From assembly GCA_051294905.1 (NCBI GenBank), contig CM119371.1, forward strand, positions 16,742,001 to 16,806,000: a stretch of 64,000 bases of DNA, written 5' to 3'. This document shows positions 1 through 64,000 of this stretch, piece after piece. A program made the translations under genes and the position numbers. Each line of letters opens with the position of its first letter. Positions within the stretch are counted from its first letter, which is position 1. The notes under the pieces are model-generated. The model was not told the DNA's origin and did not search any database. It was given only the letters and a program-made list of their open reading frames with translations. This stretch comes from Botryllus schlosseri (Eukaryota).

Positions 1-377
1 GAACTGCGTGAAATAGCCACTGTATCATTGTCACTGAATATAATTTCGAATATTACACTGATGTAGTGCCAATGTAGGCATTTTGCGCCAGCCGTTACGA
101 TACATCTTGCGATGTCGAATGTAGCCACCTCCAAGAAACCGCTAAGAGGATGCGGCCCGACTAAGTATACTTAGACACATTCATCTTCCTCTTCCACTTG
201 AAGTAGTTTTGACATGTCTCAGAAATTACAAATTATACTTGTAATTGATCAGAAATTTAAGGTGTTACTTGTTCTAGCAACGTTGTTTACTTCGTTCACC
301 TCTGGTTCATATTAAATCAGAAACCGCTTTGTAAATGTTAAGGTTATTATAAACAGAACTGTCGAAACGTGTAATCA

Positions 378-815
378 TAGTGTCCTATATGGTGTCGACA
401 CAGGCAAATCTCACGCCTCAGTTAAATTGTATCACGTCACATTTTCCATTTGGCTACAGGCAATTTGACGGTCATTTTAGACCGGCTTGCCGAGCATTAA
501 ATTTGACAAATCGGGTATCAAACGAAAGCTGACTCTGCACTGATTACGAAAATATAAATTTTATTCCGCTTGTGGCCCTGGAACTCCCACAATCATCCTC
601 GAATTTTTCATTGTTATGGAGATTGGCATTGGGACGCAAAATGCTTTCTGGCTCTTTTTCTCTTGAGCTACTCTCTCGTTTCGCCAGACAGCATTGTTGC
701 GTCCTGAGCTACTCTCTCGTTTCGCCAGACAGCCTGTAGCCAAATGGAAATTGTGACGTGATACAATTTCACTGATGCCTGAGATTTGCCTGTGTCGACA
801 CCATATAGGACACTA
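378..815. mobile_element. Small non-autonomous TIR element (MITE)
   Basis: About 85-bp imperfect TIRs, TAGTGTCCTATATGGTGTCGACACAGGCAAATCTC... and ...GAGATTTGCCTGTGTCGACACCATATAGGACACTA. Possible TA TSD. Internal 28-bp direct duplication GAGCTACTCTCTCGTTTCGCCAGACAGC at about 665 and 706. Confidence 0.8.
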
Positions 816-2346
816 TATGGTGCTATCATGCAAAACACAAACACGAAGCCCTGAAATCATTTAAAAATCACTAAAAATTAACCAATGCTTATCTTTGGCT
901 CTGTTATAGTAATGAAAACAGGCTATATATTGTGTATATAAAACTATAACCAACCATGTTCTGCGAACAGAAAGTTCATGATTTCTATGTCTACGTATTA
1001 TCGCCAAAAATGATCAACGTATACAATAGTGTACTCGAGTGTTTCCAATGCATCCTCTATGTTTCAATACGTCTTTTCGAGTTTAACAGAATGTAAGAGA
1101 ATCGGAAGTCCTAGAATCGAAGCTTCAGGGTTCCTTTTGAACAGTCAATAAACAGTCTCCATTCCTCTGTTTGTCTATGTTAGACGATGCAAACAAGGCC
1201 TTCATATTTTTGTAATGAATCCAAAACCTTTACGGAGAAAATAGTTCAGAAACAGCTTGCGTCGATTCCAACAAAATGTGAAGGAATAACTGGAATAAAA
1301 TTAGCACGATAAGCACACACATTGAAGTTATCATAATAAGCAGTTTATTTTGGAAAATCAGTCCGCATTTTATTGTTTCAAAGCAAGCTTATAGGACCAT
1401 ATCTTGTGTCAGAGTTCACAATTCTCTTCTACATTATATTGTACAATGTACAATGGAGCTACTGTGCACAATCTTTAAAACGTCAGCGATGTATAAAGTT
1501 ACCAACTGCTATCAACTAATATGGCTGCGTCCACCTATATTTTCAAAAGTCGAAAAGAGGTCCTGATTGAAAGAAGATTGATTGGAGTTCACCGAAAACT
1601 CAGTCCTTCTATTCTATAACCGCACAAGTTGCATCATAGAATAATATTATTAATATAATTTCAGTTACAATGTTTGACCTGTTCCTGCTGCTGTAATGTC
1701 ACTAACGAAAGTCGAAATTTGATATATTTATGAGCTTGAGCAAAATTCATGGCAAACAACTCTGACGTAATAGAGCAATCAATTCTGAGCAAAGAATCGG
1801 ATTCAGCAACCCAAAAATTTACCCAATTCAATGATCAACGAATTTGGTCCATTTTTTCAAATTGTGGACCTGTGTTATGGTTATTCAGAGCCCCACGTCG
1901 GCTTAGTTCAGCAACCACCGAATAAGTGCAAGCGTCATCATGTTACAATACGCATGTTACGTGGCAGAATAGGAGTAGAGGGGTATGTTGAATTTAGAAT
2001 CATAACAATCTAACCCGTCACCCCGCGAAAATATTCGTTTGTCAATGAAAACTATCGGATTACCAAGCGTTGGCCTGGTACCGCCCGATTTAAGTATATT
2101 CTAGGCCTTATATGTTGACTCCTCGTTCCAAATGTTTGACACGATTGGGCCGGTTTACCATATCGTTGTTGAAGAGAAGAACATATGATATCATTTCGCC
2201 AATTATATGTTGGCTATACAGAAAAGTAACCGGTATCGGGATTTTTTGGATTTCCACACCAAGTGTATGATGTCTGTTTCTTGTAGAATTATGAGGTAAA
2301 TCGGTATTGCAGACTGCTAAGTTGGTTTCTTTTCATTATTCATAAG

Positions 2347-2442
2347 AACATACTGCATCGCCGGTGTCTAATCGACCCGTACCTCCTCCTTTACCGGCTC
2401 GTCGCCCGATGCCGCCACCACAGCTGCCCGAAGGCTCCAGCG
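2347..2442 (+). CDS. Host gene internal exon, 96 bp, phase 1-1: (E)HTASPVSNRPVPPPLPARRPMPPPQLPEGSS
   Basis: Pyrimidine tract plus AG acceptor (tttcattattcataag), donor G|GTAAGG, open Pro-rich frame. Phase is compatible with the following exons. Confidence 0.75.
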
Positions 2443-2910
2443 GTAAGGATACATAATTTATTTTGAGGTCAAGGGTTTAGGAACATATGCATTATATATA
2501 GAACTTAAATAAAGATATATGTTCGTTGTGAGTTTATCCTTTACTATAAAGAAATGGTCGGGAATCTCGGACTCACGATTCACATACGGCTGCCGGTTCT
2601 TATTGCAGATTAGCGCGATTGGGGCACACAACAAATCCCTTCGTTACCCTGTCAGCATGAATACGAATTTCAATTTTGAAGTTACAGTCGATTAAAATTG
2701 TTGTATGGCTCGTTTAGAATTACATTTGAAACTATAGGGCTAATATCGAGCTTTTGGCGAAAAAGGTTTCTGACTGCTGCTACATTAAGTATTTTCTTGT
2801 AGGCCGGAATCCTAAGAATCTATAGGCATATATGGAAACGTCAAACGATGACATTGTGACCCAATATGAGTCTTTATGGTCATTCGCTTCATATATCTTT
2901 CGACATTTAG

Positions 2911-3006
2911 GAGAAGGTATCTATTTATGTCCGGACATACCGGAGTCAAAATACGAAAATCGGCGCCTTCCTCTACCCCCTACAAGAAGAGTCCAGCGGA
3001 GCAGCG
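2911..3006 (+). CDS. Host gene internal exon, 96 bp, phase 1-1: GEGIYLCPDIPESKYENRRLPLPPTRRVQRSS
   Basis: Acceptor tctttcgacatttag, donor G|GTAAGA. Lies in the frame of ORF 2832..3176 and carries YEN and RxLPxxP motifs. Confidence 0.75.
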
Positions 3007-3449
3007 GTAAGAATACTTCAGGCACTGTAATACATAATTTGGAAGACACGACATCGAATGCGAATGAGTATTTGGCGTCTACAAACCGAAGCGCTAATTC
3101 CCTCGTATCAACCATGATGACTAAATATTTAGTAGAAAATCTAGATCACTTACTTACCACTAGTAGCAAATCGTGAAAAATAAAGCGTGACGCGGCCTAC
3201 TATAGGGATAGTACAATTCCCTGAAAAGTTCCGTTTCCGTATAAACACGAATTTAAGTTTACTGTGGACATGGGGCCGCGGGAAGAGCAAGATACGTTGC
3301 TGTACGGTGCTTGAGGGACAAATATCCGTAGCTGTGTTTTTGTTGTTCAAGGTATTTATGGTGCTTGCCGGCTATACAATGATGATTTGCGCCGTGCGAA
3401 ATCCCTTTAATTTTAGTCCGTAGCTGCCGACTTGTAGCATCACGGCCCC

Positions 3450-3888
3450 GGTTCTATACCAATACCGAGAAAACCATTACCGAGAATGGACATTACCGAG
3501 AACGCCATTACCGAGAATGGACATTACCGAGAATGGACATTACCGAGAATGGTCATTACCGAGAATGGACACCACCGAGAATGGACATTACCGAGAATGA
3601 CCAATGTCAAGAATATAGCTAACTGGGACTGACGTTGTCGAGAAATTTATACCTGAGCATCGCTACTGAATGTGGCAACGCCGTGATGCACTCACACGAC
3701 CTGTGCATATGCATAACATGCCTGCGTTGCATATATTGCATTCTCGGTAATGTCCATTCTCGGTGGTGTCCATTCTCGGCAATGTCCATTCTCTGTGGTG
3801 TTCATTCTCGGTAATGTCCATTCTCGGTGGTGTCCATTCTCGGTAATGGCATTCTCGGTAATGGTTTTCTCGGTATTGACCGGACACC
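3450..3888. mobile_element. Foldback/Mutator-like MITE with minisatellite arms
   Basis: 9-bp TSD CACGGCCCC (3441-3449 and 3889-3897), GG...CC ends. Inverted arrays of an ~18-bp unit, CATTACCGAGAATGGA-like, at 3460-3600 and 3740-3878. Confidence 0.85.
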
Positions 3889-4405
3889 CACGGCCCCCTT
3901 CTCGGCTTTTTAAAAGATACCGCTTTCGCGGGTGAGATGGCGAGGAGAAGTCTAGACAAACCTCCAACACTCCCACAACCTACTGTTGTCGCAGCTGTCG
4001 ATTATACCAAAACGCTATCTCGCCACTTGTCTGATGCTGTGTCGCAATGACGTGATCTAAAATCCGGTGACTAACACTTGAGCTCCTTAACTCCCCCTAA
4101 CTATATTCATTATTCATGTATGTGCAATTGTATGTTCAGTACGATAGATATTTATTATGTTCTTGTATTCGCTTGTTGACTTTTGTGATAATCCGGATTG
4201 ATTATTTCGAACTTGTGCTATTATATTCATATTTTAAGGCGCACATTCCTTTCACCCCGTGTTTGTATAATAATATATTAACTCAGTAGTATTCAGTGAT
4301 CAAAATGTGTTGGGTACTATTCATACATGAGTCATATTGATATTGCTAGAGCGAACGTCTATCATAGGATTTTTAATCATCGTTCCAAATTCTACCATCG
4401 AAAAG

Positions 4406-4504
4406 AAACGTGTCTTCCTATTGTCCCAGAGCCTGATTACGACCAAGTTCCTGATTCACCGCCTCTCAAACCTCGCTATCATCGGACGACTCAGCCAAAC
4501 ATTG
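4406..4504 (+). CDS. Host gene internal exon, 99 bp, phase 1-1: ETCLPIVPEPDYDQVPDSPPLKPRYHRTTQPNI
   Basis: AG acceptor at 4404-4405 (weak tract), donor G|GTAAGA at 4505. Lies in the frame of ORF 4327..4545 and carries a PEPDYDQV motif. Confidence 0.7.
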
Positions 4505-4910
4505 GTAAGAATATAATATATACATCAGACGTGCAACAGGCATAGACTACTGCTTTCGATTTTAAACCAGAACGGCTATAAACTGCCAATAATTAAAAGG
4601 TATATGTTGTGTTGTGATTGAGCATTATGAGCAAAGTGAGTATCGTAGAGGATGGGCAAAACGACTCGGGAACAATAATTTCGAATTCGTTGTCTTTATC
4701 TGTTCCCCGCACCCAACCACTACGAACTTTCAGGTGATCATCACCATGTATATACCATTATTATCAATTGCAATGATTGGAATCGACCAGTGAGAATCGA
4801 TTTTTTCGAGTGAAAAATTTACTCGCCCTTTCCACGAATAATTATTTGTCTACTCACGAGAATATACCTTCGATATATACGCGAGTCAAAATTCACATTG
4901 AATATAATAT

Positions 4911-5010
4911 AACGTGTTAGAATTAGAGCCTGGATGAGACAGAGTTCCGCATTCGCCGATTCTGAAACTTCACTCTTCACGAAGGTATCAGCAAACACCA
5001 GCTAGAATAT
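4911..5010 (+). pseudogene. Decayed duplicate of exon 4406-4504
   Basis: gag cct gga TGA gac aga gtt ccg cat tcg ccg att ctg aaa (EPG*DRVPHSPILK) aligns to EPDYDQVPDSPPLK. The donor appears mutated (gctagaat versus gtaagaat). Confidence 0.6.
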
Positions 5011-5347
5011 AAGTTATAACTGAGCCGTGTGACATACATGGATTCTATCAAAAAACGACCGTTAACTATGTACAGTGGCGTATCCAGGGGGGGTTTAGGG
5101 GGTCGGAACCCCCCCTTTTCAAAATCCTAAAAATTGATGTCAAATATAGCCTCTAATATTTGCTAATTTATCAGTTTACCATATTCGTTTTTACGTATGA
5201 GAAGGCGAATATGGCGTCTTAATGTTATTTAAGGGAACTAACACCCCTACGAAATATTGGAATTATGCGCCGAATTAGTCGAAAGGATAAAATAGGTCAT
5301 TATAATTCGCTAATTCCATAAGTAATCTGCGCTTGTTCAATGTTCAG

Positions 5348-8300
5348 TAGGGTTGTTCAAAATTTGGAAAATGTTTGGAATTCTGCGTGTCCATCGCTTT
5401 TTCTTTAGATTATTGTTAAAAAACAATAATGGGATTGAAAGAAGCTCCCAGGAAAGACGCTAACATTTGTCTAAATGCGTTTGAAAGTCGTTGTTGAAGA
5501 GTGGGCGGGCAAGCGTAAGCAGAGGCGGGCAATCACGAAACCACGGTTCTTGATTGGGTAATCGGCTAAGCTTCACTGATTACTGCAACAGCTGACTCGG
5601 ATTCGGGAGCTTCGCTTTACTAAATTGAAAGTCTGTTTTGCTGAGGTAGAGTCTGTTAGTAGCGGTTGTGGTTCTGTACAAGCGCGTTGTGTGTTGATGA
5701 GTCATTAGTAGTACTGTAACACGTGTTCTTTGAATGCTTCACAGTCGATAGCAGTAGTTTATGCTTTGGAGCAACAATAGTGCAGTCATGGCAGAGGCAA
5801 AACGGCGAAAGATTGCAGACATGCCGCAGCGAAGAACAAGATCCAAATCTGAGCAGTACTTGGTCGGATATACTTGCGATTACATCTGTGGCTCGAGATT
5901 ACCTACTATACGAGAAGTAATGAGTTACTTGCTGCATCTGAAAGAGCATTGTCCTCAGTCAACCCCTACTCATGAACTATGTACTGTGGTGGTGGATGAT
6001 GTATTGACAGTGTGGAAAATGGCGAGAATTGCAACAATGCAGAAATCACATGTGGTGCGATCACTTCAAAACCTGCACGAAAGATGGCGTGATCTGAAGA
6101 AGAATCCGAAACAGGAAAGTGATCCCAAGGGTAAGAGGAGAAAATTCACTGATGATTTGGACAAGCTGTGGGATATTGGAAGTAGAGATGCCATAACAAC
6201 AATAAAAAATGACATTTATCTATCACATGAAAGAAAGCTTGAAGACATTGCATTTTATGAAGATCAACGGCAATCTCGCCAGTCAATAATGTTGGGAAGA
6301 GACAAAATTCTGGCTAAAGACCTCAAAAAGAAAACAGCAGCCATTGCAGATCAAACTGTTGAAAACGTTTCACACGACTCAAGTTGTGACTATGTTGTTT
6401 TAGCATCATCGTCATCTTCAAAAGAGGGTGACAGTTTGAGTTCAAGTTCTGACTATGATGCTGATGTTGGACTTGGCACCTCGACCCAATCCATTAAACT
6501 GATGGCACTTAAAATATTATGAAAAATACGCATGTTTCCCAAGCTCTGGATCGATTGCAAGTAACTGACAACGATGCAACGATGCTGATGGGAGCATTTA
6601 TTAAGGCTTGTGGAGGAGATATAGCCATGTTCTCCCTGTCAAGATCTTCAACGAAGAGAGCCAGGGAAACAAATCGCCTGGAAATATCTCAGGACATTTT
6701 GGAAAAATTTGCCGAAAATAGACCACAGCATGTTGCCATTCATTGGGATGGAAAGCTCACAGAGGATAGATTAGGAAATCGATATGAAGCTTTGTCAATT
6801 GTTCTATCTTGTCAACCTCAATACTCGGAAGGAAAACTACTTGGAATTCAGAAGATACAAAATGCGGCAGGTCAGACACAAGCTGAAACTACTTTCGACA
6901 TAATTAAAAAGTGGGATATACAAGATGCTGTAACAGCTTTGGTTTTTGACACCACAGCAAGCAACAGCGGCTGGAAGAAGGGTGCAGCGAAGATCCTTGA
7001 GGACCTTCTAGGAAAGAAGGTTTTTTACCATGTGTGTCGGCACCATGTGTATGAGCTAGTAGTCAAAGACGTCTGGAAATCTTTATTTGGAAAAGCAACA
7101 ACCGGACCAGAGAACACATGGTTTGCCCACCTTAAGAAGAGCTGGAGCAGTCTTGACAGAAAACAGCAATTCAAGACTCTGACTATTGCTATATGCTTTA
7201 AAGAACGAGCAGCAATGACAGTTGAGAACTTCAAGCTACTACTCGCCAGAAAAGATTTCTTCACACGGGATGACTACAAACAATGTGTGACTAATGCTCT
7301 TGCTCTTTTCGGTGCAGATGGAGATATACATCATCACAAACCTGGTGCAACACACCATGCAAGGTGGATGGGCACAATTCTGTATGCTCAGAAGATGTTC
7401 ATGTGGGCTGATCAGTTACATTACAAATCTGAAGAAGTGGAACTGCTGCATCGCTTCAATTTAGTTTTAGTTCTCTTCTATATCCCTGCCTGGGTTGCTT
7501 CCAGCATCGGTCGTGATGCAGCCGGTAATGACTTGAGATTCATCCAGGACATGTTGAGTTACAAGGAACATGATGAACAAGTTTCCAAAGCTGCTTCACA
7601 AAAGCCTTTAAAGCATGACTGGTATAACGTGGAGGAAACCGCTGTATATGCCTTGAAACCCGAGAAAATATGGCAAAGACGCTCCTACAGGTAGAGCGAA
7701 CTTCAAGTTTCAGGAGAGGCCCGCCCTCGTTGAATGCAACTGTACGCATCAACAAGGACACTACTTTGTCTGATTTTATTGGGCCACAGTCGTGGTACAT
7801 ATTTGATGTTTTTGAATGCTCTGGGGCGTGGCTAGCTCAACTGGTTGATGTTTGGCACTTATCAGATTCCTACACCAGAATGAGCTCCCACATCAGTTCT
7901 GTCAAAGTCGTTAATGATGCCGCAGAACGAGGTGTAAAGCTAAGCACAGACTATGCTGCAATCTTGACTGACAATGAACAACAAAGAGACAGTCTGCTTC
8001 AAGCTGTGGAACAGCATAGGAAGACAGTTGGAGACAGCAGGAAGTCAACTCTAATCAAAAGCCTGTAATCTGCAACTTGTGCCTGACAATGCAACACTGA
8101 TCTGCAACGCACTTTTTTAATGTCTTTTGTAAATAGTGCTTTTCGCCTTCATTCAATTGTGAATAAAAAGTGTAATATGCGTTTGTTTATGGGTGAGACG
8201 TCGACCAGTCATAACAAGTACTACTGAGATGTTGACTCCTGGTGGTAAATTTTTGAGTTTCACTCACTGTCAGTAACTTTTGGAAAGGTAGCAATATGCA

Positions 8301-8764
8301 TGCATCTAGTTTATTCGTATCTCAACTAGCGAGAGAACCTGTGCAATACATAGCACTTTCTGCAGGTAGATATCAACTTAGGCGGTTGCGATGTTGTACT
8401 ATGGACTCTTGGTGACAACATTAACAAAGGCAATATATCATGTCTGTAATGCCACCAACAGAAACGACTGCACAACAGCACGCAGAAATCGTTACCAGCA
8501 GTGTTCACAAAGTCGGTCTTTCAGCCAATCATTAGCTTATTATTACCGGCTTCAACCGATCAGGATTAATGGCTTCTCTTTGCCCGCCCACTTCATCGAT
8601 TCCCCGCCCACTCGCCGACGGCTACTTTCAAACGCATTTAGACAAATGTTAGCGGCTTTCCTGCGAGCTTCTTTCAAGCCCATTATTGTTTTTTAACAAT
8701 AATCTACAGAATAAGCGATGGACACGCAGAATTCCAAACATTTTCCAAATTTTGAACAACCCTA
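5348..8764 (+). mobile_element. hAT-superfamily DNA transposon (hATm-like), full length
   Basis: TIR TAGGGTTGTTCAAAATTTGGAAAATGTTTGGAATTCTGCGTGTCCATCGC is perfect for about 50 bp and imperfect to about 170 bp. Exact 8-bp TSD ATGTTCAG (5340-5347 and 8765-8772). Confidence 0.93.
5761..8068 (+). pseudogene. DDE transposase split over three overlapping ORFs (5761-6522, 6519-7694, 7670-8068)
   Basis: Motifs HWDGK, FDTTASNSG, CRHH (CxxH) and VVNDAAERGVK. Two frame breaks, at about 6520 and 7680, are frameshifts or unresolved introns. Confidence 0.88.
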
Positions 8765-9810
8765 ATGTTCAGCTACATTTCAGCTGTGGCAGTTGCTGAC
8801 GTTCTCAACTTTCTTCCCTCCATTTCTCTCTCGCCTTACTAAAACGAGAGACGCATTTTAGGAAAATCTAATCTAATTGGCCGACGCGATACGTAATTGC
8901 AAAGACGAAGTTATCAACATCGCTCGCGAATTCACTGCACGTGCTCGCCTTAAATCCTAATTAAGAATTGCACGGCGTGTTGATTGATCAGCGAGACACA
9001 GACACGACGGCACCAGTACGACAATGCTATTCTCAAATCCACATTGTATTCGCGATTATTGGCGAGAAATGGCCTACGATTGACATTCACATTTCAAAAT
9101 ACAAGCCTAGCAATCCACGTTGCCGATTGTTAGGTGGCTTGCTGTCGTCCAAATACAGGCCTATGTTGTCGCTGAACGGGAGAATTGAGTAGGCCTAGTA
9201 GTAAAGTTAACCTAATTATACTGACTGGCAAGTTTCTCTGTCAATCAATCAAGTTATTATACCAGTGTGTACTCTGTATTAATTGACTGACTTGCGTGCT
9301 TGCAATTAAGGTCTAATTATCTTCCCGCGTACTACACGCTCAGCCGTATGGCTAGCAAAGCCATCGAAAAGCACACATTCGTGAACGACGTACACTGTTC
9401 AAACCACACCTCTCTGTGGCGATCGCGATCGCCCTCGTTTACGCTACCGCCTTATTCCGCGCTTGTTCGTCCGCTGCGATACTACCGACCGTGTGCACTG
9501 TCCATAATATTGTCAAAACCCAACAAAATCGCACATCTCTGGCCGCGCTTGAAGACGGGCGGCGTTTGCCGGCTCATGACTAAATGTGAGCATTTACGAA
9601 TTTCTTTCAATCATACCGTAAAAGAAACGCGATTTTCAGGCAATGTCTGTATCGTATTCGTACATCTCCCACTCACCGCAAATCTCTGTTTATTATTAAA
9701 CTATAAATATTCGCCACGGCGTGGAGACGAGCGATCGTAATAATGACGTCACAATAGTCAATTTCGTAACGCAAACCCCCCCCTTTTTCGCGCTCTGGAT
9801 ACGCGCCTGA

Positions 9811-9881
9811 TGAAAGGGAAAGATTTTCTTTATGAAATTATTGATATTTTATGTACATACTTGAATAAAAATCACTCAAAA
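9811..9881 (+). mobile_element. Tiny retroposed 3'-end fragment inserted in a TIR
   Basis: Flanked by a 14-bp direct repeat GGATACGCGCCTGA (9797-9810 and 9882-9895). Ends with AATAAA followed by a short A run. Confidence 0.55.
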
Positions 9882-10029
9882 GGATACGCGCCTGACTATG
9901 AACAATAAAGTCGTGGATTTACCGCTGCGTTATGATTTACCGAATATTTTGATTTATCTCTCGAAATAACGGTCCATCAGCATTATGCAAAACAAGTATT
10001 GCTTCAGTTAACTGCTTTGTATGACACAG

Positions 10030-10109
10030 GTGGCGGGTCAGAGCACTTGTACGAAATTGACAATTCTATTGATGATGGGGAGCATTTATATCAAGATCCT
10101 TTGCAGTAG
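10030..10109 (+). CDS. Host gene terminal coding exon: GGGSEHLYEIDNSIDDGEHLYQDPLQ*
   Basis: Acceptor ctgctttgtatgacacag, phase 1, stop TAG at 10107-10109. Two EHLY motifs. AATAAA signals downstream at about 10343 and 10427-10436. Confidence 0.75.
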
Positions 10110-10521
10110 ACTTCACTTCTGCTGTTTGTTCCATACTACAGACTTCAGCCATCGACAATTGCGACATTATACCACTCATTTGAATAGCTTTTGATGTTTT
10201 GATAAATTTTGAAGTTACGAAATCGTGATATGACCTCGAATGTTTGCGTCAACGTGTTGCGCATTTTAGTTGCACTGAATGAAGCTGACATAGCAGCATA
10301 CTGGGATGATGTATCCTAATCTTCCCACTATATCAATTACTAAATAAATGAAATTGTGAGTTGTAGAGTGGCCAATTTAACAAACTATAGTAAATTAGGA
10401 AATGTCTAGCCTGCATGAAGTATGTTAATAAATAAAACGAATATATTGAGTATGTTCATGCACGATGCAGTATATTTGGGGCGATTTCATAGGGATTGTA
10501 GTGTGAATGGCGAATAGGTAT

Positions 10522-11506
10522 TAGGGATGGTGTGAACGTGGGGTTCACGTTCGCGTTCTGCGTGTGAACCTCGGAAATTAGAGGTTCGCGTTCACAACAG
10601 AACCTTGGTAGGTTCTGCACTGTGAACCTTTTTCAGATATTACAATTTTCACTTCATTATAACATCTTTGGTTCAAGTTATTGCAATTCAACTGCGGGCC
10701 ACTCTACGCATGGCGCAGCATTAAAAATCAACACTAAACGAGCATGTACCTTGACAATCTCAAAAGTTTTACTTGCTTTGTTACAAAAGTTTGCACAAAA
10801 TATCCAGCTTTCCGTTTGTGAATATTTAGTGACTCTCTGCTGTGAGCTTGACCTGCAATCACACAACATCACGAGCGAAATACGTAGTCAGCGAATGATG
10901 CTTATTCAACAAATCAATGAGATTGATATCGTTTTCTGATGTAAAAAATCTAGCAGGCGTAAGGGGTTAATCTTGACTTCATATCTTTACTACATCATAA
11001 ATACCAAATCCGTGCGATTGAGGTGTTGGTTACTGCTGTATAACTTGTTAATTGGGTAATATCGGTAGCAGGTATAGGAACCCGTTTTACACTCTGCTCA
11101 ATATCAATGTAGCAATACTCAGACGCCGAATACATTGTCCGGTCTGGCCTGGACCGCTAAGGCGTAAGCTTATATTCCCTGGTAAGTCTTCGTCGAAATT
11201 GTTGGCAAAGCGACGGAAGATATTGATTTTATGGGAGTATTATATCCTTTGATTGCCTCAGTTGATACATTTAGCGACGTTTAAAACGCCAATATGTACA
11301 TCAGCATTGTGGCATTATGTGGCCCGAGTCGTCGCTGGGTATCGCGTACATTAATATAGGCTATCACTTCATTGAAAGAGAGGGTTGGAATTAGCAATAT
11401 GACGTCACGTGACGTCATGAGGTTCACGTTCGCGTTCACACAGAACCTTTTAAAAAGGTTCACGTTCACACGAACCTGAACCTTTCAGAGGTTCACACCA
11501 TCCCTA
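10522..11506. mobile_element. hAT-type MITE
   Basis: TIR TAGGGATGGTGTGAAC, 8-bp TSD ATAGGTAT, subterminal GGTTCACG/GAACC repeats. Confidence 0.9.
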
Positions 11507-11996
11507 ATAGGTATGTGAACTCGAATACGCTTCATTCGACAACATGTTTGCTTAAGTAGCTTTACGCCAGCTTAGTCACACATATCACCTACCACGCGAC
11601 CTTCATCCTTGCACATTCCTAGCGAACGTTGAGATTTTTTATGAAGAAATGCTTTCAAGAGTATATATTAATATTAAACCAGTAATATGGACGCTGTTTA
11701 TGCGCCACTATCCGGTAATAGCATTATCGTGTTTTCTATCTTATCATCTTTTATAAATGCGGTATTTGATATAACAACGAAATTCTGAGAAGAGCAAAAA
11801 CGCAAACAGAGTACAAATTTTTGAAGAAAAATTGGACTGAAGGAAACGTATTCTCAGACACTACATCGCAAAGGGTCAAAATTGTAAAAGTGTTACAGTT
11901 CTAAAGGAATATAATGTAGGTAATATATGTGGTCTCACTGCCATGTATAACTTCTGACGAAATAGCTACCGGCATCATAAGGTCTTTGGTCTAGCT

Positions 11997-12321
11997 CAGT
12001 GGTTCTCAACCATTTTTTAGACGCGCCCCCCTTTTTGATAATGAAAAATTTCGCGCCCCCCTTATCGTCATATCACAAAATCCAACTGGGATGCTAGCAA
12101 CCCCAACAGATTACATACAGGTGGTATGGTCGGTTATGAATGTTAATGAAAGAATAAAAAAAATATGAAATGGGATTTATATAGGGAGAAACACGCATGT
12201 ATTGGAGGTAAATATTGCGGAGCACGAAATTTTTTTTCAGGTCACCGCTTCTTCGCGTCCCCTTCAGATGTTTCACGCCCCCCCCCACCAAGGGTAGCGC
12301 TCCCAAGGTTGAGAACCCCTG
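11997..12321. mobile_element. hAT (Charlie-like) MITE
   Basis: TIR CAGTGGTTCTCAACC / GGTTGAGAACCCCTG, 8-bp TSD GTCTAGCT. Confidence 0.9.
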
Positions 12322-13013
12322 GTCTAGCTATATCAACGATATGCCCACTTTTAAAGGATGTCAGCTGAGGGTAAAGTAATTTATTCAGTGTCGTTCGTAG
12401 TGAGCAGATTAAGATGAATTTCCGCAAAAAATCATATAGCGAATACCCGAATGGTGATTTACCAGACTAATCAAAACCAGACATGGGGTGATTACTTCAT
12501 GAATGTAATCGATTGCGATTACGATTACTTATGAATGACGCGATTACGATTACGATTACGATTACAGCAAAATCAGGAAGTAGTCGATTACGATTACGAT
12601 TACATTGGAAAAGTAATCACGATTACTCACGATCACATTTATTTTGCATCTTAGAAGTTATATTGGAAGACAATATATGGATTGCGCTGAGGAGGCCTGA
12701 TGACTGATGAGATAACAGACTTCCTTTAAAAAAGATGCGTCATTTTCTTGATACGTCATAATGTACCAATTGCCCATTTTTATAAAGGACGATTTATCGC
12801 ACCCAACGATTTAAATTCTTGCCAGATCCATGACTGCCGTACCCCAAATTTCCCAATAGGGTGGGGAACGAGCACGAACGGTACTCAAAAGTATTTCGTA
12901 AACCTACATAGTATTTTCGAGAGATTTAATTAGGTTGAAAATTCTCTCTAGATAGCTTGATTTTAAAATGCATACATCTCCCCTTCAAGATAGAAAGCAT
13001 ACGTAATTTATAG

Positions 13014-13444
13014 TAGGGTAGCATTTAAAACAAATGGTTGTTTAAAACACTCTGTTTGAAACATGTATTAAACAGTGTTTTAAACAAAGGCATTCAAAAA
13101 ACCTAAATTGTGTTTTTCAAGTTGTAAAATTATGACATAACTGTGTAAAGACTTTCCAAAAAACATTTTGTATCAGCCTACGGACAATTACCACCCGATT
13201 TAGCCGAAGTACATCGATATGGGATGGTTGGAACCCTCAAAATAATATGTTCAGCAGTTATAGTACAGATATTTCGTTAAAGGAACTATATTTACCCTTT
13301 ATATTTTCAATTGTCAATGTCAGTCCACTATGACGTCCCAAATGAATATTCCTGACGTAATGGCTTAAAAAAACATGTTTTAAGCAAGGGCCTTGTTTCA
13401 TACATGTTTGCTTTAAATTGCTTTTGGTTTTAAATGCAACCCTA
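13014..13444. mobile_element. hAT-type MITE 'D' inside A
   Basis: TIR TAGGGT(A/T)GCATTTAAAAC, TSD ATTTATAG. Confidence 0.88.
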
Positions 13445-16060
13445 ATTTATAGTAATTTTAGGCATTTAGGTCTCAGTCAATATGGTGCCACGACATACCA
13501 AAAGACATATGCAGTTTCGACCAACACGCGACTTAACGAAATGTGCTACTAAATAAAGAACTAGGCCGAAACTTAGGGTATGTAACCATTGTCAATAGCC
13601 GCGCTGGGTGGGCGTGACTAATAGTCCGATCCTTCCAATCTGAGCCCACTATGCAGATGCCACCCGGGCACGCATGGAGCATCAAAGACATGACAATTTG
13701 TGTGTGCGTCTCACAAAAGGTTTTCTTTCAGTCTGCTACGTTGGGCATACAACGTACTCTTTTGATTGTTTAACAGACCGGAGGTCACGAATGAACAACC
13801 GATTGGCACCGGCTGCCATTTTCGAAAAATTTTACTTCATTTTTCAAAATCGAAAAATTGTTGTTTCCTGGGATCCGAACACTGTAAACAAGGTGTCGCT
13901 CGATTCAAAATTACAACGCGCAACTGATTGCGCCATCCAAATCGCTACCGAGAACGTGTCTGATTACTTATATGAAGAGCAAGCCGAAAAAACGTTAGTT
14001 GGGAACAGACATGCTAAATTACGTACTTTATGAACCTTTAGTATAGGTATTCGACGACGATACAGTCTGGTGTATTGTATAGGCTCAGAATTCATCGTTC
14101 TAGTGAGCCCTGAGTAGACGGTCTACGTCTAGCAGGCGCTAATTTCTAATCAAAACAATGCCGACCGTTTTAGTCAGCTCGCGGCAGACCGCCGAGAGAG
14201 TGAGTCATGGCGCGAGATGCGCGCGCGTATGGTAACTTCTAAGGCTTAAAACTCAAACTGTTGTGACCCTATATTAGTCATTTTAGTGTTCGTAGACGGA
14301 TATTTACAGTCCTTACCATAATGATTTGCTGCTAATGCTTATCATTACTACAACGTAAGATATATATCGATGTACGACAGCTCTTTGTATACCCTGACGC
14401 ACGCTTTAGCGTAGGTATAATCGCTGAGTAATATTGTATGTATTCCGAATTATACTTTACCATTAGCCGTTATTTAGAATCATATAGGCGACAACAATTC
14501 ACAGACACAATCTATGAATGTTTATGGCTATTAGAACACGATTTATTTCACGTTATGTGACGGGTATTCAGCCATGTGCTTGAAGCTGGTACGGTAGTCT
14601 GACGGAATTCGCTTCCCGGTTTTCAAATGAAACCTTGAGCGGTATAGAGCTAACTAGTATAGTTGCTTTAGCAAAATATAAACAGAAACTGACAATCGCT
14701 ATTCATAGCAACAAACTACAGCTGGCTATGACGAATAAAACCAACTAAACGACAGTGTATATGGCGGGTATGAGGAACGTGCGTGTCTGCGAAATGATGC
14801 TTCGGCGGATATTTTTGTCACGCGGCCTATCACATAGCTTTTGATCAGCTTAGATGTAACTAATATAAGATATGAAGATACGTGTGGACTTGTATGGACA
14901 CTAGCTATTCACATATTGAAACAACTATGCCCGAAGACGGCTAGAACGAAACATACAGAACGTTATCTGAGAGTGGTCAATGACGCGCGAATTGCCGACA
15001 CAGTGTATTTTGCAACATATTCATCTACGGTGTTTGATATATGATTTTGACGTCTTCGATATAATAAATATCAAATAACAAGGTATCAGTGAACTTGTAC
15101 GAACAATATCTATTCACAGAAATGAACAGCAACGACCTAGCACGATTAATATGTAATATATCGTGGTTTCAATTACGGTACTCTTCTCTCGTACCGGCAT
15201 GTCGAAAAATAGACACGTCGGTGCGAAACCGTTAGTAATTATAACAAGATACCAGACATTATAATTATGAATTGAGTGCCCCCAGCTCTACAGGTAATTC
15301 TCACCATCGGGCAGTGTTGGGATCAGACATGGGGTAATCGCGATTAGTAATCGTAATCGATTACGACGATTACAGCATTTTCAAGTAATCGTAATCGCAA
15401 TCGATTACATTCGAAAAAAATCCGAAGTAATCGTAATCGTAATCGACTACTTCGCATATCTAATCGATTTCTTAGTGAAAGAACGATTACTTTTTATTTG
15501 TACAAGGACTATGACATAAACTGAACATTCGTGAACAAGGAAGATATATTATACCAGGTTCGCGATAGCACGCACGTCTGATTTCCAAATGCTATTGCTC
15601 ATTATTACGTCAGAAGTAGCCTATTACCTTTGCTCGTCATTGCGTAAGAAGTATCCACAATAAATATATATTCGATGTACGTAGCCTACATTAGTGTCAT
15701 TGTAAGAACACCCGCCGTGCTGTATATCAGGTTATCAACGCGTTCCATACGCCGCTACCTCGCAGCAGGATAATTAATCTCCATTCTGCGTAGTTTAAAA
15801 TAGTAATTTATGTATTGATGTTTGGCTATGCTTAGTTAAACGCAGTTTGACAAGGATTTGAAATTTTGTACTCGCCAGATAAAACATTACGGTTTCCACA
15901 AGGAAGCTGTAAAATCAGCAGCTAATGATATATATCATAACCCAGCCGTCTTTGCCGTTTCTTGGAGCGGCAGCTTGCAGTACATTGTCTTATGAGGTTG
16001 AAGGCAGAATTTTATGTTCGCTTCATCGGGCCCCGCCTTCATCTTATTCTCATATGACTC

Positions 16061-16429
16061 AATGGGGAAGCGAGTGGCGCAGTTGGTCAAGCGCCGGCGT
16101 CACGACACCAATGGCAGTGGTTCGAATTCCGGTTCGAACCAACTTCTATGTGTCGGAGGTTTATCTGGGCTCCTCATCGCTAACCTCACTGCCTTAGCAG
16201 TGTCTCAAAAAGCCCAGTACGATGGTGAGCCGCGCCAGTCGGCAGTAACGTACAAGTCCGGATGCATAAAAGAGAGAGAGACTGAAGTAGGAAGCGCGCG
16301 AGTGTGTAAGTCGTCCGCAAAGATTGCGAAAAGCAAAGATCCTGAACATTACTAATATCATTGTCGTGGTGTACATGACCTTAATAGGCGATAAACACCA
16401 CTGTTGTATGTGTTAAATAAACAAACAAA
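16061..16429 (+). mobile_element. tRNA-derived SINE inside B
   Basis: A box TGGCGCAGTTGG, B box GGTTCGAATTCC, (AAAC)n tail, TSD CATATGACTC. The empty site is visible in copy A at about 22020. Confidence 0.85.
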
Positions 16430-17113
16430 CATATGACTCTACTTGAAACGGGCGCCAATCGTTATTTCACAATTCTTTACTCAACATTGGGACCTACCGC
16501 CATGGCCATGGGCTTCTATACCATGTTAGCGTGGGTTGTAGCTAGAATCTGGACCTAAACAGCAATTCGTCCCCCAGTCCAAACGTTGGTGATTGGTCCC
16601 ATAAGTGTGTTATTTTCAAGTTGAAGACTGAATTTCGTCAATATTATTAGTAATTGCATTATATTACTATTAATTTTTAATCCTCTCTCAGCCCCGATGG
16701 TCAGATTTACCTGTGGAGCTCGGAGCACGTAATTCATATTTATAACGTCCGGTATCTAGTTATAATTACTTTAGTTTATATTGTTAATTCGTGACCAGTG
16801 GTCTGTTATATAATCAAAAGATATTGAAGTGGCGCAAGAACTTTGGTGACACGCACACACAAATTGTCATGTCTTCAAAACTCCGTGGGTGCCCCGGGTG
16901 GCATTTGCATTATGAGCTCGGATTGGAAGGACCGGACTATTGGTCACGTCCACCCAGCGTGGCTATTGACAATGGACACATACCCAAAGTTTCGACCAAG
17001 GTCCTTCTTTAGTAGCACACTTCGTGAAGTCGCATGTTGGTCGAAACGGGGTATATCTTTTGGTGTGTCGTGACACGGTATTGACTGGCACCTAAATGCC
17101 TATTACTATAAAT

Positions 17114-17531
17114 TAGGGTTGCATTTAAAACAAAAAGCAATTTAAAACGGACATGTTTAAAACAAGACCTTGTTTAAAAACTTTTTTTTTAAAAACCACG
17201 ACGTCACGAATATAAGATTGTGACGTCCTAGTGGATTGAGAGTAACAATTGAAAATATAGGGTAAATACAGCTCATTTGACGAAATATCTGGACCATAAC
17301 TGTTGAACAGACTATTTTGAGGGTACCAACCATCCCACATCGATGTACGTCAGCCAAATCGGGTGGTAATTGTTCGTAGGCTCATACAAAATGTTTTTTG
17401 GAAAGTGTTTACACAATTATGGCATAATGTTACAACGTTAAAAACACAATTTAGTTTGTTCCTAAAACACCGTTTCAAACATGCTTTAAACAAAGTGTTT
17501 TAAACAACCATTAGTTTTAAATGCAACCTTA
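17114..17531. mobile_element. MITE 'D' copy inside B, at the same site as in A
   Basis: TIR TAGGGTTGCATTTAAAAC. TSD CTATAAAT is the reverse complement of ATTTATAG in A. Confidence 0.88.
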
Positions 17532-17602
17532 CTATAAATTATGTATGCTTCTTTTTAGGAGGAGACGTATGCATTTCAAAACCAAGCTATCCAGAGAGAA
17601 TT

Positions 17603-19944
17603 CTCCGTAACATCTCCGTAAACAACTTTGACGAAAAATTTGTAGAGTTTATGTCTGCTATCAAATCACTGCTGGAACAATTTGCACCTCTACAGCGCCT
17701 TTCGAGAAGTCAAAGAAAATTGAAGCGAAATCCGTGGATGACCACAAAGCTGATTCAACTTATCCGTAAACGTAACCGGTGGCATAACCGAATAGACACC
17801 AAGAACTGCCCAGAACATGAACGAGAAAGATTTCGACGTTTCAGGAATCGCACCGTGCATCTCATTTCCAAGGCAAAAGCAAAGTACAATGAGAGATTTT
17901 TCAACAGACACATAAAGGACACTCGAAAAACATGGTCAGGACTTAACTCTCTCCTACATCGAAAACAAGGCCATAAGTCTGTTTCGGAAATTGTGAATTC
18001 GGATACCGGAAACAAACTTTCAGACCCGGCGGCCATCGCGAATCACTTCAATGAATATTTTTGTAACGTAGGCCCAAATATTGCTTCTTCTATTACAAAA
18101 CCTGTGTCGGCCAGGTCAGAGGTGAGATCGATATCCCAGTCAATTGTGCTTGAACCTACGACCAAATACGAAGTAGAAGTAGCCATCCACAAACTGAAAT
18201 CGCACAAGGCCGACGGCTATGACCAAATCCCATCATGGTTTTTAAAAATGATAAGCCTGCATATCGGTCAATATATGGCCCATTTTTTCAACTTCATGAT
18301 AGAAAATGGAGTCTACCCAAGCTATCTAAAAAAAGCCAGAGTAGTCCCTGTACACAAAGCTGGGGATAGAACTAATGTCACCAACTACCGTCCGATATCC
18401 GTTCTCCCATGCATCGGGATTGTATTCGAAAAGTTGCTCCTCTCCCGCCTGTCCTCATTCCTCGCCAAAATGTCTGTCATTTCCCCTCAACAATTTGGCT
18501 TCCGAAACAAACACCAAACCGCTCATGCCCTCCTAACAGTGGCCGAACAGTACTATGATATCTCAGAGAAGCGAAATGTGGGATGTAGCATTTTTCTCGA
18601 CCTAAAAAAAGCGTTTGACTGCGTAGATCATAAAATTCTCATCTCGAAATTGGCGCGTTACGGACTTCGGGGCCCACAACTTGAGCTCATGAAAAGTTAC
18701 CTCACTGGACGCCAACAAATGGTTGCGATCTCAGACACCTTGTCCTCTCCTCACCCGGTGACCTGTGGTGTGCCCCAGGGCTCAGTACTTGGACCGGTCC
18801 TTTTCACCTTATATGTCAACGACATTTTTGAAACCTCCTCACTGAACACCACACTGTTCGCTGATGATACTCACCTCCTCTCTTCCGCATCTTCGACGGC
18901 AGAGCTGGATGCCCTGACTGGTGACCAAATGCCCAAAGTCCATGAGTGGACGGCCCAGAACAACCTTTGCATAAACGCCTCGAAATCGCAATTGCTGACA
19001 GTAAATTCAAAAAATAACCTAACCGTTAATATCGCTGGTCAGCCCGTTTCCAACACAGATAATGCCAAATATCTCGGAGTTTTACTGGACTCGAACATGT
19101 CCTGGAAGAGTCATATTCAGTCCCTAGAAACTAAATTATCACCGAAGTGCGGCCTGTTCTACAGCCTTGGGCGCTTCATGCCAGCATGGGTTCTTCTGAT
19201 ACTCTTTAAATCCTTAATCCAATCGAAGTTACATTATGGCATCCTCTGTTGGGGGGCTGCCAGTAAAACTGCACTCAAGCCACTGCAGAAACTACAGCAT
19301 AAAGTACTCCGAATCATAGCTAGGGCTCCAAAAGGGCCTGGCTGCCCATCCAATAAGTCGCTGCTGAAGAGATTTGGCGTCCTAAACATAGAAGATATGC
19401 GGAAACTAGAAATCGCAAAGTTTATGTATCAGTTTCACTGCGGTCGTTGCCCCGAATATTTCAATGACTTCTTTACCTCTGAATCAAAAGCGCACAAGTA
19501 CAACACACGCGCGTCCACGTCGTCCAAATATCATGTGATCGACCGAAAAGATCATCGCTCCATCAAATATGCCGGACCTGATGTGTGGAACAGTATCCCG
19601 CCGGCCATCAGACAGTCGACGAGCATGTCCACATTCAAGTCGAAATACAAACAATTACTACTAAATAAATACAGTCCATCCTCAAGATTACCGGACCACG
19701 ACTGACCTATCGATCTCGCTTCCCATGACATGCCGCCCTATTTCTTGTCGCATTCTTTTTCTATACTATCTTCTTTACTTTCATTCAGTGTGCATGCCTC
19801 CTCTTTACATCGCCTAGGCCAAGGTGGGTGTCAGATTCCATAGACTACTCCTTGTCGCTTCGACATCTTCCTGTCTTTTCATTGTATCGCATTTTTTGTG
19901 GTGTATTGAACTGATAAAATTGCTAATAAACCAATGATGATGAT
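17603..19944 (+). mobile_element. 5'-truncated non-LTR retrotransposon (CR1/L2-group LINE) inside B
   Basis: Contains the RT ORF and a 3' UTR ending AATAAACCA(ATG)n. Apparent 5-bp TSD GAATT. The flanks rejoin to match A at about 12935-12950. Confidence 0.88.
17651..19705 (+). CDS. LINE ORF2 reverse transcriptase, endonuclease domain missing
   Basis: Motifs NYRPISVL, QFGFR, FLDLKKAFDCVDH, GVPQGSVLGP, FADDT and KYLGV; 684 aa uninterrupted. Confidence 0.95.
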   Translation: MSAIKSLLEQFAPLQRLSRSQRKLKRNPWMTTKLIQLIRKRNRWHNRIDTKNCPEHERERFRRFRNRTVHLISKAKAKYNERFFNRHIKDTRKTWSGLNSLLHRKQGHKSVSEIVNSDTGNKLSDPAAIANHFNEYFCNVGPNIASSITKPVSARSEVRSISQSIVLEPTTKYEVEVAIHKLKSHKADGYDQIPSWFLKMISLHIGQYMAHFFNFMIENGVYPSYLKKARVVPVHKAGDRTNVTNYRPISVLPCIGIVFEKLLLSRLSSFLAKMSVISPQQFGFRNKHQTAHALLTVAEQYYDISEKRNVGCSIFLDLKKAFDCVDHKILISKLARYGLRGPQLELMKSYLTGRQQMVAISDTLSSPHPVTCGVPQGSVLGPVLFTLYVNDIFETSSLNTTLFADDTHLLSSASSTAELDALTGDQMPKVHEWTAQNNLCINASKSQLLTVNSKNNLTVNIAGQPVSNTDNAKYLGVLLDSNMSWKSHIQSLETKLSPKCGLFYSLGRFMPAWVLLILFKSLIQSKLHYGILCWGAASKTALKPLQKLQHKVLRIIARAPKGPGCPSNKSLLKRFGVLNIEDMRKLEIAKFMYQFHCGRCPEYFNDFFTSESKAHKYNTRASTSSKYHVIDRKDHRSIKYAGPDVWNSIPPAIRQSTSMSTFKSKYKQLLLNKYSPSSRLPDHD

Positions 19945-20985
19945 GAATTTTCAAGTTAATTAAATCTCTCGAAAAGACTGTGTAATTTATGTTGGTCCCC
20001 TTAGTTCGATCTCACTCCCCACCCTATTGGGAAATTTGAGGGGGCGGCGGTTATGGACCTGGCAAGAATGCAAATCGTTGAGTGCGATAAATCGAACCTC
20101 TATAAAAATGTGCAATCGGTACATCATGACGTAACAAGCCAATGAAGCATATTTTTTAAAGGATTGTTAGCTCATTAGGCCTTTTCAGCGCAATCCATAT
20201 ATTGTCTTCCGATATAACTTCTAAGATGCAAAATAAATGAAATCGTGAGTAATCGTGATTACTTTTCCAATGTAATCGTAATCGGCTACTTCCTGATTTT
20301 GCTGTAATCGTAATCGTAATCGTAATCGCGTCATTCAGAAGTAATCGTAATCGCAATCGATTACATTCATGAAGTAATCACCCCATGTCTGGTTGGGATG
20401 ACTCGAGTCATGACTTGACTCGAGTCAGACTCGAGTCAACTTTTTCGAATGACTTGACTTGACTCGAGTCACTTTGCAAAAATGACTTGACTTGACTTGA
20501 CTCGGCGCTTCAAAAATGTGGATTGACTCGTGACTCGGAGCAAAATTTACGAGTCAATTTCAAGTCATCAAGTAAACGGTGTCGACTAAATCAATGTATT
20601 CTGTGCATGTTCGGATTATTCACGATACGCCATTGTAACTTGTGAGAGCAACCAGTCATTCACTGATTGTACGTTTCGCTGATCCTGCATTGTTACATCA
20701 CATATACACTGACCGCATACGAAATGATCACAGCTTGCCTTGTCGTAATAGCAGATTAATTTATTAGCAACGTATCGCTGTTTATTGGACGGCTCTGTCC
20801 TTACATTGCACGGCGCTCACCTTTACCAACCCTCTTGTATGATTTAAATCTAACAAATATATTTTATGTATTTATATCCTCACCGATGTCTATAGATGGC
20901 TAGTGTATTGAACGATATAAATTTCTTTCATCTTCTCGAGGCTTTCGGATTCGACCCTCTATTTTTGCTGATAAGAGATGTCGCT

Positions 20986-21366
20986 CAGAGTTGTCAGACT
21001 CGACGGACGTCGCGGGTCGAAATCAAATACACAGATCGCTCGCGGGCCGCACCAGTCAAATGATTCGTAAATATTACTAACCCTAAACTCAGTATACGCA
21101 CTTTTTCGCATTCTCGGAATTGGGTGTTAATGTCAGCGATTTTCTCCTGACGATAACTACAATCACAACTCCGCTGTCGGGTTGTTATAATGTGACCTAT
21201 GAACATACTTGAAATTTGCTATCTTGAAGGAATATTTATTAGTAGTATTTCATACAGCAAATTCGGGAAATGTGTTGGATAAAATCACGCAATTTTCACC
21301 ATATACTCAGAATTTCTTCGCGGGCCGAATGAAATCATTTGACGGGTCGTACGTTTGACACCCCTG
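20986..21366. mobile_element. Old hAT (Charlie-like) MITE inside C
   Basis: Ends CAGAGTTGTCAGAC and GTTTGACACCCCTG, CGCGGGCCG subterminal motifs, degenerate TSD ATGTCGCT / ATATAGCT. Confidence 0.5.
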
Positions 21367-23782
21367 ATATAGCTATACAGTTACTTACGTATTTTATTAG
21401 CAGTTCTACGTGTGCGTGAGCGATACAACGCATTTTTGCATGTATAATTAACTGTATATTCGTTATTTGATTCAAGATAAATGACCAATTGATCTCATTA
21501 ACATAGCCAGTAAAATATAATGAATTTGAATGATCACTCATACTTCAAAAATTCAATTTGACTTGAATTGTGACTTGACTCGTGACTTGACTTGACTTGA
21601 CTTGACTTGACTTGACTCGAGTCACCTCCAAAAAACGAGTGACTTGACTTGACTCGAGTCACCTTTGAAAATCGATTGACTTGACTTGACTCGAGTCAAA
21701 ATGTGCAATGACTCGAGATGACTCGTGACTCGAAGGTAGTGACTTGATCCCAACACTGCCATCGGGTGCTGAGAGATGCTTAAAAATTAATAGTAGTATA
21801 ATGCAATTACCAGTATTATTGACGAAATTCAGTCTTCAACTTTAAAATACCACCCTATGGGGGCCAAAGACCAACGTTTGGACTGGGGGACGAATTGCTG
21901 TTTTGGTACTGATTCTAGCTACAACCTACGCTAACATGGTATATAAGCCCATGGCTATGGCGGCAGAGCCCAATATTGAGTACGAATTGTGAAATAACGA
22001 TTGGCGCCCGTTTCAGTAGAGTCATATGAGAATAAGATGCCGAGAACATAAAATTCTGTCTTCAACTTGTTGCAGATAATGGACTGCAAGCTGCCGTTAC
22101 GAGAAACGAAAAAACACAGCTCGGTTATGTATATCAGCAGCTGTTGATTTTTAATGCTTCGTTGTGGAAACCGTTATGTTTTATTTGACGAGTACAAAAT
22201 TTCAAATCCTTTTCCGGTGTACGTACGTACTACATAGGCCTACTGCTCGCCAAGCAGCAACGGTCAAACTACGTTTAGCTATGCATAACCAAACATCAAT
22301 ACGCAAGTTACTATTTTAAACTAGGCAGAGTGGTGATTAATTATCTTGCTGCGAGGTAGTGGTGTGTGGAACGTGTTGGTAACCTGATAAACATCACGGT
22401 GGGTGTTCTTACAATCACTCTAATGTACGTACAGTCGTACATCGAATATCTATTTACTGTCGATACTTCTTACGCAATGACGAGCAAAGCTAATAGGCTA
22501 CTTCTGACGTAATAATGAGCAGTGGCGTTTGAAAATCAGACGTTTGTGCTGTCACGAAATGTTCATTGTTCAGTTTATGTCATAGTCCTTGTACAAATAA
22601 AAAGTAATCGTTCTTTCACAGAGAAATCGATTAGATATGGGAAGTAGTCGATTACGATTACGATTACTTCGGAATTTTTTCGAATGTAATCGATTGCGAT
22701 TACGATTACTTGAAACTGCTGTAATCGTCGTAATCGATTACGATTACTAATCGCGATTACCCCATGTCTGATCAAAACGCGAAGTATTGTTGTTGACTGA
22801 TGATTATTTAGTAATTCTCATGACGCATAATATTTATCCGAATGACAGCATAAGATTGATTTACAAGTGGATTCTTGATAATGATCTCTAAAAAATAATA
22901 ATCCATCTTCTTCATATTTAACGTGGATTTTGCGCCGAACGCGGGGTGAACCGGATATAGCTAGTGTGCTGCTACCATTATAACCTAAAACATAGGCTGA
23001 ATCAGGGATACCGTAAGTGGGCGCCAGCGCTCTCCGAAACGTTAGTGACTGGTGCGGGTGCTGCGGTCGCTGAATTGCCTATACGTTTCTAGATATACAG
23101 CGGTCTTACTCCAGCTGCCTGCGCCGCAAAGTCCCATACGTTTTCCAATATAAATATACGAGATCTTGAAGTAGTGTCAGTATATTGCATAAAAGAAACA
23201 ATTACTATCCAGCGCAATCCAGTAATAAATCGAAACAAGATCGGTAAATACAGTGGGGAACGTCCGGTAGGCGGATTACTTTTGATAAACAGAGTACCCT
23301 ATGACAGCTGCATCAAAATGTTCCTTAGACATGACCAGGATATGTAGTCAAGAACGCGCACTCTGGCGTATACCAAATATAGCTCGTAAATTATTGAACT
23401 CCGTTAAAGAAACTGGAATTGCCCACAGTAACAGCCAGTGCAAGCTACAAATTGGGCATTTGGGGTAGGCCTACTGTGAACTATAAATACTGACGAGAAA
23501 ATATTTAAATTAATTTTTCAGACTGGTAATAATCAATAAATAAACAGATTTATCAGCAGGCGGGGTCTATTGACTAGCCTACTAGTCCTTAGCATACGCA
23601 ATTAAACGCCTGCAGAAAGATAATATTACCGTTTGAAACTATACGACTGCACTACACGAAAGTAACATTGCTTAGGATGGAAAATTGCCTTGCACAAATT
23701 TAGTCACTGATTTTTTGTGTCCTAACAGAGCGTGTATAGTACTGCTCAATGTGCACCGATTCAAGTAATAAGCACTGCGTAT

Positions 23783-24939
23783 CAGAGCCATAACAGCACT
23801 TCGTCAGCCCCCACCCAAACGTTGGTCTTGGGCCCCCCACATAATGATGATGAACTACGACCCCAAGACCCCTTCATTCTATCCGCTGTTTCCCGTTATA
23901 CTTGTCATCTAAATTGGTCGCATTTGACTGGGCCAGCTCATCCCGCCCAGACGCGCGAAATTTTTTTATAATTAATGATTGAATCGGCCAATATGATCGG
24001 GAATTGCATATACATTGCTGTTATTTTTTATCCTCGCACTGCTCACGTAATCAGATTTACAGGTGAGGTGTGTTTGGAAAGGTAGGACTCCTCAATAATA
24101 TAATTAAACACCTTCGGGCATATACCCGTTGGCAGGATCAAAACAACACTTCTTCAGGCCCCCCAAAAAAACTTGGGTCTTGGGCTACCATAGGGTGATA
24201 AACCATCCCCCAATCACGTTGTTCGCCTTTGCCACGAAATTTGCCGCACTGTGTACTGAGCCAGCGCCAAGCGCAAAATTTTTCGATAAATCATGATAAA
24301 ATCGGTCAAAAAGATAGGGAATTGCATATCTATTGCTATCAATTTCTTGTCCTCTCTGCTCACGCAATCATACCAGCAGAGTTGAATGAGGTGTCTTGGA
24401 AACTGTAGGGCTCTTTGATATGACTCTGTAACATGATGTTATTTAGTGACCTCCTGTCTGCTATATCAAAATATATAGAATCGCCCAAACGTATAGGCTA
24501 CTACAGTAAAAGACGCACATGATTTCAAATTGGTATTTCTTCACTGGCATATAATTTTTCCCTGCGGGATGGTATTTGTCTTGTGAGCTTCAGAGTGAGT
24601 TTTCTCGCTGCCGATCGTCCTGGCCCACTTCCTGGAGTCGCATGTTACATGGCCTAAAACTTTATATGTCTTGGTAAATCGTGTCGCGGTAATGGCCAAT
24701 GCCGACATGTCCATTTCTATAAATCTTGCGTATTTTTTCTTGAGGGAAGAGTACTCAAAATTCAAGACATTAGGCAACTTGAAATCGCGCGTAGCGCGAA
24801 AAACTTTTGAAAAAGTTGCATGAATTTTCAAATAATACTCTATAATTTATGCTAATTCACGAAATAATTTTGGGCCCTCTTCGAGCTCGCCCCCCCCCCC
24901 CCCATTTGGGGGTTTTGGGGTGCGGCAGTTACGGTCCTG
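23783..24939. mobile_element. Non-autonomous hAT-type element
   Basis: Imperfect TIR CAGAGCCATAACAGC / GCAGTTACGGTCCTG, exact 8-bp TSD CTGCGTAT. Confidence 0.75.
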
Positions 24940-25205
24940 CTGCGTATTTTAGTGTCGTGATCACGATAGTTGACAAAAGATTTGAAATTGCCTAATTTGA
25001 ACATGATTAGACTTAAACTCGATACTGATGGCATTGGGAAAGCATCATCCATCACACAACATTCGAATCTATTAAAACTCGAATCTTTTCGAGCTGACAC
25101 TCTTCAAGGGCAATCGTCAGCTGATGGAGAATTTCAAAAACATGCATCTATAGATAGCTATAGCTACACTCCATACAACCAATTATGACGTCATAGAAAC
25201 AAACA

Positions 25206-25386
25206 ACATGAAATACAGGCAAACCGCGAGAACAGCTAGTGGACAATTTTTAGATTGACTAAATATTCCTTCTGCTGACACAAGCGCGGTCGGTGGATTT
25301 TAATATAAGTCGATTCCAGTGCAGACGGATCAGCCAATCTAAAAATTTGCCACTAGCTGCGCTCGCGGTTTGCCTGTATTTCATGT
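25206..25386. repeat. Short foldback/MITE, about 50-bp inverted repeat
   Basis: ACATGAAATACAGGCAAACCGCGAG... and ...CTCGCGGTTTGCCTGTATTTCATGT. Confidence 0.75.
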
Positions 25387-25394
25387 ATATAGGT

Positions 25395-25581
25395 ATATTC
25401 GTCATTTGATTCAAGATAAATGGCCAATTAATTGTTCTTCCACGCAGCGAGCAAAATGCAATGCCTTTGAATCATCACTCATACTCCTAAAATTCAATTT
25501 GACTTGACTTAACTCGAGTCAAAATGTGAAATGACTCGAGATGACACATGACTCGAAGGTAGTGACTTGATCCCAACACTG
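25395..25581 (+). mobile_element. Solo right-end fragment of family C
   Basis: Matches 21457-21758 with an internal deletion and ends GACTTGATCCCAACACTG. No left end was found. Confidence 0.7.
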
Positions 25582-25982
25582 CTTTTTGATGACACAAATT
25601 TGGAACTTGAGTGGATTGGACTATATAGCGTTTTACATCGTTAATCGAGTATACAGATATGAATTCCAGGCGATGCCAAAACTGGCAAAAGAAACATCTT
25701 AACCATGCCAAAAATAAGCTATTAAAAATAAGCCTGTCGATATTGCATAACTAGATGCCTTTCGTAAACAATATCTAATTTCCACAATTCAGCATTGAAT
25801 GGAAAATAAGCCCTGACCACGGCCCAAATCGCTGTTGTGGTTCTCTCGATTCGTTAGAACAATCTGTGATAAGTATGACTATTTTGAAACGGAAGATTTT
25901 GATCCTAAAAAACTTCCCTTTGACAAAATTTATTTTGACTTAAATCTGGACCATTTATGAATCCCAGTAGTTGCTAGTTTGC

Positions 25983-26200
25983 TTTTCTAATCATTAATTT
26001 ACAATTCCTCTGTTACTTGAATCGCTACTGTTACTGTTACTGATGTATTTGACGCCAAGATTTAAGTTAGTAAAATTGTGGTACCAGTAAACAGAAGGCC
26101 CTTGTTTCGTTGGCTTTTACTAACTTAAATCTCATCGTCAATACAACAGTAACAGTAGCGATTTAAGTAACTAAGGAATTGGAAACTAATGATTAGAAAA
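25983..26200. repeat. Imperfect inverted repeat with arms of about 90 bp
   Basis: TTTTCTAATCATTA...GATTTAAGTTAGTAAAA versus TTTTACTAACTTAAATC...TAATGATTAGAAAA. Confidence 0.7.
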
Positions 26201-26449
26201 GTAATGATTACATGATGCACGATGGCTTGAATACAAAAGACAATACGAATCACCGCCCACTGCGTATCGACATTTGAAAGCGTGGTTCTATGTACCACTT
26301 TTGAGAATGAGAGCCCATTGTATACTGTAGACATGGTCTGAAGTTTTCTGAACAGAATGATTAGCTAAATATCCTTATGTTTCTGAGAGCTAAAACAATA
26401 CACGGTCACAGAATCGAAGAGTAGTTATATAGATCGCTCGTGACCTGGC

Positions 26450-26890
26450 AGGGGTTCTTATGGGCCCGCTCGCACGGTGCCTCGAAACTCGTGTTGGCAC
26501 GGTGACCCTTTTGACCCCCCCTATCTCTCGCACGGTGCCATTGTGTCTTATGGAGCCTCTCACACGGTAACCCTTTTCGGTATAGGCATCTCTCACACGG
26601 TGCCTCGAAAACTCGTGTTGGTGAGTCGTACTTCCAAGTATAGGCATCTCTCGCATGGTGTCATTGTGTCTTATGGAACCTCTCACACGGTAACCCTTTT
26701 CGGTATAGGCATCTCTCGCACATCGCATGGAAAACTCGTGGTGGCACATCGCCCTTTCGGGTATTGGCATCTCTCGCACGTCGTACTTTCGCATGTCGTG
26801 CTTTCGCGTATAGGTTGTGTTGGTGATTCGCCATGCGTTCTTATGGGTGTGGCGGTGATTCGTACTTTCGGGTATATACATCTCTCGACC
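26450..26890. repeat. E3 subterminal GC-rich modular array
   Basis: Modules of about 30 bp with a TCTC(G/A)CACGGT box. GAAAACTCGTG recurs at about 123-bp period. Confidence 0.85.
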
Positions 26891-29800
26891 GGTGTTGAAT
26901 ATGTATCAAGTAAATAGTCATGTGAATGAATCTTTGTTAATTTGTATATCGTGCCGCACAAACGGAAACGCGGCTTGTTGTGAGGATTAAGCAGTGCGAC
27001 CTATATTTCGAATGACCTGTGTGTGGAATTGTTTCACGGCCAGCCGCGTGCTACTATCGATTATTACACTAATCCAGTCAGCACTATTACATTCAGGAGT
27101 ATTCAGTATTCAACAGCGACACGAAAAGCGATCAACAAATAACCTCGTTCACAAACTAACACTTCAAAAATGTGTGAAATAGTTTGCAAAACCCCGCGAT
27201 CGCTGACAAGATAATGTCTCGGGCATAACCATTTTAGTGACTTGGTGTTAAAGACATACCGATCGCTCACAAGGTAATATTTCGGTAATTAGTTTGTCAC
27301 AGAGCCGTCGCAGACGGTGATTCGAAAACCAACAATTTGACACTTTCTGGTGCTTGCTATATGTTTTGACACTTAGGAACGTGGTTGACTTTAGTTGTAT
27401 GATAAGAATCATGTGAATATACAAGTAATGTATCAATTTGTCAACTTGAAATGAAACTTACTACACAAACCAAGTTGATTCGTATTTGAATGTGTTAATT
27501 CGGTACAATTCTAATTATTTTGAGAAATCTTTTGATTCGACCGTAACCGAATATTACTGACGCCGACTTTCAGCCGCATCGAATTATTCGCACATTCCGC
27601 GCCGCTGTTTTCGCACTTATAGAATCAATACAACTATAACTCTACAAGAATCAAGAATCACAAGTATGTGTATTATACAGTTATTGTCTTTATCAACACG
27701 AAATCAAACTCTTAACAAAATCACGCAACTAATCATTTGTCAGCTCTAACATTATCAAAAAATTCCAGTATTGTTGATTGAAAATCCTCGAGTCCTTATT
27801 ATCAAAAACGTTATAGTACGGTGTCGGAATCCATTCGCGGGGTGTACTAAAGCTAAATCCAGATAATCCAAAATGAAATATTTGGACTTTGACATAGTGT
27901 GACTTGAAATAGGATTGACAAACATGACTACCAACTTCCCCACAGTCCCGTTTCGATATTATACACACATTGATTTGAAACAAGTAATGAAACATCACAA
28001 CTCTATTCACGATCGTGCTTTCCGTTTGTCAAAGAGATATTTTAACATCTTACCATACTCAAAAGAATTATTCACAACATTAACAATTGTTAAAAATCTA
28101 GTTTTCACTTACTTGATTATATCACTGCAACTCATAAATTTGAATTAATTCATCCTGGTTGTATTCATATGCTCGGTCTTTTTTATTCAATTGTAAAGGT
28201 TGTTACTATTCTGAAGACAAACTATTTACTAATCGGTGCATATACGATTTGACTTGGACATATTATATTTTGAGTATACGAGATTTGAACGTCTGAACAA
28301 TAACTGAGAAATAATTTATCACAATTAAATCCGTAATATTACAGCGTAAAAGATATTGGAATGTCAGCACCTCTGTAAGGTCGTAGTTACTACCACATTA
28401 CCTAATTTACCCGACCAACTCGTCATGATCATTCCTGAAATCAACACAAACGTGACCACTGACTTGAGTTAACCACAAAACAGCATCAAGTTTTAAATCC
28501 ACTTGTAGCTTACGGCTTATTTGAATGCGGGTTATTTTTTGTTGTAATTGAGTGTACGGAAATAGTATTACGTCTCGACATATCACCATCTTACCATATT
28601 CAAAGAGTCAACCACGAAAACATTGTCAAGTAAATCCGTTTGTAACTTACCCGACCAACTCAAGCAGTTAGCCAAGCATACACGAGTCCATACAAACACT
28701 AAAACCTGAAATCCATAGCAAGTTCGGTTGTACTCATATCCCTACGACACCTCATTTTTATTCAACTTTAAAAGTCGTTACTATTCTGTAAGAAAGAGAA
28801 ATTACTACGCGGTATATTCTGCAAGACAAAGTAATTATTACTCGATATATTTTGTAAGACAAAAGTAATTACTACCCGCTGCAGGTGACTTGAGATTAAC
28901 ATAATATGTTTGAATATACGAGATTTGAAAGTCTGATCAACGTAGTTGCGACTTCATTTCTTACAATCGAACGCTGGTGTTATATTCAAAGTTATGATAT
29001 CAGAAAATATTTTACAAATGTAATTGTTTCCAGTACCCAAGACTAAAGATGTAATAGTTCCAGTATTCATACATTGAACAACCGATGCAAAATGCTTTAT
29101 TAACCCGATTCCCAACGGGTAATTGAAACGACTAAGTGTATAATCAGTATATCACAATATCGTTACTATTGAATCCAACGATTTATTGTCGGAATTTGTG
29201 ACAGAGAATTGAAACATATGCACTTTACAGAGTATGAAAATATCACTTTGAGTATCGAGTACCGTTCGAAGCTAGCGATCAATTCCTAATCATTTCAGTA
29301 ACTCCTCATTGTGCGTGCTAAATGTAAAATATCGCGAGGTTATACACTCTAAGACTTTGATCATTACAAAAGTAAATTGTGATATGTTTGTTAGATGCAT
29401 CCAATTCAACTAGAAGTGTCTAGTGCCCAACACTCGTAATATCAAAAAGTACTTGCTACACTGTAATTCACTAAACGTGTTTTGCATTGTTGTTCATTTG
29501 TAGCATTGATTGAAATTGTTTTTTGAACCCTCAAATAATAATTCCCGACATGAAACCAAGCCGCTGAAAGTCGTTACCATCACGAAGATACAACGTGTAC
29601 GATGTTTGTCAAATGTGTCCTACCTGGCCAACAGAAAACAATTTTCACTAGCTTGGTAATGAAACCGAAGTCTCCATTCGATATTTTGTTTGTGTCAAAT
29701 ACTTTGCAATAAACACACTGGAGTGGTCGAGCTTTACATCAGCAGACTGTAATCTGTAAATCAAGCTTACATCCGACTTGTAACTGTATCGTTTACCTAA

Positions 29801-30859
29801 CCGAGTTGTATGCACAGTTTGATATTTTTTGTTATTTGGTAATTGCTGAATATACTACTTCGAAATACTCCCTTGAACGTAATTTCCATCATCGTAATAA
29901 TCGAAGTACATTTGTGTCGAATTCGTAACAGTCGACTATGACATGATAAATTTTTGACAAGTTATGCTTGGAAGATTGGTTGTATATTACGAAAAATAAT
30001 TACCGCTCATATTCATACTGTTATCCATTGTTCGGTATTTTCAAACGAGTAAAATTTATTACTTGAGTTACTCCGCTTAATGCAAATGTAAACACAACCG
30101 TCTTTCAACATCGCAAAGACATCGATACAAAGTATACAATCAAACGCAACAAGTTTTACTTTTGTAGGTTGTGTAGGGTTATCCTGCATAACTCATTTCT
30201 TACCAAAGCCATATGAAATATATTCATGTTACACGAAAATATTCACTCATGCTACAAACCTGTACAATGATTGGTGGTGCTTTCAAACTGTTTCGATACC
30301 TCAAGAACTTTATTGTCTGAATGGTTGTTCATGTATCATAATAATCAAGTAATTCAACACAGAACTAGTATTAACAGAAACACCAAAGTTGTTTACACAA
30401 AAGTTTGTATGTGTACAGTATACGAATACCATGTGTAAGTCCAGCACAATTGTGTACGAGTTTAGTTAACACAATTTACGACACCGAGGTCGCGTCATCT
30501 TTCGTAAGACAACAAACCAAGGCTTCAGGATATGTCCATGTCATAGCAATGAATCAGCTACTCCAACAACAGAGTGCATATGTTTTCTAGTTACGGTGCT
30601 TACATCTTACACACAAATCAATCTACTATGCTAACGAAAAGTGGTGAGTCATCATATGGTTATCCTCACTAGTAAAACATACTATCATACAAAATGGTCG
30701 TTATAGTTTGCACACCAACGGTACATCGTACAAGTAACAAGTCTCGAGCATCCAGTTATTCAAAAAACGTGAAAGTATTTCTACACCAAGTCGTTATGTT
30801 GACGAAAGCGTATATTGTAATACCAGTAGTTAAGTAGATCGCTCGCGAACGGCTAATTT

Positions 30860-31335
30860 TTGCATGGGGCTCTTATGGCGGGGTGGCGATTCGTATTGAA
30901 AACCGGGGGTGGCGACTCGTACTTTCAGACCCCCCTCGGGGCCGCGATTCGTAATGGGTTCTTATGGACGCGGTCGTGATTCGTACTTTTGGGTATAGGC
31001 TGTGGTGGTGACTCGTATTGAAAACTCAGGGTCGTGATTCGTACTTTTGGGTATAGGCAGCGGCGGTGATGTGCCTGAAAACTCGTGGTCGTGACTCGCC
31101 TTTTTTGCTATGGGCTGCGGCGGTGATGCGCCATGAAAACTCGTGTTGGTGATGGTACCCTTTCAGACCCCCTATCGCTCGTGATGTGCCAATGGTTCTT
31201 ATGGGATCTCTGGTGATGTGCCATTGTTTCTTATGGTATCTCTGGTGATGTGTCATGTATTCTTACGGGATCTGTCGTGATTCGCCATGTGTTCTTATGG
31301 GTGCGGTCGTGATTCGCACTTTCAACCATCTCTCG
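30860..31335. repeat. E2 left subterminal array (mirror copy at about 59020-59495)
   Basis: Modules with GTGATTCGTAC or GGTGATGTGCC boxes separated by CTTATGG, GGTATAGGC and GAAAACTC linkers. Confidence 0.85.
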
Positions 31336-32539
31336 CGTGGTGTTGAATAGTCACCAACAATATCCGCACAAACGGAAACGTGGCTTGTAAGAGGATTTAC
31401 GCAGTGCGTGCGACAGACGGCGATTCGAATATCAACAATAGTCGCGTTCGCAAACTAACACTTCAAAAAGATGTGAAATATTTGTAAAATCCTACGATCG
31501 CTCACAAGATACCACTTCCGGCATATCGATCTATCACTCAATACACAACCGAAGTTGAATTGTAATTGAATGCGTAAATTTATCAACTCGACATCAAAAT
31601 TCGAAAACAACAACTTGATGCTTTATGTTCTCACTCTAATTTCATGATAAGTGTAATAAGTGCCGAATAACAGATACATCACCGGCGAGACTTGAATACC
31701 AACAAATTGTCACTTATTTCTATTCTAGCCGTAATCCTTTGTGAAGTTAACGCTTATTCAAAAAGGTGTGAAATAGTTTGCAAAACCCCGCGACCACTGA
31801 CAAGATAATGTCTCGGACATACCCATCTTTCACGACTTGGTGTCATAGCCATACCGATCGCTCACGCGGTGAAATTTTAGTAATCAGTTTGTCACAGAAC
31901 TAGATTTCACTGGTAAGATTTAATAAATACCGACTATCAGAACCATCAGTGTGGGTAACTTGAATAGCAACAAATTGTCACTTATTTCCGACGGGAAGTT
32001 CACTAAACCGCAGTACAATGCGGGATTTTGAAAAACAGATGTTCGCGAGCGCGTTTTGATATGTGTGACCCACTAACTACGTCCGCTTTGGAGACGCGAT
32101 CTGTTGTGAGGATTTCGAACGCGCACTATCGTATCGATTATTCCACTAATCCAGTCAGCACTATTACATTCAGGAGTATTCGGTATTCAGCAGCGACACG
32201 AAAAACGATCAACAAATAACTGCGTTCACAAACCAACACTTCAAAAAATGTGTGAAATAGTTTGCAAAACCCCGCGATCGCTGACAAGATAATGTCTCGG
32301 GCATAACCATTTTAGTGACTTGGTGTTAAAGACATACCGATCGCTCACAAGGTAATATTTCGGTAATTAGTTTGTCACAGAGCCGTCGCAGACGGTGATT
32401 CGAAAACCAACAATTTGACACTTTCTGGTGCTTGCTATATGTTTTGACACTTCGGAACGTGGTTGACTTTAGTTGTATGATAAGAATCATGTGAATATAC
32501 AAGTAATGTGAGTAGTATAGTCGATCGCTCGCGAACGGC

Positions 32540-33360
32540 CATTGTGGCTTATGGGTGCGGCGGTGAGGTGCCGCGAAAACTCGTGGTGGTGATGGCACCC
32601 TTTTGACCCCCCCTCTCGGCGGTGAGGTGCCATGTGTTCTTATGGATGCGGTGATGATGGCACCCTTTCGGGTATAGGCTGCGGCGGTGAGGTGCCGTGA
32701 AAACTCGTGGTGGTGATGGCACCCTTTTACACCCCCTCTCGGCGGTGAGGTGCCATGTGCTCTTATGGATGCGGTGATGATGGCACCCTTTCGGGTATAG
32801 GCTGCGGCGGTGATGTGCCTGAAAACTCGTGTTGGTGACTCGCCTTTTTTGCTATAGGCGGTGGCGGTGATGTGCCATGTATTCTTACGGGATCTGTGGT
32901 GATTCGCCATGTGTTCTTATGGATGCGGTCGTGATTCGCACTTTCAGGCATCTCTCGCGCGGTGTTGAATATGTACGAGTCACCAACAATAACCGCACAA
33001 ACGGAAACGTGGCTTGCAAGAGGATTAAGCAGTGCGACCTATATTTCGAATGACCTGCGCGCTGAATTGTTTCACAGCCAACCGCGGTGGTCGTGACTCG
33101 CCTTTTTTACTATAGGTGGTGACGGTGATTCGCCTGTCGTGTATTCTTACGGGGATCTGTGGTGACTCGCCATGTGTTCTTATGGGTGCGGTCGCATGCG
33201 GCTATTGCGTCTTATGGCGGGGGTGGTGAGCGGCTATTGATGCTAACACGAAACCCGGGGTGGCGAGCGGCACATATTTCTTATGGCGGCGGGTCTTATT
33301 TCTTATGGATGCGGTCGTGATTCGTACTTTCGGTATAGACTGCGGGCGGCATGTCGTACT
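32540..33360. repeat. E1 left subterminal array (mirror copy at about 46317-47137)
   Basis: About 123-bp higher-order repeat (GAAAACTCGTG at 32575, 32699 and 32821) with GCGGTGA(G/T)GTGCC boxes. A second, looser block lies at 33085-33360. Confidence 0.85.
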
Positions 33361-36300
33361 TTCAGCAAAAAAAGGTGTGAAATAGTTTGCCAAGTCTAGG
33401 AATCACTTGCAAGGTAATATTTTGGTATTTAGTTTACCACAGAGCCGGCGTAGACGGCGATTCGAATATCAACAATAACAACGCTCACGAATTAACACTT
33501 CAAATAGCTGTGAAATAGTTTGCAAAACCCCGCGATCGCTGACAAGATAATGTCTCGGTCATAACCATCTTTCACGACTTGATGTCATAACCATACCAAT
33601 CGCTCACAAGGTAATATTTTGATAGTTTGTCACAGAACTTGATATCGCTGGTAAGATTTAACAAGTAACGAATAACAGACCGCCAGTGTCGGTAACTTGA
33701 ATAGCGACAAATTGTCACTTATTTCCGCTCTAACCCTAATCCTTTGTGAAGTGAACGCTTATTCAAAAGGGTGTGATATAATTTTAAAATCCTACGACAC
33801 TCACAGGGTAATGCTTCAGACAAAGCGATCCCTCATGCCCGCTCACAAGGTAATATTTCCGTAATTAGTTTGTCACAGAGTCGTCGCAGACGGTGATTCG
33901 TAAACCAACAATTTGACACTTTCTGGTATGGTCGCTATATGTTTTTGACACTTTGTCCGTGTTTGACTTTAGTTGTATGATAAGAACCATGCGAATATTC
34001 AAGCAATGTATCAATTGAATGAAATGAAACTTACTACACAGCTCAAGTTGATTCGTATTTGAATGTGTTGATCCGGTACAATTCTAATTAATTTGAGAAA
34101 TCTTTTTAACGTGATCTTCTGATTCGACCGTAACCTGAATATTACTGACGCCGACTTTCAGTCACATTGAATTATTCACACATTCCACGCCGCTGTTTTA
34201 ACAGTTATAGAATCAATACCAACTATCTCTAACCCGATAATATTCAATCATTTTGGTAATTTGCCAACTTTAAATCCATTCGCGGATGTACTAAAGGTAA
34301 ATCCAAATAATCCAAAATGAAATATTTGGACTTTGACATAGTCTGAATTGAAATAGATTGACAAACATGACTACCAACTTTCACGCAGTCCCATTTCGAT
34401 ATTATATGCACATTGATTTGAAACAAGTAATGCAACATTGCAACTCTATTCGCGATCCCGCTTTCCGTTTGTCAAAGAGATATTTTAACATCTTACCATA
34501 CTCAAAAGAATTCTTCACAACATTAACAATTGTTAAAAATCTAGTTTTCACTTACTTGATTATATCACTACAACCCACAAACTTGAATTAATTCATCCTG
34601 GCTGTATTCGTATGATCGGTCTTTTTTATTCGATTGTAAAGGTCGTTACTATTCTGAAGACAAAGTATTTACTAATCGGTACATATACGATTTTACTTGG
34701 ACATATTATATTTTGAGTATACGAGATTTGAATGTCCGAACAATAACTGAGAATTAATTTATCACAATTAAATCCGTATATTACAGCGTAAAAGATATTG
34801 GGGGGTCAGCAACTCTGTACGGTCGTAGTTACAACCACATTAACTAATCTACCCAGGCAACTCGTCATGATCATTCCTGAAATCAACACAAACACGACCA
34901 CTGACTTGAGTTAACCGCGAAACAGCATCAAGTTTTAAATCCGCTTGCAGCTGACGGATTATTCGAATGCATCGATGGAGAATATTATTGAACTCGTCGG
35001 TATTGTTACTTCAACAAATTACACCGACTGCGAAAGTTAATATCGAATGGTAAGACTTGATCACATATTTGTTGATCACAGACACGACAAAAAAACATTA
35101 CCGAGATTTTATAAACTAGTCATATTACTCTACACATCTATCAATATCAAAATGCGAGTCATCCAATTTATCTACTAAAGTAACATTGCACTTTCGGATT
35201 CGGTATAGTCATACAAATTGTATTAAATCCAAAATCAAAACAAAAGGATTTTATTTTTTAGTTTATTGAAATCAAATCATTCGTCTTCGACTTGTGCTTT
35301 TCTAGATTGCACGCAACAATTCGTTACGAACGAGCTGTAACCAAAGTTAAGAATTCTTTGTGTCCACAGATATAGAAGATGAATATAGCTAACACAATCG
35401 CGAATCGATGTTTCAGAGTATTTCACGGATGTAATAAACTTGTTAGTGTCCCCTATCTAAAAAGTATGCATGCGTTCGATTTCCATACCGACTGTTGCGA
35501 TGTTTAGGATTCGTTTACAATGACCAAGAGTGAGGATTTAACATCAAAGTCGTTACTGGAGGTATTCACAACAGAGAATCGAAACATTACACAGTGTGAA
35601 AATATATCTTTGATATCAAAGCACTATCCCAAGTACACGATTAATACTCAACTCCGTTCACACTTTCTATAGAACGTGCTAAATGTAAAATATCACGAGG
35701 TTGCACTCTAAGACTTTGATCATTACAAAAGTAAATTGAATATGTCTGCTCGACGCATTCAATTCAACTAGAAATGTCTAGTGCACAACAATCGTAATAT
35801 TAAGGAAGTACTTGCTACACTGTAATTCACTTAACGTGTTTTGCATTGTTGTTCATTTGTAGTATTGATTGTTTTTGAACCCCCAAATAATAATTCCCGA
35901 CATGAAACCAAACCGCTGAAAGTCGTTACCAACACAAAGAAACACTTTGTATGATGTTTGCCAAATGTACCCTATGGTTAGGTGTACCAGAATTATTTGT
36001 GTAACACATACACCGACAATGTAATCGAAAATTTTTCCGTTGTCATTCGCTAAAGTAAATGTCATCACAATACTCTGTCACTAAAGATCTTACTTGTATC
36101 TGATTGAATCACCGATAATTAACTCGCTAAATCAAACCATAAGGAAATTTCACTCACTCATCAGATATGAAACAGCGTCGCTTAATCGGTGTAGATCGTT
36201 TTTCTAAATGCAAATCATACCGGACCAACAGAAAAACAATTTTCACTCACCTTGTAATGAAACCAAGTGTAGTGGACCTTCGTTCAATATTTTGTTTGTG

Positions 36301-37899
36301 TCAAATACTTTGCGATAAACACACTGGAGTGGTCGAGCTTTACATCAGCAGACTGTAATCTGTAAATCAAGCTTACATCCGACTTGTAACTGTATCGTTT
36401 ACCTAACCGAGTTGTATGCACAGTTTGATATTTTTTGTTATTTGGTAATTGCTGAATATACTACTTCGAAATACTCCCTTGAACGTAATTTCCATCATCG
36501 TAATAATCGAAGTACATTTGTGTCGAATTCGTAACAGCCGACTATGACATGATAAATTTTTGACAAGTTATGCTTGGAAGATTGGTTGTATATCACGAAA
36601 AATAATTACCGCTCATATTCATACTGTTATCCATTGTTCGGTATTTTCAAACGAGTAAAATTTATTACTTGAGTTACTCCGCTTAATGCAAATGTAAACA
36701 CAACCGTCTTTCAACATCACAAAGACATCGATACAAAGTATACAATCAAACGCAACAAGTTTTACTTTTGTAGGTTGTGTATGGTTATCCTGCATAACTC
36801 ATTTCTTACCAAAGCCATATGAAATATATTCATGTTACACGAAAATATTCACTCATGCTACAAACCTGTACAATGATTGGTGTTGCTTTCAAACTGTTTC
36901 GATACCTCAAGAACTTTATTGTCTGAATGGTTGTTCATGTATCATAATAATCAAGTAATTCAACACAGAACTAGTATTAACAGAAACATCAGAGTTGTTT
37001 ACACAAAAGTTTGTATGTGTACAGTATACGAATACCATGTGTAAGTCCAGCACAATTGTGGTATCCAATACGAGTTTAGTTAACACAATTTACGACACCG
37101 AGGTCGCGTCATCTTTCGTAAGACAACAAACCAAGGCTTCAGGATATGTCCATGTCATAGCAATGAATCAGCTACTCGAACAACAGAGTGCATATGTTTT
37201 CTAGTTACGGTGCTTACATCTTACACACAAATCAATCTACTTTGCTAACGAAAAGTGGTGAATCATCATATGGTTATCCTCACTAGTAAAACATACTATC
37301 ATACAAAATGGTCGTTATAGTTTGCACACTAACGGTACATCGTACAAGTAACAAGTCTCGAGCATCCGGTTATTCAAAAAACGTGAAAGTATTTCTACAC
37401 CAAGTCGTTATGTTGACGAAAGCGTATATTGTAATACCATGATCGATTTGCATTCGTTGGTCACAAACTGTCACTACTCTAAATAATTATTTTTCACTCA
37501 AACACAAAAGCATACTTGTCGCCAATCGTTTTCATCAAGTACGAGTTCAAGAAACTTACTACGACATGAATTTTTATTTTTATGTTGTGTAAATAGGTAA
37601 TAATTATTTCAAGTAACACTATATCAACATCATCGAGTTGTGCTAATAGATTTACATGCGATCTTGTGGTTTTCATCGGGACATACAGCACGAACTAACT
37701 GTAGACTCCTCTCTGTTGTACAGCTACTCGGTAATCGAAATGCATTAACATGTAAACAACGATCTTGTTTCGTCACACCAAAAATATGTTCACTGTCGCG
37801 ATACTCCGCACAAGACGTGCATAGTCTTTTCACACTCGTAATAGTATACCAACGGCAAGCGATAACGTTTAACAAGACCAACGACACTGAACCCACGAC

Positions 37900-38680
37900 G
37901 TTTACCTATGTAAAATTACCACTTTCACTTGCCAGTCCATCGTTTACCTGACTAAACATATTATTTTCCTTTGGAGATCTGATGTTTACCCAGAGTAAGA
38001 AACCTTTTTCACTTGGAAATCTATTTTTTCCTTGGCTAACAAACCTTTTTTCACTTGTAAATATGTTTTTTCCTTGGCTAACAAACCTTTTTTCACTTGG
38101 AAATCTATTTTTTCTCTGGTTAACAAACCTTTTTCCCCGGGTAACAAACCTTTTTCCCTGAGCAACAAGCCATTTTCACTTGGTGGTCCGTCGTTTACCT
38201 GAGTAAAAATATCATTTTCCTTTGGGGATCTGGCGTTTACCCGGTGTAACAATACATTTTCGCTTGGAAAAATACTTTTACCTAGAGTAACTAATCATTT
38301 TCTCCTGGGTAACAATCCCTTTTCGTCTGGAAACTATCATTTAACTGAGTACCAATACCGTTTTCACTTGGAAATACATTTTTTCCCTGGGTAACAAACC
38401 TTTTTCCCTGAGCAACAAACCATTTTCACTTGCAAATATATTTTTTCCTGGGTAACAAACCTTTTTCACTTGGAAATATATTTTTTCCCTGGGTAACAAA
38501 CCTTTTTCGCTTGGAAATATATTTTTTCCTTGAGCAACAAACCATTTTCACTTGGCGGGTCGTCGTTTACCTGACTAAAAATATCATTTTCCTTTGGAGA
38601 TCTGGCGTTTACCCAGTGTAACAATACATTTTCTCTTGGTCATCTAGCTTTTCCTAGAGTAACAAAACCATTTTCATTTT
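37900..38680. repeat. About 41-bp satellite in the E1 left arm (mirror at about 40997-41777)
   Basis: Unit similar to CCTTTTTCACTTGGAAATATATTTTTTCTCTGGGTAACAAA. Confidence 0.9.
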
Positions 38681-39397
38681 GAAATCTGACAAACACACCT
38701 GACAATTTGATAATTTTGTATATTGTTACAACGAACAGTGACGGAAATATACACAGACTACCGGTTTCAGAGTACACCCCATCGGTCGTATCACGTCAAT
38801 ATCATCGGTTAACCACATACAATATACTCTTGTACACCGAAATGCACGCTTTGGAAAATTGGACAATAGGCTGCGATAGTTCTGTGATGTCCGGGTTCGT
38901 GCTTTAGATTTTCCAGAGTCAAAATGTCTGAATAAAACACCTCCTCGATGACGGTTGGTATGTGGATAACGGTGTTCGGAAAACGGATGGATTTATGTCG
39001 CCCATCGCGATAACAATTCCTGGTCGAGTTTTCCTCCGGCATGTTTGCTATATTGTGTCTTTATTGGTCAATGTATGTCTCGACATTCAGTTTGAAATCG
39101 GAAATGATAAAGTATGTAACCGGATCCGGATATCAACTCTGAATCGATAAACCAATGAACAATATTCAAAGTAAACATGTCACACCCTGTGTTTCCACGA
39201 AAAATACCATCCAGACATACGTCGCGCTTGTTTGCCCACATCAGTATACGCGCAAATGGAGGTGTGTGACATTGCATGCAATGTGTTGGTATACAGACAT
39301 CGATCCACAGACATTATCATAGCCGGTAGTTTTGATGTAGATCGAATGTCACTCGATAACAATACCAATAAGCCACATTGCAATGACTCTGAGTCCG

Positions 39398-40279
39398 TCT
39401 GAGCATGACATACAGACACACAAACATGGAACCGTAACATGGGTTATTCGCACGACGGTGAAAGTGAACTGCACAGAATATACCAATAGAGCGTTCACAG
39501 ACATTCACCGTGTACAATCATATAACCAGATTTTTGCTGGATATGTACGAAACCGATAAATCGATACATTTCTGTTCCTTCGACGTCAATAATACAAGCG
39601 TCGTTCCAATGCATCGCTCGAATGTAAGGTTCTTCAGGTGTAAAACCTATGTCAAATAACACCAAAGTGTGCCTTCTGTGTTTTATTATTTCCACCGATG
39701 CATCTTGCCTGTGTCGTAACACTATGGTGCAGGGACTCGAAAAACGGTACTTTGTAAAACGGATTGACATGACCAACTGAAACGACGTCGATAGCCTTGT
39801 GGTGATGATAGTTTCAAAATGTTACCGATCTCTTGTGGCGATGACCGTTTCGAAATGGCACCGGGCGAAATGGACCCTTACGATGATGTGTTTTTTGATT
39901 GCGTGTGAAATCACGAGGTAGTGTTCTATTGTGGTGTACGATTGCAGTCTTCACATAGACACACCTTATTGGATCACAGTATCAGTCCGAGATTTGCACG
40001 ATATTTATCTGGAGTCGTTATGTGGGAGTAGCGACATCCATGCATCGTGACTGAAAGACTGATCGCAATCATTTCGAGCACCGTACTTCGATAGTTCACA
40101 TTGGTAAAACGCTGCAGCAGAAAACTTCGGTGTCGACAACACGACAGATATCGATCGATGTATCCAATTGGTCTGGGTGATCTGTCCGGAGATAGGGTCA
40201 TGACTATCTTGCAATGTAACAACACGATAACACCATCGAGTAAATCAGCGAACGGTGTCGAAATATCGATGTAATAGCG
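39398..40279 (-). other. E1 unique spacer, 882 bp, with decayed ORF-like sequence
   Basis: Homologous to the E2 and E3 spacers. ORF fragments 39495-39776 and 39974-40294 on the minus strand. Confidence 0.85.
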
Positions 40280-43200
40280 CGGACTCAGAGTCATTGCAAT
40301 GTGGCTTATTGGTATTGTTATCGAGTGACATTCGATCTACATCAAAACTACCGGCTATGATAATGTCTGTGGATCGATGTCTGTATACCAACACATTGCA
40401 TGCAATGTCACACACCTCCATTTGCGCGTATACTGATGTGGGCAAACAAGCGCGACGTATGTCTGGATGGTATTTTTCGTGGAAACACAGGGTGTGACAT
40501 GTTTACTTTGAATATTGTTCATTGGTTTATCGATTCAGAGTTGATATCCGGATCCGGTTACATACTTTATCATTTCCGATTTCAAACTGAATGTCGAGAC
40601 ATACATTGACCAATAAAGACACAATATAGCAAACATGCCGGAGGAAAACTCGACCAGGAATTGTTATCGCGATGGGCGACATAAATCCATCCGTTTTCCG
40701 AACACCGTTATCCACATACCAACCGTCATCGAGGAGGTGTTTTATTCAGACATTTTGACTCTGGAAAATCTAAAGCACGAACCCGGACATCACAGAACTA
40801 TCGCAGCCTATTGTCCAATTTTCCAAAGCGTGCATTTCGGTGTACAAGAGTATATTGTATGTGGTTAACCGATGATATTGACGTGATACGACCGATGGGG
40901 TGTACTCTGAAACCGGTAGTCTGTGTATATTTCCGTCACTGTTCGTTGTAACAATATACAAAATTATCAAATTGTCAGGTGTGTTTGTCAGATTTCAAAA
41001 TGAAAATGGTTTTGTTACTCTAGGAAAAGCTAGATGACCAAGAGAAAATGTATTGTTACACTGGGTAAACGCCAGATCTCCAAAGGAAAATGATATTTTT
41101 AGTCAGGTAAACGACGACCCGCCAAGTGAAAATGGTTTGTTGCTCAAGGAAAAAATATATTTCCAAGCGAAAAAGGTTTGTTACCCAGGGAAAAAATATA
41201 TTTCCAAGTGAAAAAGGTTTGTTACCCAGGAAAAAATATATTTGCAAGTGAAAATGGTTTGTTGCTCAGGGAAAAAGGTTTGTTACCCAGGGAAAAAATG
41301 TATTTCCAAGTGAAAACGGTATTGGTACTCAGTTAAATGATAGTTTCCAGACGAAAAGGGATTGTTACCCAGGAGAAAATGATTAGTTACTCTAGGTAAA
41401 AGTATTTTTCCAAGCGAAAATGTATTGTTACACCGGGTAAACGCCAGATCCCCAAAGGAAAATGATATTTTTACTCAGGTAAACGACGGACCACCAAGTG
41501 AAAATGGCTTGTTGCTCAGGGAAAAAGGTTTGTTACCCGGGGAAAAAGGTTTGTTAACCAGAGAAAAAATAGATTTCCAAGTGAAAAAAGGTTTGTTAGC
41601 CAAGGAAAAAACATATTTACAAGTGAAAAAAGGTTTGTTAGCCAAGGAAAAAATAGATTTCCAAGTGAAAAAGGTTTCTTACTCTGGGTAAACATCAGAT
41701 CTCCAAAGGAAAATAATATGTTTAGTCAGGTAAACGATGGACTGGCAAGTGAAAGTGGTAATTTTACATAGGTAAACGTCGTGGGTTCAGTGTCGTTGGT
41801 CTTGTTAAACGTTATCGCTTGCCGTTGGTATACTATTACGAGTGTGAAAAGACTATGCACGTCTTGTGCGGAGTATCGCGACAGTGAACATATTTTTGGT
41901 GTGACGAAACAAGATCGTTGTTTACATGTTAATGCATTTCGATTACCGAGTAGCTGTACAACAGAGAGGAGTCTACAGTTAGTTCGTGCTGTATGTCCCG
42001 ATGAAAACCACAAGATCGCATGTAAATCTATTAGCACAACTCGATGATGTTGATATAGTGTTACTTGAAATAATTATTACCTATTTACACAACATAAAAA
42101 TAAAAATTCATGTCGTAGTAAGTTTCTTGAACTCGTACTTGATGAAAACGATTGGCGACAAGTATGCTTTTGTGTTTGAGTGAAAAATAATTATTTAGAG
42201 TAGTGACAGTTTGTGACCAACGAATGCAAATCGATCATGGTATTACAATATACGCTTTCGTCAACATAACGACTTGGTGTAGAAATACTTTCACGTTTTT
42301 TGAATAACCGGATGCTCGAGACTTGTTACTTGTACGATGTACCGTTAGTGTGCAAACTATAACGACCATTTTGTATGATAGTATGTTTTACTAGTGAGGA
42401 TAACCATATGATGATTCACCACTTTTCGTTAGCAAAGTAGATTGATTTGTGTGTAAGATGTAAGCACCGTAACTAGAAAACATATGCACTCTGTTGTTCG
42501 AGTAGCTGATTCATTGCTATGACATGGACATATCCTGAAGCCTTGGTTTGTTGTCTTACGAAAGATGACGCGACCTCGGTGTCGTAAATTGTGTTAACTA
42601 AACTCGTATTGGATACCACAATTGTGCTGGACTTACACATGGTATTCGTATACTATACACATACAAACTTTTGTGTAAACAACTCTGATGTTTCTGTTAA
42701 TACTAGTTCTGTGTTGAATTACTTGATTATTATGATACATGAACAACCATTCAGACAATAAAGTTCTTGAGGTATCGAAACAGTTTGAAAGCAACACCAA
42801 TCATTGTACAGGTTTGTAGCATGAGTGAATATTTTCGTGTAACATGAATATATTTCATATGGCTTTGGTAAGAAATGAGTTATGCAGGATAACCATACAC
42901 AACCTACAAAAGTAAAACTTGTTGCGTTTGATTGTATACTTTGTATCGATGTCTTTGTGATGTTGAAAGACGGTTGTGTTTACATTTGCATTAAGCGGAG
43001 TAACTCAAGTAATAAATTTTACTCGTTTGAAAATACCGAACAATGGATAACAGTATGAATATGAGCGGTAATTATTTTTCGTGATATACAACCAATCTTC
43101 CAAGCATAACTTGTCAAAAATTTATCATGTCATAGTCGGCTGTTACGAATTCGACACAAATGTACTTCGATTATTACGATGATGGAAATTACGTTCAAGG

Positions 43201-46200
43201 GAGTATTTCGAAGTAGTATATTCAGCAATTACCAAATAACAAAAAATATCAAACTGTGCATACAACTCGGTTAGGTAAACGATACAGTTACAAGTCGGAT
43301 GTAAGCTTGATTTACAGATTACAGTCTGCTGATGTAAAGCTCGACCACTCCAGTGTGTTTATCGCAAAGTATTTGACACAAACAAAATATTGAACGAAGG
43401 TCCACTACACTTGGTTTCATTACAAGGTGAGTGAAAATTGTTTTTCTGTTGGTCCGGTATGATTTGCATTTAGAAAAACGATCTACACCGATTAAGCGAC
43501 GCTGTTTCATATCTGATGAGTGAGTGAAATTTCCTTATGGTTTGATTTAGCGAGTTAATTATCGGTGATTCAATCAGATACAAGTAAGATCTTTAGTGAC
43601 AGAGTATTGTGATGACATTTACTTTAGCGAATGACAACGGAAAAATTTTCGATTACATTGTCGGTGTATGTGTTACACAAATAATTCTGGTACACCTAAC
43701 CATAGGGTACATTTGGCAAACATCATACAAAGTGTTTCTTTGTGTTGGTAACGACTTTCAGCGGTTTGGTTTCATGTCGGGAATTATTATTTGGGGGTTC
43801 AAAAACAATCAATACTACAAATGAACAACAATGCAAAACACGTTAAGTGAATTACAGTGTAGCAAGTACTTCCTTAATATTACGATTGTTGTGCACTAGA
43901 CATTTCTAGTTGAATTGAATGCGTCGAGCAGACATATTCAATTTACTTTTGTAATGATCAAAGTCTTAGAGTGCAACCTCGTGATATTTTACATTTAGCA
44001 CGTTCTATAGAAAGTGTGAACGGAGTTGAGTATTAATCGTGTACTTGGGATAGTGCTTTGATATCAAAGATATATTTTCACACTGTGTAATGTTTCGATT
44101 CTCTGTTGTGAATACCTCCAGTAACGACTTTGATGTTAAATCCTCACTCTTGGTCATTGTAAACGAATCCTAAACATCGCAACAGTCGGTATGGAAATCG
44201 AACGCATGCATACTTTTTAGATAGGGGACACTAACAAGTTTATTACATCCGTGAAATACTCTGAAACATCGATTCGCGATTGTGTTAGCTATATTCATCT
44301 TCTATATCTGTGGACACAAAGAATTCTTAACTTTGGTTACAGCTCGTTCGTAACGAATTGTTGCGTGCAATCTAGAAAAGCACAAGTCGAAGACGAATGA
44401 TTTGATTTCAATAAACTAAAAAATAAAATCCTTTTGTTTTGATTTTGGATTTAATACAATTTGTATGACTATACCGAATCCGAAAGTGCAATGTTACTTT
44501 AGTAGAAAAATTGGATGACTCGCATTTTGATATTGATAGATGTGTAGAGTAATATGACTAGTTTATAAAATCTCGGTAATGTTTTTTTGTCGTGTCTGTG
44601 ATCAACAAATATGTGATCAAGTCTTACCATTCGATATTAACTTTCGCAGTCGGTGTAATTTGTTGAAGTAACAATACCGACGAGTTCAATAATATTCTCC
44701 ATCGATGCATTCGAATAATCCGTCAGCTGCAAGCGGATTTAAAACTTGATGCTGTTTCGCGGTTAACTCAAGTCAGTGGTCGTGTTTGTGTTGATTTCAG
44801 GAATGATCATGACGAGTTGCCTGGGTAGATTAGTTAATGTGGTTGTAACTACGACCGTACAGAGTTGCTGACCCCCCAATATCTTTTACGCTGTAATATA
44901 CGGATTTAATTGTGATAAATTAATTCTCAGTTATTGTTCGGACATTCAAATCTCGTATACTCAAAATATAATATGTCCAAGTAAAATCGTATATGTACCG
45001 ATTAGTAAATACTTTGTCTTCAGAATAGTAACGACCTTTACAATCGAATAAAAAAGACCGATCATACGAATACAGCCAGGATGAATTAATTCAAGTTTGT
45101 GGGTTGTAGTGATATAATCAAGTAAGTGAAAACTAGATTTTTAACAATTGTTAATGTTGTGAAGAATTCTTTTGAGTATGGTAAGATGTTAAAATATCTC
45201 TTTGACAAACGGAAAGCGGGATCGCGAATAGAGTTGCAATGTTGCATTACTTGTTTCAAATCAATGTGCATATAATATCGAAATGGGACTGCGTGAAAGT
45301 TGGTAGTCATGTTTGTCAATCTATTTCAATTCAGACTATGTCAAAGTCCAAATATTTCATTTTGGATTATTTGGATTTACCTTTAGTACATCCGCGAATG
45401 GATTTAAAGTTGGCAAATTACCAAAATGATTGAATATTATCGGGTTAGAGATAGTTGGTATTGATTCTATAACTGTTAAAACAGCGGCGTGGAATGTGTG
45501 AATAATTCAATGTGACTGAAAGTCGGCGTCAGTAATATTCAGGTTACGGTCGAATCAGAAGATCACGTTAAAAAGATTTCTCAAATTAATTAGAATTGTA
45601 CCGGATCAACACATTCAAATACGAATCAACTTGAGCTGTGTAGTAAGTTTCATTTCATTCAATTGATACATTGCTTGAATATTCACATGGTTCTTATCAT
45701 ACAACTAAAGTCAAACACGGACAAAGTGTCAAAAACATATAGCGACCATACCAGAAAGTGTCAAATTGTTGGTTTACGAATCACCGTCTGCGACGACTCT
45801 GTGACAAACTAATTACGGAAATATTACCTTGTGAGCGGGCATGAGGGATCGCTTTGTCTGAAGCATTACCCTGTGAGTGTCGTAGGATTTTAAAATTATA
45901 TCACACCCTTTTGAATAAGCGTTCACTTCACAAAGGATTAGGGTTAGAGCGGAAATAAGTGACAATTTGTCGCTATTCAAGTTACCGACACTGGCGGTCT
46001 GTTATTCGTTACTTGTTAAATCTTACCAGCGATATCAAGTTCTGTGACAAACTATCAAAATATTACCTTGTGAGCGATTGGTATGGTTATGACATCAAGT
46101 CGTGAAAGATGGTTATGACCGAGACATTATCTTGTCAGCGATCGCGGGGTTTTGCAAACTATTTCACAGCTATTTGAAGTGTTAATTCGTGAGCGTTGTT

Positions 46201-49200
46201 ATTGTTGATATTCGAATCGCCGTCTACGCCGGCTCTGTGGTAAACTAAATACCAAAATATTACCTTGCAAGTGATTCCTAGACTTGGCAAACTATTTCAC
46301 ACCTTTTTTTGCTGAAAGTACGACATGCCGCCCGCAGTCTATACCGAAAGTACGAATCACGACCGCATCCATAAGAAATAAGACCCGCCGCCATAAGAAA
46401 TATGTGCCGCTCGCCACCCCGGGTTTCGTGTTAGCATCAATAGCCGCTCACCACCCCCGCCATAAGACGCAATAGCCGCATGCGACCGCACCCATAAGAA
46501 CACATGGCGAGTCACCACAGATCCCCGTAAGAATACACGACAGGCGAATCACCGTCACCACCTATAGTAAAAAAGGCGAGTCACGACCACCGCGGTTGGC
46601 TGTGAAACAATTCAGCGCGCAGGTCATTCGAAATATAGGTCGCACTGCTTAATCCTCTTGCAAGCCACGTTTCCGTTTGTGCGGTTATTGTTGGTGACTC
46701 GTACATATTCAACACCGCGCGAGAGATGCCTGAAAGTGCGAATCACGACCGCATCCATAAGAACACATGGCGAATCACCACAGATCCCGTAAGAATACAT
46801 GGCACATCACCGCCACCGCCTATAGCAAAAAAGGCGAGTCACCAACACGAGTTTTCAGGCACATCACCGCCGCAGCCTATACCCGAAAGGGTGCCATCAT
46901 CACCGCATCCATAAGAGCACATGGCACCTCACCGCCGAGAGGGGGTGTAAAAGGGTGCCATCACCACCACGAGTTTTCACGGCACCTCACCGCCGCAGCC
47001 TATACCCGAAAGGGTGCCATCATCACCGCATCCATAAGAACACATGGCACCTCACCGCCGAGAGGGGGGGTCAAAAGGGTGCCATCACCACCACGAGTTT
47101 TCGCGGCACCTCACCGCCGCACCCATAAGCCACAATGGCCGTTCGCGAGCGATCGACTATACTACTAATGTGTCAATTTGACAACTTGAAATGAAACTTA
47201 CTACACAAACCAAGTTGATTCGTATCTGAATGGGTTAATTCGGTACAATTCTAATTATTTTGAGAAATCTTTTGATTCGACCATAACCTGAATATTACTG
47301 ACGCCGACTTTCAGCCGCATCGAATTATTCGCACATTCTGCACCACTGTTTTCACACTTATAGAATCAATACCAACTATAACTCTACAAGAATCAAGAAT
47401 CACAAGTATGTTCATTACACAGTTATTGTCTTTATTAACTTGAAATCAAACTCTTAACAAAAACACACATCTTATCACTCGTCAACTCTATCATGAAAAT
47501 CCTCGAGTCCTTATCATCAAAAATGTTATAGCGCGGCGTCGGAACCCATTCGTGGGATGTACTAAAAATAAATCCAGATAATCCAAAATGAAATATTTGG
47601 ACTTTGACATAGTGTGAATTGAAATAGGATTGACAAACATGACTACCAACTTTGATCCAGCCACATTTCAAGATTATACTTTGAAACAAGTAATGTTACA
47701 TTACAACTCTATTCACGATCCTGCTTTCCGTTTATCAAATAGAGTTTCAGTAAATACTATCGCGATATTTTAATGTGTTACTACACACAATAGAATCAAT
47801 CAATGAAATAGCACCTGTTGTAAATATTTCTAACTTGACAACCACTTGTGCGTACCGCGATCGACTTGCGACGCGATGAGTTAAATCGGAATTTTTCAAT
47901 CTATTTGTCGAAACCTTGAACAAACTATCAGGTTATTTTTTGTTGTAATCGAGTGAACGGAAATAGTATTACGTCTCAACATTTTAGCATCTTCCCATGA
48001 ACAAAAGAGTAAAATACAAAAAACCTTGTCAATTCAATCCGTTTGTAACTTACCCAACCAACTCAACAGTATCCTTACGAAAAGTAGACAAGACTACGCG
48101 AGTAATCACTACAATCCAAAATCCATAGCAAGTTCGGTTGTATTCATATCCCTACGACGCGTCTTTTGTTTTTCAACTGTAAAAGTCGTTACTATTTTGC
48201 AAGACAAAGTAATTACTACTTGATATATTTTATAAACCAAAGTAAATACTACTCGGTGTGTGGTTTGAGATTAACATATTACATTTGAGTATACCGGATT
48301 TGAATGCCTGACCAACGTAGTTGAGAATTCATTTCTTACAATCAAACGCCGGTTTTACATTGAAAGGTATCATACTGTAAACATAAGGATTGACACATTG
48401 ATTTGATATATGAGATTTTGTAATGCTCGACCACGACTTGATTATTAAAGTATTCACGATAATTAGACCCGATGTTGTGGTAAAGGTTATTAGAAAATAT
48501 CACTTTTGGCATCGAGTACCAGTCGAAGTGGGTGAACAATAACACCGAAAATGATAAATGCGTTTCGTGCTACTATTGATACAAGCTCATTTCTATCAGG
48601 TGAAATAAACGCCATCACAAAACTCAAAGCATGCAAAGGTCTTGATTGATATGAATTTCGATTTGTGTCTTATGATTTTAGAAATATTATGATTCGTTAA
48701 ACCAAAGTCGTATGTCCGATTATTAATTGATTGGAAACTTGATCACGTACCTCGATCATTACAGAAGATTATAACCCCATTGTCCGACAATCTTTTACAA
48801 AAGGATCGAAACCAAGTAACCCAAAGTCGTTGCCGTCGCATAAACAATTTGTACGACGTTTGATAATTGTACCCTATACGTTGGTGTACTAGAGATATTT
48901 GTAAAACACACTCTGGTAAAGAAATCGAAAAGATATCCTACACCTAAATCTGATAAAACCATTTTGCACTTTTTGTTCGTCAGTAGTATCCATTTTAATT
49001 TTCCCATTTCCTCTCGTCAAAGTAGATGTAATCATAGTCACTAAAGAACTTACTTGGATGTGTTTGAATTCTAGACATAGTTATGATTTACTCAACGCAA
49101 GACCCAAGAACAACCGTAGTTAACAACCGTGCACACATATCCAAAATATCGCACACTCCGCTATTCCTAAAGTACAAACACCCGATACAAAATATCACTT

Positions 49201-50449
49201 GTTGCGGCATCATCTTCACAATATCACCATTTTGTTTGTGTCAATTAGTTACTTTGTATGTTATCCCACAACTCTTACAAAAGTACGAAGGATATTAACA
49301 TCGCACTAAGTAATTAACTTTACTCGATATTCTCACATTACGAAACTAAAGAATGGTTGGTTAGACTCTACAAACTGTTTCGATATCACAAGACCTTTAT
49401 TGTCTGAATGGGTGTTCATGTATCTTAATAATCAAATAGTTCAACACAGAACTAGTACTAACAGAAACATCAGAGTTGTTTACACAAAAGTTTGTATGTG
49501 TACAGTATGCGAATACCATGTGTAAGTCCAGCACAATTGCAGTATCCATTCGAGTTTAGTCAACACAAATTTATTACAACGGAGCCACGTAAACTTTCGT
49601 GAAAGAAAAGCATACTCACTTCCAGAGGGTTATGTCAACACCATAGCAGTTCCCCAACAACAAAGTACATATGTTTCTAGCCACGGTTCTTACATCTTTC
49701 ACATAGATCAATCTACTTTGCTAACGAAAAGTGCTGAGTCATCACATGATCGCTCTCACAACAAAACAGCTAGTAGATATTATCATTCAAAATATTCCTA
49801 ACCCTTTACACACCAGTGACAAATCATACAACGAATATGCTTTGTGGGTCGAATTGTTGTTCAGTGTCAAGTCTACCTGTTGAAACGTACATTAAACAGC
49901 GCAATCCAATTAAAACCACGAATCTATTTTCATTTCGTCACATACAGAAAAATAAATTTTCTTTCTCCAACACATACTTGTAACCAATCGCTTTCATTAA
50001 ACACACAACACCATAAAAGTATTTACTTTCTACAACATAGACATTCCGATGTAGTCAAGAAATATTTTTATTAATCAAAATCATCGATTTCTGTTCACGG
50101 CGTTAGTGTGTGCATGTCATACCCGTGGGCCCCGTATTAAAATGGACACGACACGACTGACTGTAAGGAGATAGAAGTCTATCACATCGATTTACATGTG
50201 GTCTTCGCTACGGTTTCAAAAAACGAATCATCTCTTTTGCATTGATCTAGACCGAGCAAGTTAGTTAATGGCCATGATTGTGTTTGTCATATGCGAATGA
50301 TAGGGTTACTGTCAAATCTACATACAACAATCTTCTGACGATCATAATAGCAATTTCATTTTCCGCCCCTTCATAATTGTACAACTCGGTAACTACGTTT
50401 AACAAGACCAATCACACTACCGGCGTTGAACACAAGATACCTATCCAAG

Positions 50450-51315
50450 TAAAAATATCATTCTGGTTTGGACAACTGACGTTTACCTGTGTAAAATTAT
50501 CATTTTCACTTGGAGGTCCACCGTTACCTAACTAAAATACCATTGTCCTTTGGAGATTTATCGTTTACCCAGTGTAACAATCCCCTTTTCACTTGGAAAT
50601 CTATTTTTGGCCTGAATAACAAACCCCTTTTCACTTGGAAATCTATTTTTGCCCTGGATAACAAACCTTTTTCATTTGGAAATATATTTTTTCTCTTGGT
50701 AACAAACCTTTTCCACTTGGAAATATATTTTTTCTCTTGGTAATAAGCCTTTTTCACTTGGAAATATATTTTTTCTCTGAGTAACAAACCTTTTTCACTT
50801 GGAAATATATTTTTTCTCTGAGTAACAAACCTTTTTCACTTGGAAATATATTTTTTCTCTTGGTAATAAACCTTTTTCACTTGGGAATATATAATTTCTC
50901 TGGTTAACAAACCTTTTTCACTTGGAAATATATTTTTTCTCTGGGTAACAAACCTTTTTCACTTGGAAATATATTTTTTCTCTGGGTAACAAACCTTTTT
51001 CACTTGGAAATATATTTTTTCCGCGGGTAACAAACCTTTTTCCCTGAGCAACAAACCTTTTTCACTTGCAAATATATTTTATCCTGGGTAACAAACCTTT
51101 TTCACTTGGAAATATATTTTTTTCGCTGGGTAACAAATCTTTTTCGCTTGGAAATATATTTTTCCCTGGGTTACAAACCTTTTTCACTTGGTGATCCGTC
51201 GTTTACCTGAGTAAAAATATCATTTTCCTTTGGGGATCTGGCGTTTACCCAGTGTAACAATACATTTTCTCTTGGTCATCTAGCTTTTCCTAGAGTAACA
51301 AAACCATTTTCATTT
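50450..51315. repeat. About 41-bp satellite in the E2 left arm (mirror at about 53702-54567)
   Basis: Same unit; this is the longest and most homogeneous array of the three elements. Confidence 0.9.
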
Positions 51316-52054
51316 TGAAATCTGACAACCACACCGACAATTTGATATTTTTGTATTTTCTTACAGCGAACAGCGACAAAATATACACCAACAACGACTC
51401 CGATACATTTGTCTAATCAAATATTCACTTGTGTTGGTGCATCCCATCAAAATCGTCGGTTACCCACATGCAATGCGCTCTTGTACACAGAAATGCATGT
51501 TCTGGAAAATTGGACAATAGACTTCGATAGTTCTGTGATGTCCGGGTTCGTGCTTTGGATTTTCCAGAGTCAAAATGTCTGAATAAAACACCTCCTTGAC
51601 GATGGTTGGTATGTGGATAACGGTGTTCGGAAAACGGTTGGATTTATGTCACCCATCGCGATAACAATTCCAGGTCGAGTTTTCCCCCGCATGTTTACTA
51701 TATTGTGTCTTTATTGGTCAATGCATGTCTCGACATTCAGTTTGAAATCGGAAACCCTGATAAAGTATGTAACCGGATCCGGATATCAACTCTGAATCGA
51801 TAAACCAATGAACAATATTCAAAGTAAACATGTTACACCCTGTGTTTCCACGAAAAAATACCATCCAGACATACGTCGCGCTTGTTTGCCCACATCAGTA
51901 TACGCGTAAATGGAGGTGTGTGACATTGCATGCAATGTGTTGGTATACAAACATCGATCCACAGACATTATCATAGCCGGTAATTTTGATGCAGATCGAA
52001 TGTCATCACACCCGATAACAATACCAATAAGCCACATTGCAATGACTCTGAGTC

Positions 52055-52962
52055 AATCTGAAGTATGACATATAGACACACAAACATGGAACCTTGACAT
52101 GGTTATTCGCACGACGGTGAAAGTAAACTGTACAACATATACCAATAGAGCGTTCACAGTCAAATATGCGAACCATGCACAATCATATACCCAGATTTTT
52201 GTTGGATATGTACAAATCCGATAAATCGATACATTTCTTTCCCTTCGACGTCAATAATACAAAGGTCATTCCAATTCGTCGCTCGAATGTGAGGTTCGTC
52301 TGGTGTAAAATCCATGTCAAATAACACCAAAGTGTGCTTTCCGTGTTTTATTATTTCCACCGTCGCTTCTTGTCTGTGTCGTAACACTATGGTGCAGGGA
52401 CTTGAAAAACGGTGGATTGTGAAACGGATTGACATGACCAACAGAATCGAGGTCAATAGACTTGTGACGATGTCGTTTCAAAATGCTCCGATATGACGAG
52501 CGCAACCTCGATCTCTTGTGGTGACGACCGTTTCGAAATGTTACCGGACGAGCTAGACCCTTACGAAAGTGTGTTTTATGATTGTGTGTGAAATCACGAG
52601 GTAGTGTTCTATTGTGGTGTACGATTGCAGTCTTCATTCCACAGAAACACACCTTATTGGATCACAGTATCAGTCCGAGATTTGCATAATCACTGTTCAC
52701 GATATTTGTCTGGAGTCGTTATGTGGGAGTAGCGACATCCATTGATCGTGACTGAAAGACTGGTCGCAATCATTTCGAGCACCGTACTTCGATAGTTCAC
52801 CATGGTCAAACGCTGCTGCAGAAAACTTCGGTGTGGACAACACATTGATCGATGTATCCAATTGATCTGGGTGGTCCGTCTACAGATAGGGTCATGACTA
52901 TCTTGCGATAACACCATCGAATAAATCAGTGAACGGTGTCGATATATCGATGTAATAGCGCG
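52055..52962 (-). other. E2 unique spacer, 908 bp
   Basis: Homologous to the E1 spacer, same orientation. Confidence 0.85.
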
Positions 52963-55900
52963 GACTCAGAGTCATTGCAATGTGGCTTATTGGTATTGTT
53001 ATCGGGTGTGATGACATTCGATCTGCATCAAAATTACCGGCTATGATAATGTCTGTGGATCGATGTTTGTATACCAACACATTGCATGCAATGTCACACA
53101 CCTCCATTTACGCGTATACTGATGTGGGCAAACAAGCGCGACGTATGTCTGGATGGTATTTTTTCGTGGAAACACAGGGTGTAACATGTTTACTTTGAAT
53201 ATTGTTCATTGGTTTATCGATTCAGAGTTGATATCCGGATCCGGTTACATACTTTATCAGGGTTTCCGATTTCAAACTGAATGTCGAGACATGCATTGAC
53301 CAATAAAGACACAATATAGTAAACATGCGGGGGAAAACTCGACCTGGAATTGTTATCGCGATGGGTGACATAAATCCAACCGTTTTCCGAACACCGTTAT
53401 CCACATACCAACCATCGTCAAGGAGGTGTTTTATTCAGACATTTTGACTCTGGAAAATCCAAAGCACGAACCCGGACATCACAGAACTATCGAAGTCTAT
53501 TGTCCAATTTTCCAGAACATGCATTTCTGTGTACAAGAGCGCATTGCATGTGGGTAACCGACGATTTTGATGGGATGCACCAACACAAGTGAATATTTGA
53601 TTAGACAAATGTATCGGAGTCGTTGTTGGTGTATATTTTGTCGCTGTTCGCTGTAAGAAAATACAAAAATATCAAATTGTCGGTGTGGTTGTCAGATTTC
53701 AAAATGAAAATGGTTTTGTTACTCTAGGAAAAGCTAGATGACCAAGAGAAAATGTATTGTTACACTGGGTAAACGCCAGATCCCCAAAGGAAAATGATAT
53801 TTTTACTCAGGTAAACGACGGATCACCAAGTGAAAAAGGTTTGTAACCCAGGGAAAAATATATTTCCAAGCGAAAAAGATTTGTTACCCAGCGAAAAAAA
53901 TATATTTCCAAGTGAAAAAGGTTTGTTACCCAGGATAAAATATATTTGCAAGTGAAAAAGGTTTGTTGCTCAGGGAAAAAGGTTTGTTACCCGCGGAAAA
54001 AATATATTTCCAAGTGAAAAAGGTTTGTTACCCAGAGAAAAAATATATTTCCAAGTGAAAAAGGTTTGTTACCCAGAGAAAAAATATATTTCCAAGTGAA
54101 AAAGGTTTGTTAACCAGAGAAAAAATATATTCCCAAGTGAAAAAGGTTTATTACCAAGAGAAAAAATATATTTCCAAGTGAAAAAGGTTTGTTACTCAGA
54201 GAAAAAATATATTTCCAAGTGAAAAAGGTTTGTTACTCAGAGAAAAAATATATTTCCAAGTGAAAAAGGCTTATTACCAAGAGAAAAAATATATTTCCAA
54301 GTGGAAAAGGTTTGTTACCAAGAGAAAAAATATATTTCCAAATGAAAAAGGTTTGTTATCCAGGGCAAAAATAGATTTCCAAGTGAAAAGGGGTTTGTTA
54401 TTCAGGCCAAAAATAGATTTCCAAGTGAAAAGGGGATTGTTACACTGGGTAAACGATAAATCTCCAAAGGACAATGGTATTTTAGTTAGGTAACGGTGGA
54501 CCTCCAAGTGAAAATGATAATTTTACACAGGTAAACGTCAGTTGTCCAAACCAGAATGATATTTTTACTTGGATAGGTATCTTGTGTTCAACGCCGGTAG
54601 TGTGATTGGTCTTGTTAAACGTAGTTACCGAGTTGTACAATTATGAAGGGGCGGAAAATGAAATTGCTATTATGATCGTCAGAAGATTGTTGTATGTAGA
54701 TTTGACAGTAACCCTATCATTCGCATATGACAAACACAATCATGGCCATTAACTAACTTGCTCGGTCTAGATCAATGCAAAAGAGATGATTCGTTTTTTG
54801 AAACCGTAGCGAAGACCACATGTAAATCGATGTGATAGACTTCTATCTCCTTACAGTCAGTCGTGTCGTGTCCATTTTAATACGGGGCCCACGGGTATGA
54901 CATGCACACACTAACGCCGTGAACAGAAATCGATGATTTTGATTAATAAAAATATTTCTTGACTACATCGGAATGTCTATGTTGTAGAAAGTAAATACTT
55001 TTATGGTGTTGTGTGTTTAATGAAAGCGATTGGTTACAAGTATGTGTTGGAGAAAGAAAATTTATTTTTCTGTATGTGACGAAATGAAAATAGATTCGTG
55101 GTTTTAATTGGATTGCGCTGTTTAATGTACGTTTCAACAGGTAGACTTGACACTGAACAACAATTCGACCCACAAAGCATATTCGTTGTATGATTTGTCA
55201 CTGGTGTGTAAAGGGTTAGGAATATTTTGAATGATAATATCTACTAGCTGTTTTGTTGTGAGAGCGATCATGTGATGACTCAGCACTTTTCGTTAGCAAA
55301 GTAGATTGATCTATGTGAAAGATGTAAGAACCGTGGCTAGAAACATATGTACTTTGTTGTTGGGGAACTGCTATGGTGTTGACATAACCCTCTGGAAGTG
55401 AGTATGCTTTTCTTTCACGAAAGTTTACGTGGCTCCGTTGTAATAAATTTGTGTTGACTAAACTCGAATGGATACTGCAATTGTGCTGGACTTACACATG
55501 GTATTCGCATACTGTACACATACAAACTTTTGTGTAAACAACTCTGATGTTTCTGTTAGTACTAGTTCTGTGTTGAACTATTTGATTATTAAGATACATG
55601 AACACCCATTCAGACAATAAAGGTCTTGTGATATCGAAACAGTTTGTAGAGTCTAACCAACCATTCTTTAGTTTCGTAATGTGAGAATATCGAGTAAAGT
55701 TAATTACTTAGTGCGATGTTAATATCCTTCGTACTTTTGTAAGAGTTGTGGGATAACATACAAAGTAACTAATTGACACAAACAAAATGGTGATATTGTG
55801 AAGATGATGCCGCAACAAGTGATATTTTGTATCGGGTGTTTGTACTTTAGGAATAGCGGAGTGTGCGATATTTTGGATATGTGTGCACGGTTGTTAACTA

Positions 55901-58900
55901 CGGTTGTTCTTGGGTCTTGCGTTGAGTAAATCATAACTATGTCTAGAATTCAAACACATCCAAGTAAGTTCTTTAGTGACTATGATTACATCTACTTTGA
56001 CGAGAGGAAATGGGAAAATTAAAATGGATACTACTGACGAACAAAAAGTGCAAAATGGTTTTATCAGATTTAGGTGTAGGATATCTTTTCGATTTCTTTA
56101 CCAGAGTGTGTTTTACAAATATCTCTAGTACACCAACGTATAGGGTACAATTATCAAACGTCGTACAAATTGTTTATGCGACGGCAACGACTTTGGGTTA
56201 CTTGGTTTCGATCCTTTTGTAAAAGATTGTCGGACAATGGGGTTATAATCTTCTGTAATGATCGAGGTACGTGATCAAGTTTCCAATCAATTAATAATCG
56301 GACATACGACTTTGGTTTAACGAATCATAATATTTCTAAAATCATAAGACACAAATCGAAATTCATATCAATCAAGACCTTTGCATGCTTTGAGTTTTGT
56401 GATGGCGTTTATTTCACCTGATAGAAATGAGCTTGTATCAATAGTAGCACGAAACGCATTTATCATTTTCGGTGTTATTGTTCACCCACTTCGACTGGTA
56501 CTCGATGCCAAAAGTGATATTTTCTAATAACCTTTACCACAACATCGGGTCTAATTATCGTGAATACTTTAATAATCAAGTCGTGGTCGAGCATTACAAA
56601 ATCTCATATATCAAATCAATGTGTCAATCCTTATGTTTACAGTATGATACCTTTCAATGTAAAACCGGCGTTTGATTGTAAGAAATGAATTCTCAACTAC
56701 GTTGGTCAGGCATTCAAATCCGGTATACTCAAATGTAATATGTTAATCTCAAACCACACACCGAGTAGTATTTACTTTGGTTTATAAAATATATCAAGTA
56801 GTAATTACTTTGTCTTGCAAAATAGTAACGACTTTTACAGTTGAAAAACAAAAGACGCGTCGTAGGGATATGAATACAACCGAACTTGCTATGGATTTTG
56901 GATTGTAGTGATTACTCGCGTAGTCTTGTCTACTTTTCGTAAGGATACTGTTGAGTTGGTTGGGTAAGTTACAAACGGATTGAATTGACAAGGTTTTTTG
57001 TATTTTACTCTTTTGTTCATGGGAAGATGCTAAAATGTTGAGACGTAATACTATTTCCGTTCACTCGATTACAACAAAAAATAACCTGATAGTTTGTTCA
57101 AGGTTTCGACAAATAGATTGAAAAATTCCGATTTAACTCATCGCGTCGCAAGTCGATCGCGGTACGCACAAGTGGTTGTCAAGTTAGAAATATTTACAAC
57201 AGGTGCTATTTCATTGATTGATTCTATTGTGTGTAGTAACACATTAAAATATCGCGATAGTATTTACTGAAACTCTATTTGATAAACGGAAAGCAGGATC
57301 GTGAATAGAGTTGTAATGTAACATTACTTGTTTCAAAGTATAATCTTGAAATGTGGCTGGATCAAAGTTGGTAGTCATGTTTGTCAATCCTATTTCAATT
57401 CACACTATGTCAAAGTCCAAATATTTCATTTTGGATTATCTGGATTTATTTTTAGTACATCCCACGAATGGGTTCCGACGCCGCGCTATAACATTTTTGA
57501 TGATAAGGACTCGAGGATTTTCATGATAGAGTTGACGAGTGATAAGATGTGTGTTTTTGTTAAGAGTTTGATTTCAAGTTAATAAAGACAATAACTGTGT
57601 AATGAACATACTTGTGATTCTTGATTCTTGTAGAGTTATAGTTGGTATTGATTCTATAAGTGTGAAAACAGTGGTGCAGAATGTGCGAATAATTCGATGC
57701 GGCTGAAAGTCGGCGTCAGTAATATTCAGGTTATGGTCGAATCAAAAGATTTCTCAAAATAATTAGAATTGTACCGAATTAACCCATTCAGATACGAATC
57801 AACTTGGTTTGTGTAGTAAGTTTCATTTCAAGTTGTCAAATTGACACATTACTTGTATATTCACATGATTCTTATCATACAACTAAAGTCAACCACGTTC
57901 CGAAGTGTCAAAACATATAGCAAGCACCAGAAAGTGTCAAATTGTTGGTTTTCGAATCACCGTCTGCGACGGCTCTGTGACAAACTAATTACCGAAATAT
58001 TACCTTGTGAGCGATCGGTATGTCTTTAACACCAAGTCACTAAAATGGTTATGCCCGAGACATTATCTTGTCAGCGATCGCGGGGTTTTGCAAACTATTT
58101 CACACATTTTTTGAAGTGTTGGTTTGTGAACGCAGTTATTTGTTGATCGTTTTTCGTGTCGCTGCTGAATACCGAATACTCCTGAATGTAATAGTGCTGA
58201 CTGGATTAGTGGAATAATCGATACGATAGTGCGCGTTCGAAATCCTCACAACAGATCGCGTCTCCAAAGCGGACGTAGTTAGTGGGTCACACATATCAAA
58301 ACGCGCTCGCGAACATCTGTTTTTCAAAATCCCGCATTGTACTGCGGTTTAGTGAACTTCCCGTCGGAAATAAGTGACAATTTGTTGCTATTCAAGTTAC
58401 CCACACTGATGGTTCTGATAGTCGGTATTTATTAAATCTTACCAGTGAAATCTAGTTCTGTGACAAACTGATTACTAAAATTTCACCGCGTGAGCGATCG
58501 GTATGGCTATGACACCAAGTCGTGAAAGATGGGTATGTCCGAGACATTATCTTGTCAGTGGTCGCGGGGTTTTGCAAACTATTTCACACCTTTTTGAATA
58601 AGCGTTAACTTCACAAAGGATTACGGCTAGAATAGAAATAAGTGACAATTTGTTGGTATTCAAGTCTCGCCGGTGATGTATCTGTTATTCGGCACTTATT
58701 ACACTTATCATGAAATTAGAGTGAGAACATAAAGCATCAAGTTGTTGTTTTCGAATTTTGATGTCGAGTTGATAAATTTACGCATTAAATTACAATTCAA
58801 CTTCGGTTGTGTATTGAGTGATAGATCGATATGCCGGAAGTGGTATCTTGTGAGCGATCGTAGGATTTTACAAATATTTCACATCTTTTTGAAGTGTTAG

Positions 58901-59999
58901 TTTGCGAACGCGACTATTGTTGATATTCGAATCGCCGTCTGTCGCACGCACTGCGTAAATCCTCTTACAAGCCACGTTTCCGTTTGTGCGGATATTGTTG
59001 GTGACTATTCAACACCACGCGAGAGATGGTTGAAAGTGCGAATCACGACCGCACCCATAAGAACACATGGCGCATCACCACATATCTCGTAAGAATACAT
59101 GACACATCACCAGAGATACCATAAGAAACAATGGCACATCACCAGAGATCCCATAAGAACCATTGGCACATCACGAGCGATAGGGGGTCTGAAAGGGTAC
59201 CATCACCAACACGAGTTTTCATGGCGCATCACCGCCGCAGCCCATAGCAAAAAAGGCGAGTCACGACCACGAGTTTTCAGGCACATCACCGCCGCTGCCT
59301 ATACCCAAAAGTACGAATCACGACCCCGAGTTTTCAATACGAGTCACCACCACAGCCTATACCCAAAAGTACGAATCACGACCGCGTCCATAAGAACCCA
59401 TTACGAATCGCGGCCCCGAGGGGGGTCTGAAAGTACGAGTCGCCACCCCCGGTTTTCAATACGAATCGCCACCCCGCCATAAGAGCCCCATGCAAAAATT
59501 AGCCGTTCGCGAGCGATCTACTTAACTACTAATACCATGATCGATTTACATTCGTTGGTCACAAACTGTCACTACTCTAAATAATTATTTTTCACTCAAA
59601 CACAAAAACATACTTGTCGCCAATCGTTTTCATCAAGTACGAGTTCAAGAAACTTACTACGACATGAATTTTTATTTTTATGTTGTGTAAATAGGTAATA
59701 ATTTATTCAAGTAACACTATATCAACATCATCGAGTTGTGCTAATAGATTTACATGCGGTCTTGTGGTTTTCATCGGGACATACAGCACGAACTAACTGT
59801 AGACTCCTCTCTGTTGTACAGCTACTCGGTAATCGAAATGCATTAACATGTAAACAACGATCTTGTTTCGTCACACCAAAAATATGTTCACTGTCGCGAT
59901 ACTCCGCACAAGACGTGCATAGCCTTTGCACACTCGTAATAGTATACCAACGTCAAGCGATAACGTTTAACAAGACCAACGACACTGAACCCACGACGT

Positions 60000-60490
60000 T
60001 TACCTATGTAAAATTACCACTTTCACTTGCCAGTCCATCGTTTACCTGACTAAACATATTATTTTCCTTTGGAGATCTGACGTTTACCCGGAGTAAGAAA
60101 CCATTTTCACTTGTAAATATATTTTTTCCTTGGCTAACAAACCTTTTTTCACTTGTAAATATATTTTTTCTCTGGTTAACAAACCTTTTTCACTTGGAAA
60201 TATATTTTTTCTCTGGTTAACAAACCTTTTTCACTTGGAAATATATTTTTCCCTGGGTAACAAACCTTTTTTCACTTGGAAATATATTTTTTCTCTGGGT
60301 AACAAACCTTTTTCACTTGGGAATATATTTTTTCCCCGATCAACAAACCTTTTTCCCTTGGAAATATATTTTTTCCCCGAGCAACAAACCATTTTCACTG
60401 AGCAACAAACCCTTTTCTCCCCAGGCAACAAACCCTTTTCGTTTGGAAAACTATCATTTACCTGAGTACCAATACCATTTTCGTTTTGAA
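60000..60490. repeat. About 41-bp satellite in the E3 left arm (mirror at about 62899-63389)
   Basis: Same unit, shorter array. Confidence 0.9.
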
Positions 60491-61235
60491 AACTGACAAC
60501 TACACCGGTCAATTTGATATTTTTTGTATATTGTTACAACAGACAGTGACAAAATATACACCAACAACGACTCCGATACATTTGTGTAATCAAATATTCA
60601 CTTGCTCTGATGCATCCCATCAAAATCATTGGTTACTCACATACAATAACAATGTGCTGTTGTACATCGACATGTATGTTTTCGGAATTGGCGAATAAAG
60701 GGGTTTCTGATATGTCCGTGATGTCCGGGTTCGTGCTTTGGATTTTCCAGAGTCAAAATGTCTGAATAAAACACCTCCTCGACGATGGTTGGTATGTGGA
60801 TAACGGTGTTCGGAAAACGGTTGAATTTATGTCACCCATCGCGATAACAATTCCAGGTCGAGTTTTCCCCGCATGTTTACTATATTGTGTCTTTATTGGT
60901 CATGTATGTCTCAACATTCAGTTTGAAATCGGAAACTCTGATAAAGTACGTAACCGGATCCGGATATCAACTCTGAATCGATAAACCAATGAACAATATT
61001 CAAAGTAAACATGTTACACCCTGTGTTTCCACGAAAAAATACCATCCAGACATACGTCGCGCTTGTTTGCCCACACCAGTATATGCGTAAATGGAGGTGT
61101 GTGACATTGCATGCAATGTGTTGGTATACAAACATCGATCCACAGACATTATCATAGCCGGTAGTTTTGATGTAGATCGAATGTCATCACACCCGATAAC
61201 AATACCAATAAGCCACATTGCAATGACTCTGAGTC

Positions 61236-62153
61236 CGCGCTATGACATCGATATCTCGACACCGTTCACTGATTTATTCGATGGTGTTATCGCGTTGTAA
61301 CATTACAAGATAGTCATGACCCTATCTCCGGACAGACCACCCAGATCAATTGGATACATCGGTCAATATCCGTCGTGTTGTCGACACCGAAGTTTTCTGC
61401 TGCAGCGTTTGACCAATGTGAACTATCGAAGTACGGGTGCTCGAAATGATTGCGATCAGTCTTTCATTCACGATGCATGGATATCGCTACTCCCACATAA
61501 CGACTCCAAATAAATATCGTGCAAATCTCGGACTGATACTGTGATCCAATAAGGTGTGTTTCTGTGGAATGAAGACTGCAATCGTACACCACAATAGAAC
61601 ACTACCTCGTGATTTCACACGCAAGCATATTACACACTTTCGTAAGGGTCCAGTTCGTCCGGCGACATTTCGAAACGGTCATCGCCACAGGAGATCGAGG
61701 TTGGTCTCGTCATATCGGAGCATTTTGAAACTGTCATCACCACAAGGTTATTGACGTCGATTCTGTTGGTCATGTCAATCCGTTTCACAATCCACCGATT
61801 TTCAACTCCCCGCACCATAGTGTTACGACACAGACAAGAAGCGTCGGTGGAAATAATAAAACACGGAAAGCACACTTTGGTGTTATTTGACATGGATTTT
61901 ACACCCGACGAACCTTACATTCGAGCGATGCATTGGAATGACGCTTGTATTATTGACGTAGAAGGAACAGAAATGTATCGATTTATTGGTTTCGTACATA
62001 TCCAACAAAAACCAGGGTATGTGATTGTGCGTGGTTCGCATATTCGACTGTGAACGCTCTATTGGTATATGCTGTATAGTTCACTTTCACCGTCGTGCGA
62101 ATAACCCATGTTACGGTTCCATGTTTGTGTGTCTGTATGTCATGCTTCAGATT
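61236..62153 (+). other. E3 unique spacer, 918 bp, opposite orientation to E1 and E2
   Basis: ORF 61751..62053 (+) corresponds to 39495..39776 (-) and 52160..52456 (-). Confidence 0.85.
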
Positions 62154-64000
62154 GACTCAGAGTCATTGCAATGTGGCTTATTGGTATTGTTATCGGGTGT
62201 GATGACATTCGATCTACATCAAAACTACCGGCTATGATAATGTCTGTGGATCGATGTTTGTATACCAACACATTGCATGCAATGTCACACACCTCCATTT
62301 ACGCATATACTGGTGTGGGCAAACAAGCGCGACGTATGTCTGGATGGTATTTTTTCGTGGAAACACAGGGTGTAACATGTTTACTTTGAATATTGTTCAT
62401 TGGTTTATCGATTCAGAGTTGATATCCGGATCCGGTTACGTACTTTATCAGAGTTTCCGATTTCAAACTGAATGTTGAGACATACATGACCAATAAAGAC
62501 ACAATATAGTAAACATGCGGGGAAAACTCGACCTGGAATTGTTATCGCGATGGGTGACATAAATTCAACCGTTTTCCGAACACCGTTATCCACATACCAA
62601 CCATCGTCGAGGAGGTGTTTTATTCAGACATTTTGACTCTGGAAAATCCAAAGCACGAACCCGGACATCACGGACATATCAGAAACCCCTTTATTCGCCA
62701 ATTCCGAAAACATACATGTCGATGTACAACAGCACATTGTTATTGTATGTGAGTAACCAATGATTTTGATGGGATGCATCAGAGCAAGTGAATATTTGAT
62801 TACACAAATGTATCGGAGTCGTTGTTGGTGTATATTTTGTCTCTGTCTGTTGTAACAATATACAAAAAATATCAAATTGACCGGTGTAGTTGTCAGTTTT
62901 CAAAACGAAAATGGTATTGGTACTCAGGTAAATGATAGTTTTCCAAACGAAAAGGGTTTGTTGCCTGGGGAGAAAATGGTTTGTTGCTCAGTGAAAATGG
63001 TTTGTTGCTCGGGGAAAAAATATATTTCCAAGTGAAAAAGGTTTGTTGATCGGGGAAAAAATATATTCCCAAGTGAAAAAGGTTTGTTACCCAGAGAAAA
63101 AATATATTTCCAAGTGAAAAAAGGTTTGTTACCCAGGGAAAAATATATTTCCAAGTGAAAAAGGTTTGTTAACCAGAGAAAAAATATATTTCCAAGTGAA
63201 AAAGGTTTGTTAACCAGAGAAAAAATATATTTACAAGTGAAAAAAGGTTTGTTAGCCAAGGAAAAAATATATTTACAAGTGAAAATGGTTTCTTACTCCG
63301 GGTAAACGTCAGATCTCCAAAGGAAAATAATATGTTTAGTCAGGTAAACGATGGACTGGCAAGTGAAAGTGGTAATTTTACATAGGTAAACGTCGTGGGT
63401 TCAGTGTCGTTGGTCTTGTTAAACGTTATCGCTTGACGTTGGTATACTATTACGAGTGTGCAAAGGCTATGCACGTCTTGTGCGGAGTATCGCGACAGTG
63501 AACATATTTTTGGTGTGACGAAACAAGATCGTTGTTTACATGTTAATGCATTTCGATTACCGAGTAGCTGTACAACAGAGAGGAGTCTACAGTTAGTTCG
63601 TGCTGTATGTCCCGATGAAAACCACAAGACCGCATGTAAATCTATTAGCACAACTCGATGATGTTGATATAGTGTTACTTGAATAAATTATTACCTATTT
63701 ACACAACATAAAAATAAAAATTCATGTCGTAGTAAGTTTCTTGAACTCGTACTTGATGAAAACGATTGGCGACAAGTATGTTTTTGTGTTTGAGTGAAAA
63801 ATAATTATTTAGAGTAGTGACAGTTTGTGACCAACGAATGTAAATCGATCATGGTATTACAATATACGCTTTCGTCAACATAACGACTTGGTGTAGAAAT
63901 ACTTTCACGTTTTTTGAATAACTGGATGCTCGAGACTTGTTACTTGTACGATGTACCGTTGGTGTGCAAACTATAACGACCATTTTGTATGATAGTATGT

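Follow-up and report, generated by a model that had tools for sequence, protein, structure and literature searches.

Three giant palindromes, nested one inside another, lie at positions 26420-64000 of a 64,000-nucleotide stretch of the Botryllus schlosseri genome (the window; GCA_051294905.1, contig CM119371.1, positions 16,742,001 to 16,806,000, forward strand), raising the question of what kind of element consists almost entirely of two inverted arms and how these arms are kept alike. The original prediction for this locus described a family of mobile elements with Polinton/Maverick ends and no recognisable genes, formed by copying one end of a Polinton genome back onto the other and mobilised in trans.

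Using an inverted-repeat scan and self-BLAST, palindrome Ea was located within the left arm of Eb, and Eb within the left arm of Ec (Table 1). The arms of Ea, Eb and Ec measure 6887, 6568 and 6104 bp with arm-to-arm identities of 99.6-99.96%, and inverted repeats account for 94.0%, 93.5% and 93.0% of the elements when nested inserts are excluded, which bears out the share of about 93-94% proposed originally. As had also been described, all three open with AGTAGT-N6-GATCGCTCG (AGTAGT-TATATA-GATCGCTCG in Ec), while Ea and Eb close with ACTACT and are flanked by exact 6-bp target-site duplications (AATGTG and AATACC, respectively). The left arm of Eb is interrupted by Ea, and the two resulting pieces match the right arm at identities of 99.64% and 99.92%. 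In Ec, the left arm shows four differences from the right one and is interrupted by Eb, with its outer piece ending in AATACC, the duplication made by Eb, and its inner piece opening with the second copy. Tandem arrays were identified in the arms, of which the 41/42-bp array can differ in length between the two arms of one element. GC skew was observed to be mirrored across the two arms.

The assignment of Ec to the same family holds for its palindrome and AGTAGT-N6 start; in place of a target-site duplication, mirrored flanks were found. An inverted copy of the left flank adjoins the right end of Ec (3137 versus 3135 bp), leaving Ec with no target-site duplication. The first 743 bp of these flanks are 100% identical, the mirror extends to C1:16813392, and no transposon terminus is present at its boundary.

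Table 1. Features of the nested palindromes Ea, Eb and Ec (window coordinates)
Feature	Position	Strand	Description
Ec left flank	23283..26419		Inverted copy directly right of Ec (68258-71392)
Ec, outermost palindrome	26420..68257		Extends past window end
Ec left arm, outer piece	26420..30824	+	4406 bp; 1 mismatch to right arm
Ec subterminal 65/123-bp repeats	26523..26780
Eb duplication copies	30819-30824, 59531-59536		AATACC
Eb, middle palindrome	30825..59530		14,044 bp minus insert; within Ec left arm
Eb left arm, outer piece	30825..32510	+	1686 bp; 99.644% to 57845-59530 (self-BLAST)
Eb equivalent subterminal arrays	30972-31317, 59054-59383		Equivalent to Ec 65/123-bp repeats
Ea duplication copies	32505-32510, 47167-47172		AATGTG
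Ea, innermost palindrome	32511..47166		14,656 bp; within Eb left arm (inverted-repeat scan, self-BLAST)
Ea left arm	32511..39397	+	6887 bp; 99.956% complementary to 40280-47166 (self-BLAST)
Ea equivalent subterminal arrays	32556-32939, 46738-47121		Equivalent to Ec 65/123-bp repeats
Ea 41/42-bp tandem array, inner arm	37964..38688		Mirrored at 40990-41714
Ea unique spacer	39398..40279		Type A, 882 bp
Ea spacer ORF	39495..39770	-	91 codons plus stop
Ea right arm	40280..47166	-	Inverted-repeat scan, self-BLAST
Eb left arm, inner piece	47173..52054	+	99.918% to 52963-57859 (self-BLAST)
Eb 41/42-bp arrays	50574-51312, 53702-54443		Same kind as in Ea
Eb unique spacer	52055..52962		Type A, 908 bp
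Eb spacer ORF	52163..52435	-	91 codons
Eb right arm	52963..59530	-	No interruption (inverted-repeat scan, self-BLAST)
Ec left arm, inner piece	59531..61235	+	1705 bp; 3 mismatches to right arm
Ec 41/42-bp arrays	60083-60440, 62949-63296		Same kind as in Ea
Ec unique spacer	61236..62153		Type A, 918 bp
Ec spacer ORF	61772..62050	+	93 codons
Ec right arm	62154..64000, on to 68257	-	Without Eb

The palindromes are not confined to this locus. The terminal motif was found 440 times in forward and 441 times in reverse orientation across the genome, versus 0 and 2 for a reversed control, so its recurrence is not due to chance. Among the first 100 motif places listed, 38 pairs were identified, 22 of them of 13-15 kb, and the same N6 was present at both ends in 35 of the 38. 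Ten further pairs (Y01-Y10) were fetched; all ten have perfect 6-bp duplications and nine are giant palindromes. Altogether, perfect duplications were found for 14 of the 15 elements with both ends examined (Ea, Eb, Y01-Y10, Z and X1, the last being the autonomous element described below and the other 13 non-autonomous), Ec being the sole exception. With a mid-arm probe, 36 of the best 40 matches fell into 18 inverted, convergent pairs separated by 7.7-9.3 kb, with 98-100% identity. The genome holds hundreds of palindromic elements of 13-15 kb, and these are also inserted into one another, as with Ea, Eb and Ec.

A helper with matching ends had been postulated, and such an element (X1) was identified elsewhere in the genome. 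It is 18,263 bp long, carries the same terminal motif as the palindromes and is flanked by the duplication GCCGAG. Its domains include pPolB (PF03175, 5.5e-8), rve (2.7e-16) with a chromo domain, and an A32-like ATPase. A 432-aa ORF of X1 has a predicted double jelly-roll capsid fold (pLDDT 86), with Foldseek matches to iridovirus and PBCV-1 capsid proteins (1e-16) and further structural matches to Sputnik (TMq 0.66) and mavirus (7e-13). Among 38 pPolB copies scored across the genome, 34 lack a stop codon. The combination of these genes with the same ends indicates that a Polinton helper is present in this genome, and the motif and 6-bp duplication shared with it corroborate the Polinton/Maverick nature proposed for the palindrome ends.

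Typical Polintons are 13-25 kb long, with inverted ends of 100-1500 bp and duplications of 5-8 bp (PMC10748475). The palindromes resemble autonomous Polintons/Mavericks, which are Polintoviricetes-like elements, in their 5'-AG...CT-3' ends, AGT reiteration, subterminal repeats and 6-bp duplications, but differ in lacking polymerase, integrase and capsid genes, in possessing an orphan gene absent from X1, and in inverted repeats of 6.1-6.9 kb (93-94% of the element) compared with approximately 0.44 kb in X1. A 21-bp terminal pattern is common to the palindromes and X1, and the subterminal repeat region of the former shows homology with the inverted-repeat ends of the latter. This similarity is confined to the outermost 0.2-1.7 kb of the arms: that of Y04 matches the right end of X1 out to 1.4 kb (88.6%), that of Y09 matches the left end (90%), and other arms share 0.2-1 kb with X1. 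These matches support the view that the outer parts of some arms derive from the left or right end of an X1-like element. No relation to X1 was detectable for the inner 4-5 kb of the arms, no remnants of X1 proteins were found in the palindromes past the terminal repeats, a Pfam search with 65 arm and spacer ORFs gave no match, and no conserved ORF was found in the arms. Lacking polymerase, integrase, ATPase and capsid genes, the palindromes must be mobilised in trans, as had been proposed. The proposal that one end of a Polinton genome was copied back is supported in so far as the arms behave as mutual copies; given the inner 4-5 kb, however, a copied-back Polinton end explains at most the origin of the element ends and not the bulk of the arms, and the elements are not simple copy-back products of a helper genome.

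The absence of recognisable genes held in terms of Pfam matches, but a conserved orphan ORF of 91-93 aa was identified in the unique spacer of Ea, Eb and Ec, with no counterpart in X1. It is intact in 14 of 15 copies in fetched DNA, and its dN/dS was 0.16-0.3 at a dS of approximately 1. Of 1188 first-look candidates in the genome, 150 were scored; all 150 were judged real and 143 were free of stop codons. Judged by these substitution patterns, the ORF is under purifying selection, and its action across copies points to the element itself as what is selected. The 91-aa protein is all-beta, and no nuclease or integrase signature was found in it. Two (Y02 and Y06) of the 14 complete non-autonomous elements for which both ends were read and a 6-bp duplication is present (Ec not counted) lack the ORF, so that it is not strictly needed in cis.

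The arms were shown to evolve strictly in concert. For all 24 arms compared, the nearest neighbour was the partner arm of the same element. In six quartets from element pairs, 2047 differences were present in both arms and 45 in one arm only, while none was arm-specific and common to the elements and two followed other patterns. This agrees with the earlier suggestion that the arms are copied one from another. Arms were found to be mosaics of modules common to subfamilies, each breakpoint being mirrored in the other arm, and lineage-specific indels and mosaic breakpoints of at least 1 kb were all mirrored in 11 of the 11 elements compared (Ea, Eb, Y01-Y05 and Y07-Y10; Ec, with its right arm running off the window, and Z were left out). 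The chromosomal nested insertions of Ea (14.7 kb) and Eb (28.7 kb, Ea included) are still one-armed. Counting against renewal of the arms by copy-back, divergence does not follow the order of nesting, with 10 differences in 6568 bp for Eb versus 4 in 6104 bp for the older Ec; this fits poorly with arms that were identical at insertion and decayed in a clock-like manner afterwards, unless Ec was re-symmetrised or mis-assembled.

These observations are probably best explained if the palindromes derive from an endogenous Polinton/Maverick family on which they depend as helper, with arms renewed by copy-back during helper-driven replication. We consider it unlikely that they are instead non-autonomous transposons with Polinton ends whose palindrome arose once, with no copy-back, and whose arms are kept identical by chromosomal gene conversion. 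Arm-to-arm conversion is well established for large genomic palindromes, and the seven type-A elements share one arm/spacer junction despite spacers that are only 84-93% identical, which would also fit descent from one ancestral palindrome with later homogenisation; a homologous core is common to spacers of all types. However, at least four junction types exist (A, B, Y09 and Y02), conversion has neither erased the one-armed Ea and Eb nor copied them across, unlike the kilobase-scale changes mirrored within elements, and young copies with 98-100% mutual identity leave scant time for conversion at each locus. An origin of the palindromes in assembly errors, for instance from long reads that are fold-back chimeras, is scarcely credible. 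The mirrored flanks of Ec (approximately 3.1 kb, near 100% identity, no duplication) are what an assembly fold-back would give, and a gap of 100 N together with a perfect direct repeat of 7.2 kb was observed at another locus, X4, but 14 of 15 elements lie between unlike flanks with perfect direct 6-bp duplications, of which fold-back cannot be the source. Moreover, the insertions are one-armed, arm identity falls short of 100%, and coverage of the spacer and of both junction bins, at an identity of at least 95%, was found in contigs of runs from three further studies; among the 24 records listed of about 1,200, none bridged a junction by 31 nt on each side.

Foldback transposons, such as Drosophila FB, have very long inverted arms with tandem sub-repeats around a central loop and are often non-autonomous, features shared by the palindromes. 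Together with the conserved gene, this resemblance might suggest an unrelated foldback-type superfamily, or autonomy via the element's own small protein, with coincidental or captured Polinton-like ends. This is improbable, given that the 21-bp pattern, subterminal repeats, as much as 1.4 kb of the neighbouring sequence and the duplication length of 6 bp are all common to an element encoding pPolB, integrase and capsid protein, and an all-beta protein of 91 aa with no nuclease or integrase signature is an unlikely transposase. FB elements also have other ends, another transposase family and another duplication length, and their arms are largely tandem repeats, whereas in the palindromes arrays fill about 0.4-0.8 kb out of the 6-7 kb of an arm. 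There is similarly little to commend the idea that the host keeps or tolerates the elements as a source of long hairpin RNA, read-through of the arms yielding small RNAs against Polintons: the near-perfect 6-7 kb arms, their outer homology to helper ends and the mirrored skew would suit it, but helper resemblance is limited to the outer 0.2-1.7 kb, copies number in the hundreds or more with insertions resembling those of selfish elements, and purifying selection on the ORF points to the element level. Sex-chromosome palindromes likewise consist of a unique spacer between arms with over 99.9% identity and evolve in concert by arm-to-arm gene conversion, but they are immobile single loci with no terminal motifs or duplications, whereas the present elements form a dispersed family.

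Parallels were also found among defective viral genomes. In adenovirus vectors, internal inverted repeats lead to replication-induced rearrangement, and tail-to-tail dimers form that are packaged preferentially owing to their size, according to PMC2518115, with reference to Steinwaerder 1999 and Parks & Graham 1997. As portrayed there, such genomes resemble the palindromes in being protein-primed, strand-displacing replicons, giant palindromes retaining only the ends around a unique or hairpin centre, with viral genes all missing, helper dependence and a size near the packaging window. They are, however, products of the laboratory or of a single infection, whereas the palindromes are integrated in the germline as a diversified family numbering hundreds of copies, with target-site duplications, a conserved gene of their own and arms of mostly non-helper sequence. 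For snap-back and copy-back genomes of RNA viruses, self-complementarity is thought to arise from polymerase switching to the nascent or displaced strand (PMC13506859). These share nearly full-length self-complementarity and dependence on helper machinery, but are RNA, non-coding and non-integrating.

Under helper-dependent copy-back, the Polinton legacy of the palindromes would be limited to the end sequences that serve as origin and for integrase recognition, together with at most approximately 1.7 kb of subterminal DNA, the polymerase, integrase, ATPase and capsid genes having presumably been lost and one small conserved gene being carried in the central spacer. Insertion may be performed by the helper's rve integrase, and replication may start from the AGT-reiterated ends using its protein-primed polymerase. 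As synthesis proceeds by strand displacement, folding back of the polymerase or of the displaced strand at the spacer could make one arm the template for the other; arms would then be re-symmetrised in each replication cycle, and a single end would be enough to rescue a copy. As a best guess, the 91-aa protein may act in replicating or packaging the element that encodes it, for instance through binding to the 41-bp arrays. More speculatively, the narrow size range, approximately 75-90% of helper length, may result from packaging in the helper capsid, which would make the palindromes satellites of the snap-back defective-genome type. The elements look like natural defective-virus parasites of the Maverick/Polinton family.

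An inverted-repeat scan combined with self-BLAST identified three giant palindromes in the window (G000:C1:16742001-16806000; the assembly searched, G000, comprises 495 Mb in 219 contigs), lying one within another and designated Ea (innermost), Eb (middle) and Ec (outermost, running past the window end). The original prediction was found to be correct in its coordinates, in the lengths it gave for arms and spacers, and in its duplications. The left ends of all three read AGTAGT-N6-GATCGCTCG, N6 being the six bases that follow AGTAGT, with the right ends formed by its complement. Of the differences between the two arms of Eb, 6 lie within 1686 bp and 4 within 4897 bp. The palindromes look like foldback transposons, a family defined by arms consisting mainly of tandem repeats together with a foldback-family transposase. 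Arrays of 41/42-bp tandem repeats were located in the inner arm, approximately 0.7-1.4 kb from the spacer; as these cover approximately 0.4-0.8 kb of each arm, and as the ends match those of Polintons, a foldback-like identity was rejected. GC skew was also observed to be mirrored between the arms (window 32000-64000; approximately -0.11 to -0.14 on the left and +0.09 to +0.2 on the right), so that the strand carrying the terminus at its 5' end is C-rich throughout.

Features of the palindromic elements, their spacers and the autonomous Polinton X1 (Ea, Eb and Ec in window coordinates; C1, contig holding the window; Y01-Y10, ten further same-ended elements elsewhere in the genome; Z, one more copy)
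Feature	Position or members	Length	Arms, ends or identity	Spacer	Duplication either side
Ea	32511-47166	14,656 bp	arms 6887 bp, 99.956% identical	882 bp	AATGTG
Eb	30825-59530, encloses Ea	14,044 bp minus Ea	arms 6568 bp	908 bp	AATACC
Ec	26420-68257 (end beyond window), encloses Eb	13,126 bp minus Eb	arms 6104 bp, 4 differences	918 bp	
X1	C1:5923771-5942033	18,263 bp	non-palindromic; inverted ends ~443 bp; same terminal pattern		GCCGAG
Y06	G000:C1:17194145-17203775	9.6 kb	N6 differs between ends		AACGTA, perfect
Z		14,193 bp			CTTCTG
Spacer type A	Ea, Eb, Ec, Y01, Y05, Y08, Y10		84-93% mutual identity	864-922 bp	
Spacer type B	Y03, Y04, Y07			~980 bp	
Other spacers	Y09; Y02			3061 bp (Y09); 332 bp (Y02)	

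The terminal pattern was found 440 times in forward and 441 times in reverse orientation in the genome, with 0 and 2 occurrences of the reversed control. The first 100 places listed comprised 38 forward/reverse pairs and 24 solitary motifs, and among these pairs the spacing was 13-15 kb in 22 of the 38 while N6 was identical at both ends in 35. Ten of 29 selected pairs were examined further; in all ten the 6-bp duplication was perfect and the sequences flanking the element on its two sides were unrelated. Giant palindromes accounted for nine of these ten, with arms of 6.2-6.8 kb that were 98.4-99.96% identical, the lower identities being due to tandem arrays of unequal length. The internal palindrome of Y06 is off-centre, extends over approximately 6.2 kb and lacks a clear spacer, so that Y06 may represent a rearrangement or an intermediate. 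Overall, perfect 6-bp duplications were present in 14 of the 15 elements whose ends were checked, Ec being the exception. When the genome was probed with 1.2 kb of mid-arm sequence from Ea, there were 2459 first-look candidates, the best 40 of which were all 98-100% identical to the probe, with 36 of these 40 arranged as 18 convergent inverted pairs 7.7-9.3 kb apart.

A fold-back error of assembly was ruled out for the family by the direct duplications, the distinct flanks, the nested insertions that affect one arm only and the non-zero divergence between arms. In contigs derived from sequencing runs of three other studies, the spacer of Ea and the bins at its two junctions were covered at an identity of at least 95% (30/30, 25/30 and 30/30 bins covered), while no contig bridging the Ea junction by 31 nt on both sides was found among 24 of approximately 1,200 records; the coverage lends weak support to the Ea palindrome. 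Two loci of irregular structure were also encountered. A 13.7 kb pair at G000:C1:33469672-33483361 has two terminal motifs 153 bp apart at either end, which could mean that the outermost 153 bp were duplicated as a mirror image or that an element was inserted within the very ends of another. At G000:C2:28391782-28413704, on another contig, a gap of 100 N lies together with a perfect direct repeat of 7215 bp that holds two copies of the ORF found in the palindrome spacers, and an assembly problem at nested palindromes is the likely cause.

A putative helper of the kind anticipated by the original prediction, having the same ends together with Polinton genes, was identified in X1, an element encoding a protein-primed polymerase (pPolB), an integrase, an ATPase and a capsid protein. 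The polymerase (1214 aa) matches PF03175 at 5.5e-8 and the integrase (359 aa) the rve domain at 2.7e-16, the latter also carrying a chromodomain, while matches of the 215-aa A32-like ATPase were weak. A further ORF of 432 aa has hundreds of homologues in animals; its sequence gave no match in a search of the PDB, and its identity as a capsid protein came from a fold search. The predicted fold is a double jelly-roll (pLDDT 86) resembling capsid proteins of iridovirus and PBCV-1 (E of approximately 1e-16), Sputnik (TMq 0.66) and mavirus (7e-13). With this gene set and these ends, X1 is therefore a typical Polinton/Maverick as outlined in the summaries of PMC10748475 and PMC5499653.

Searching the genome with the X1 polymerase protein gave 438 first-look candidates; the best 38 all proved real at 92-100% identity, and 34 of them are without stop codons. 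One copy sits within a motif pair at C2:27873469-27889298 (15.8 kb). When the genome was searched by Pfam family, PF03175 went undetected despite these dozens of intact polymerase genes; as the protein search had found 38 of 38 scored hits, this outcome was judged a false negative. Family searches can thus miss genes in this B. schlosseri assembly.

The AGTAGT...ACTACT ends and 6-bp duplications of the palindromes agree with the inverted 5'-AG...CT-3' ends and duplications of approximately 6 bp that characterise Polintons. Their 21-bp terminal pattern is identical to that of X1, and subterminal homology to X1 amounts to 72-91% over 0.2-1.4 kb. The autonomous sequence available for comparison was the whole of X1 and, from a second autonomous copy, 1.5 kb. 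In BLASTN, Ea and Eb gave short terminal matches to X1 only, TBLASTN with all X1 ORFs of at least 80 aa gave matches confined to the repeat region at the ends, and among all fetched elements homology to X1 stayed within the outer 0.2-1.7 kb of the arms. In Y04 the match is to the right end of X1 and extends 1.4 kb from the terminus (88.6% over 949 bp), in Y09 it is to the left end (X1 positions 603-1116 at 90%, then 3971-4140), and several other elements carry a block of 200-260 bp matching X1 700-975; the subfamilies would therefore trace back to a left or to a right Polinton end. Homology to X1 was not detected in the inner 4-5 kb of the arms, which could derive from a helper lineage other than those compared.

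Polymerase domains were absent from the 65 ORFs of at least 50 aa in the arms and spacer of Ea (Pfam), and TBLASTN with the X1 polymerase revealed no remnant of it in the window. The same Pfam search and TBLASTN with X1 ORFs likewise gave no rve integrase, double jelly-roll capsid protein or packaging ATPase in the palindromes. The 65 ORFs had no Pfam match of any kind, no arm ORF stays open in diverged copies, and Rfam at gathering thresholds gave no match in window 26000-64000. An alternative genetic code as the reason for this scarcity of ORFs was rejected, as X1 and the flank carry long ORFs in the standard code. Transposition without enzymes of their own is indicated by dispersed copies with distinct flanks and duplications, by insertions of one element into another and by copies at 98-100% identity. 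Lacking polymerase and integrase, the palindromes fall outside the definition of a Polinton; judged by every feature that could be tested in the sequence, they are non-autonomous Polinton derivatives. The original prediction thus held as regards Polinton ends, given the terminal pattern, subterminal homology and 6-bp duplications shared with X1, and as regards probable mobilisation in trans, to which these same ends and duplications point together with the missing enzyme genes. Its proposed origin, in which one Polinton end was copied onto the other, can be upheld at most for the outer 0.2-1.7 kb of the arms.

The common core of the spacers was found to be an ORF of 91-93 codons with conserved start and stop, absent in Y02 and Y06. 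In fetched DNA it is intact in 14 of 15 copies, Y03 having one stop codon. Between spacer types, dS is approximately 1.0-1.6 and dN approximately 0.25 (dN/dS 0.16-0.3), and within type A dN/dS is mostly 0.2-0.5. Of 1188 first-look candidates in the genome, the best 150 were all real and 143 of these stop-free, with nine genomic copies encoding a protein identical to that of Ea. The ORF is therefore an orphan gene maintained by selection across lineages, and the view of the palindromes as gene-free was wrong. X1 has no such ORF. RNA data, neutral as to expression, consisted of 9 reads, mostly in the arms, from approximately 6% of one bulk run.

Comparison of the spacer protein with Pfam gave nothing below E = 0.1 and with PHROGs nothing at all, and no relative beyond its own family was found among 5.8 and 1.8 billion proteins. 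A word-indexed search matched the window's own protein alone, whereas an exhaustive HMMER search recovered one 91-aa representative of the same family, along with a WD40 protein and another repeat protein that were judged spurious, being sums of weak repeat matches. The predicted fold is all-beta with nine strands (pLDDT 72.8), and no structure in the PDB or among viral models resembled it at E <= 0.001 in Foldseek. A small heat-shock/CS-type beta-sandwich, the best match of a wide fold search, was discarded as its Z of 5.0 lies inside the noise range of the tool, and look-alikes in the Atlas (<=0.91, unnamed bacterial clusters) were set aside.

Within each element the two arms evolve together, as do those of genomic palindromes. 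Over the inner 1.2 kb, the nearest relative of every one of 24 arms (12 elements) was its own partner, at 98.3-100% identity, with the closest non-partner arm at 79-97%. For six pairs of elements, all four arms were aligned together; these alignments contained 2047 between-element differences identical in both arms, 45 differences in one arm, 2 other patterns and 0 arm-specific variants shared between elements. The arms are also mosaics: Ea and Y03 are 93.6% identical over 3.6 kb while differing in ends and spacer type, and Z encodes the same protein as Ea between different arms. All mosaic breakpoints and kilobase-scale indels are mirrored between arms, while the chromosomal insertions of Ea in Eb and of Eb in Ec affect one arm only. 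Our reading of these alignments is that one arm is probably rebuilt regularly from the other, in a manner linked to propagation and not to chromosomal residence. A serious rival is chromosomal gene conversion from arm to arm, which would also keep arms identical and is likewise compatible with concerted evolution as strict as that observed. The arm/spacer junctions, of which there are at least four types, fit repeated re-formation of the palindrome; the conserved junction of type A fits either copy-back or gene conversion.

Reiterated ends would be used by a protein-primed polymerase with jump-back initiation, as in adenovirus. Under copy-back, the AGT-reiterated ends would serve as start sites for such a polymerase, and synthesis from one end would displace a strand; once synthesis had passed the spacer, the displaced arm would offer the same template as the second arm. 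If the polymerase then switched template, or if the displaced strand folded and primed itself, both arms would be derived from one. Copy-back would explain why the arms are symmetrical, how an element can be rescued when only one end is embedded and why progeny lose insertions present in a single arm, and the palindromes would work like both snap-back defective genomes and inverted-repeat-derived adenovirus vector genomes. Adenovirus vectors show such behaviour: their internal inverted repeats are described to cause replication-induced rearrangement, with tail-to-tail vector dimers being formed and preferentially packaged, their size fitting the capsid (PMC2518115). The palindromes measure 13-15 kb in 22 of 38 pairs versus 15.8-18.3 kb for two autonomous copies, and this narrow range hints, speculatively and by analogy, at a packaging constraint like that of the adenovirus vectors. 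Taken as a whole, the picture of a germline satellite of Mavericks, a capsid-sized snap-back genome whose second arm is copied back in each protein-primed cycle and whose own 91-aa protein exploits the helper, is tentative and on balance rather unlikely.

Ec is without a duplication, and its left flank (23283-26419, 3137 bp) is repeated in inverted orientation directly at its right (68258-71392, 3135 bp), near 100% identical and with 0 mismatches over the first 743 bp, giving a palindromic structure of 48 kb. The mirror stops abruptly, with no transposon terminus at the boundary. One explanation is a fold-back at the Ec spacer during replication or repair in the host, with the left arm copied along with its flank; the locus would then be an instance, within the chromosome, of the proposed copy-back. 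The other is a fold-back by the assembler, possibly onto a haplotype without Eb. Arm divergence is lower in Ec (4 differences) than in Eb (10), the younger element, an order that is odd under a simple clock. The mirrored flank also contains a 1.2 kb two-part dispersed repeat (window 23783-24941) with dozens of copies at 84-94%. A shorter query was used for the flank search, as a 20 kb query was dominated by a high-copy retroelement. At window 17504-19702, an ORF of 733 aa with a reverse-transcriptase domain (PF00078, 1.9e-35) was identified within a 2.3 kb repeat (approximately 17610-19946). At least 39 more copies of this repeat, 97-100% identical, are spread over many contigs, representing a very young and probably active retroelement family.

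Full-text literature searches (Repbase and Dfam being outside their scope) found no description of giant palindromic Polinton derivatives, of non-autonomous Polintons of such form or of the spacer ORF. To our knowledge, the replication and movement of Polintons have so far been inferred almost wholly from gene content, and the family provides a natural experiment on both. Elements retaining only the ends reach hundreds or more copies, which would place the cis-acting requirement at approximately 0.2-1.7 kb per end; should the first-look counts be close to the real number (approximately 1200 copies of approximately 14 kb), roughly 3% of the genome would belong to the family. Giant near-perfect palindromes are known sources of genome instability, of which the 3.1 kb mirror flanking Ec may be an instance. 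The symmetry of the arms, best explained by a strand folding back, offers a testable signature of protein-primed strand-displacement replication. Were the satellite reading true, strand-displacement replication of Polintons would for the first time have left a trace at the sequence level in an animal-type genome, in the form of this symmetry, and the fold-back duplication at Ec would show the copy-back mechanism reaching host DNA. An orphan gene kept by selection in more than 100 copies points to an unfamiliar role within the relationship of a parasite with a parasite.

Follow-up and report, generated by a model that had tools for sequence, protein, structure and literature searches.

A Maverick/Polinton codes 'by definition' for a protein-primed family B polymerase and a retrovirus-like integrase (PMC5499653), and vertebrate Mavericks are described as having (AGT)2//(ACT)2 ends, duplications of 6 bp and inverted repeats that are 46-1447 bp long (PMC8097293); a summary of the original Polinton description puts the inverted repeats at 100-1000 bp (PMC4196379). 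In butterfly Polintons, terminal inverted repeats of ~2 kb duplicate the hexon and adenain genes (10.1101/2025.02.07.637071). Among the titles and abstract openings that literature searches listed, we found no description of palindromic or multi-kilobase-armed non-coding Polintons.

The 64,000-nucleotide stretch of Botryllus schlosseri DNA analysed here (the window) holds three gene-less, hairpin-shaped Maverick/Polinton relatives stacked one inside another, E1 within E2 within E3. Each is built from two near-identical inverted arms of 6.1-6.9 kb around a 0.9-kb loop, such that inverted repeats make up 93-94% of the element. We think it probable (roughly 70%) that the three are members of an abundant, non-coding, ~14-kb palindromic family derived from Mavericks/Polintons, and that ordinary insertions, equalisation of the arms at the time of copying and fold-back repair together account for the locus.

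Architecture of the nest and order of insertion

The composite spans 41.8 kb: E1 lies at 32511-47166 and has arms of 6887 nt, E2 lies at 30825-59530 and has an arm of 6568 nt (8 mismatches) split by E1, and E3, with an arm of 6104 nt (4 mismatches), runs from 26420 to 4257 bases past the window end (L001:4257). Its parts are as follows, with the strand given where a feature has one.

23283..26419: mirrored flank, left copy; host DNA that contains one common repeat (1.16 kb)
26420..30818: E3 left arm, outer part, AGTAGT terminus first; 4399 nt, 1 mismatch against the right arm
30819..30824, + strand: E2 target duplication AATACC, left copy
30825..32504: E2 left arm, outer part; 1680 nt, 6 mismatches against 57851-59530
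32505..32510, + strand: E1 target duplication AATGTG, left copy
32511..39397: E1 left arm; carries 123-bp repeats subterminally and tandem repeats of 41-42 bp internally
39398..40279: E1 loop, 882 nt; loop identity with E2, E3 and three further copies 84-93%
40280..47166: E1 right arm; 6887 nt, 3 mismatches
47167..47172, + strand: E1 target duplication AATGTG, right copy
47173..52054: E2 left arm, inner part
52055..52962: E2 loop, 908 nt
52963..59530: E2 right arm, unbroken; contains the empty E1 target 57845-57850
59531..59536, + strand: E2 target duplication AATACC, right copy
59537..61235: E3 left arm, inner part; 1699 nt, 3 mismatches
61236..62153: E3 loop, 918 nt; orientation inverted relative to the E1 and E2 loops
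62154..64000: E3 right arm, in-window portion, continuing to L001:4257; contains the empty E2 target 63853-63858

All six ends of E1-E3 read AGTAGT at the start or ACTACT at the end, and a search for the terminal word GATCGCTCGCGAACGG that tolerated up to three mismatches gave six matches in the window against 0.13 expected; five of these matches are element ends, including the single end of E3 that falls in the window. Tandem arrays, repeating every 123 bp or every 41-42 bp, occur in the arms, most of whose length is non-repetitive. No long frame is open in the nest (at 196 aa, the largest lies inside the subterminal repeats), a tblastn search with all 28 frames of at least 100 aa from an autonomous copy (see below) returned only repeat-derived matches there, and two other frames in the window had no match in Pfam.

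The nesting itself, as claimed in an earlier note on this DNA, is confirmed by the junctions and by perfect 6-bp target duplications around E1 and E2. That note had further claimed that each opposite arm keeps an untouched pre-insertion target, and this too proves correct: the site hit by E1 is present as a single copy in the E2 right arm (CACATT on the + strand), and the site hit by E2 stands in the E3 right arm (GGTATT on the + strand). The duplications and empty sites thus establish the order E3, then E2, then E1. The two targets lie at different positions in the arm, 1686 and 4405 nt from its left end, so insertion is not strictly site-specific. For E3, comparison of both flanks found no direct target duplication, because the flanks are inverted copies of each other. 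Mismatches between arms do not increase with nesting depth (E1 3, E2 8, E3 4), so the arm 'clock' gives the order no independent confirmation; these counts fit insertions in quick succession.

Similar mismatch counts are also what near-simultaneous events would leave had the nest been built off the chromosome, by sibling linear genomes integrating into one another in the replication compartment and the composite then integrating once. A composite at C1:33.47 Mb, which has its own 6-bp duplication (CCCACC) around the mirrored ends of another member, shows that a composite is able to move as one piece. However, at 41.8 kb the present composite far exceeds the 13-18 kb spanned by nearly all terminus pairs of the family, and E3 abuts mirrored unique host DNA with no clean duplication, which argues for a chromosomal history; we therefore consider off-chromosome assembly very unlikely. 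Under the favoured reading, three ordinary integrase insertions, two of them with 6-bp target duplications, would have fallen in the order E3, E2, E1 into a chromosome region dense in family members.

Kinship of the family with Mavericks/Polintons

A terminus motif, AGTAGT-N6-GATCGCTCG, occurs 440 times in forward and 441 times in reverse orientation genome-wide, against 0 and 2 for the reversed control. The spacing of paired termini peaks at 13-15 kb (67 of 130 pairs). The same 21-nt motif is common to E1-E3 and to an 18.3-kb coding copy at C1:5923771-5942033, which has an inverted repeat of ~443 bp and codes for a polymerase of 1214 aa (PF03175, E = 5.5e-8), an integrase of 359 aa (rve, PF00665, E = 2.7e-16; Chromo, PF00385, E = 4.7e-9) and a P-loop ATPase. 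As to a virion module (capsid proteins, packaging ATPase, maturation protease), the 215-aa P-loop protein of this copy matches RNA_helicase barely over the cut-off and Pox_A32 under its own, and nothing in Pfam matches the frames of 432 and 131 aa. At least 38 polymerase loci, at 92-100% identity, are present in the genome, and 34 of the 38 lack an internal stop.

Of the Maverick features, the family has (AGT)2//(ACT)2-type ends, at all six ends of E1-E3, and perfect 6-bp duplications, at E1 (AATGTG), E2 (AATACC) and 11 of 12 further copies compared; polymerase and integrase genes are missing from E1-E3 and present in the coding copy. The usual plan of repeats of ~0.05-1.5 kb around a unique coding body is not that of E1-E3. 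As they contain no polymerase or integrase frames, E1-E3 can only be non-autonomous derivatives. They would retain only what is required in cis, namely the AGTAGT...ACTACT ends and the subterminal repeats, and would be mobilised in trans by autonomous Mavericks of the same genome and terminus, coding for the protein-primed DNA polymerase and the retrovirus-type integrase with chromodomain.

In a comparison with that one autonomous copy, the match is confined to the first ~830 bp of E1. Only the copy at C1:33.47 Mb retains remnants of two left-end frames of the autonomous copy; one of them is the 131-aa frame, for which protease is our guess. In the sampled region, 10 of 14 polymerase loci do not fall between termini of the AGTAGT-N6-GATCGCTCG motif, so the coding copy can count only as a candidate for the helper lineage.

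Arm identity and mirrored flanks

The arms of E1-E3 evolve in concert. In an alignment of all six, both arms agree in 1529 columns that distinguish the elements, against 12 columns in which arm differs from arm. Across ten palindromic copies, 18-86% of the arm sequence is common to different copies, at 78-87% identity, and the two arms within a copy are 96.9-100% identical. We suggest that near-identity is set in each round of copying and would then decay in the manner of the paired LTRs of a retrotransposon. As to its cause, the racket-like single-strand model for Polintons (summarised in PMC4196379) offers a candidate to which we give about even odds: in these elements the single-stranded 'racket' intermediate would be an almost complete hairpin, so that one arm could be corrected against, or re-synthesised from, the other. 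No extrachromosomal form turned up in the assembled chromosomal DNA and the contigs of one sample.

The flanks of E3 are inverted copies of each other over 3137 bp (23283-26419 against L001:4258-7392, past the window end). The copies are 99.8% identical, differing by 2 mismatches and 2 gaps, and apart from the common 1.16-kb repeat this sequence has two genomic copies only. The possibility that the mirrored flank is a transposon end was rejected: it is unique bar that repeat, and its outer ends show neither the family motif nor a duplication. A search for a remnant of the old right arm of E3 beyond the mirrored flank found none. A second such locus, C5:24.84 Mb, still has a 6-bp duplication that pairs the old left end with the right end, and the stretch between the duplication copies includes a fresh arm and the right flank repeated in inverted orientation. 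The copied flanks at these loci measure 2.1-3.1 kb. Mirrored flanks at two loci point to fold-back repair at these palindromes. We propose that long perfect palindromes in the chromosome break and are mended by fold-back priming, which at E3 would have mirrored 3.1 kb of host flank to the far side of the element, with loss of the target duplication.

An assembler has difficulty with perfect inverted repeats and could take a path such as the mirrored flank of E3, and the read evidence consists of contigs from one sample, probably the one assembled; the palindromes or the nest might accordingly be artefacts of long-read assembly, through fold-back chimeric reads or a mis-join through inverted repeats. 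Against this, the loops are 0.9 kb of conserved sequence rather than an adapter, the elements have 6-bp duplications and empty sites, and hundreds of copies exist whose arm identity ranges from 96.9 to 100%. Moreover, the mirrored flank has ~2x the contig depth of the right flank next to it in four runs of the sample, and one contig extends 44 nt across the outer junction; in three of these runs (X1, X3, X4) the contig listed at that junction stops there with 44-48 unmatched letters, which fits the left copy and decides nothing about the outer junction. An artefact is therefore extremely improbable.

The same repair bears on the arms, as their identity might be kept in place, by gene conversion or repeated fold-back repair of each chromosomal copy, rather than set at copying. 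At C5:24.84 Mb such re-synthesis has taken place: the right arm and the fresh left arm share 99.6% identity, against only 96.3% for a 326-bp leftover of the old arm. E3 probably went through the same process. Yet in some copies (C3:21.38 Mb) the arms have drifted to 96.9-97.5% identity, so homogenisation in place is not continuous, and mirrored flanks of non-terminal DNA appear in just 2 of the 14 palindromic elements examined in sequence. We regard maintenance in place as rather unlikely, and prefer equalisation at copying.

A bolder reading, possible though in our judgement doubtful, is that an endogenous Maverick virus, active at present, produces hairpin 'defective genomes' of which these elements are the record left in the chromosomes. 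Each round of copying would then pass through a self-paired single strand, which would keep arms of 6-7 kb identical across a divergence of 13-22% between copies and might permit the swap or capture of ends, as in the composite at C1:33.47 Mb, and the 13-15 kb size might mark a packaging or replication limit near that of the 16-18 kb helper. If true, the family would supply evidence, for the first time natural and on the scale of a genome, that Polintons replicate through the single-strand 'racket' step, which has never been observed.

Nesting frequency and relation to known systems

The list of termini is complete for 200.6 Mb (40.5% of the genome) and holds 339 termini, forming 130 pairs and 79 orphans. 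Four nesting events are verified in sequence: E2 into E3, E1 into E2, and one each at C5:24.84 Mb and C1:33.47 Mb; eight pairs longer than 20 kb and six irregular terminus clusters (C2:29.48, C2:31.19, C3:19.85, C3:30.39, C4:15.81 and C5:16.86 Mb) fall outside the inspected set. Two candidate clusters of two same-strand (+) termini would raise the number to six. Uniform insertion would give 1.5 events, and allowing for local density raises the expected number to 2.2 (bins of 2 Mb) or 2.5 (neighbours lying 0-56 kb outside elements); with a Poisson mean of 2.5, P is 0.24 for four or more and 0.04 for six or more. Leaving out the present locus, which was picked because it is nested, gives P = 0.71 for two or more with the same mean.

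The earlier note had offered two readings of the nest, targeting of the family's own sequence or structure and a permissive locus. The first finds no support in four verified events against 2.2-2.5 expected from local density: nested relative to solo insertions, counted over 40.5% of the genome, are not clearly above that expectation, so that nesting is about what local crowding of the family predicts and self-aiming is not needed. The second, a permissive or attractive region, fares better, because the nest lies in the densest region for the family on its contig (16 elements in 3.6 Mb against ~1 per Mb overall, and 4-5x the average around the nest) and because LTR and CACTG-ended elements also occur inside family members.

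Self-targeting proper would have the integrase complex prefer family DNA, by its sequence or by its hairpin or cruciform structure, so that members pile up. Two successive hits at one locus speak for it, as does the inner element at C1:33.47 Mb, which sits at the exact centre of a 306-bp remnant of another member, in a palindromic target (AACGTT). Counting all clusters gives seven overlapping pairs against 2.5 expected from neighbour density (P = 0.014), but these are six events, two of them candidates only, and without the ascertained locus two verified events stand against 2.5 expected. Solo copies predominate: 125 of 130 pairs have no second family pair inside, and an extra family terminus lies inside one of ten inspected pairs longer than 17.6 kb. 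The insertion points on the arm, at 153, 1526, 1686 and 4405 nt from an end, all differ, a common motif was not apparent by eye among 15 target hexamers, and the LTR and CACTG-ended elements insert into members likewise. We consider self-targeting unlikely. A mild preference is possible, an excess of up to about threefold staying compatible with the data because the test has low power, and if the two candidate (+) clusters are real nests, nesting would reach 2-3x expectation (P = 0.04). A striking triple nest can nevertheless be ordinary, with ~0.13 such nests expected genome-wide under uniform insertion and more where elements are clustered.

To our knowledge, the copying mode of Mavericks/Polintons has so far been inferred from their genes alone, and a family of several hundred copies that is nearly all racket 'handle', with arms in strict concert, gives access to the copying step at the level of sequence. 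Divergence between arms also offers a built-in clock by which the activity of Mavericks in this genome can be dated. Scattered roughly once per megabase, the long perfect palindromes (13-15 kb) are potential fragile sites; at two loci, mirrored flanks show that these palindromes have already altered the DNA beside them.

The closest known systems are Mavericks/Polintons, with which E1-E3 have in common the end motif, perfect 6-bp duplications and, through the polymerase- and integrase-coding copy of the same genome, the subterminal repeats. In contrast, E1-E3 have no genes at all, and their arms of 6.1-6.9 kb are 4-5x as long as the longest repeats given for vertebrate Mavericks (1447 bp; PMC8097293) and compare with 100-1000 bp in the Polinton summary (PMC4196379). 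The butterfly Polintons are similar in that inverted repeats have extended inward and one end of the element is present twice; they are, however, coding and autonomous-looking with 2-kb repeats, whereas E1-E3 are non-coding and all repeat bar the 0.9-kb loop.

The Drosophila foldback elements, FB and Galileo (the latter of the P superfamily), have very long inverted arms, internal tandem repeats and little or no coding sequence, and are apt to cause rearrangements. FB makes 9-bp and Galileo 7-bp duplications, and both need other transposases. E1-E3 resemble them in their long inverted arms, which hold tandem arrays though most of each arm is non-repetitive, and in lacking coding capacity (FB is named in PMC6431247). 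They differ in their 6-bp duplications and Maverick ends, and the 9-bp duplication of FB is absent.

Snap-back defective genomes, among them incomplete adenovirus genomes and hairpin derivatives of yeast linear killer plasmids, have one end duplicated in inverted form and hence the same origin at both ends, the self-paired displaced strand serving as template; they are extrachromosomal by-products in infected cells. The inverted duplication of one genome end is likewise seen in E1-E3 (a title on adenovirus panhandle replication is cited in PMC9863843). Here, in contrast, the elements are integrated, long-lived, diversified and present in several hundred copies, and are known from assembled chromosomal DNA and contigs alone.

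Finally, fold-back inversions and palindromic duplications arise at inverted repeats after DNA breaks in yeast and tumour genomes. The mirrored loci are alike in having an inverted flank copy joined at a palindrome, no target duplication and a non-homologous outer junction. They differ in being seeded by a palindrome that is a transposon. The flank copy, moreover, extends for just 2.1-3.1 kb before being joined up again, so that no giant palindrome or dicentric chromosome results.

Nested palindromes and concerted arms

The three palindromic elements E1, E2 and E3 lie one within another, E1 in E2 and E2 in E3, and were delimited by a repeat search together with self-BLAST of the window. Their parts are as follows (forward-strand window positions; L001 is the DNA just past the window end).

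32511-47166: E1, arms of 6887 nt and a loop of 882 nt (repeat search and self-BLAST)
30825-32510 and 47155-52054: left arm of E2, interrupted by E1
52963-59530: right arm of E2, uninterrupted
59530-61235 and 62154-63859: parts of the E3 arms flanking its 918-nt loop
26420: left end of E3; the right end lies in L001, 4257 bases past the window

The hexamer AATGTG flanks E1 on both sides and is found as a single intact copy at the equivalent spot in the right arm of E2; in the same way AATACC flanks E2 on both sides and occurs once in the right arm of E3. The earlier note had the coordinates and hexamers of these duplications, and of the intact targets in the opposite arms, correct (written for the opposite strand), and the uninterrupted E1 target in the E2 arm and E2 target in the E3 arm bear out its insertion order of E3, then E2, then E1. 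The nest it described is real, and the description precise. None of the three palindromes is perfect, with arm mismatches at 3 of 6887 nt in E1, 8 of 6568 in E2 and 4 of 6104 in E3, and four of the eight in E2 fall no more than 15 bp from a tandem repeat. Elsewhere in the window, upstream of the nest, a 733-aa open frame at 17504-19705 (+) contains the reverse transcriptase domain PF00078 (E = 1.9e-35) and resembles a non-LTR retrotransposon, and two directly adjacent frames at 5758-7694 (+), 254 aa and 393 aa long, have no Pfam match.

A complete listing of family termini, which start AGTAGT, covers 200.6 Mb of the genome, in which 339 termini resolve into 130 plus/minus pairs and 79 orphans; 67 of these pairs measure 13-15 kb, and four have a polymerase locus between their ends and measure 15.8-18.3 kb. 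Besides E1-E3, 11 non-autonomous copies were read in sequence. All are palindromes, and ten of the 11 have 18-86% of their half-length in common with one another at 78-87% identity, which indicates that the palindromic copies are a single family, old and diversified. Inside one copy, arm-to-arm identity is 96.9-100%. When the six arms of E1-E3 were aligned, 1529 of the 4821 ungapped columns held differences between elements on which both arms of each element agree, as against only 12 in which arm differs from arm; because the global alignment takes in stretches of poor homology, the percentages between elements come out too high, but this contrast is unaffected. Changes are therefore regularly copied from arm to arm. 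In some copies the arms have come to differ by 2.5-3%, which means that they are not constantly equalised in place; equalising is most simply assigned to the making of a copy.

The published Polinton model, as summarized in PMC4196379, has a single-stranded, racket-shaped intermediate in which pairing of the inverted repeats is followed by fill-in by the element's own polymerase. For palindromic elements such a racket would amount to a nearly complete hairpin, whose arms could be made equal either by correcting mismatches in the stem or by snap-back synthesis with one arm as template for the other. We infer a hairpin step of this kind, which would produce exactly the arm pattern seen.

Other arrangements also occur in the family (C1-C5 are contigs of the same genome; other L numbers are fetched stretches of it). 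Two copies, at C2:28391982-28413504 (L015-L017) and C3:21977423-22000338 (L023-L025), have two loops, in the order full arm, loop, partial inverted arm, partial arm, loop and full inverted arm, and look like head-to-head partial dimers. At C3:30391995-30431441 three right ends with an identical spacer come after a single left end, at intervals of exactly 12,914 bp; these terminus coordinates suggest that most of an element is repeated in tandem.

Mirrored flanks and a proposed fold-back repair

In place of a 6-bp direct duplication, E3 has flanks that are inverted copies of each other: the left flank (window 23283-26419) ends TCGAAG, the right flank (L001:4258-7392) starts with its reverse complement, and the inverted match, 3137 bp long, contains 2 mismatches and 2 gaps. 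At the outer ends of the mirrored flank neither a transposon or family terminus nor a duplication was found. The mirrored sequence is mostly unique host DNA, with two copies only in the genome apart from a common 1.16-kb repeat (window 23782-24940), itself present in dozens of genome copies at 83-90% identity. In Logan contigs from four sequencing runs of one sample (X1-X4), depth over the mirrored stretch is about twice that of adjoining unique DNA (19-22 versus 10.5-10.9 beyond it in X1, 70-102 versus 49-53 in X4), and the outer junction is bridged by one X2 contig (44 letters). The doubled depth and the bridging contig, data that are not independent of the assembly, argue for a real inverted duplication.

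A second nest, at C5:24843939-24865269 (L035-L037), accounts for this pattern. Here an old left terminus still shares a 6-bp duplication, ATCTTT, with the right end of the inner element. Between these two ends, counting from the left, come 326 bp of a former arm, at 96.3% identity to its present counterpart, 2080 bp that repeat the right flank in inverted orientation, and a new left arm, which is complete. Our reading is a fold-back repair in place: after a break in one arm, the broken strand would fold back on itself and prime on the other arm, and synthesis out into the flank, followed by end joining, would generate a mirrored flank. A composite at C1:33469672-33483361 (L018-L019) consists of a complete inner palindrome with the terminal 153 bp of another subfamily mirrored on its two sides (0 mismatches), joined at a palindromic inner hexamer, AACGTT. 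A separate 6-bp duplication, CCCACC, flanks the composite as a whole, and mirrored products can therefore move on.

Nesting frequency and regional crowding

From the nest, the earlier note had suggested possible targeting of the family's own sequence or structure, or else a permissive locus. Bracket-parsing of the 339 termini (200.6 Mb) yielded, beyond the E1-E3 locus, two nests whose inner element has both its ends, one at C1:33.47 Mb and one at C5:24.84 Mb, and two unverified clusters, each of two plus-strand termini, 0.36 and 6.1 kb apart. Ten pairs longer than 17.6 kb were read in sequence. An additional family terminus was present in just one, the C5 locus, and the other nine owe their extra length to an LTR-type element, CACTG-starting elements, further insertions or internal duplication. 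The expected number of nested pairs is 1.5 under uniform insertion, 2.2 from the density per 2-Mb bin and 2.5 when extrapolated from the neighbour count 0-56 kb outside elements. The four verified nesting events have P = 0.07-0.24, six events including the unverified clusters P = 0.004-0.04, and the two verified events left when the E1-E3 locus is set aside, as chosen for nesting, P = 0.44-0.71. Triple nests would be expected about 0.13 times genome-wide under uniform insertion, and family density at the E1-E3 locus is four to five times the average. These counts lend self-targeting no support, and regional crowding suffices for the nest.

Family counts per 2-Mb bin are overdispersed (variance 3.9 versus mean 2.0), with 16 elements in the 3.6 Mb of C1:14.5-18.1 Mb versus an average of about 1 per Mb. 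Foreign transposons also lie inside family members (L008-L009 at C1:15.70 Mb, L020-L022, L026-L028 and L032-L034): one of 4.0 kb has direct repeats of 329 bp, 100% identical, and a 4-bp duplication, ATGT, and three of 7.3-9.9 kb start CACTG, one of them ending CAGTG and the other two with approximate ends, and two of these three contain long open frames.

The Maverick/Polinton lineage

All six ends of E1-E3 consist of AGTAGT, six variable bases and GATCGCTCG, and the motif AGTAGT-N6-GATCGCTCG has 440 forward and 441 reverse occurrences in the genome (495.5 Mb), where the reversed control has 0 and 2. No long open frame was found in the nest, where the longest, of 196 aa, lies within subterminal repeats. 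Among the larger terminus pairs fetched, one copy without long arms, C1:5923771-5942033 (18.3 kb), carries open frames in series on a single strand, including:

Polymerase, 1214 aa: organellar/viral family B polymerase domain (PF03175)
Integrase, 359 aa: rve core and C-terminal chromodomain
ATPase: P-loop, weak A32-like similarity

This copy has an inverted repeat of about 443 bp and a 6-bp duplication. Intact vertebrate Mavericks are described as marked by (AGT)2//(ACT)2 motifs at their ends, perfect duplications of 6 bp and inverted repeats 46-1447 bp long (PMC8097293). The family therefore belongs to the Maverick/Polinton lineage, E1-E3 being its gene-less derivatives. At least 38 polymerase loci are present in the genome at 92-100% identity, 34 of the 38 without an internal stop. 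The closest relatives of the polymerase outside this genome are at most 37% identical across most of their length and come, where a source is named, from molluscs, cnidarians, a sea urchin and amphioxus. Chromodomains steer retrotransposon integrases to heterochromatin (Gao et al. 2008, as cited in PMC6839031), and the integrase chromodomain could plausibly cause the family's clustering.

Mavericks themselves are known; the hairpin-shaped, non-coding derivatives are a new structural variant, and no description of a palindromic non-coding Maverick was found in the literature searched. The nearest case, the butterfly Polintons (10.1101/2025.02.07.637071), differs in that the elements described there have inverted repeats of 2 kb that bear genes.

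Follow-up and report, generated by a model that had tools for sequence, protein, structure and literature searches.

The 64,000-nt window of Botryllus schlosseri DNA that we analyzed (contig CM119371.1, positions 16,742,001 to 16,806,000) holds three nested, gene-less foldback copies, E1, E2 and E3, each of which is one giant hairpin of roughly 14 kb. Each copy is 13–14.7 kb long, is bounded by 5'-AGTAGT...ACTACT-3' and consists of inverted arms of 6.1–6.9 kb flanking a loop of ~0.9 kb. An Rfam search of the window gave 0 matches and a tRNA scan likewise gave 0. The features of the locus are:

23283–26419, no strand: host-side E3 flank lying within the palindrome; its partner is C1:16810258-16813392, past the right end of the window
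26420–30824, forward strand: outer part of the E3 left arm, with the left terminus AGTAGTTATATAGATCGCTCGTGAC at 26420
30819–30824: first copy of the E2-made target duplication AATACC, at the end of the outer part of the E3 left arm
30825–32510, forward strand: outer segment of the E2 left arm, with terminus AGTAGTTAAGTAGATCGCTCGCGAACGGC and 6 of the 8 E2 arm mismatches
32505–32510: first copy of the E1-made target duplication AATGTG, at the end of the E2 outer segment
32511–47166: the whole of E1
32511–39397, forward strand: E1 left arm, 6887 nt, with terminus AGTAGTATAGTCGATCGCTCGCGAACGGCC
32556–32939: repeats of 123, 65 and 32 bp in the E1 left arm
about 37964–38688: 41–42-bp tandem array in the E1 left arm
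39398–40279, no strand: E1 loop, 882 nt, unique within the element
40280–47166, reverse strand: E1 right arm, terminating in ACTACT
47167–52054, forward strand: second copy of AATGTG (47167–47172), then the inner segment of the E2 left arm
52055–52962: E2 loop
52963–59530: E2 right arm, in which the empty site for E1 (57845–57850) is uninterrupted
59531–59536: second copy of AATACC
after E2, up to 61235: inner part of the E3 left arm
61236–62153: E3 loop
62154–64000, reverse strand: E3 right arm, truncated where the window ends and running on to C1:16810257 (extended coordinate 68257)
near 63854–63859: empty site for E2 in the E3 right arm

Perfect 6-bp target duplications surround E1 (AATGTG) and E2 (AATACC), and for both insertions the partner arm or homologous arms still have the intact single-copy empty site. 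The duplications and empty sites together prove the nesting: E3 inserted first, then E2, then E1. As the first-pass annotation had noticed, these later insertions were not copied to the other arm. The E3 loop is inverted relative to the loops of E1 and E2; a reading of this as loop flip-flop was dropped, because with identical arms the inversion reflects only the orientation of insertion.

We compared each left arm, ungapped, with the reverse complement of its right arm in the assembly sequence. The E1 arms (32511–39397 vs 40280–47166) differ at exactly 3 positions in 6887 nt (33992/45685, 35170/44507 and 37022/42655; 0.044%), so that an earlier spot check reporting about 3 differences in 6.9 kb, although non-exhaustive by intent, proved exhaustive. 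E2 (30825–32510 plus 47167–52054 vs 52963–59530) is more mismatched than E1, as had been claimed, with 8 substitutions in 6568 aligned nt (0.122%) at 31028, 31268, 31272, 31276, 31282, 31568 and a doublet at 50893–50894 that falls inside a 41-bp tandem array. Three extra E2 "mismatches" at 47157–47165 were discarded as the repeat over-extended into the end of E1. The visible part of E3 (59530–61235/62154–63859) does contain the 3 mismatches in 1706 nt reported at first (60356, 60412 and 60547), and this excess sits in or beside the 41–42-bp tandem array. The complete E3, read past the window, has 4 mismatches in 6102 nt (0.066%), which is below E2 and close to E1, and the full E3 palindrome including its flank has 6 substitutions and 2 indels in 9240 nt. 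No indels were found between the arms of E1, E2 or E3 proper. Between elements the arms are 73–96% alike in patches and differ by large indels, and these differences are mirrored in both arms, in agreement with the first description.

The trio's mismatches comprise 5 transitions and 10 transversions, the ratio that random errors would give, and several of them lie within tandem arrays or crowd into a single 15-bp cluster. Such a transversion-rich set is what one might expect of an assembly artefact, in which the assembler, or a polishing step that mixed inverted repeats or haplotypes, would have created the palindromes, made their arms nearly identical or introduced the few mismatches; reads cross-mapped while polishing could equally remove genuine differences. 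We nevertheless consider an artefact very improbable. Clean target duplications and empty sites occur at every nested junction and at 10 of 10 other loci, the same architecture is found on many chromosomes, and the family-wide spectrum is more transition-rich than random error (transitions to transversions 16:14 in young and 33:30 in old copies, both above the 1:2 of random errors). Furthermore, the two copies of the E3 flank described below differ by 2 substitutions and 2 indels, unlike a graph walk over the same reads. In four runs of Logan unitigs (60–150 nt, depths in the thousands), which are uninformative for so repetitive a family, no arm-mismatch site was listed as variable.

The E2 cluster at 31268–31282, when polarized, has three changes that are derived on the right arm and one on the left; its origin by conversion from the nested E1 was rejected after comparison with five other elements. 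Mismatches of E2 are concentrated distal to the nested insert (6/1686 distal, 2/4882 proximal), a hand-worked excess with a binomial P of about 0.005 by substitutions and about 0.05 by events, and E3 shows the opposite trend (1/4399 distal, 3/1700 proximal). With E2 and E3 running opposite ways, mismatch position relative to the nested insert was rejected as a pattern.

The first-pass annotation had read the arms as a built-in LTR-like clock whose mismatch density follows the nesting order, and had predicted E1 ≤ E2 ≤ E3 after arm alignment. The counts of 3/6887, 8/6568 and 4/6102 (or 6/9240) do not bear this out; with E3 taken whole the rank is E1 < E3 < E2. The apparent excess in E3 was set aside, as only 1.7 kb had been visible and this stretch contained the 41–42-bp tandem array. 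Regarding a refutation through the divergence order, the order does deviate from the nesting, yet the reversal of E3 below E2 is not significant (P = 0.18). Heterogeneity of divergence across E1, E2 and E3 is not significant by chi-square (p = 0.24 with E3 as 4/6102, 0.23 with 6/9240), and its p rises to 0.85 when the trio is counted by events. The trio's 15 mismatches thus carry no significant information on the order of insertion.

The E3 palindrome continues 3137 bp past its termini into flanking DNA and thereby spans 48 kb in the assembly. Positions 23283–30817 pair with extended coordinates 71392–63860 over 7536 nt with 3 substitutions and 2 indels, and as a whole the flank occurs only twice in the genome, as the two E3 flanks. 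The borders read ATCGAAG–E3–CTTCGAT and are inverted, not direct; no 6-bp target duplication was found in the E3 flanks because these flanks are themselves an inverted duplication. An unrelated high-copy repeat lies within the flank at 23781–24940. That the palindrome extends into host DNA without a target duplication shows that E3 was re-made in the chromosome: E3 and 3.1 kb of flank were duplicated in inverted form before E2 arrived. An older copy, C7_24.10M, contains a conversion-like tract of 1280 bp that is free of mismatches among 51 substitutions (P = 0.0009). The chromosome can therefore re-make or patch arms, and the E3 flank palindrome and the C7_24.10M tract contradict the earlier claim that arms are not equalised there. 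Both also speak for concerted evolution in place, by which arms would be equalised in the chromosome through gene conversion, hairpin or cruciform processing or fold-back repair. Under that alternative transposition would copy both arms faithfully, and divergence would record the time since the last conversion and not since insertion.

The wider family bears on this question. A pattern built on the termini matched the genome 56 times in forward and 52 times in reverse orientation, against 0 and 0 for a control, the hits forming at least 38 terminus pairs, and a query with the E1 loop gave 755 candidates; among the matches listed, 41 in number, identity was 87–100% and both strands were represented. 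Our 13-element sample consists of E1, E2, E3 and 10 fetched copies that were hand-picked for pairs about 13–14.3 kb apart with good termini, and it is not a random sample. All 13 start with AGTAGT and end with ACTACT, and 12 of them (E1, E2 and 10/10 fetched copies, E3 being the exception) have perfect direct 6-bp target duplications. Arm-arm substitutions, counted per roughly 6.1–6.9 kb, are 0/6650, 1/6439, 1/6311, 2, 2, 3, 3, 3, 4, 6, 8, 13 and about 50; C11_4.55M was counted over 5446 nt, with its outer roughly 1.6 kb, where one arm is without 1189 nt, excluded. Arm-arm divergence in the 13 copies is 0–0.76% while the nearest other sampled copy is at least 5% diverged. From the HSP-summed distances we used the between-element values, the within-element ones being polluted by tandem-array matches. 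In eight close relatives of E1, non-majority states are mirrored 67 times and unmirrored 16 times, and 9 of the 13 inner-arm differences between E1 and its closest sampled relative are mirrored. Fast re-homogenisation of the arms is thus real, and the about 50 substitutions of C7_24.10M show that arms also drift in place. Polarisation of mismatches against other copies succeeded at only 32 of 93 sites.

Of the proposal that arms are homogenised at transposition and then drift, the arm likeness arising faster than lineages diverge and the subsequent drift are both upheld. The timing is plausible: a presumed identity of the repeats at insertion is consistent with 0/6650 in the youngest copy and at most 0.12% in 11 of 13 copies, and all counts also fit frequent in-place arm conversion. 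Concerted evolution in place predicts the mirrored-to-unmirrored ratios of 67:16 and 9:4 equally well, and it would suit the finding that the oldest palindrome of the trio is not the most diverged. Against it, the 14-kb inserts in one arm were neither copied across nor lost (although heterologies of such size convert poorly), palindromy past the element ends occurs in only 1 of 13 copies, and the copies at 0.76% and 0.20% have mismatches distributed along the arm, so that conversion is not fast everywhere. We regard it as a somewhat unlikely account of the family. What is supported of the LTR-like clock is the fast re-homogenisation followed by drift; its nesting order and its freedom from in-place exchange are not. 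Since such a clock needs arms that exchange nothing after insertion, and the E3 flank palindrome and the C7_24.10M tract record exchange, arm divergence is at best a noisy, resettable clock.

The termini connect the foldbacks with Maverick/Polinton elements. In the excerpts of PMC8097293 (Barreat and Katzourakis 2021) the vertebrate Maverick signature is given as 5'-(AGT)2//(ACT)2-3' with perfect 6-bp target duplications, and the end repeats are tied to jump-back in protein-primed replication; the end motif and duplication length of the foldbacks match this signature exactly. We reached the ORF-bearing Mavericks of the genome through a PF04665 family search; genome searches with PF03175 and PF00770 gave no match but their controls were equally silent, hence these are uninformative. 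One resident Maverick (C2:14480542-14497716; 17,175 bp) has the same end motif, the target duplication TACGTA and 245-bp terminal inverted repeats (TIRs); its frames include an rve+chromo integrase, an ATPase of the A32 type and one of 1309 aa. Atlas clusters nearest to the 1309-aa frame are DNA_pol_B_2 at 0.97, and as this frame has no PDB or Pfam match the Atlas lead alone names it a polymerase. A Maverick adenain-like frame of 170 aa matches the outer arms of 3 of the 13 foldbacks (E 5e-39 to 5e-30, 48–54% identity), where the protease relic appears in each arm as a mirror image and, as in the resident Maverick, is directed towards the terminus. The relic is absent from E1, E2 and E3, save for an 87-nt nucleotide remnant in E2. 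In a tblastn search of 41 Maverick frames against the 13 foldbacks only the protease relic was found, plus a weak 25-aa match (E 0.003), and Pfam searches of 78 frames of at least 45 aa from the E1 arm and loop gave no family at cut-off and no PolB or rve integrase. Encoding neither polymerase nor integrase, the foldbacks are not Mavericks proper and at most a dependent derivative.

Among the four resident Maverick lineages sampled (from 354 polymerase candidates, 35 of them scored), no autonomous Maverick has matching TIRs and no BLAST similarity was found; the ends share with the foldbacks only AGTAGT and an A/T-rich stretch, at most the first 8 nt AGTAGTAT. This scant similarity, the missing polymerase and integrase, and internally repetitive arms that resemble classical foldback elements would also suit a cut-and-paste foldback of another DNA-transposon superfamily, its AGTAGT ends and 6-bp duplications being coincidental and its arms equalised by post-excision gap repair. 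Such an origin seems unlikely to us, given that end motif and duplication length together equal the published Maverick signature and that three copies retain a relic with homology to a gene of a resident Maverick. The 6 bp seen here also differ from the duplications made by Drosophila FB (9 bp) and Galileo/P (7–8 bp).

Taken together, we believe that the locus probably consists of three nested copies of a multi-copy, non-autonomous, Maverick/Polinton-derived foldback with a resettable arm clock. A Maverick-type integrase would insert the element and generate the 6-bp target duplication, and copying would probably fall to the polymerase of resident Mavericks, a protein-primed, strand-displacing enzyme, in keeping with the AGTAGT "jump-back" ends. 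Maverick-like ends and target duplications make a protein-primed panhandle or hairpin model of replication a fair one, and to that extent the panhandle or racket templating of one arm from the other, proposed in the first-pass annotation, can stand. When a genome that is palindromic over nearly its whole length replicates in this way, its displaced single strand may snap back into a long hairpin, in whose stem arm differences would be erased by mismatch correction or else by copy-back synthesis. Each new insertion would then begin with near-identical arms that drift afterwards.

Within this Maverick-derived reading we tentatively entertain a more specific possibility, namely that an animal Maverick virus gave rise to defective genomes of the copy-back (snap-back) kind and that the elements are copies of these in the chromosomes. 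In this view a single end of the viral genome, formerly with a protease gene, would have been duplicated into a hairpin-shaped replicon that retained only the ends for protein-primed replication and integration, at near packaging size. As a satellite of resident Mavericks this replicon may have multiplied to hundreds of copies. The hairpin formed by its displaced strand would re-equalise the arms at every round of replication. If so, arm divergence would be a true mark of time since insertion that only a rare event in the chromosome, like the one at E3, would reset, and the family would provide a case from animals of a defective, satellite-like Maverick-virus derivative at hundreds of copies.

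To our knowledge, the replication of Maverick/Polinton elements, virus-like transposons reportedly described by Kapitonov and Jurka in 2006, has never been observed directly. A family that is wholly inverted repeat and has Maverick ends is a natural reporter of this mechanism, and if its arms are equalised at each copying this would support an adenovirus-like step in which the displaced strand forms a panhandle or hairpin. E3 shows that a 14-kb foldback palindrome can be the starting point for a larger inverted duplication of host DNA, and its lesson for dating by arm divergence is that palindromy past the ends and conversion tracts need to be checked. No gene-less, Maverick-ended foldbacks with multi-kb arms are described in the literature searched, mostly outside subscription journals and Repbase (excerpts of PMC8097293, PMC6431247 and 10.1101/2025.02.07.637071).

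Like Mavericks, the foldbacks have (AGT)2...(ACT)2 ends, perfect 6-bp target duplications and terminal inverted repeats, their length of 13–14.7 kb is comparable to the 17.2 kb of the resident element and the 16.9 ± 1.7 kb of vertebrate ones (excerpts of PMC8097293), and some copies retain the Maverick-type protease relic. Unlike Mavericks, they are without a polymerase, integrase, capsid or ATPase gene, their arms cannot be aligned to the sampled resident Maverick TIRs, and their repeats of 6.1–6.9 kb make up ~90% or more of the element, as opposed to 46–1447 bp in vertebrates (same excerpts of PMC8097293). Butterfly Polintons, in the excerpts of 10.1101/2025.02.07.637071, have gene-bearing TIRs of about 2 kb that duplicate the hexon and adenain genes, and thus similarly show Polinton ends enlarged to kilobase-scale inverted repeats; those elements are still coding and autonomous-looking, whereas here the repeat fills the element and coding capacity is lost. 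As in LTR dating, two repeats are presumed identical at insertion and then diverge independently. In contrast to LTR dating, that identity is here a presumption, post-insertion exchange is directly seen (E3 flank, C7_24.10M), and young copies have just 0–8 differences per arm pair. Adenoviruses replicate by protein priming and strand displacement; the displaced strand anneals to itself at its ends, one ITR being restored from the other, and their defective genomes have one genome end duplicated in inverted form. Among the papers listed by a literature search, none dealt with defective genomes with inverted end duplications. The likeness to adenoviral panhandle repair is one of inferred mechanism only, the foldbacks being known here from chromosomal copies. 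Drosophila FB, Galileo and sea-urchin TU elements have long, internally repetitive, modular inverted arms with few or no genes, and their arms are more alike within one copy than between copies. The foldbacks described here share all of these traits with the classical ones and differ from them in their AGTAGT ends, in their 6-bp duplication (12 of the 12 copies that have one) as against 7–9 bp, and in arms that are several-fold longer.

Arms were located by an inverted-repeat scan and then compared base by base, left against right, within each of three nested foldback elements, E1 (innermost), E2 and E3 (outermost). Extended coordinates carry the window numbering past the right edge, where E3 is cut and was read on.

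32511-39397 and 40280-47166: arms of E1, 6887 nt, with a loop of 882 nt
30825-59530: E2, left arm split by E1 into 30825-32510 and 47167-52054, loop 52055-52962
59530-61235 versus 62154-63859: part of E3 visible in the window
26420 and extended coordinate 68257: full termini of E3

E1 is bracketed by a direct AATGTG duplication (32505-32510 and 47167-47172), and an uninterrupted empty site with a single AATGTG is present in the right arm of E2 and in the homologous arm of E3. E2 likewise lies between copies of AATACC (30819-30824 and 59531-59536), with its empty site seen in the right arm of E3 and at the homologous position of E1. All elements start with AGTAGT(A/T)(T/A) and finish with ACTACT. 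The nesting is real transposition, and the target-site duplications (TSDs) together with the empty sites give the order of arrival as E3, then E2, then E1.

The first-pass annotation had read the arms as a clock in which mismatch density follows the nesting order. Its spot counts were accurate: E1 has exactly three mismatches in 6887 nt (33992/45685, 35170/44507, 37022/42655), E2 has more, with eight substitutions over 6568 aligned nt including a cluster (31028, 31268, 31272, 31276, 31282, 31568 and the doublet 50893-4), and the visible ∼1.7 kb of E3 has three (60356, 60412, 60547). The counts do not rank in the predicted order. Over its complete arms E3 carries 4 substitutions in 6102 aligned nt, and divergence ranks E1 (0.044%) < E3 (0.066%) < E2 (0.122%), all counts resting on an assembly whose polishing, applied across identical arms, could have introduced differences as well as removed them. 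Homogeneity tests across the trio gave p=0.24, p=0.23 when the whole E3 palindrome was used (6/9240) and p=0.85 when the E2 cluster and doublet were each taken as single events, while the reversal E3<E2 has P=0.18; the nesting order is therefore neither supported nor significantly contradicted. The E3 excess noted earlier (3/1706 versus 3/6887, P=0.097) arose because the sole visible stretch contains a 41-42-bp tandem array, which holds two of the three mismatches and stops just short of the third. The E2 doublet also falls within this array. In the 15-bp E2 cluster three derived changes are in the right arm and one is in the left, and the cluster does not amount to four separate ticks of a clock.

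Arm differences in E2 are denser in the segment past the E1 insertion (6/1686 in 30825-32510 versus 2/4882 in 47167-52054); the distribution in E3 is the opposite and no rule emerges. At 31586, 31679, 35746, 36620 and 37262, in E2 and E1, contigs of three runs, taken from other studies under the same organism label, all carry another letter. Each is an allele or comes from a near-identical copy at another place; unitigs cannot separate the two.

Searches of the 495.5-Mb genome of the animal show that the elements belong to a family. For the E1 loop, 41 matches are listed out of 755 candidates, and a 29-nt terminus pattern has 56 + 52 matches versus 0 + 0 for the reversed control. Neighbouring +/- termini are paired in 38 cases among the 100 places listed, and 19 of these 38 pairs are spaced 13.1-14.7 kb apart (E2 counted by net length). 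Ten copies whose termini were good and lay roughly 13-14.3 kb apart were selected, hence not a random sample, and all 10 have a perfect 6-bp TSD and the same architecture. In total 13 full copies, 7 loop regions and 4 Maverick lineages were analysed.

Arm-arm substitutions in the 13 full copies (names outside E1-E3 give chromosome and position; aligned nt after the slash)
C1_33.05M: 0/6650
C8_27.90M: 1/6439
C9_18.04M: 1/6311
C14_17.92M: 2
C11_6.23M: 2
C14_22.71M: 3
C11_4.55M: 3/5446, outer part dropped
E1: 3
E3: 4
C9_21.17M: 6
E2: 8
C2_29.10M: 13
C7_24.10M: about 50

In the C11_4.55M copy (C11:4550481-4563606) one arm is short of ∼1.19 kb of outer-arm sequence that the other arm keeps. The copy nevertheless has its two termini and a perfect TSD; a large piece was deleted from this one arm after insertion.

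The body of the elements is palindromic and gene-less. Apart from short chance frames, the window ORF scan found no ORF of ≥100 aa wholly inside one element; 78 stop-to-stop frames of the E1 arm and loop matched no Pfam family at its cut-off, and Rfam and tRNA searches returned 0 families and 0 tRNA. Close to the left side of the palindrome, a 684-aa open frame (17651-19705, plus strand; RVT_1 E 2e-35) is a non-LTR retrotransposon. Three abutting open frames of 253, 391 and 132 aa (5761-8068, plus strand), with no Pfam match at E≤0.001, are possibly one interrupted transposase-like gene.

Left and right arms differ by no indels within E1, E2 or E3, whereas between elements arms are alignable only in patches of 73-96% identity separated by large indels. 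Differences between elements are thus mirrored in both arms, as first proposed. Each of the 13 copies is 5-15% distant from its nearest other sampled copy over at least 3 kb of alignable arm. Among eight close E1 relatives (loops 98.3-100% identical), 1187 ungapped inner-arm columns contain 67 mirrored and 16 unmirrored non-majority states; of the 13 inner-arm differences that separate E1 from its closest sampled relative, 9 are present in both arms, and the loops of the two differ at 4/882 sites. Low arm-arm divergence, distant copies and mirrored states together indicate that arms are re-equalised rapidly and frequently relative to lineage splitting, and drift afterwards. Transitions and transversions have the same spectrum in old (33:30) and young (16:14) copies, with a transition excess over random error (p=0.002 and 0.03, respectively). 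This family-wide spectrum speaks for real mutations, though the E1-E3 trio alone gives 5:10.

The annotation had also held that arms are not continuously homogenised in the chromosome. This has to be revised, as the E3 palindrome passes its termini: 23283-30817 pairs with 71392-63860 (extended) over 7536 nt with 3 substitutions, one 1-bp and one 3-bp indel, so that 3137 bp of flank per side are mutual inverted copies. The junctions are inverted (ATCGAAG|E3|CTTCGAT); there is therefore no direct duplication of whatever length and no simple insertion into a pre-existing palindrome. Taken whole, the flank occurs in the genome at these two places only. Within it lies an unrelated ∼1.16-kb repeat (23781-24940), for which a first look at the genome gave 12,597 candidates, those listed being 83-90% identical. 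The flank palindrome is most simply read as the product of an inverted duplication in place that copied one arm and continued 3.1 kb into the flank. Possible routes would be fold-back priming, a template switch at the hairpin-prone repeat, or a hairpin-capped break that was then replicated. Because E2 sits in one arm only, this chromosomal re-duplication is older than the arrival of E2, and E3 arm divergence dates it rather than the E3 insertion. Additionally, C7_24.10M, the most diverged copy (51 substitutions in 6683 nt), has a 1280-bp stretch with no substitution (P=0.0009 under uniform scatter), resembling a conversion tract. Arms do become homogenised in the chromosome.

Observed divergence and mirroring fit equalisation at copying and frequent arm-to-arm conversion in the chromosome equally well, because neutral theory predicts the same rate of mirrored substitution under either. 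The E3 flank palindrome and the C7_24.10M tract are the kind of chromosomal events that conversion in place calls for, but some copies have drifted to 0.2-0.76%, and nested inserts were neither copied, as the annotation had stated, nor purged, with their empty sites intact in the partner arm. These drifted copies and uncopied inserts, with Maverick-type ends, clean TSDs and near-zero divergence in most copies, favour copying as the main equalising step.

A search for an A32-type packaging ATPase led to a resident Maverick (C2:14480542-14497716) of 17,175 bp with 245-bp TIRs, AGTAGT...ACTACT ends and the TSD TACGTA. Its open frames include the A32-type ATPase and an rve+chromo integrase (L031:2731-3738 of a separate sequence piece, minus strand; rve E 2e-13; C-terminal Chromo E 1e-9), whose chromodomain could guide integration toward silenced repeats and might explain entry into already silenced copies, hence nesting such as E3>E2>E1. 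A 1309-aa frame, with no match in Pfam or PDB, has DNA_pol_B_2 clusters as nearest Atlas neighbours (0.97), and we take this polymerase identity as a lead only; the genome has 354 candidate matches to this frame, of which 35 were scored, and these fall into lineages 99, 92, 67 and 61% identical to it. Near the left end, Bcl-2-family (L032:4356-4877, plus strand; PF00452, E 1e-20) and ubiquitin-conjugating enzyme (L032:5367-5849, plus strand; PF00179, E 2e-48) frames look like host-derived cargo of the type used by DNA viruses against apoptosis. A 134-bp stretch immediately flanking the right end of the Maverick (C2:14497714-14497846) is a 96% inverted copy of C2:14480041-14480174, which lies 368-501 bp outside the left end; the Maverick may sit within another inverted-repeat element.

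A 170-aa Maverick frame has Peptidase_C5 clusters of Preplasmiviricota as Atlas neighbours (0.97-0.98) and a GSHWV...DSFG...CGxHA pattern, which we take to be adenain-like. Three of the 13 foldbacks have matches to it in their outer arms (E 5e-39 to 5e-30, 48-54% identity), mirrored in both arms and oriented to the terminus as in the Maverick; part of the arm in some copies probably descends from a Maverick gene. E1-E3 do not carry this relic, except that in E2 a remnant of 87 nt is seen at the nucleotide level. Polymerase and integrase genes are missing from the foldbacks, and their ends share AGTAGT and an A/T-rich stretch, nothing more, with the TIRs of the 4 sampled Maverick lineages. From shared ends, TSD length and relic on one side and missing enzymes and unmatched TIRs on the other, we file them as dependent, gene-less Maverick-type derivatives, not Mavericks.

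We propose that resident Mavericks would supply integrase and protein-primed polymerase, and that the displaced strand, almost fully self-complementary, would snap back into a hairpin, where mismatch correction or synthesis of one arm from the other would take place; every new insertion would therefore begin with identical arms. Adenoviral panhandle repair is a parallel for restoring one arm from the other. About half of the paired copies are close to Maverick length, a hint that packaging sets a limit. According to Barreat and Katzourakis 2021 (PMC8097293), Maverick length is held near 17 kb by constraint, the repeats at the ends allow jump-back when replication is protein-primed, and vertebrate Mavericks have 5'-(AGT)2//(ACT)2-3' end motifs with perfect 6-bp target duplications. 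The foldback end motif and TSD length are identical to this published signature.

Follow-up and report, generated by a model that had tools for sequence, protein, structure and literature searches.

The window, a stretch of 64,000 nucleotides of Botryllus schlosseri DNA, holds three elements (E1 to E3) that are nested rather than set side by side, with E1 in the left arm of E2 and E2 in the left arm of E3. They belong to a family of about 13 to 15 kb, built of two near-identical arms of 6 to 7 kb around a 0.9-kb loop with one small gene, and their features are as follows.

32511..39395, + strand: E1 left arm to the standard edge, starting AGTAGT
39060..39065, - strand: polyadenylation-type signal (AATAAA/ATTAAA), the sole one within 800 bp downstream of the loop-gene stop
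39269..39284: palindrome of 16 bp, some 100 bp outward from the junction, sharing a CATTGC half-site with the junction motif and absent from the homologous place in sister subfamilies
39376..39385: 10-bp palindrome CATTGCAATG at the E1 left junction
39385..39395: 11-bp palindrome GACTC-T-GAGTC, ending at the standard arm/loop edge, a zone of raised arm-to-arm mismatch
39396..39403, + strand: AA replaced by CG, together with a linked 1-bp deletion, lengthening the arm match by 2 bp
39396..39441, + strand: start of the loop here, still arm in sister subfamilies C and D, whose edge lies at about 39441
39398..40279: E1 single-copy loop, 882 bp, mosaic between copies
39495..39770, - strand: 91-aa orphan gene in the E1 loop, under purifying selection
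40282..47166, - strand: E1 right arm, ending ACTACT, with the mirror motif at 40282-40301
30825..59530: E2, split by E1, with target duplication AATACC
52035-52054 and 52963-52982: E2 junction motifs, with the loop between them at 52055-52962
52160-52435, - strand: E2 loop gene
59531..64000: E3 inner part, split by E2
61216-61235 and 62154-62173: E3 junction motifs, with the loop between them at 61236-62153
61772-62053, + strand: E3 loop gene

E1 as a whole spans 32511-47166, is flanked by the target duplication AATGTG (32505-32510 and 47167-47172) and has 3 mismatches between its right and left arms in 6,885 bp; the arms of E2 differ at 8 of 6,573 positions. The outer left arm of E3 resumes to the left of 30825 and reaches at least 25877; its outer end and target duplication were searched for and not found. 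We also considered the E1 loop as a decayed palindrome, which was not significant overall.

E1 and E2 have AGTAGT//ACTACT ends and 6-bp target duplications (a flanking T would also permit an asymmetric 7-bp reading of the duplication). At C7:7.03 Mb and C5:0.89 Mb this terminus also flanks polymerase genes, in coding copies that have 6-bp duplications of their own (ATCGTA and AACACC) and terminal repeats that are, in patches, 69-92% like the arm ends of the elements; the outer part of the E1 left arm is homologous to such a repeat. Two pairs among the first 100 terminus matches listed enclose polymerase genes, and the genome holds at least 113 polymerase matches, from which three coding Polintons were examined. 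The 3' ends of the Polinton genes for the protease and the major capsid protein survive as remnants in the E2 and E3 arms (for E2, in its left arm at about 47307-47495 and 48140-48212), and no polymerase, integrase, ATPase, intact protease or intact capsid frames were found in E1 to E3. Judged by their termini and homologies, the elements are non-autonomous palindromic derivatives of Polintons/Mavericks, not autonomous members. Neither the junction nor the loop has any sequence in common with the coding Polinton stretches that we examined, and no parent molecule containing this region was found there for a comparison of microhomology at the switch point; the C7 coding stretches scanned do not contain the junction motif, and the stretches of a coding Polinton reached through PF04665 have no DNA match to the elements.

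The 10-bp palindrome CATTGCAATG is present at all six arm ends in the window (39376, 40292, 52035, 52973, 61216 and 62164), where 0.17 matches would be expected, and GACTCTGAGTC overlaps it at every one of them. This bears out the first-pass annotation, which had described a breakpoint common to the three elements on overlapping palindromes, with the E2 and E3 arms ending at GAGTC and the E1 match running on for 2 bp (CG, against AA in E2 and E3). The six matches are not independent, however, because they go back to one founding event copied many times. Genome-wide, the junction motif gave 948 matches against 1 control match, corresponding to about 470 copies, and contigs of two public runs bridge the junction, in the AA form only; thus, the junction is genuine, as had been claimed, and not a product of chimeric reads, and long-read palindromes of this Polinton-derived kind are real. 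Our tabulation of copies drew on pattern listings and 107 loci, with six sister copies and the three coding Polintons. Anchoring upstream of the motif identified 763 arm ends, the first 100 of which were read and tallied by hand. All 100 entered the same motif (98 with at most two substitutions and 2 with a small indel), and 41 of the 44 complete pairs among these first 100 of 763 had the standard edge, in agreement with the single founder that had been proposed. Both palindromes were intact in about 95% of arm ends, which fits recent descent and would also fit weak selection. The arms diverge by 0.2% within elements versus 3% between elements, and the loops differ by 8%; conservation is higher in the proximal arm than in the loop, and crossovers between copies map inside the loop.

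Palindromes as such are common in the element. In the 7,769 bp of the E1 arm and loop we counted 25 of at least 10 bp (shuffled mean, 20.4) and one overlapping pair (0.86 expected). Only 1.3% of positions have a palindrome of at least 10 bp ending within 3 bp, so that chance alone would nominally seldom make a double palindrome stop right at the edge, although this is a single case (n = 1) spotted after the fact.

The arms are least alike close to the edge. Arm-to-arm mismatches in 28 elements chosen by loop sequence numbered 7 in 273 within the last 10 bp, versus 162 in 38,567 at positions more distant from the edge (odds ratio 6.2, p=2e-4), which makes symmetry about sixfold weaker in those last 10 bp than elsewhere in the arm; the gradient was weaker in a set picked by motif (4/320 versus 40/9,156, p=0.06). 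Eleven elements carry an A-to-G change 4 bp from the edge, all with the same T-starting loop end: it is confined to one arm in seven (two of them mutual duplicates), has crossed to the other side in two and lies in rearranged copies in the other two. In 14 elements the 10-mer is broken by a T-to-C change, which is present in both arms in five. These palindrome-breaking substitutions are inherited, and because one-sided marks are common to copies on different contigs, they must have been inherited through transposition. Two other candidates were rejected: the seemingly shared mismatches about 32 bp out in L038-L040 were actually three different changes, and a degenerate direct repeat of about 107 bp across the junction was not significant (p=0.10-0.64).

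The CG next to the E1 edge is likewise inherited. A 1-bp deletion, missed by the first-pass annotation, accompanies it a few bases deeper in the loop, and the mark and its linked deletion were found together in 26 copies on 16 contigs. The annotation's 2-bp creep therefore stands as an extension of the arm, but it is an inherited mark and not specific to E1. In a tree of 48 rows, 20 of the 22 CG-bearing rows formed one young clade (support 98/89) and the other two were mosaics; in the four CG-bearing mosaics checked, the mark went with E1-type arms and not with the loop. (One copy, L014, was misoriented in this tree and correctly oriented in the divergence, selection and mosaic comparisons; L003, L011, L052, L057 and L074, in which no partner motif was found, and the rearranged L070 and L073 were left out of the tree and the selection tests.) The mark probably records one templated copying event in the ancestor of the 26 copies. 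An ordinary complex mutation that chanced to match the other side would also fit its single origin and the linked deletion, which the other arm does not explain; the mark is only two bases long, and a random change of both would match CG 1 time in 9. We nevertheless regard this as somewhat unlikely, given that the mark sits exactly at the edge and travels with the arm and that cross-copying is known 4 bp away and at +25. The one-armed CAACG copies could be due to CpG decay after insertion.

The edge has also moved by larger steps, confirming the earlier claim that the boundary is still mobile: in addition to the +2 extension, we found shifts of +25 (L014, at a shared GACAC) and about +500 (L070, in which a templated filler holds two new 8-bp palindromes), together with, in sister family B, the relic of a shift of about +78 (p=0.001). 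Both recent large shifts sit at GACAC, 21-25 bp into the loop, and not at the motif. Sister subfamilies C and D share the arm and the loop gene and fold about 47-48 bp further in (6/6 copies), with no palindromes of at least 8 bp near their edges in these six copies; nor were there any at the four inverted-repeat edges scored in the centres of family B, which are complex (4/5 gave scorable edges). Junctions unrelated to the motif, which the first-pass annotation had named as contrary evidence, were thus absent within the family but present across the sister subfamilies. The AA-side start of the loop matches the end of the C/D arm (p=3e-4 in 3/3), and the match on the CG side has p=0.05-0.48; the sisters point to the AA side as the old continuity. 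The stretch homologous to the motif is non-palindromic in all three sisters (B, C and D). Read backwards, the sister sequence partly matches the motif (p = 0.038, 0.025, 0.26, 0.024, 0.10 and 0.024); the six tests are non-independent, one forward test also reached 0.036, and some of the match is inevitable, since palindromes read alike on both strands. With reverse matches at p about 0.02-0.26, the motif may be the scar of a local inversion, a reading to which these comparisons lend modest support.

Although the palindromes look "gene-less", they hold a selected gene in the loop. Codon counts, which left out 7 of 48 gapped copies, indicated purifying selection, and the shared changes of the gene were no different from the singletons (p=0.45). 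The only polyadenylation-type signal within 800 bp downstream of the stop lies in the arm, so that a loop-gene transcript would cross the junction. RNA reads of one run gave 37 matches, only 3 of them at ≥99% identity, and none of the public runs listed as holding the sequence is on record as RNA. Protein searches with the loop protein returned matches within its own family only, plus a spurious WD40 protein; no Pfam family was assigned, Atlas matches were weak with recognition below threshold, the structure model (pLDDT 52) had no viral fold match at E≤0.001, and there was no match in the coding Polinton stretches examined.

How might such an edge arise and persist? We think it quite probable that it is the inherited, drifting inner arm border of a Polinton derivative and that the palindromes are a scar rather than a signal. 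A coding Polinton would supply polymerase and integrase in trans, and the strand displaced during copying would pair with itself to give a long panhandle, within which one arm could be corrected against, or recopied from, the other. Correction would halt at the first unpaired stretch, the edge, which would hence ebb and flow. The double palindrome most likely arose with the family edge, through a short local inversion or a templated patch over the non-palindromic sequence still seen in the sister subfamilies, and the patch would have left the inner ~47 bp outside the arm. The leveling step might instead take place in the chromosome once the element has inserted, through gene conversion by the host, as suggested by human Y palindromes, which likewise show lower divergence in arms than in spacer (PMC3723533), and by L070, which resembles host break repair. 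This substitution seems to us unlikely, since the insertions into one arm (E1 in E2 and E2 in E3) are not mirrored in the other, the innermost element has the arms most alike, and one-sided marks are shared across contigs.

The other explanations give the palindromes an active role. They could be protein-binding sites gained by the family, the bound protein pinning the edge by stalling branch migration or regulating the loop gene; their placement at the edge, the related 16-bp palindrome nearby (the CATTGC half-site recurs 100 bp away), the presence of a real loop gene with a few RNA reads and the greater conservation of the proximal arm than of the loop are all in keeping with this, as is TGAGTCA on the AA side, which we take to be a predicted AP-1-like site. 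Yet broken versions of the motif are inherited, the CG sublineage reached 26 copies without TGAGTCA, and the sister subfamilies hold stable edges without the motif, and we consider a binding role rather improbable. The main idea of the first-pass annotation, that a pre-existing palindrome folded into a hairpin and caused a founding template switch, would explain why the 11-mer ends at the edge and why the family has one founder, but it fares worse still: there is no folding signal (edge z-scores of -0.36 to +0.45, with the 20-mer folding at -1.3 kcal/mol), so that the site is not hairpin-prone, and the non-palindromic homologous stretch in B, C and D, the large shifts at GACAC and the palindrome-free C/D and scored B edges make this very unlikely. 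Least credible, and in our judgment hardly worth entertaining, is its alternative of a site-specific recombination or resolution site. In such sites a core of 6-8 bp is flanked by long dyad arms for binding, whereas the motif, although it is dyad-symmetric and inverted at the two edges, has half-sites of just 5 bp with centres of 0 and 1 bp. It is also the least symmetric part of the arm, is inherited in broken forms and is missing both from the sisters and from the scanned C7 coding stretches; no recombinase was found among the frames of the element, and copy-to-copy crossovers fall inside the loop. The claim of a special palindromic breakpoint thus mostly dissolves into common descent.

What the family offers in its place is a record, in hundreds of copies, of arm leveling and of where leveling fails, which constrains the mechanism of Polinton copying, so far argued mainly from sequence anatomy. 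More tentatively, the elements could be true polintovirus satellites, with an almost all-stem self-paired strand, a selected loop gene, loop swapping and an edge gradient that is the footprint of the panhandle. Non-autonomous Polintons are reportedly listed by Kapitonov and Jurka in 2006, and palindromic derivatives may already be there or in Repbase; in the full-text literature searched, we found no account of palindromic non-autonomous Polintons or their edges.

The published descriptions give Polintons/Mavericks 5'-(AGT)2//(ACT)2-3' ends and a 6-bp target duplication (Barreat and Katzourakis 2021, PMC8097293; Arkhipova and Yushenova 2019, PMC6431247), and the elements resemble them in both respects, as well as in total length and in having terminal repeats homologous to the genome's own coding Polintons. 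Inverted repeats in the survey range from 46 to 1,447 bp (PMC8097293), against 6-7 kb here. Unlike the Polintons so described, these elements lack the core genes and carry one orphan gene in a 0.9-kb loop. In foldback elements (FB, Mutator-related), as here, a loop is flanked by inverted arms of kilobase length that contain internal tandem repeats, and the target duplication of foldback elements is 9-10 bp; we rejected membership of that group on the basis of the 6-bp duplication and the homology of the ends to Polintons. The palindromes reported from a tunicate assembly are gene-scale blocks of another kind (PMC12448946). The human Y palindrome P6, as described, has arms more than 99% alike and less diverged than the spacer, with stable borders, but it is a fixed host locus, not mobile and ten times larger (PMC3723533). 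In accounts of plastid and linear organelle genomes, inverted-repeat borders likewise undergo small conversion shifts and rare large break-repair shifts that are inherited by lineage, an "ebb and flow" (PMC2275221; PMC3673629; Goulding 1996, as cited there); here, in contrast, the element is nuclear and mobile, has hundreds of copies in one genome and also swaps its loops. The features of border drift seen here are small inherited shifts, rare large shifts and slower arm divergence. A panhandle ("racket") intermediate of Polinton replication was proposed long ago and to our knowledge has never been observed. In that model, according to a second-hand summary, Polintons synthesize themselves via a single strand closed by inverted repeats (PMC4196379). 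Such a strand would explain arm leveling that fades at the loop, but the model concerns the short terminal repeats of coding elements, whereas here the stem would take up about 93% of the strand and the edge records copying errors. If the elements are indeed such satellites, the gradient of errors at the edge would be the genomic footprint of the panhandle intermediate, readable in hundreds of copies.

The first-pass annotation had claimed that every arm of the three palindromic elements of the window (E1 to E3, inverted arms around a single-copy loop) ends on a motif of overlapping 10-bp and 11-bp (GACTC-T-GAGTC) palindromes, with a 2-bp difference in E1, and both features are present as described. 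The breakpoint is common to all three elements, but their nested arrangement and a 1-bp deletion linked to the CG of E1 had been overlooked. We concluded that the junction feature is genuine and that its cause is mostly ordinary. The nesting of E1 in E2 in E3 suggests a self-insertion preference or an insertion hot spot; the features of the window are listed here.

25877-64000: nest of three family members, each inserted in the left arm of its host element
30825-59530: E2, inside E3
32511-47166: E1, inside E2
26420: Polinton-type terminus inside the arm of E3, found in both arms (L107, G000:C1:16810257)
32556-32939 and mirror: subterminal repeat of 57-123 bp in the arms, common to the terminal repeat of the helper (a coding Polinton with the same termini)
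37964-38688 and mirror: tandem array in the arms, 41-42 bp unit, variable length
5758-7694 (+): two frames, DNA transposase-like by eye
17504-19705 (+): 733-aa frame, LINE reverse transcriptase-like by eye

The inverted repeat of E3 runs at least 540 bp beyond the inner terminus at 100% identity, and this inner end is therefore mirrored.

E1 and E2 start with AGTAGT, finish with ACTACT and are flanked by 6-bp target duplications, a combination given as the Maverick signature in PMC8097293. The terminus pattern has 372 matches in the 495-Mb genome (controls, 0), and two of the terminus pairs listed enclose polymerase genes, taken from a search in which 113 of 236 candidates were scored. Each of the two polymerase-bearing copies is flanked by a 6-bp duplication, ends in terminal repeats of ~590-620 bp and contains the Polinton gene set; the element arms match these terminal repeats in patches and retain remnants of protease and capsid gene ends. 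The junction and loop found no match in the coding Polinton stretches compared. The E1-E3 family thus consists of non-autonomous palindromic Polinton derivatives. A coding Polinton of another family (L062-L063, G000:C11:4.51 Mb) carries accessory frames that we take, by eye, to resemble a death domain, a BIR domain, a caspase-like protein and a ubiquitin-conjugating enzyme.

Matches to the junction 20-mer number 948 genome-wide, against 1 for the control, or ~470 elements if paired, and the AA junction (AA and CG being the bases beyond GAGTC at the two loop ends) is bridged by contigs of two public runs; random chimeric reads are thus excluded as its source. An anchor upstream of the palindromes found 763 arm ends, and all of the first 100 listed, tallied by hand, run into the motif. 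Among these, 44 complete pairs comprised 41 with the standard edge, 2 with the CG form and 1 with a large shift, in a search blind to edges displaced outward beyond the anchor. Descent from a common ancestor suffices to account for the shared edge.

That the motif is a special site, either hairpin-prone or used for recombination or resolution, is unlikely, and by the tests described here it does not behave as a recombination site. Folding of the junction showed no excess stability over shuffled sequence, and the motif is absent from the homologous stretch of the sister subfamilies C and D (6 copies) and likewise from B. Palindromes of at least 10 bp are frequent in the arm plus loop of E1 (25 in 7,769 bp; shuffled mean, 20.4), one overlapping pair was seen against 0.86 expected, and 1.3% of positions have such a palindrome ending within 3 bp. 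That they sit at the edge is nominally improbable, yet this is a single event spotted post hoc.

The sister subfamilies, reached in the same genome through the loop gene, bear on the origin of the motif. The edge of C and D is displaced inward by ~47-48 bp in 6/6 copies, and no palindrome of at least 8 bp occurs near it. On the AA side, the start of the loop matches the end of the sisters' arm (p=3e-4), and this side is therefore the old continuity. At the C edge, family B retains ~78 bp from the other end of the loop (p=0.001) as a relic of edge advance. The last 60 bp of the E1-E3 arm align poorly with the sisters in forward orientation, in contrast to the good alignment of a control window (p=3e-4); the reverse orientation gives a modest alignment that ends at GAGTC (p=0.02-0.26). 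The motif is probably the scar of a local inversion that would have fixed the present edge; this is the weakest step. In family B (L091-L095, L102-L106), inverted pairs lie 3-17 kb apart, facing inward or outward, with the loop gene in both arms and decayed inner repeats (72-84%) at their centres.

The 2-bp creep had been placed in E1 itself, but the exact CG form occurs in 26 copies on 16 contigs (~5% of the family), and 20/22 CG-bearing rows form one young clade in a 48-row tree, built with L014 misoriented; the other two have mosaic loops. The CG mark accompanies E1-type arms in 4/4 CG-bearing mosaics checked. It is one ancestral event, inherited by these copies. Copying of CG from the partner side is the likely source, with two reservations: a chance match of two bases to that side has a probability of 1 in 9, and the linked deletion requires a second step.

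Divergence between the arms of one copy has a median of 0.2% (43 elements); between copies, divergence is 3% for arms and 8% for loops (16 elements). In 28 elements chosen by loop sequence, arm-to-arm mismatches numbered 7/273 in the last 10 bp and 162/38,567 further out (p=2e-4), a gradient weaker in a motif-picked set (p=0.06, 20 bp). A change breaking the 11-mer 4 bp from the edge, in 11 elements of a single loop-end lineage, lies in one arm in 7, was copied across in 2 and sits in rearranged copies in 2; a change breaking the 10-mer (14 elements) lies in both arms in 5 and one arm in 8, with the partner unseen in 1, and some of the one-armed cases could stem from CpG decay. The boundary can migrate, as had been supposed: it moved +25 bp into the loop in L014, through a shared GACAC, and ~+500 bp in L070, where the filler holds two new 8-bp palindromes. 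The L070 case demonstrates that palindromes at a junction can be products of repair. Both shifts and one apparent crossover (L016/L050) fall within a single 25-bp stretch that surrounds GACAC (bp 8-32 of the loop, counted from its AA side) and is possibly a preferred switch point. L080 (G000:C15:20504820-20506100) has lost its loop: after 4 bp of loop sequence, its junction passes directly into the reversed arm. The loops of L016, L047, L049 and L050 are mosaics of lineages, with both arms of one lineage.

The loop carries a 91-93 aa frame, intact in 38/48 loops and of equal length in the sisters (~66% identity). None of 21 shared indels falls inside it (31% of length; p=4e-4), and its shared changes are 24 silent and 39 replacement (pN/pS 0.42, p=0.001; 1.0-1.2 in shifted frames; 14, 17 and 32 by codon position). 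Searches found no family, fold or outside homologue for the protein. RNA support is thin, at 37 reads (run X23) that could include DNA carry-over. These reads, at 40368-40595 and 39627-39797, cover the gene and the stretch that by symmetry directly precedes its AATAAA; under the usual mate convention they come from the strand of the gene. Selection on the gene may limit edge movement without its loss, although family B takes the gene into both arms. The selected gene and the drifting edge are the parts worth keeping.

Common descent, the loss of symmetry towards the edge, inheritance on one side with copying across, edge shifts and mosaic loops are shown. To account for them, the helper's protein-primed polymerase would copy the element through a self-paired strand, the 'racket' model as summarised in PMC4196379, and correction between arms would stop at the loop. 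The main alternative, that host conversion levels the arms after insertion, is opposed by insertions into one arm that have no mirror copy in the other and by the innermost element having the most alike arms.

Full-text searches yielded no description of non-autonomous palindromic Polintons or of the edges of their arms; Kapitonov and Jurka 2006 or Repbase may describe such elements. The edge of the E1-E3 family works like inverted-repeat borders, with their ebb and flow (PMC2275221 and PMC3673629), and like the Y palindromes (PMC3723533).
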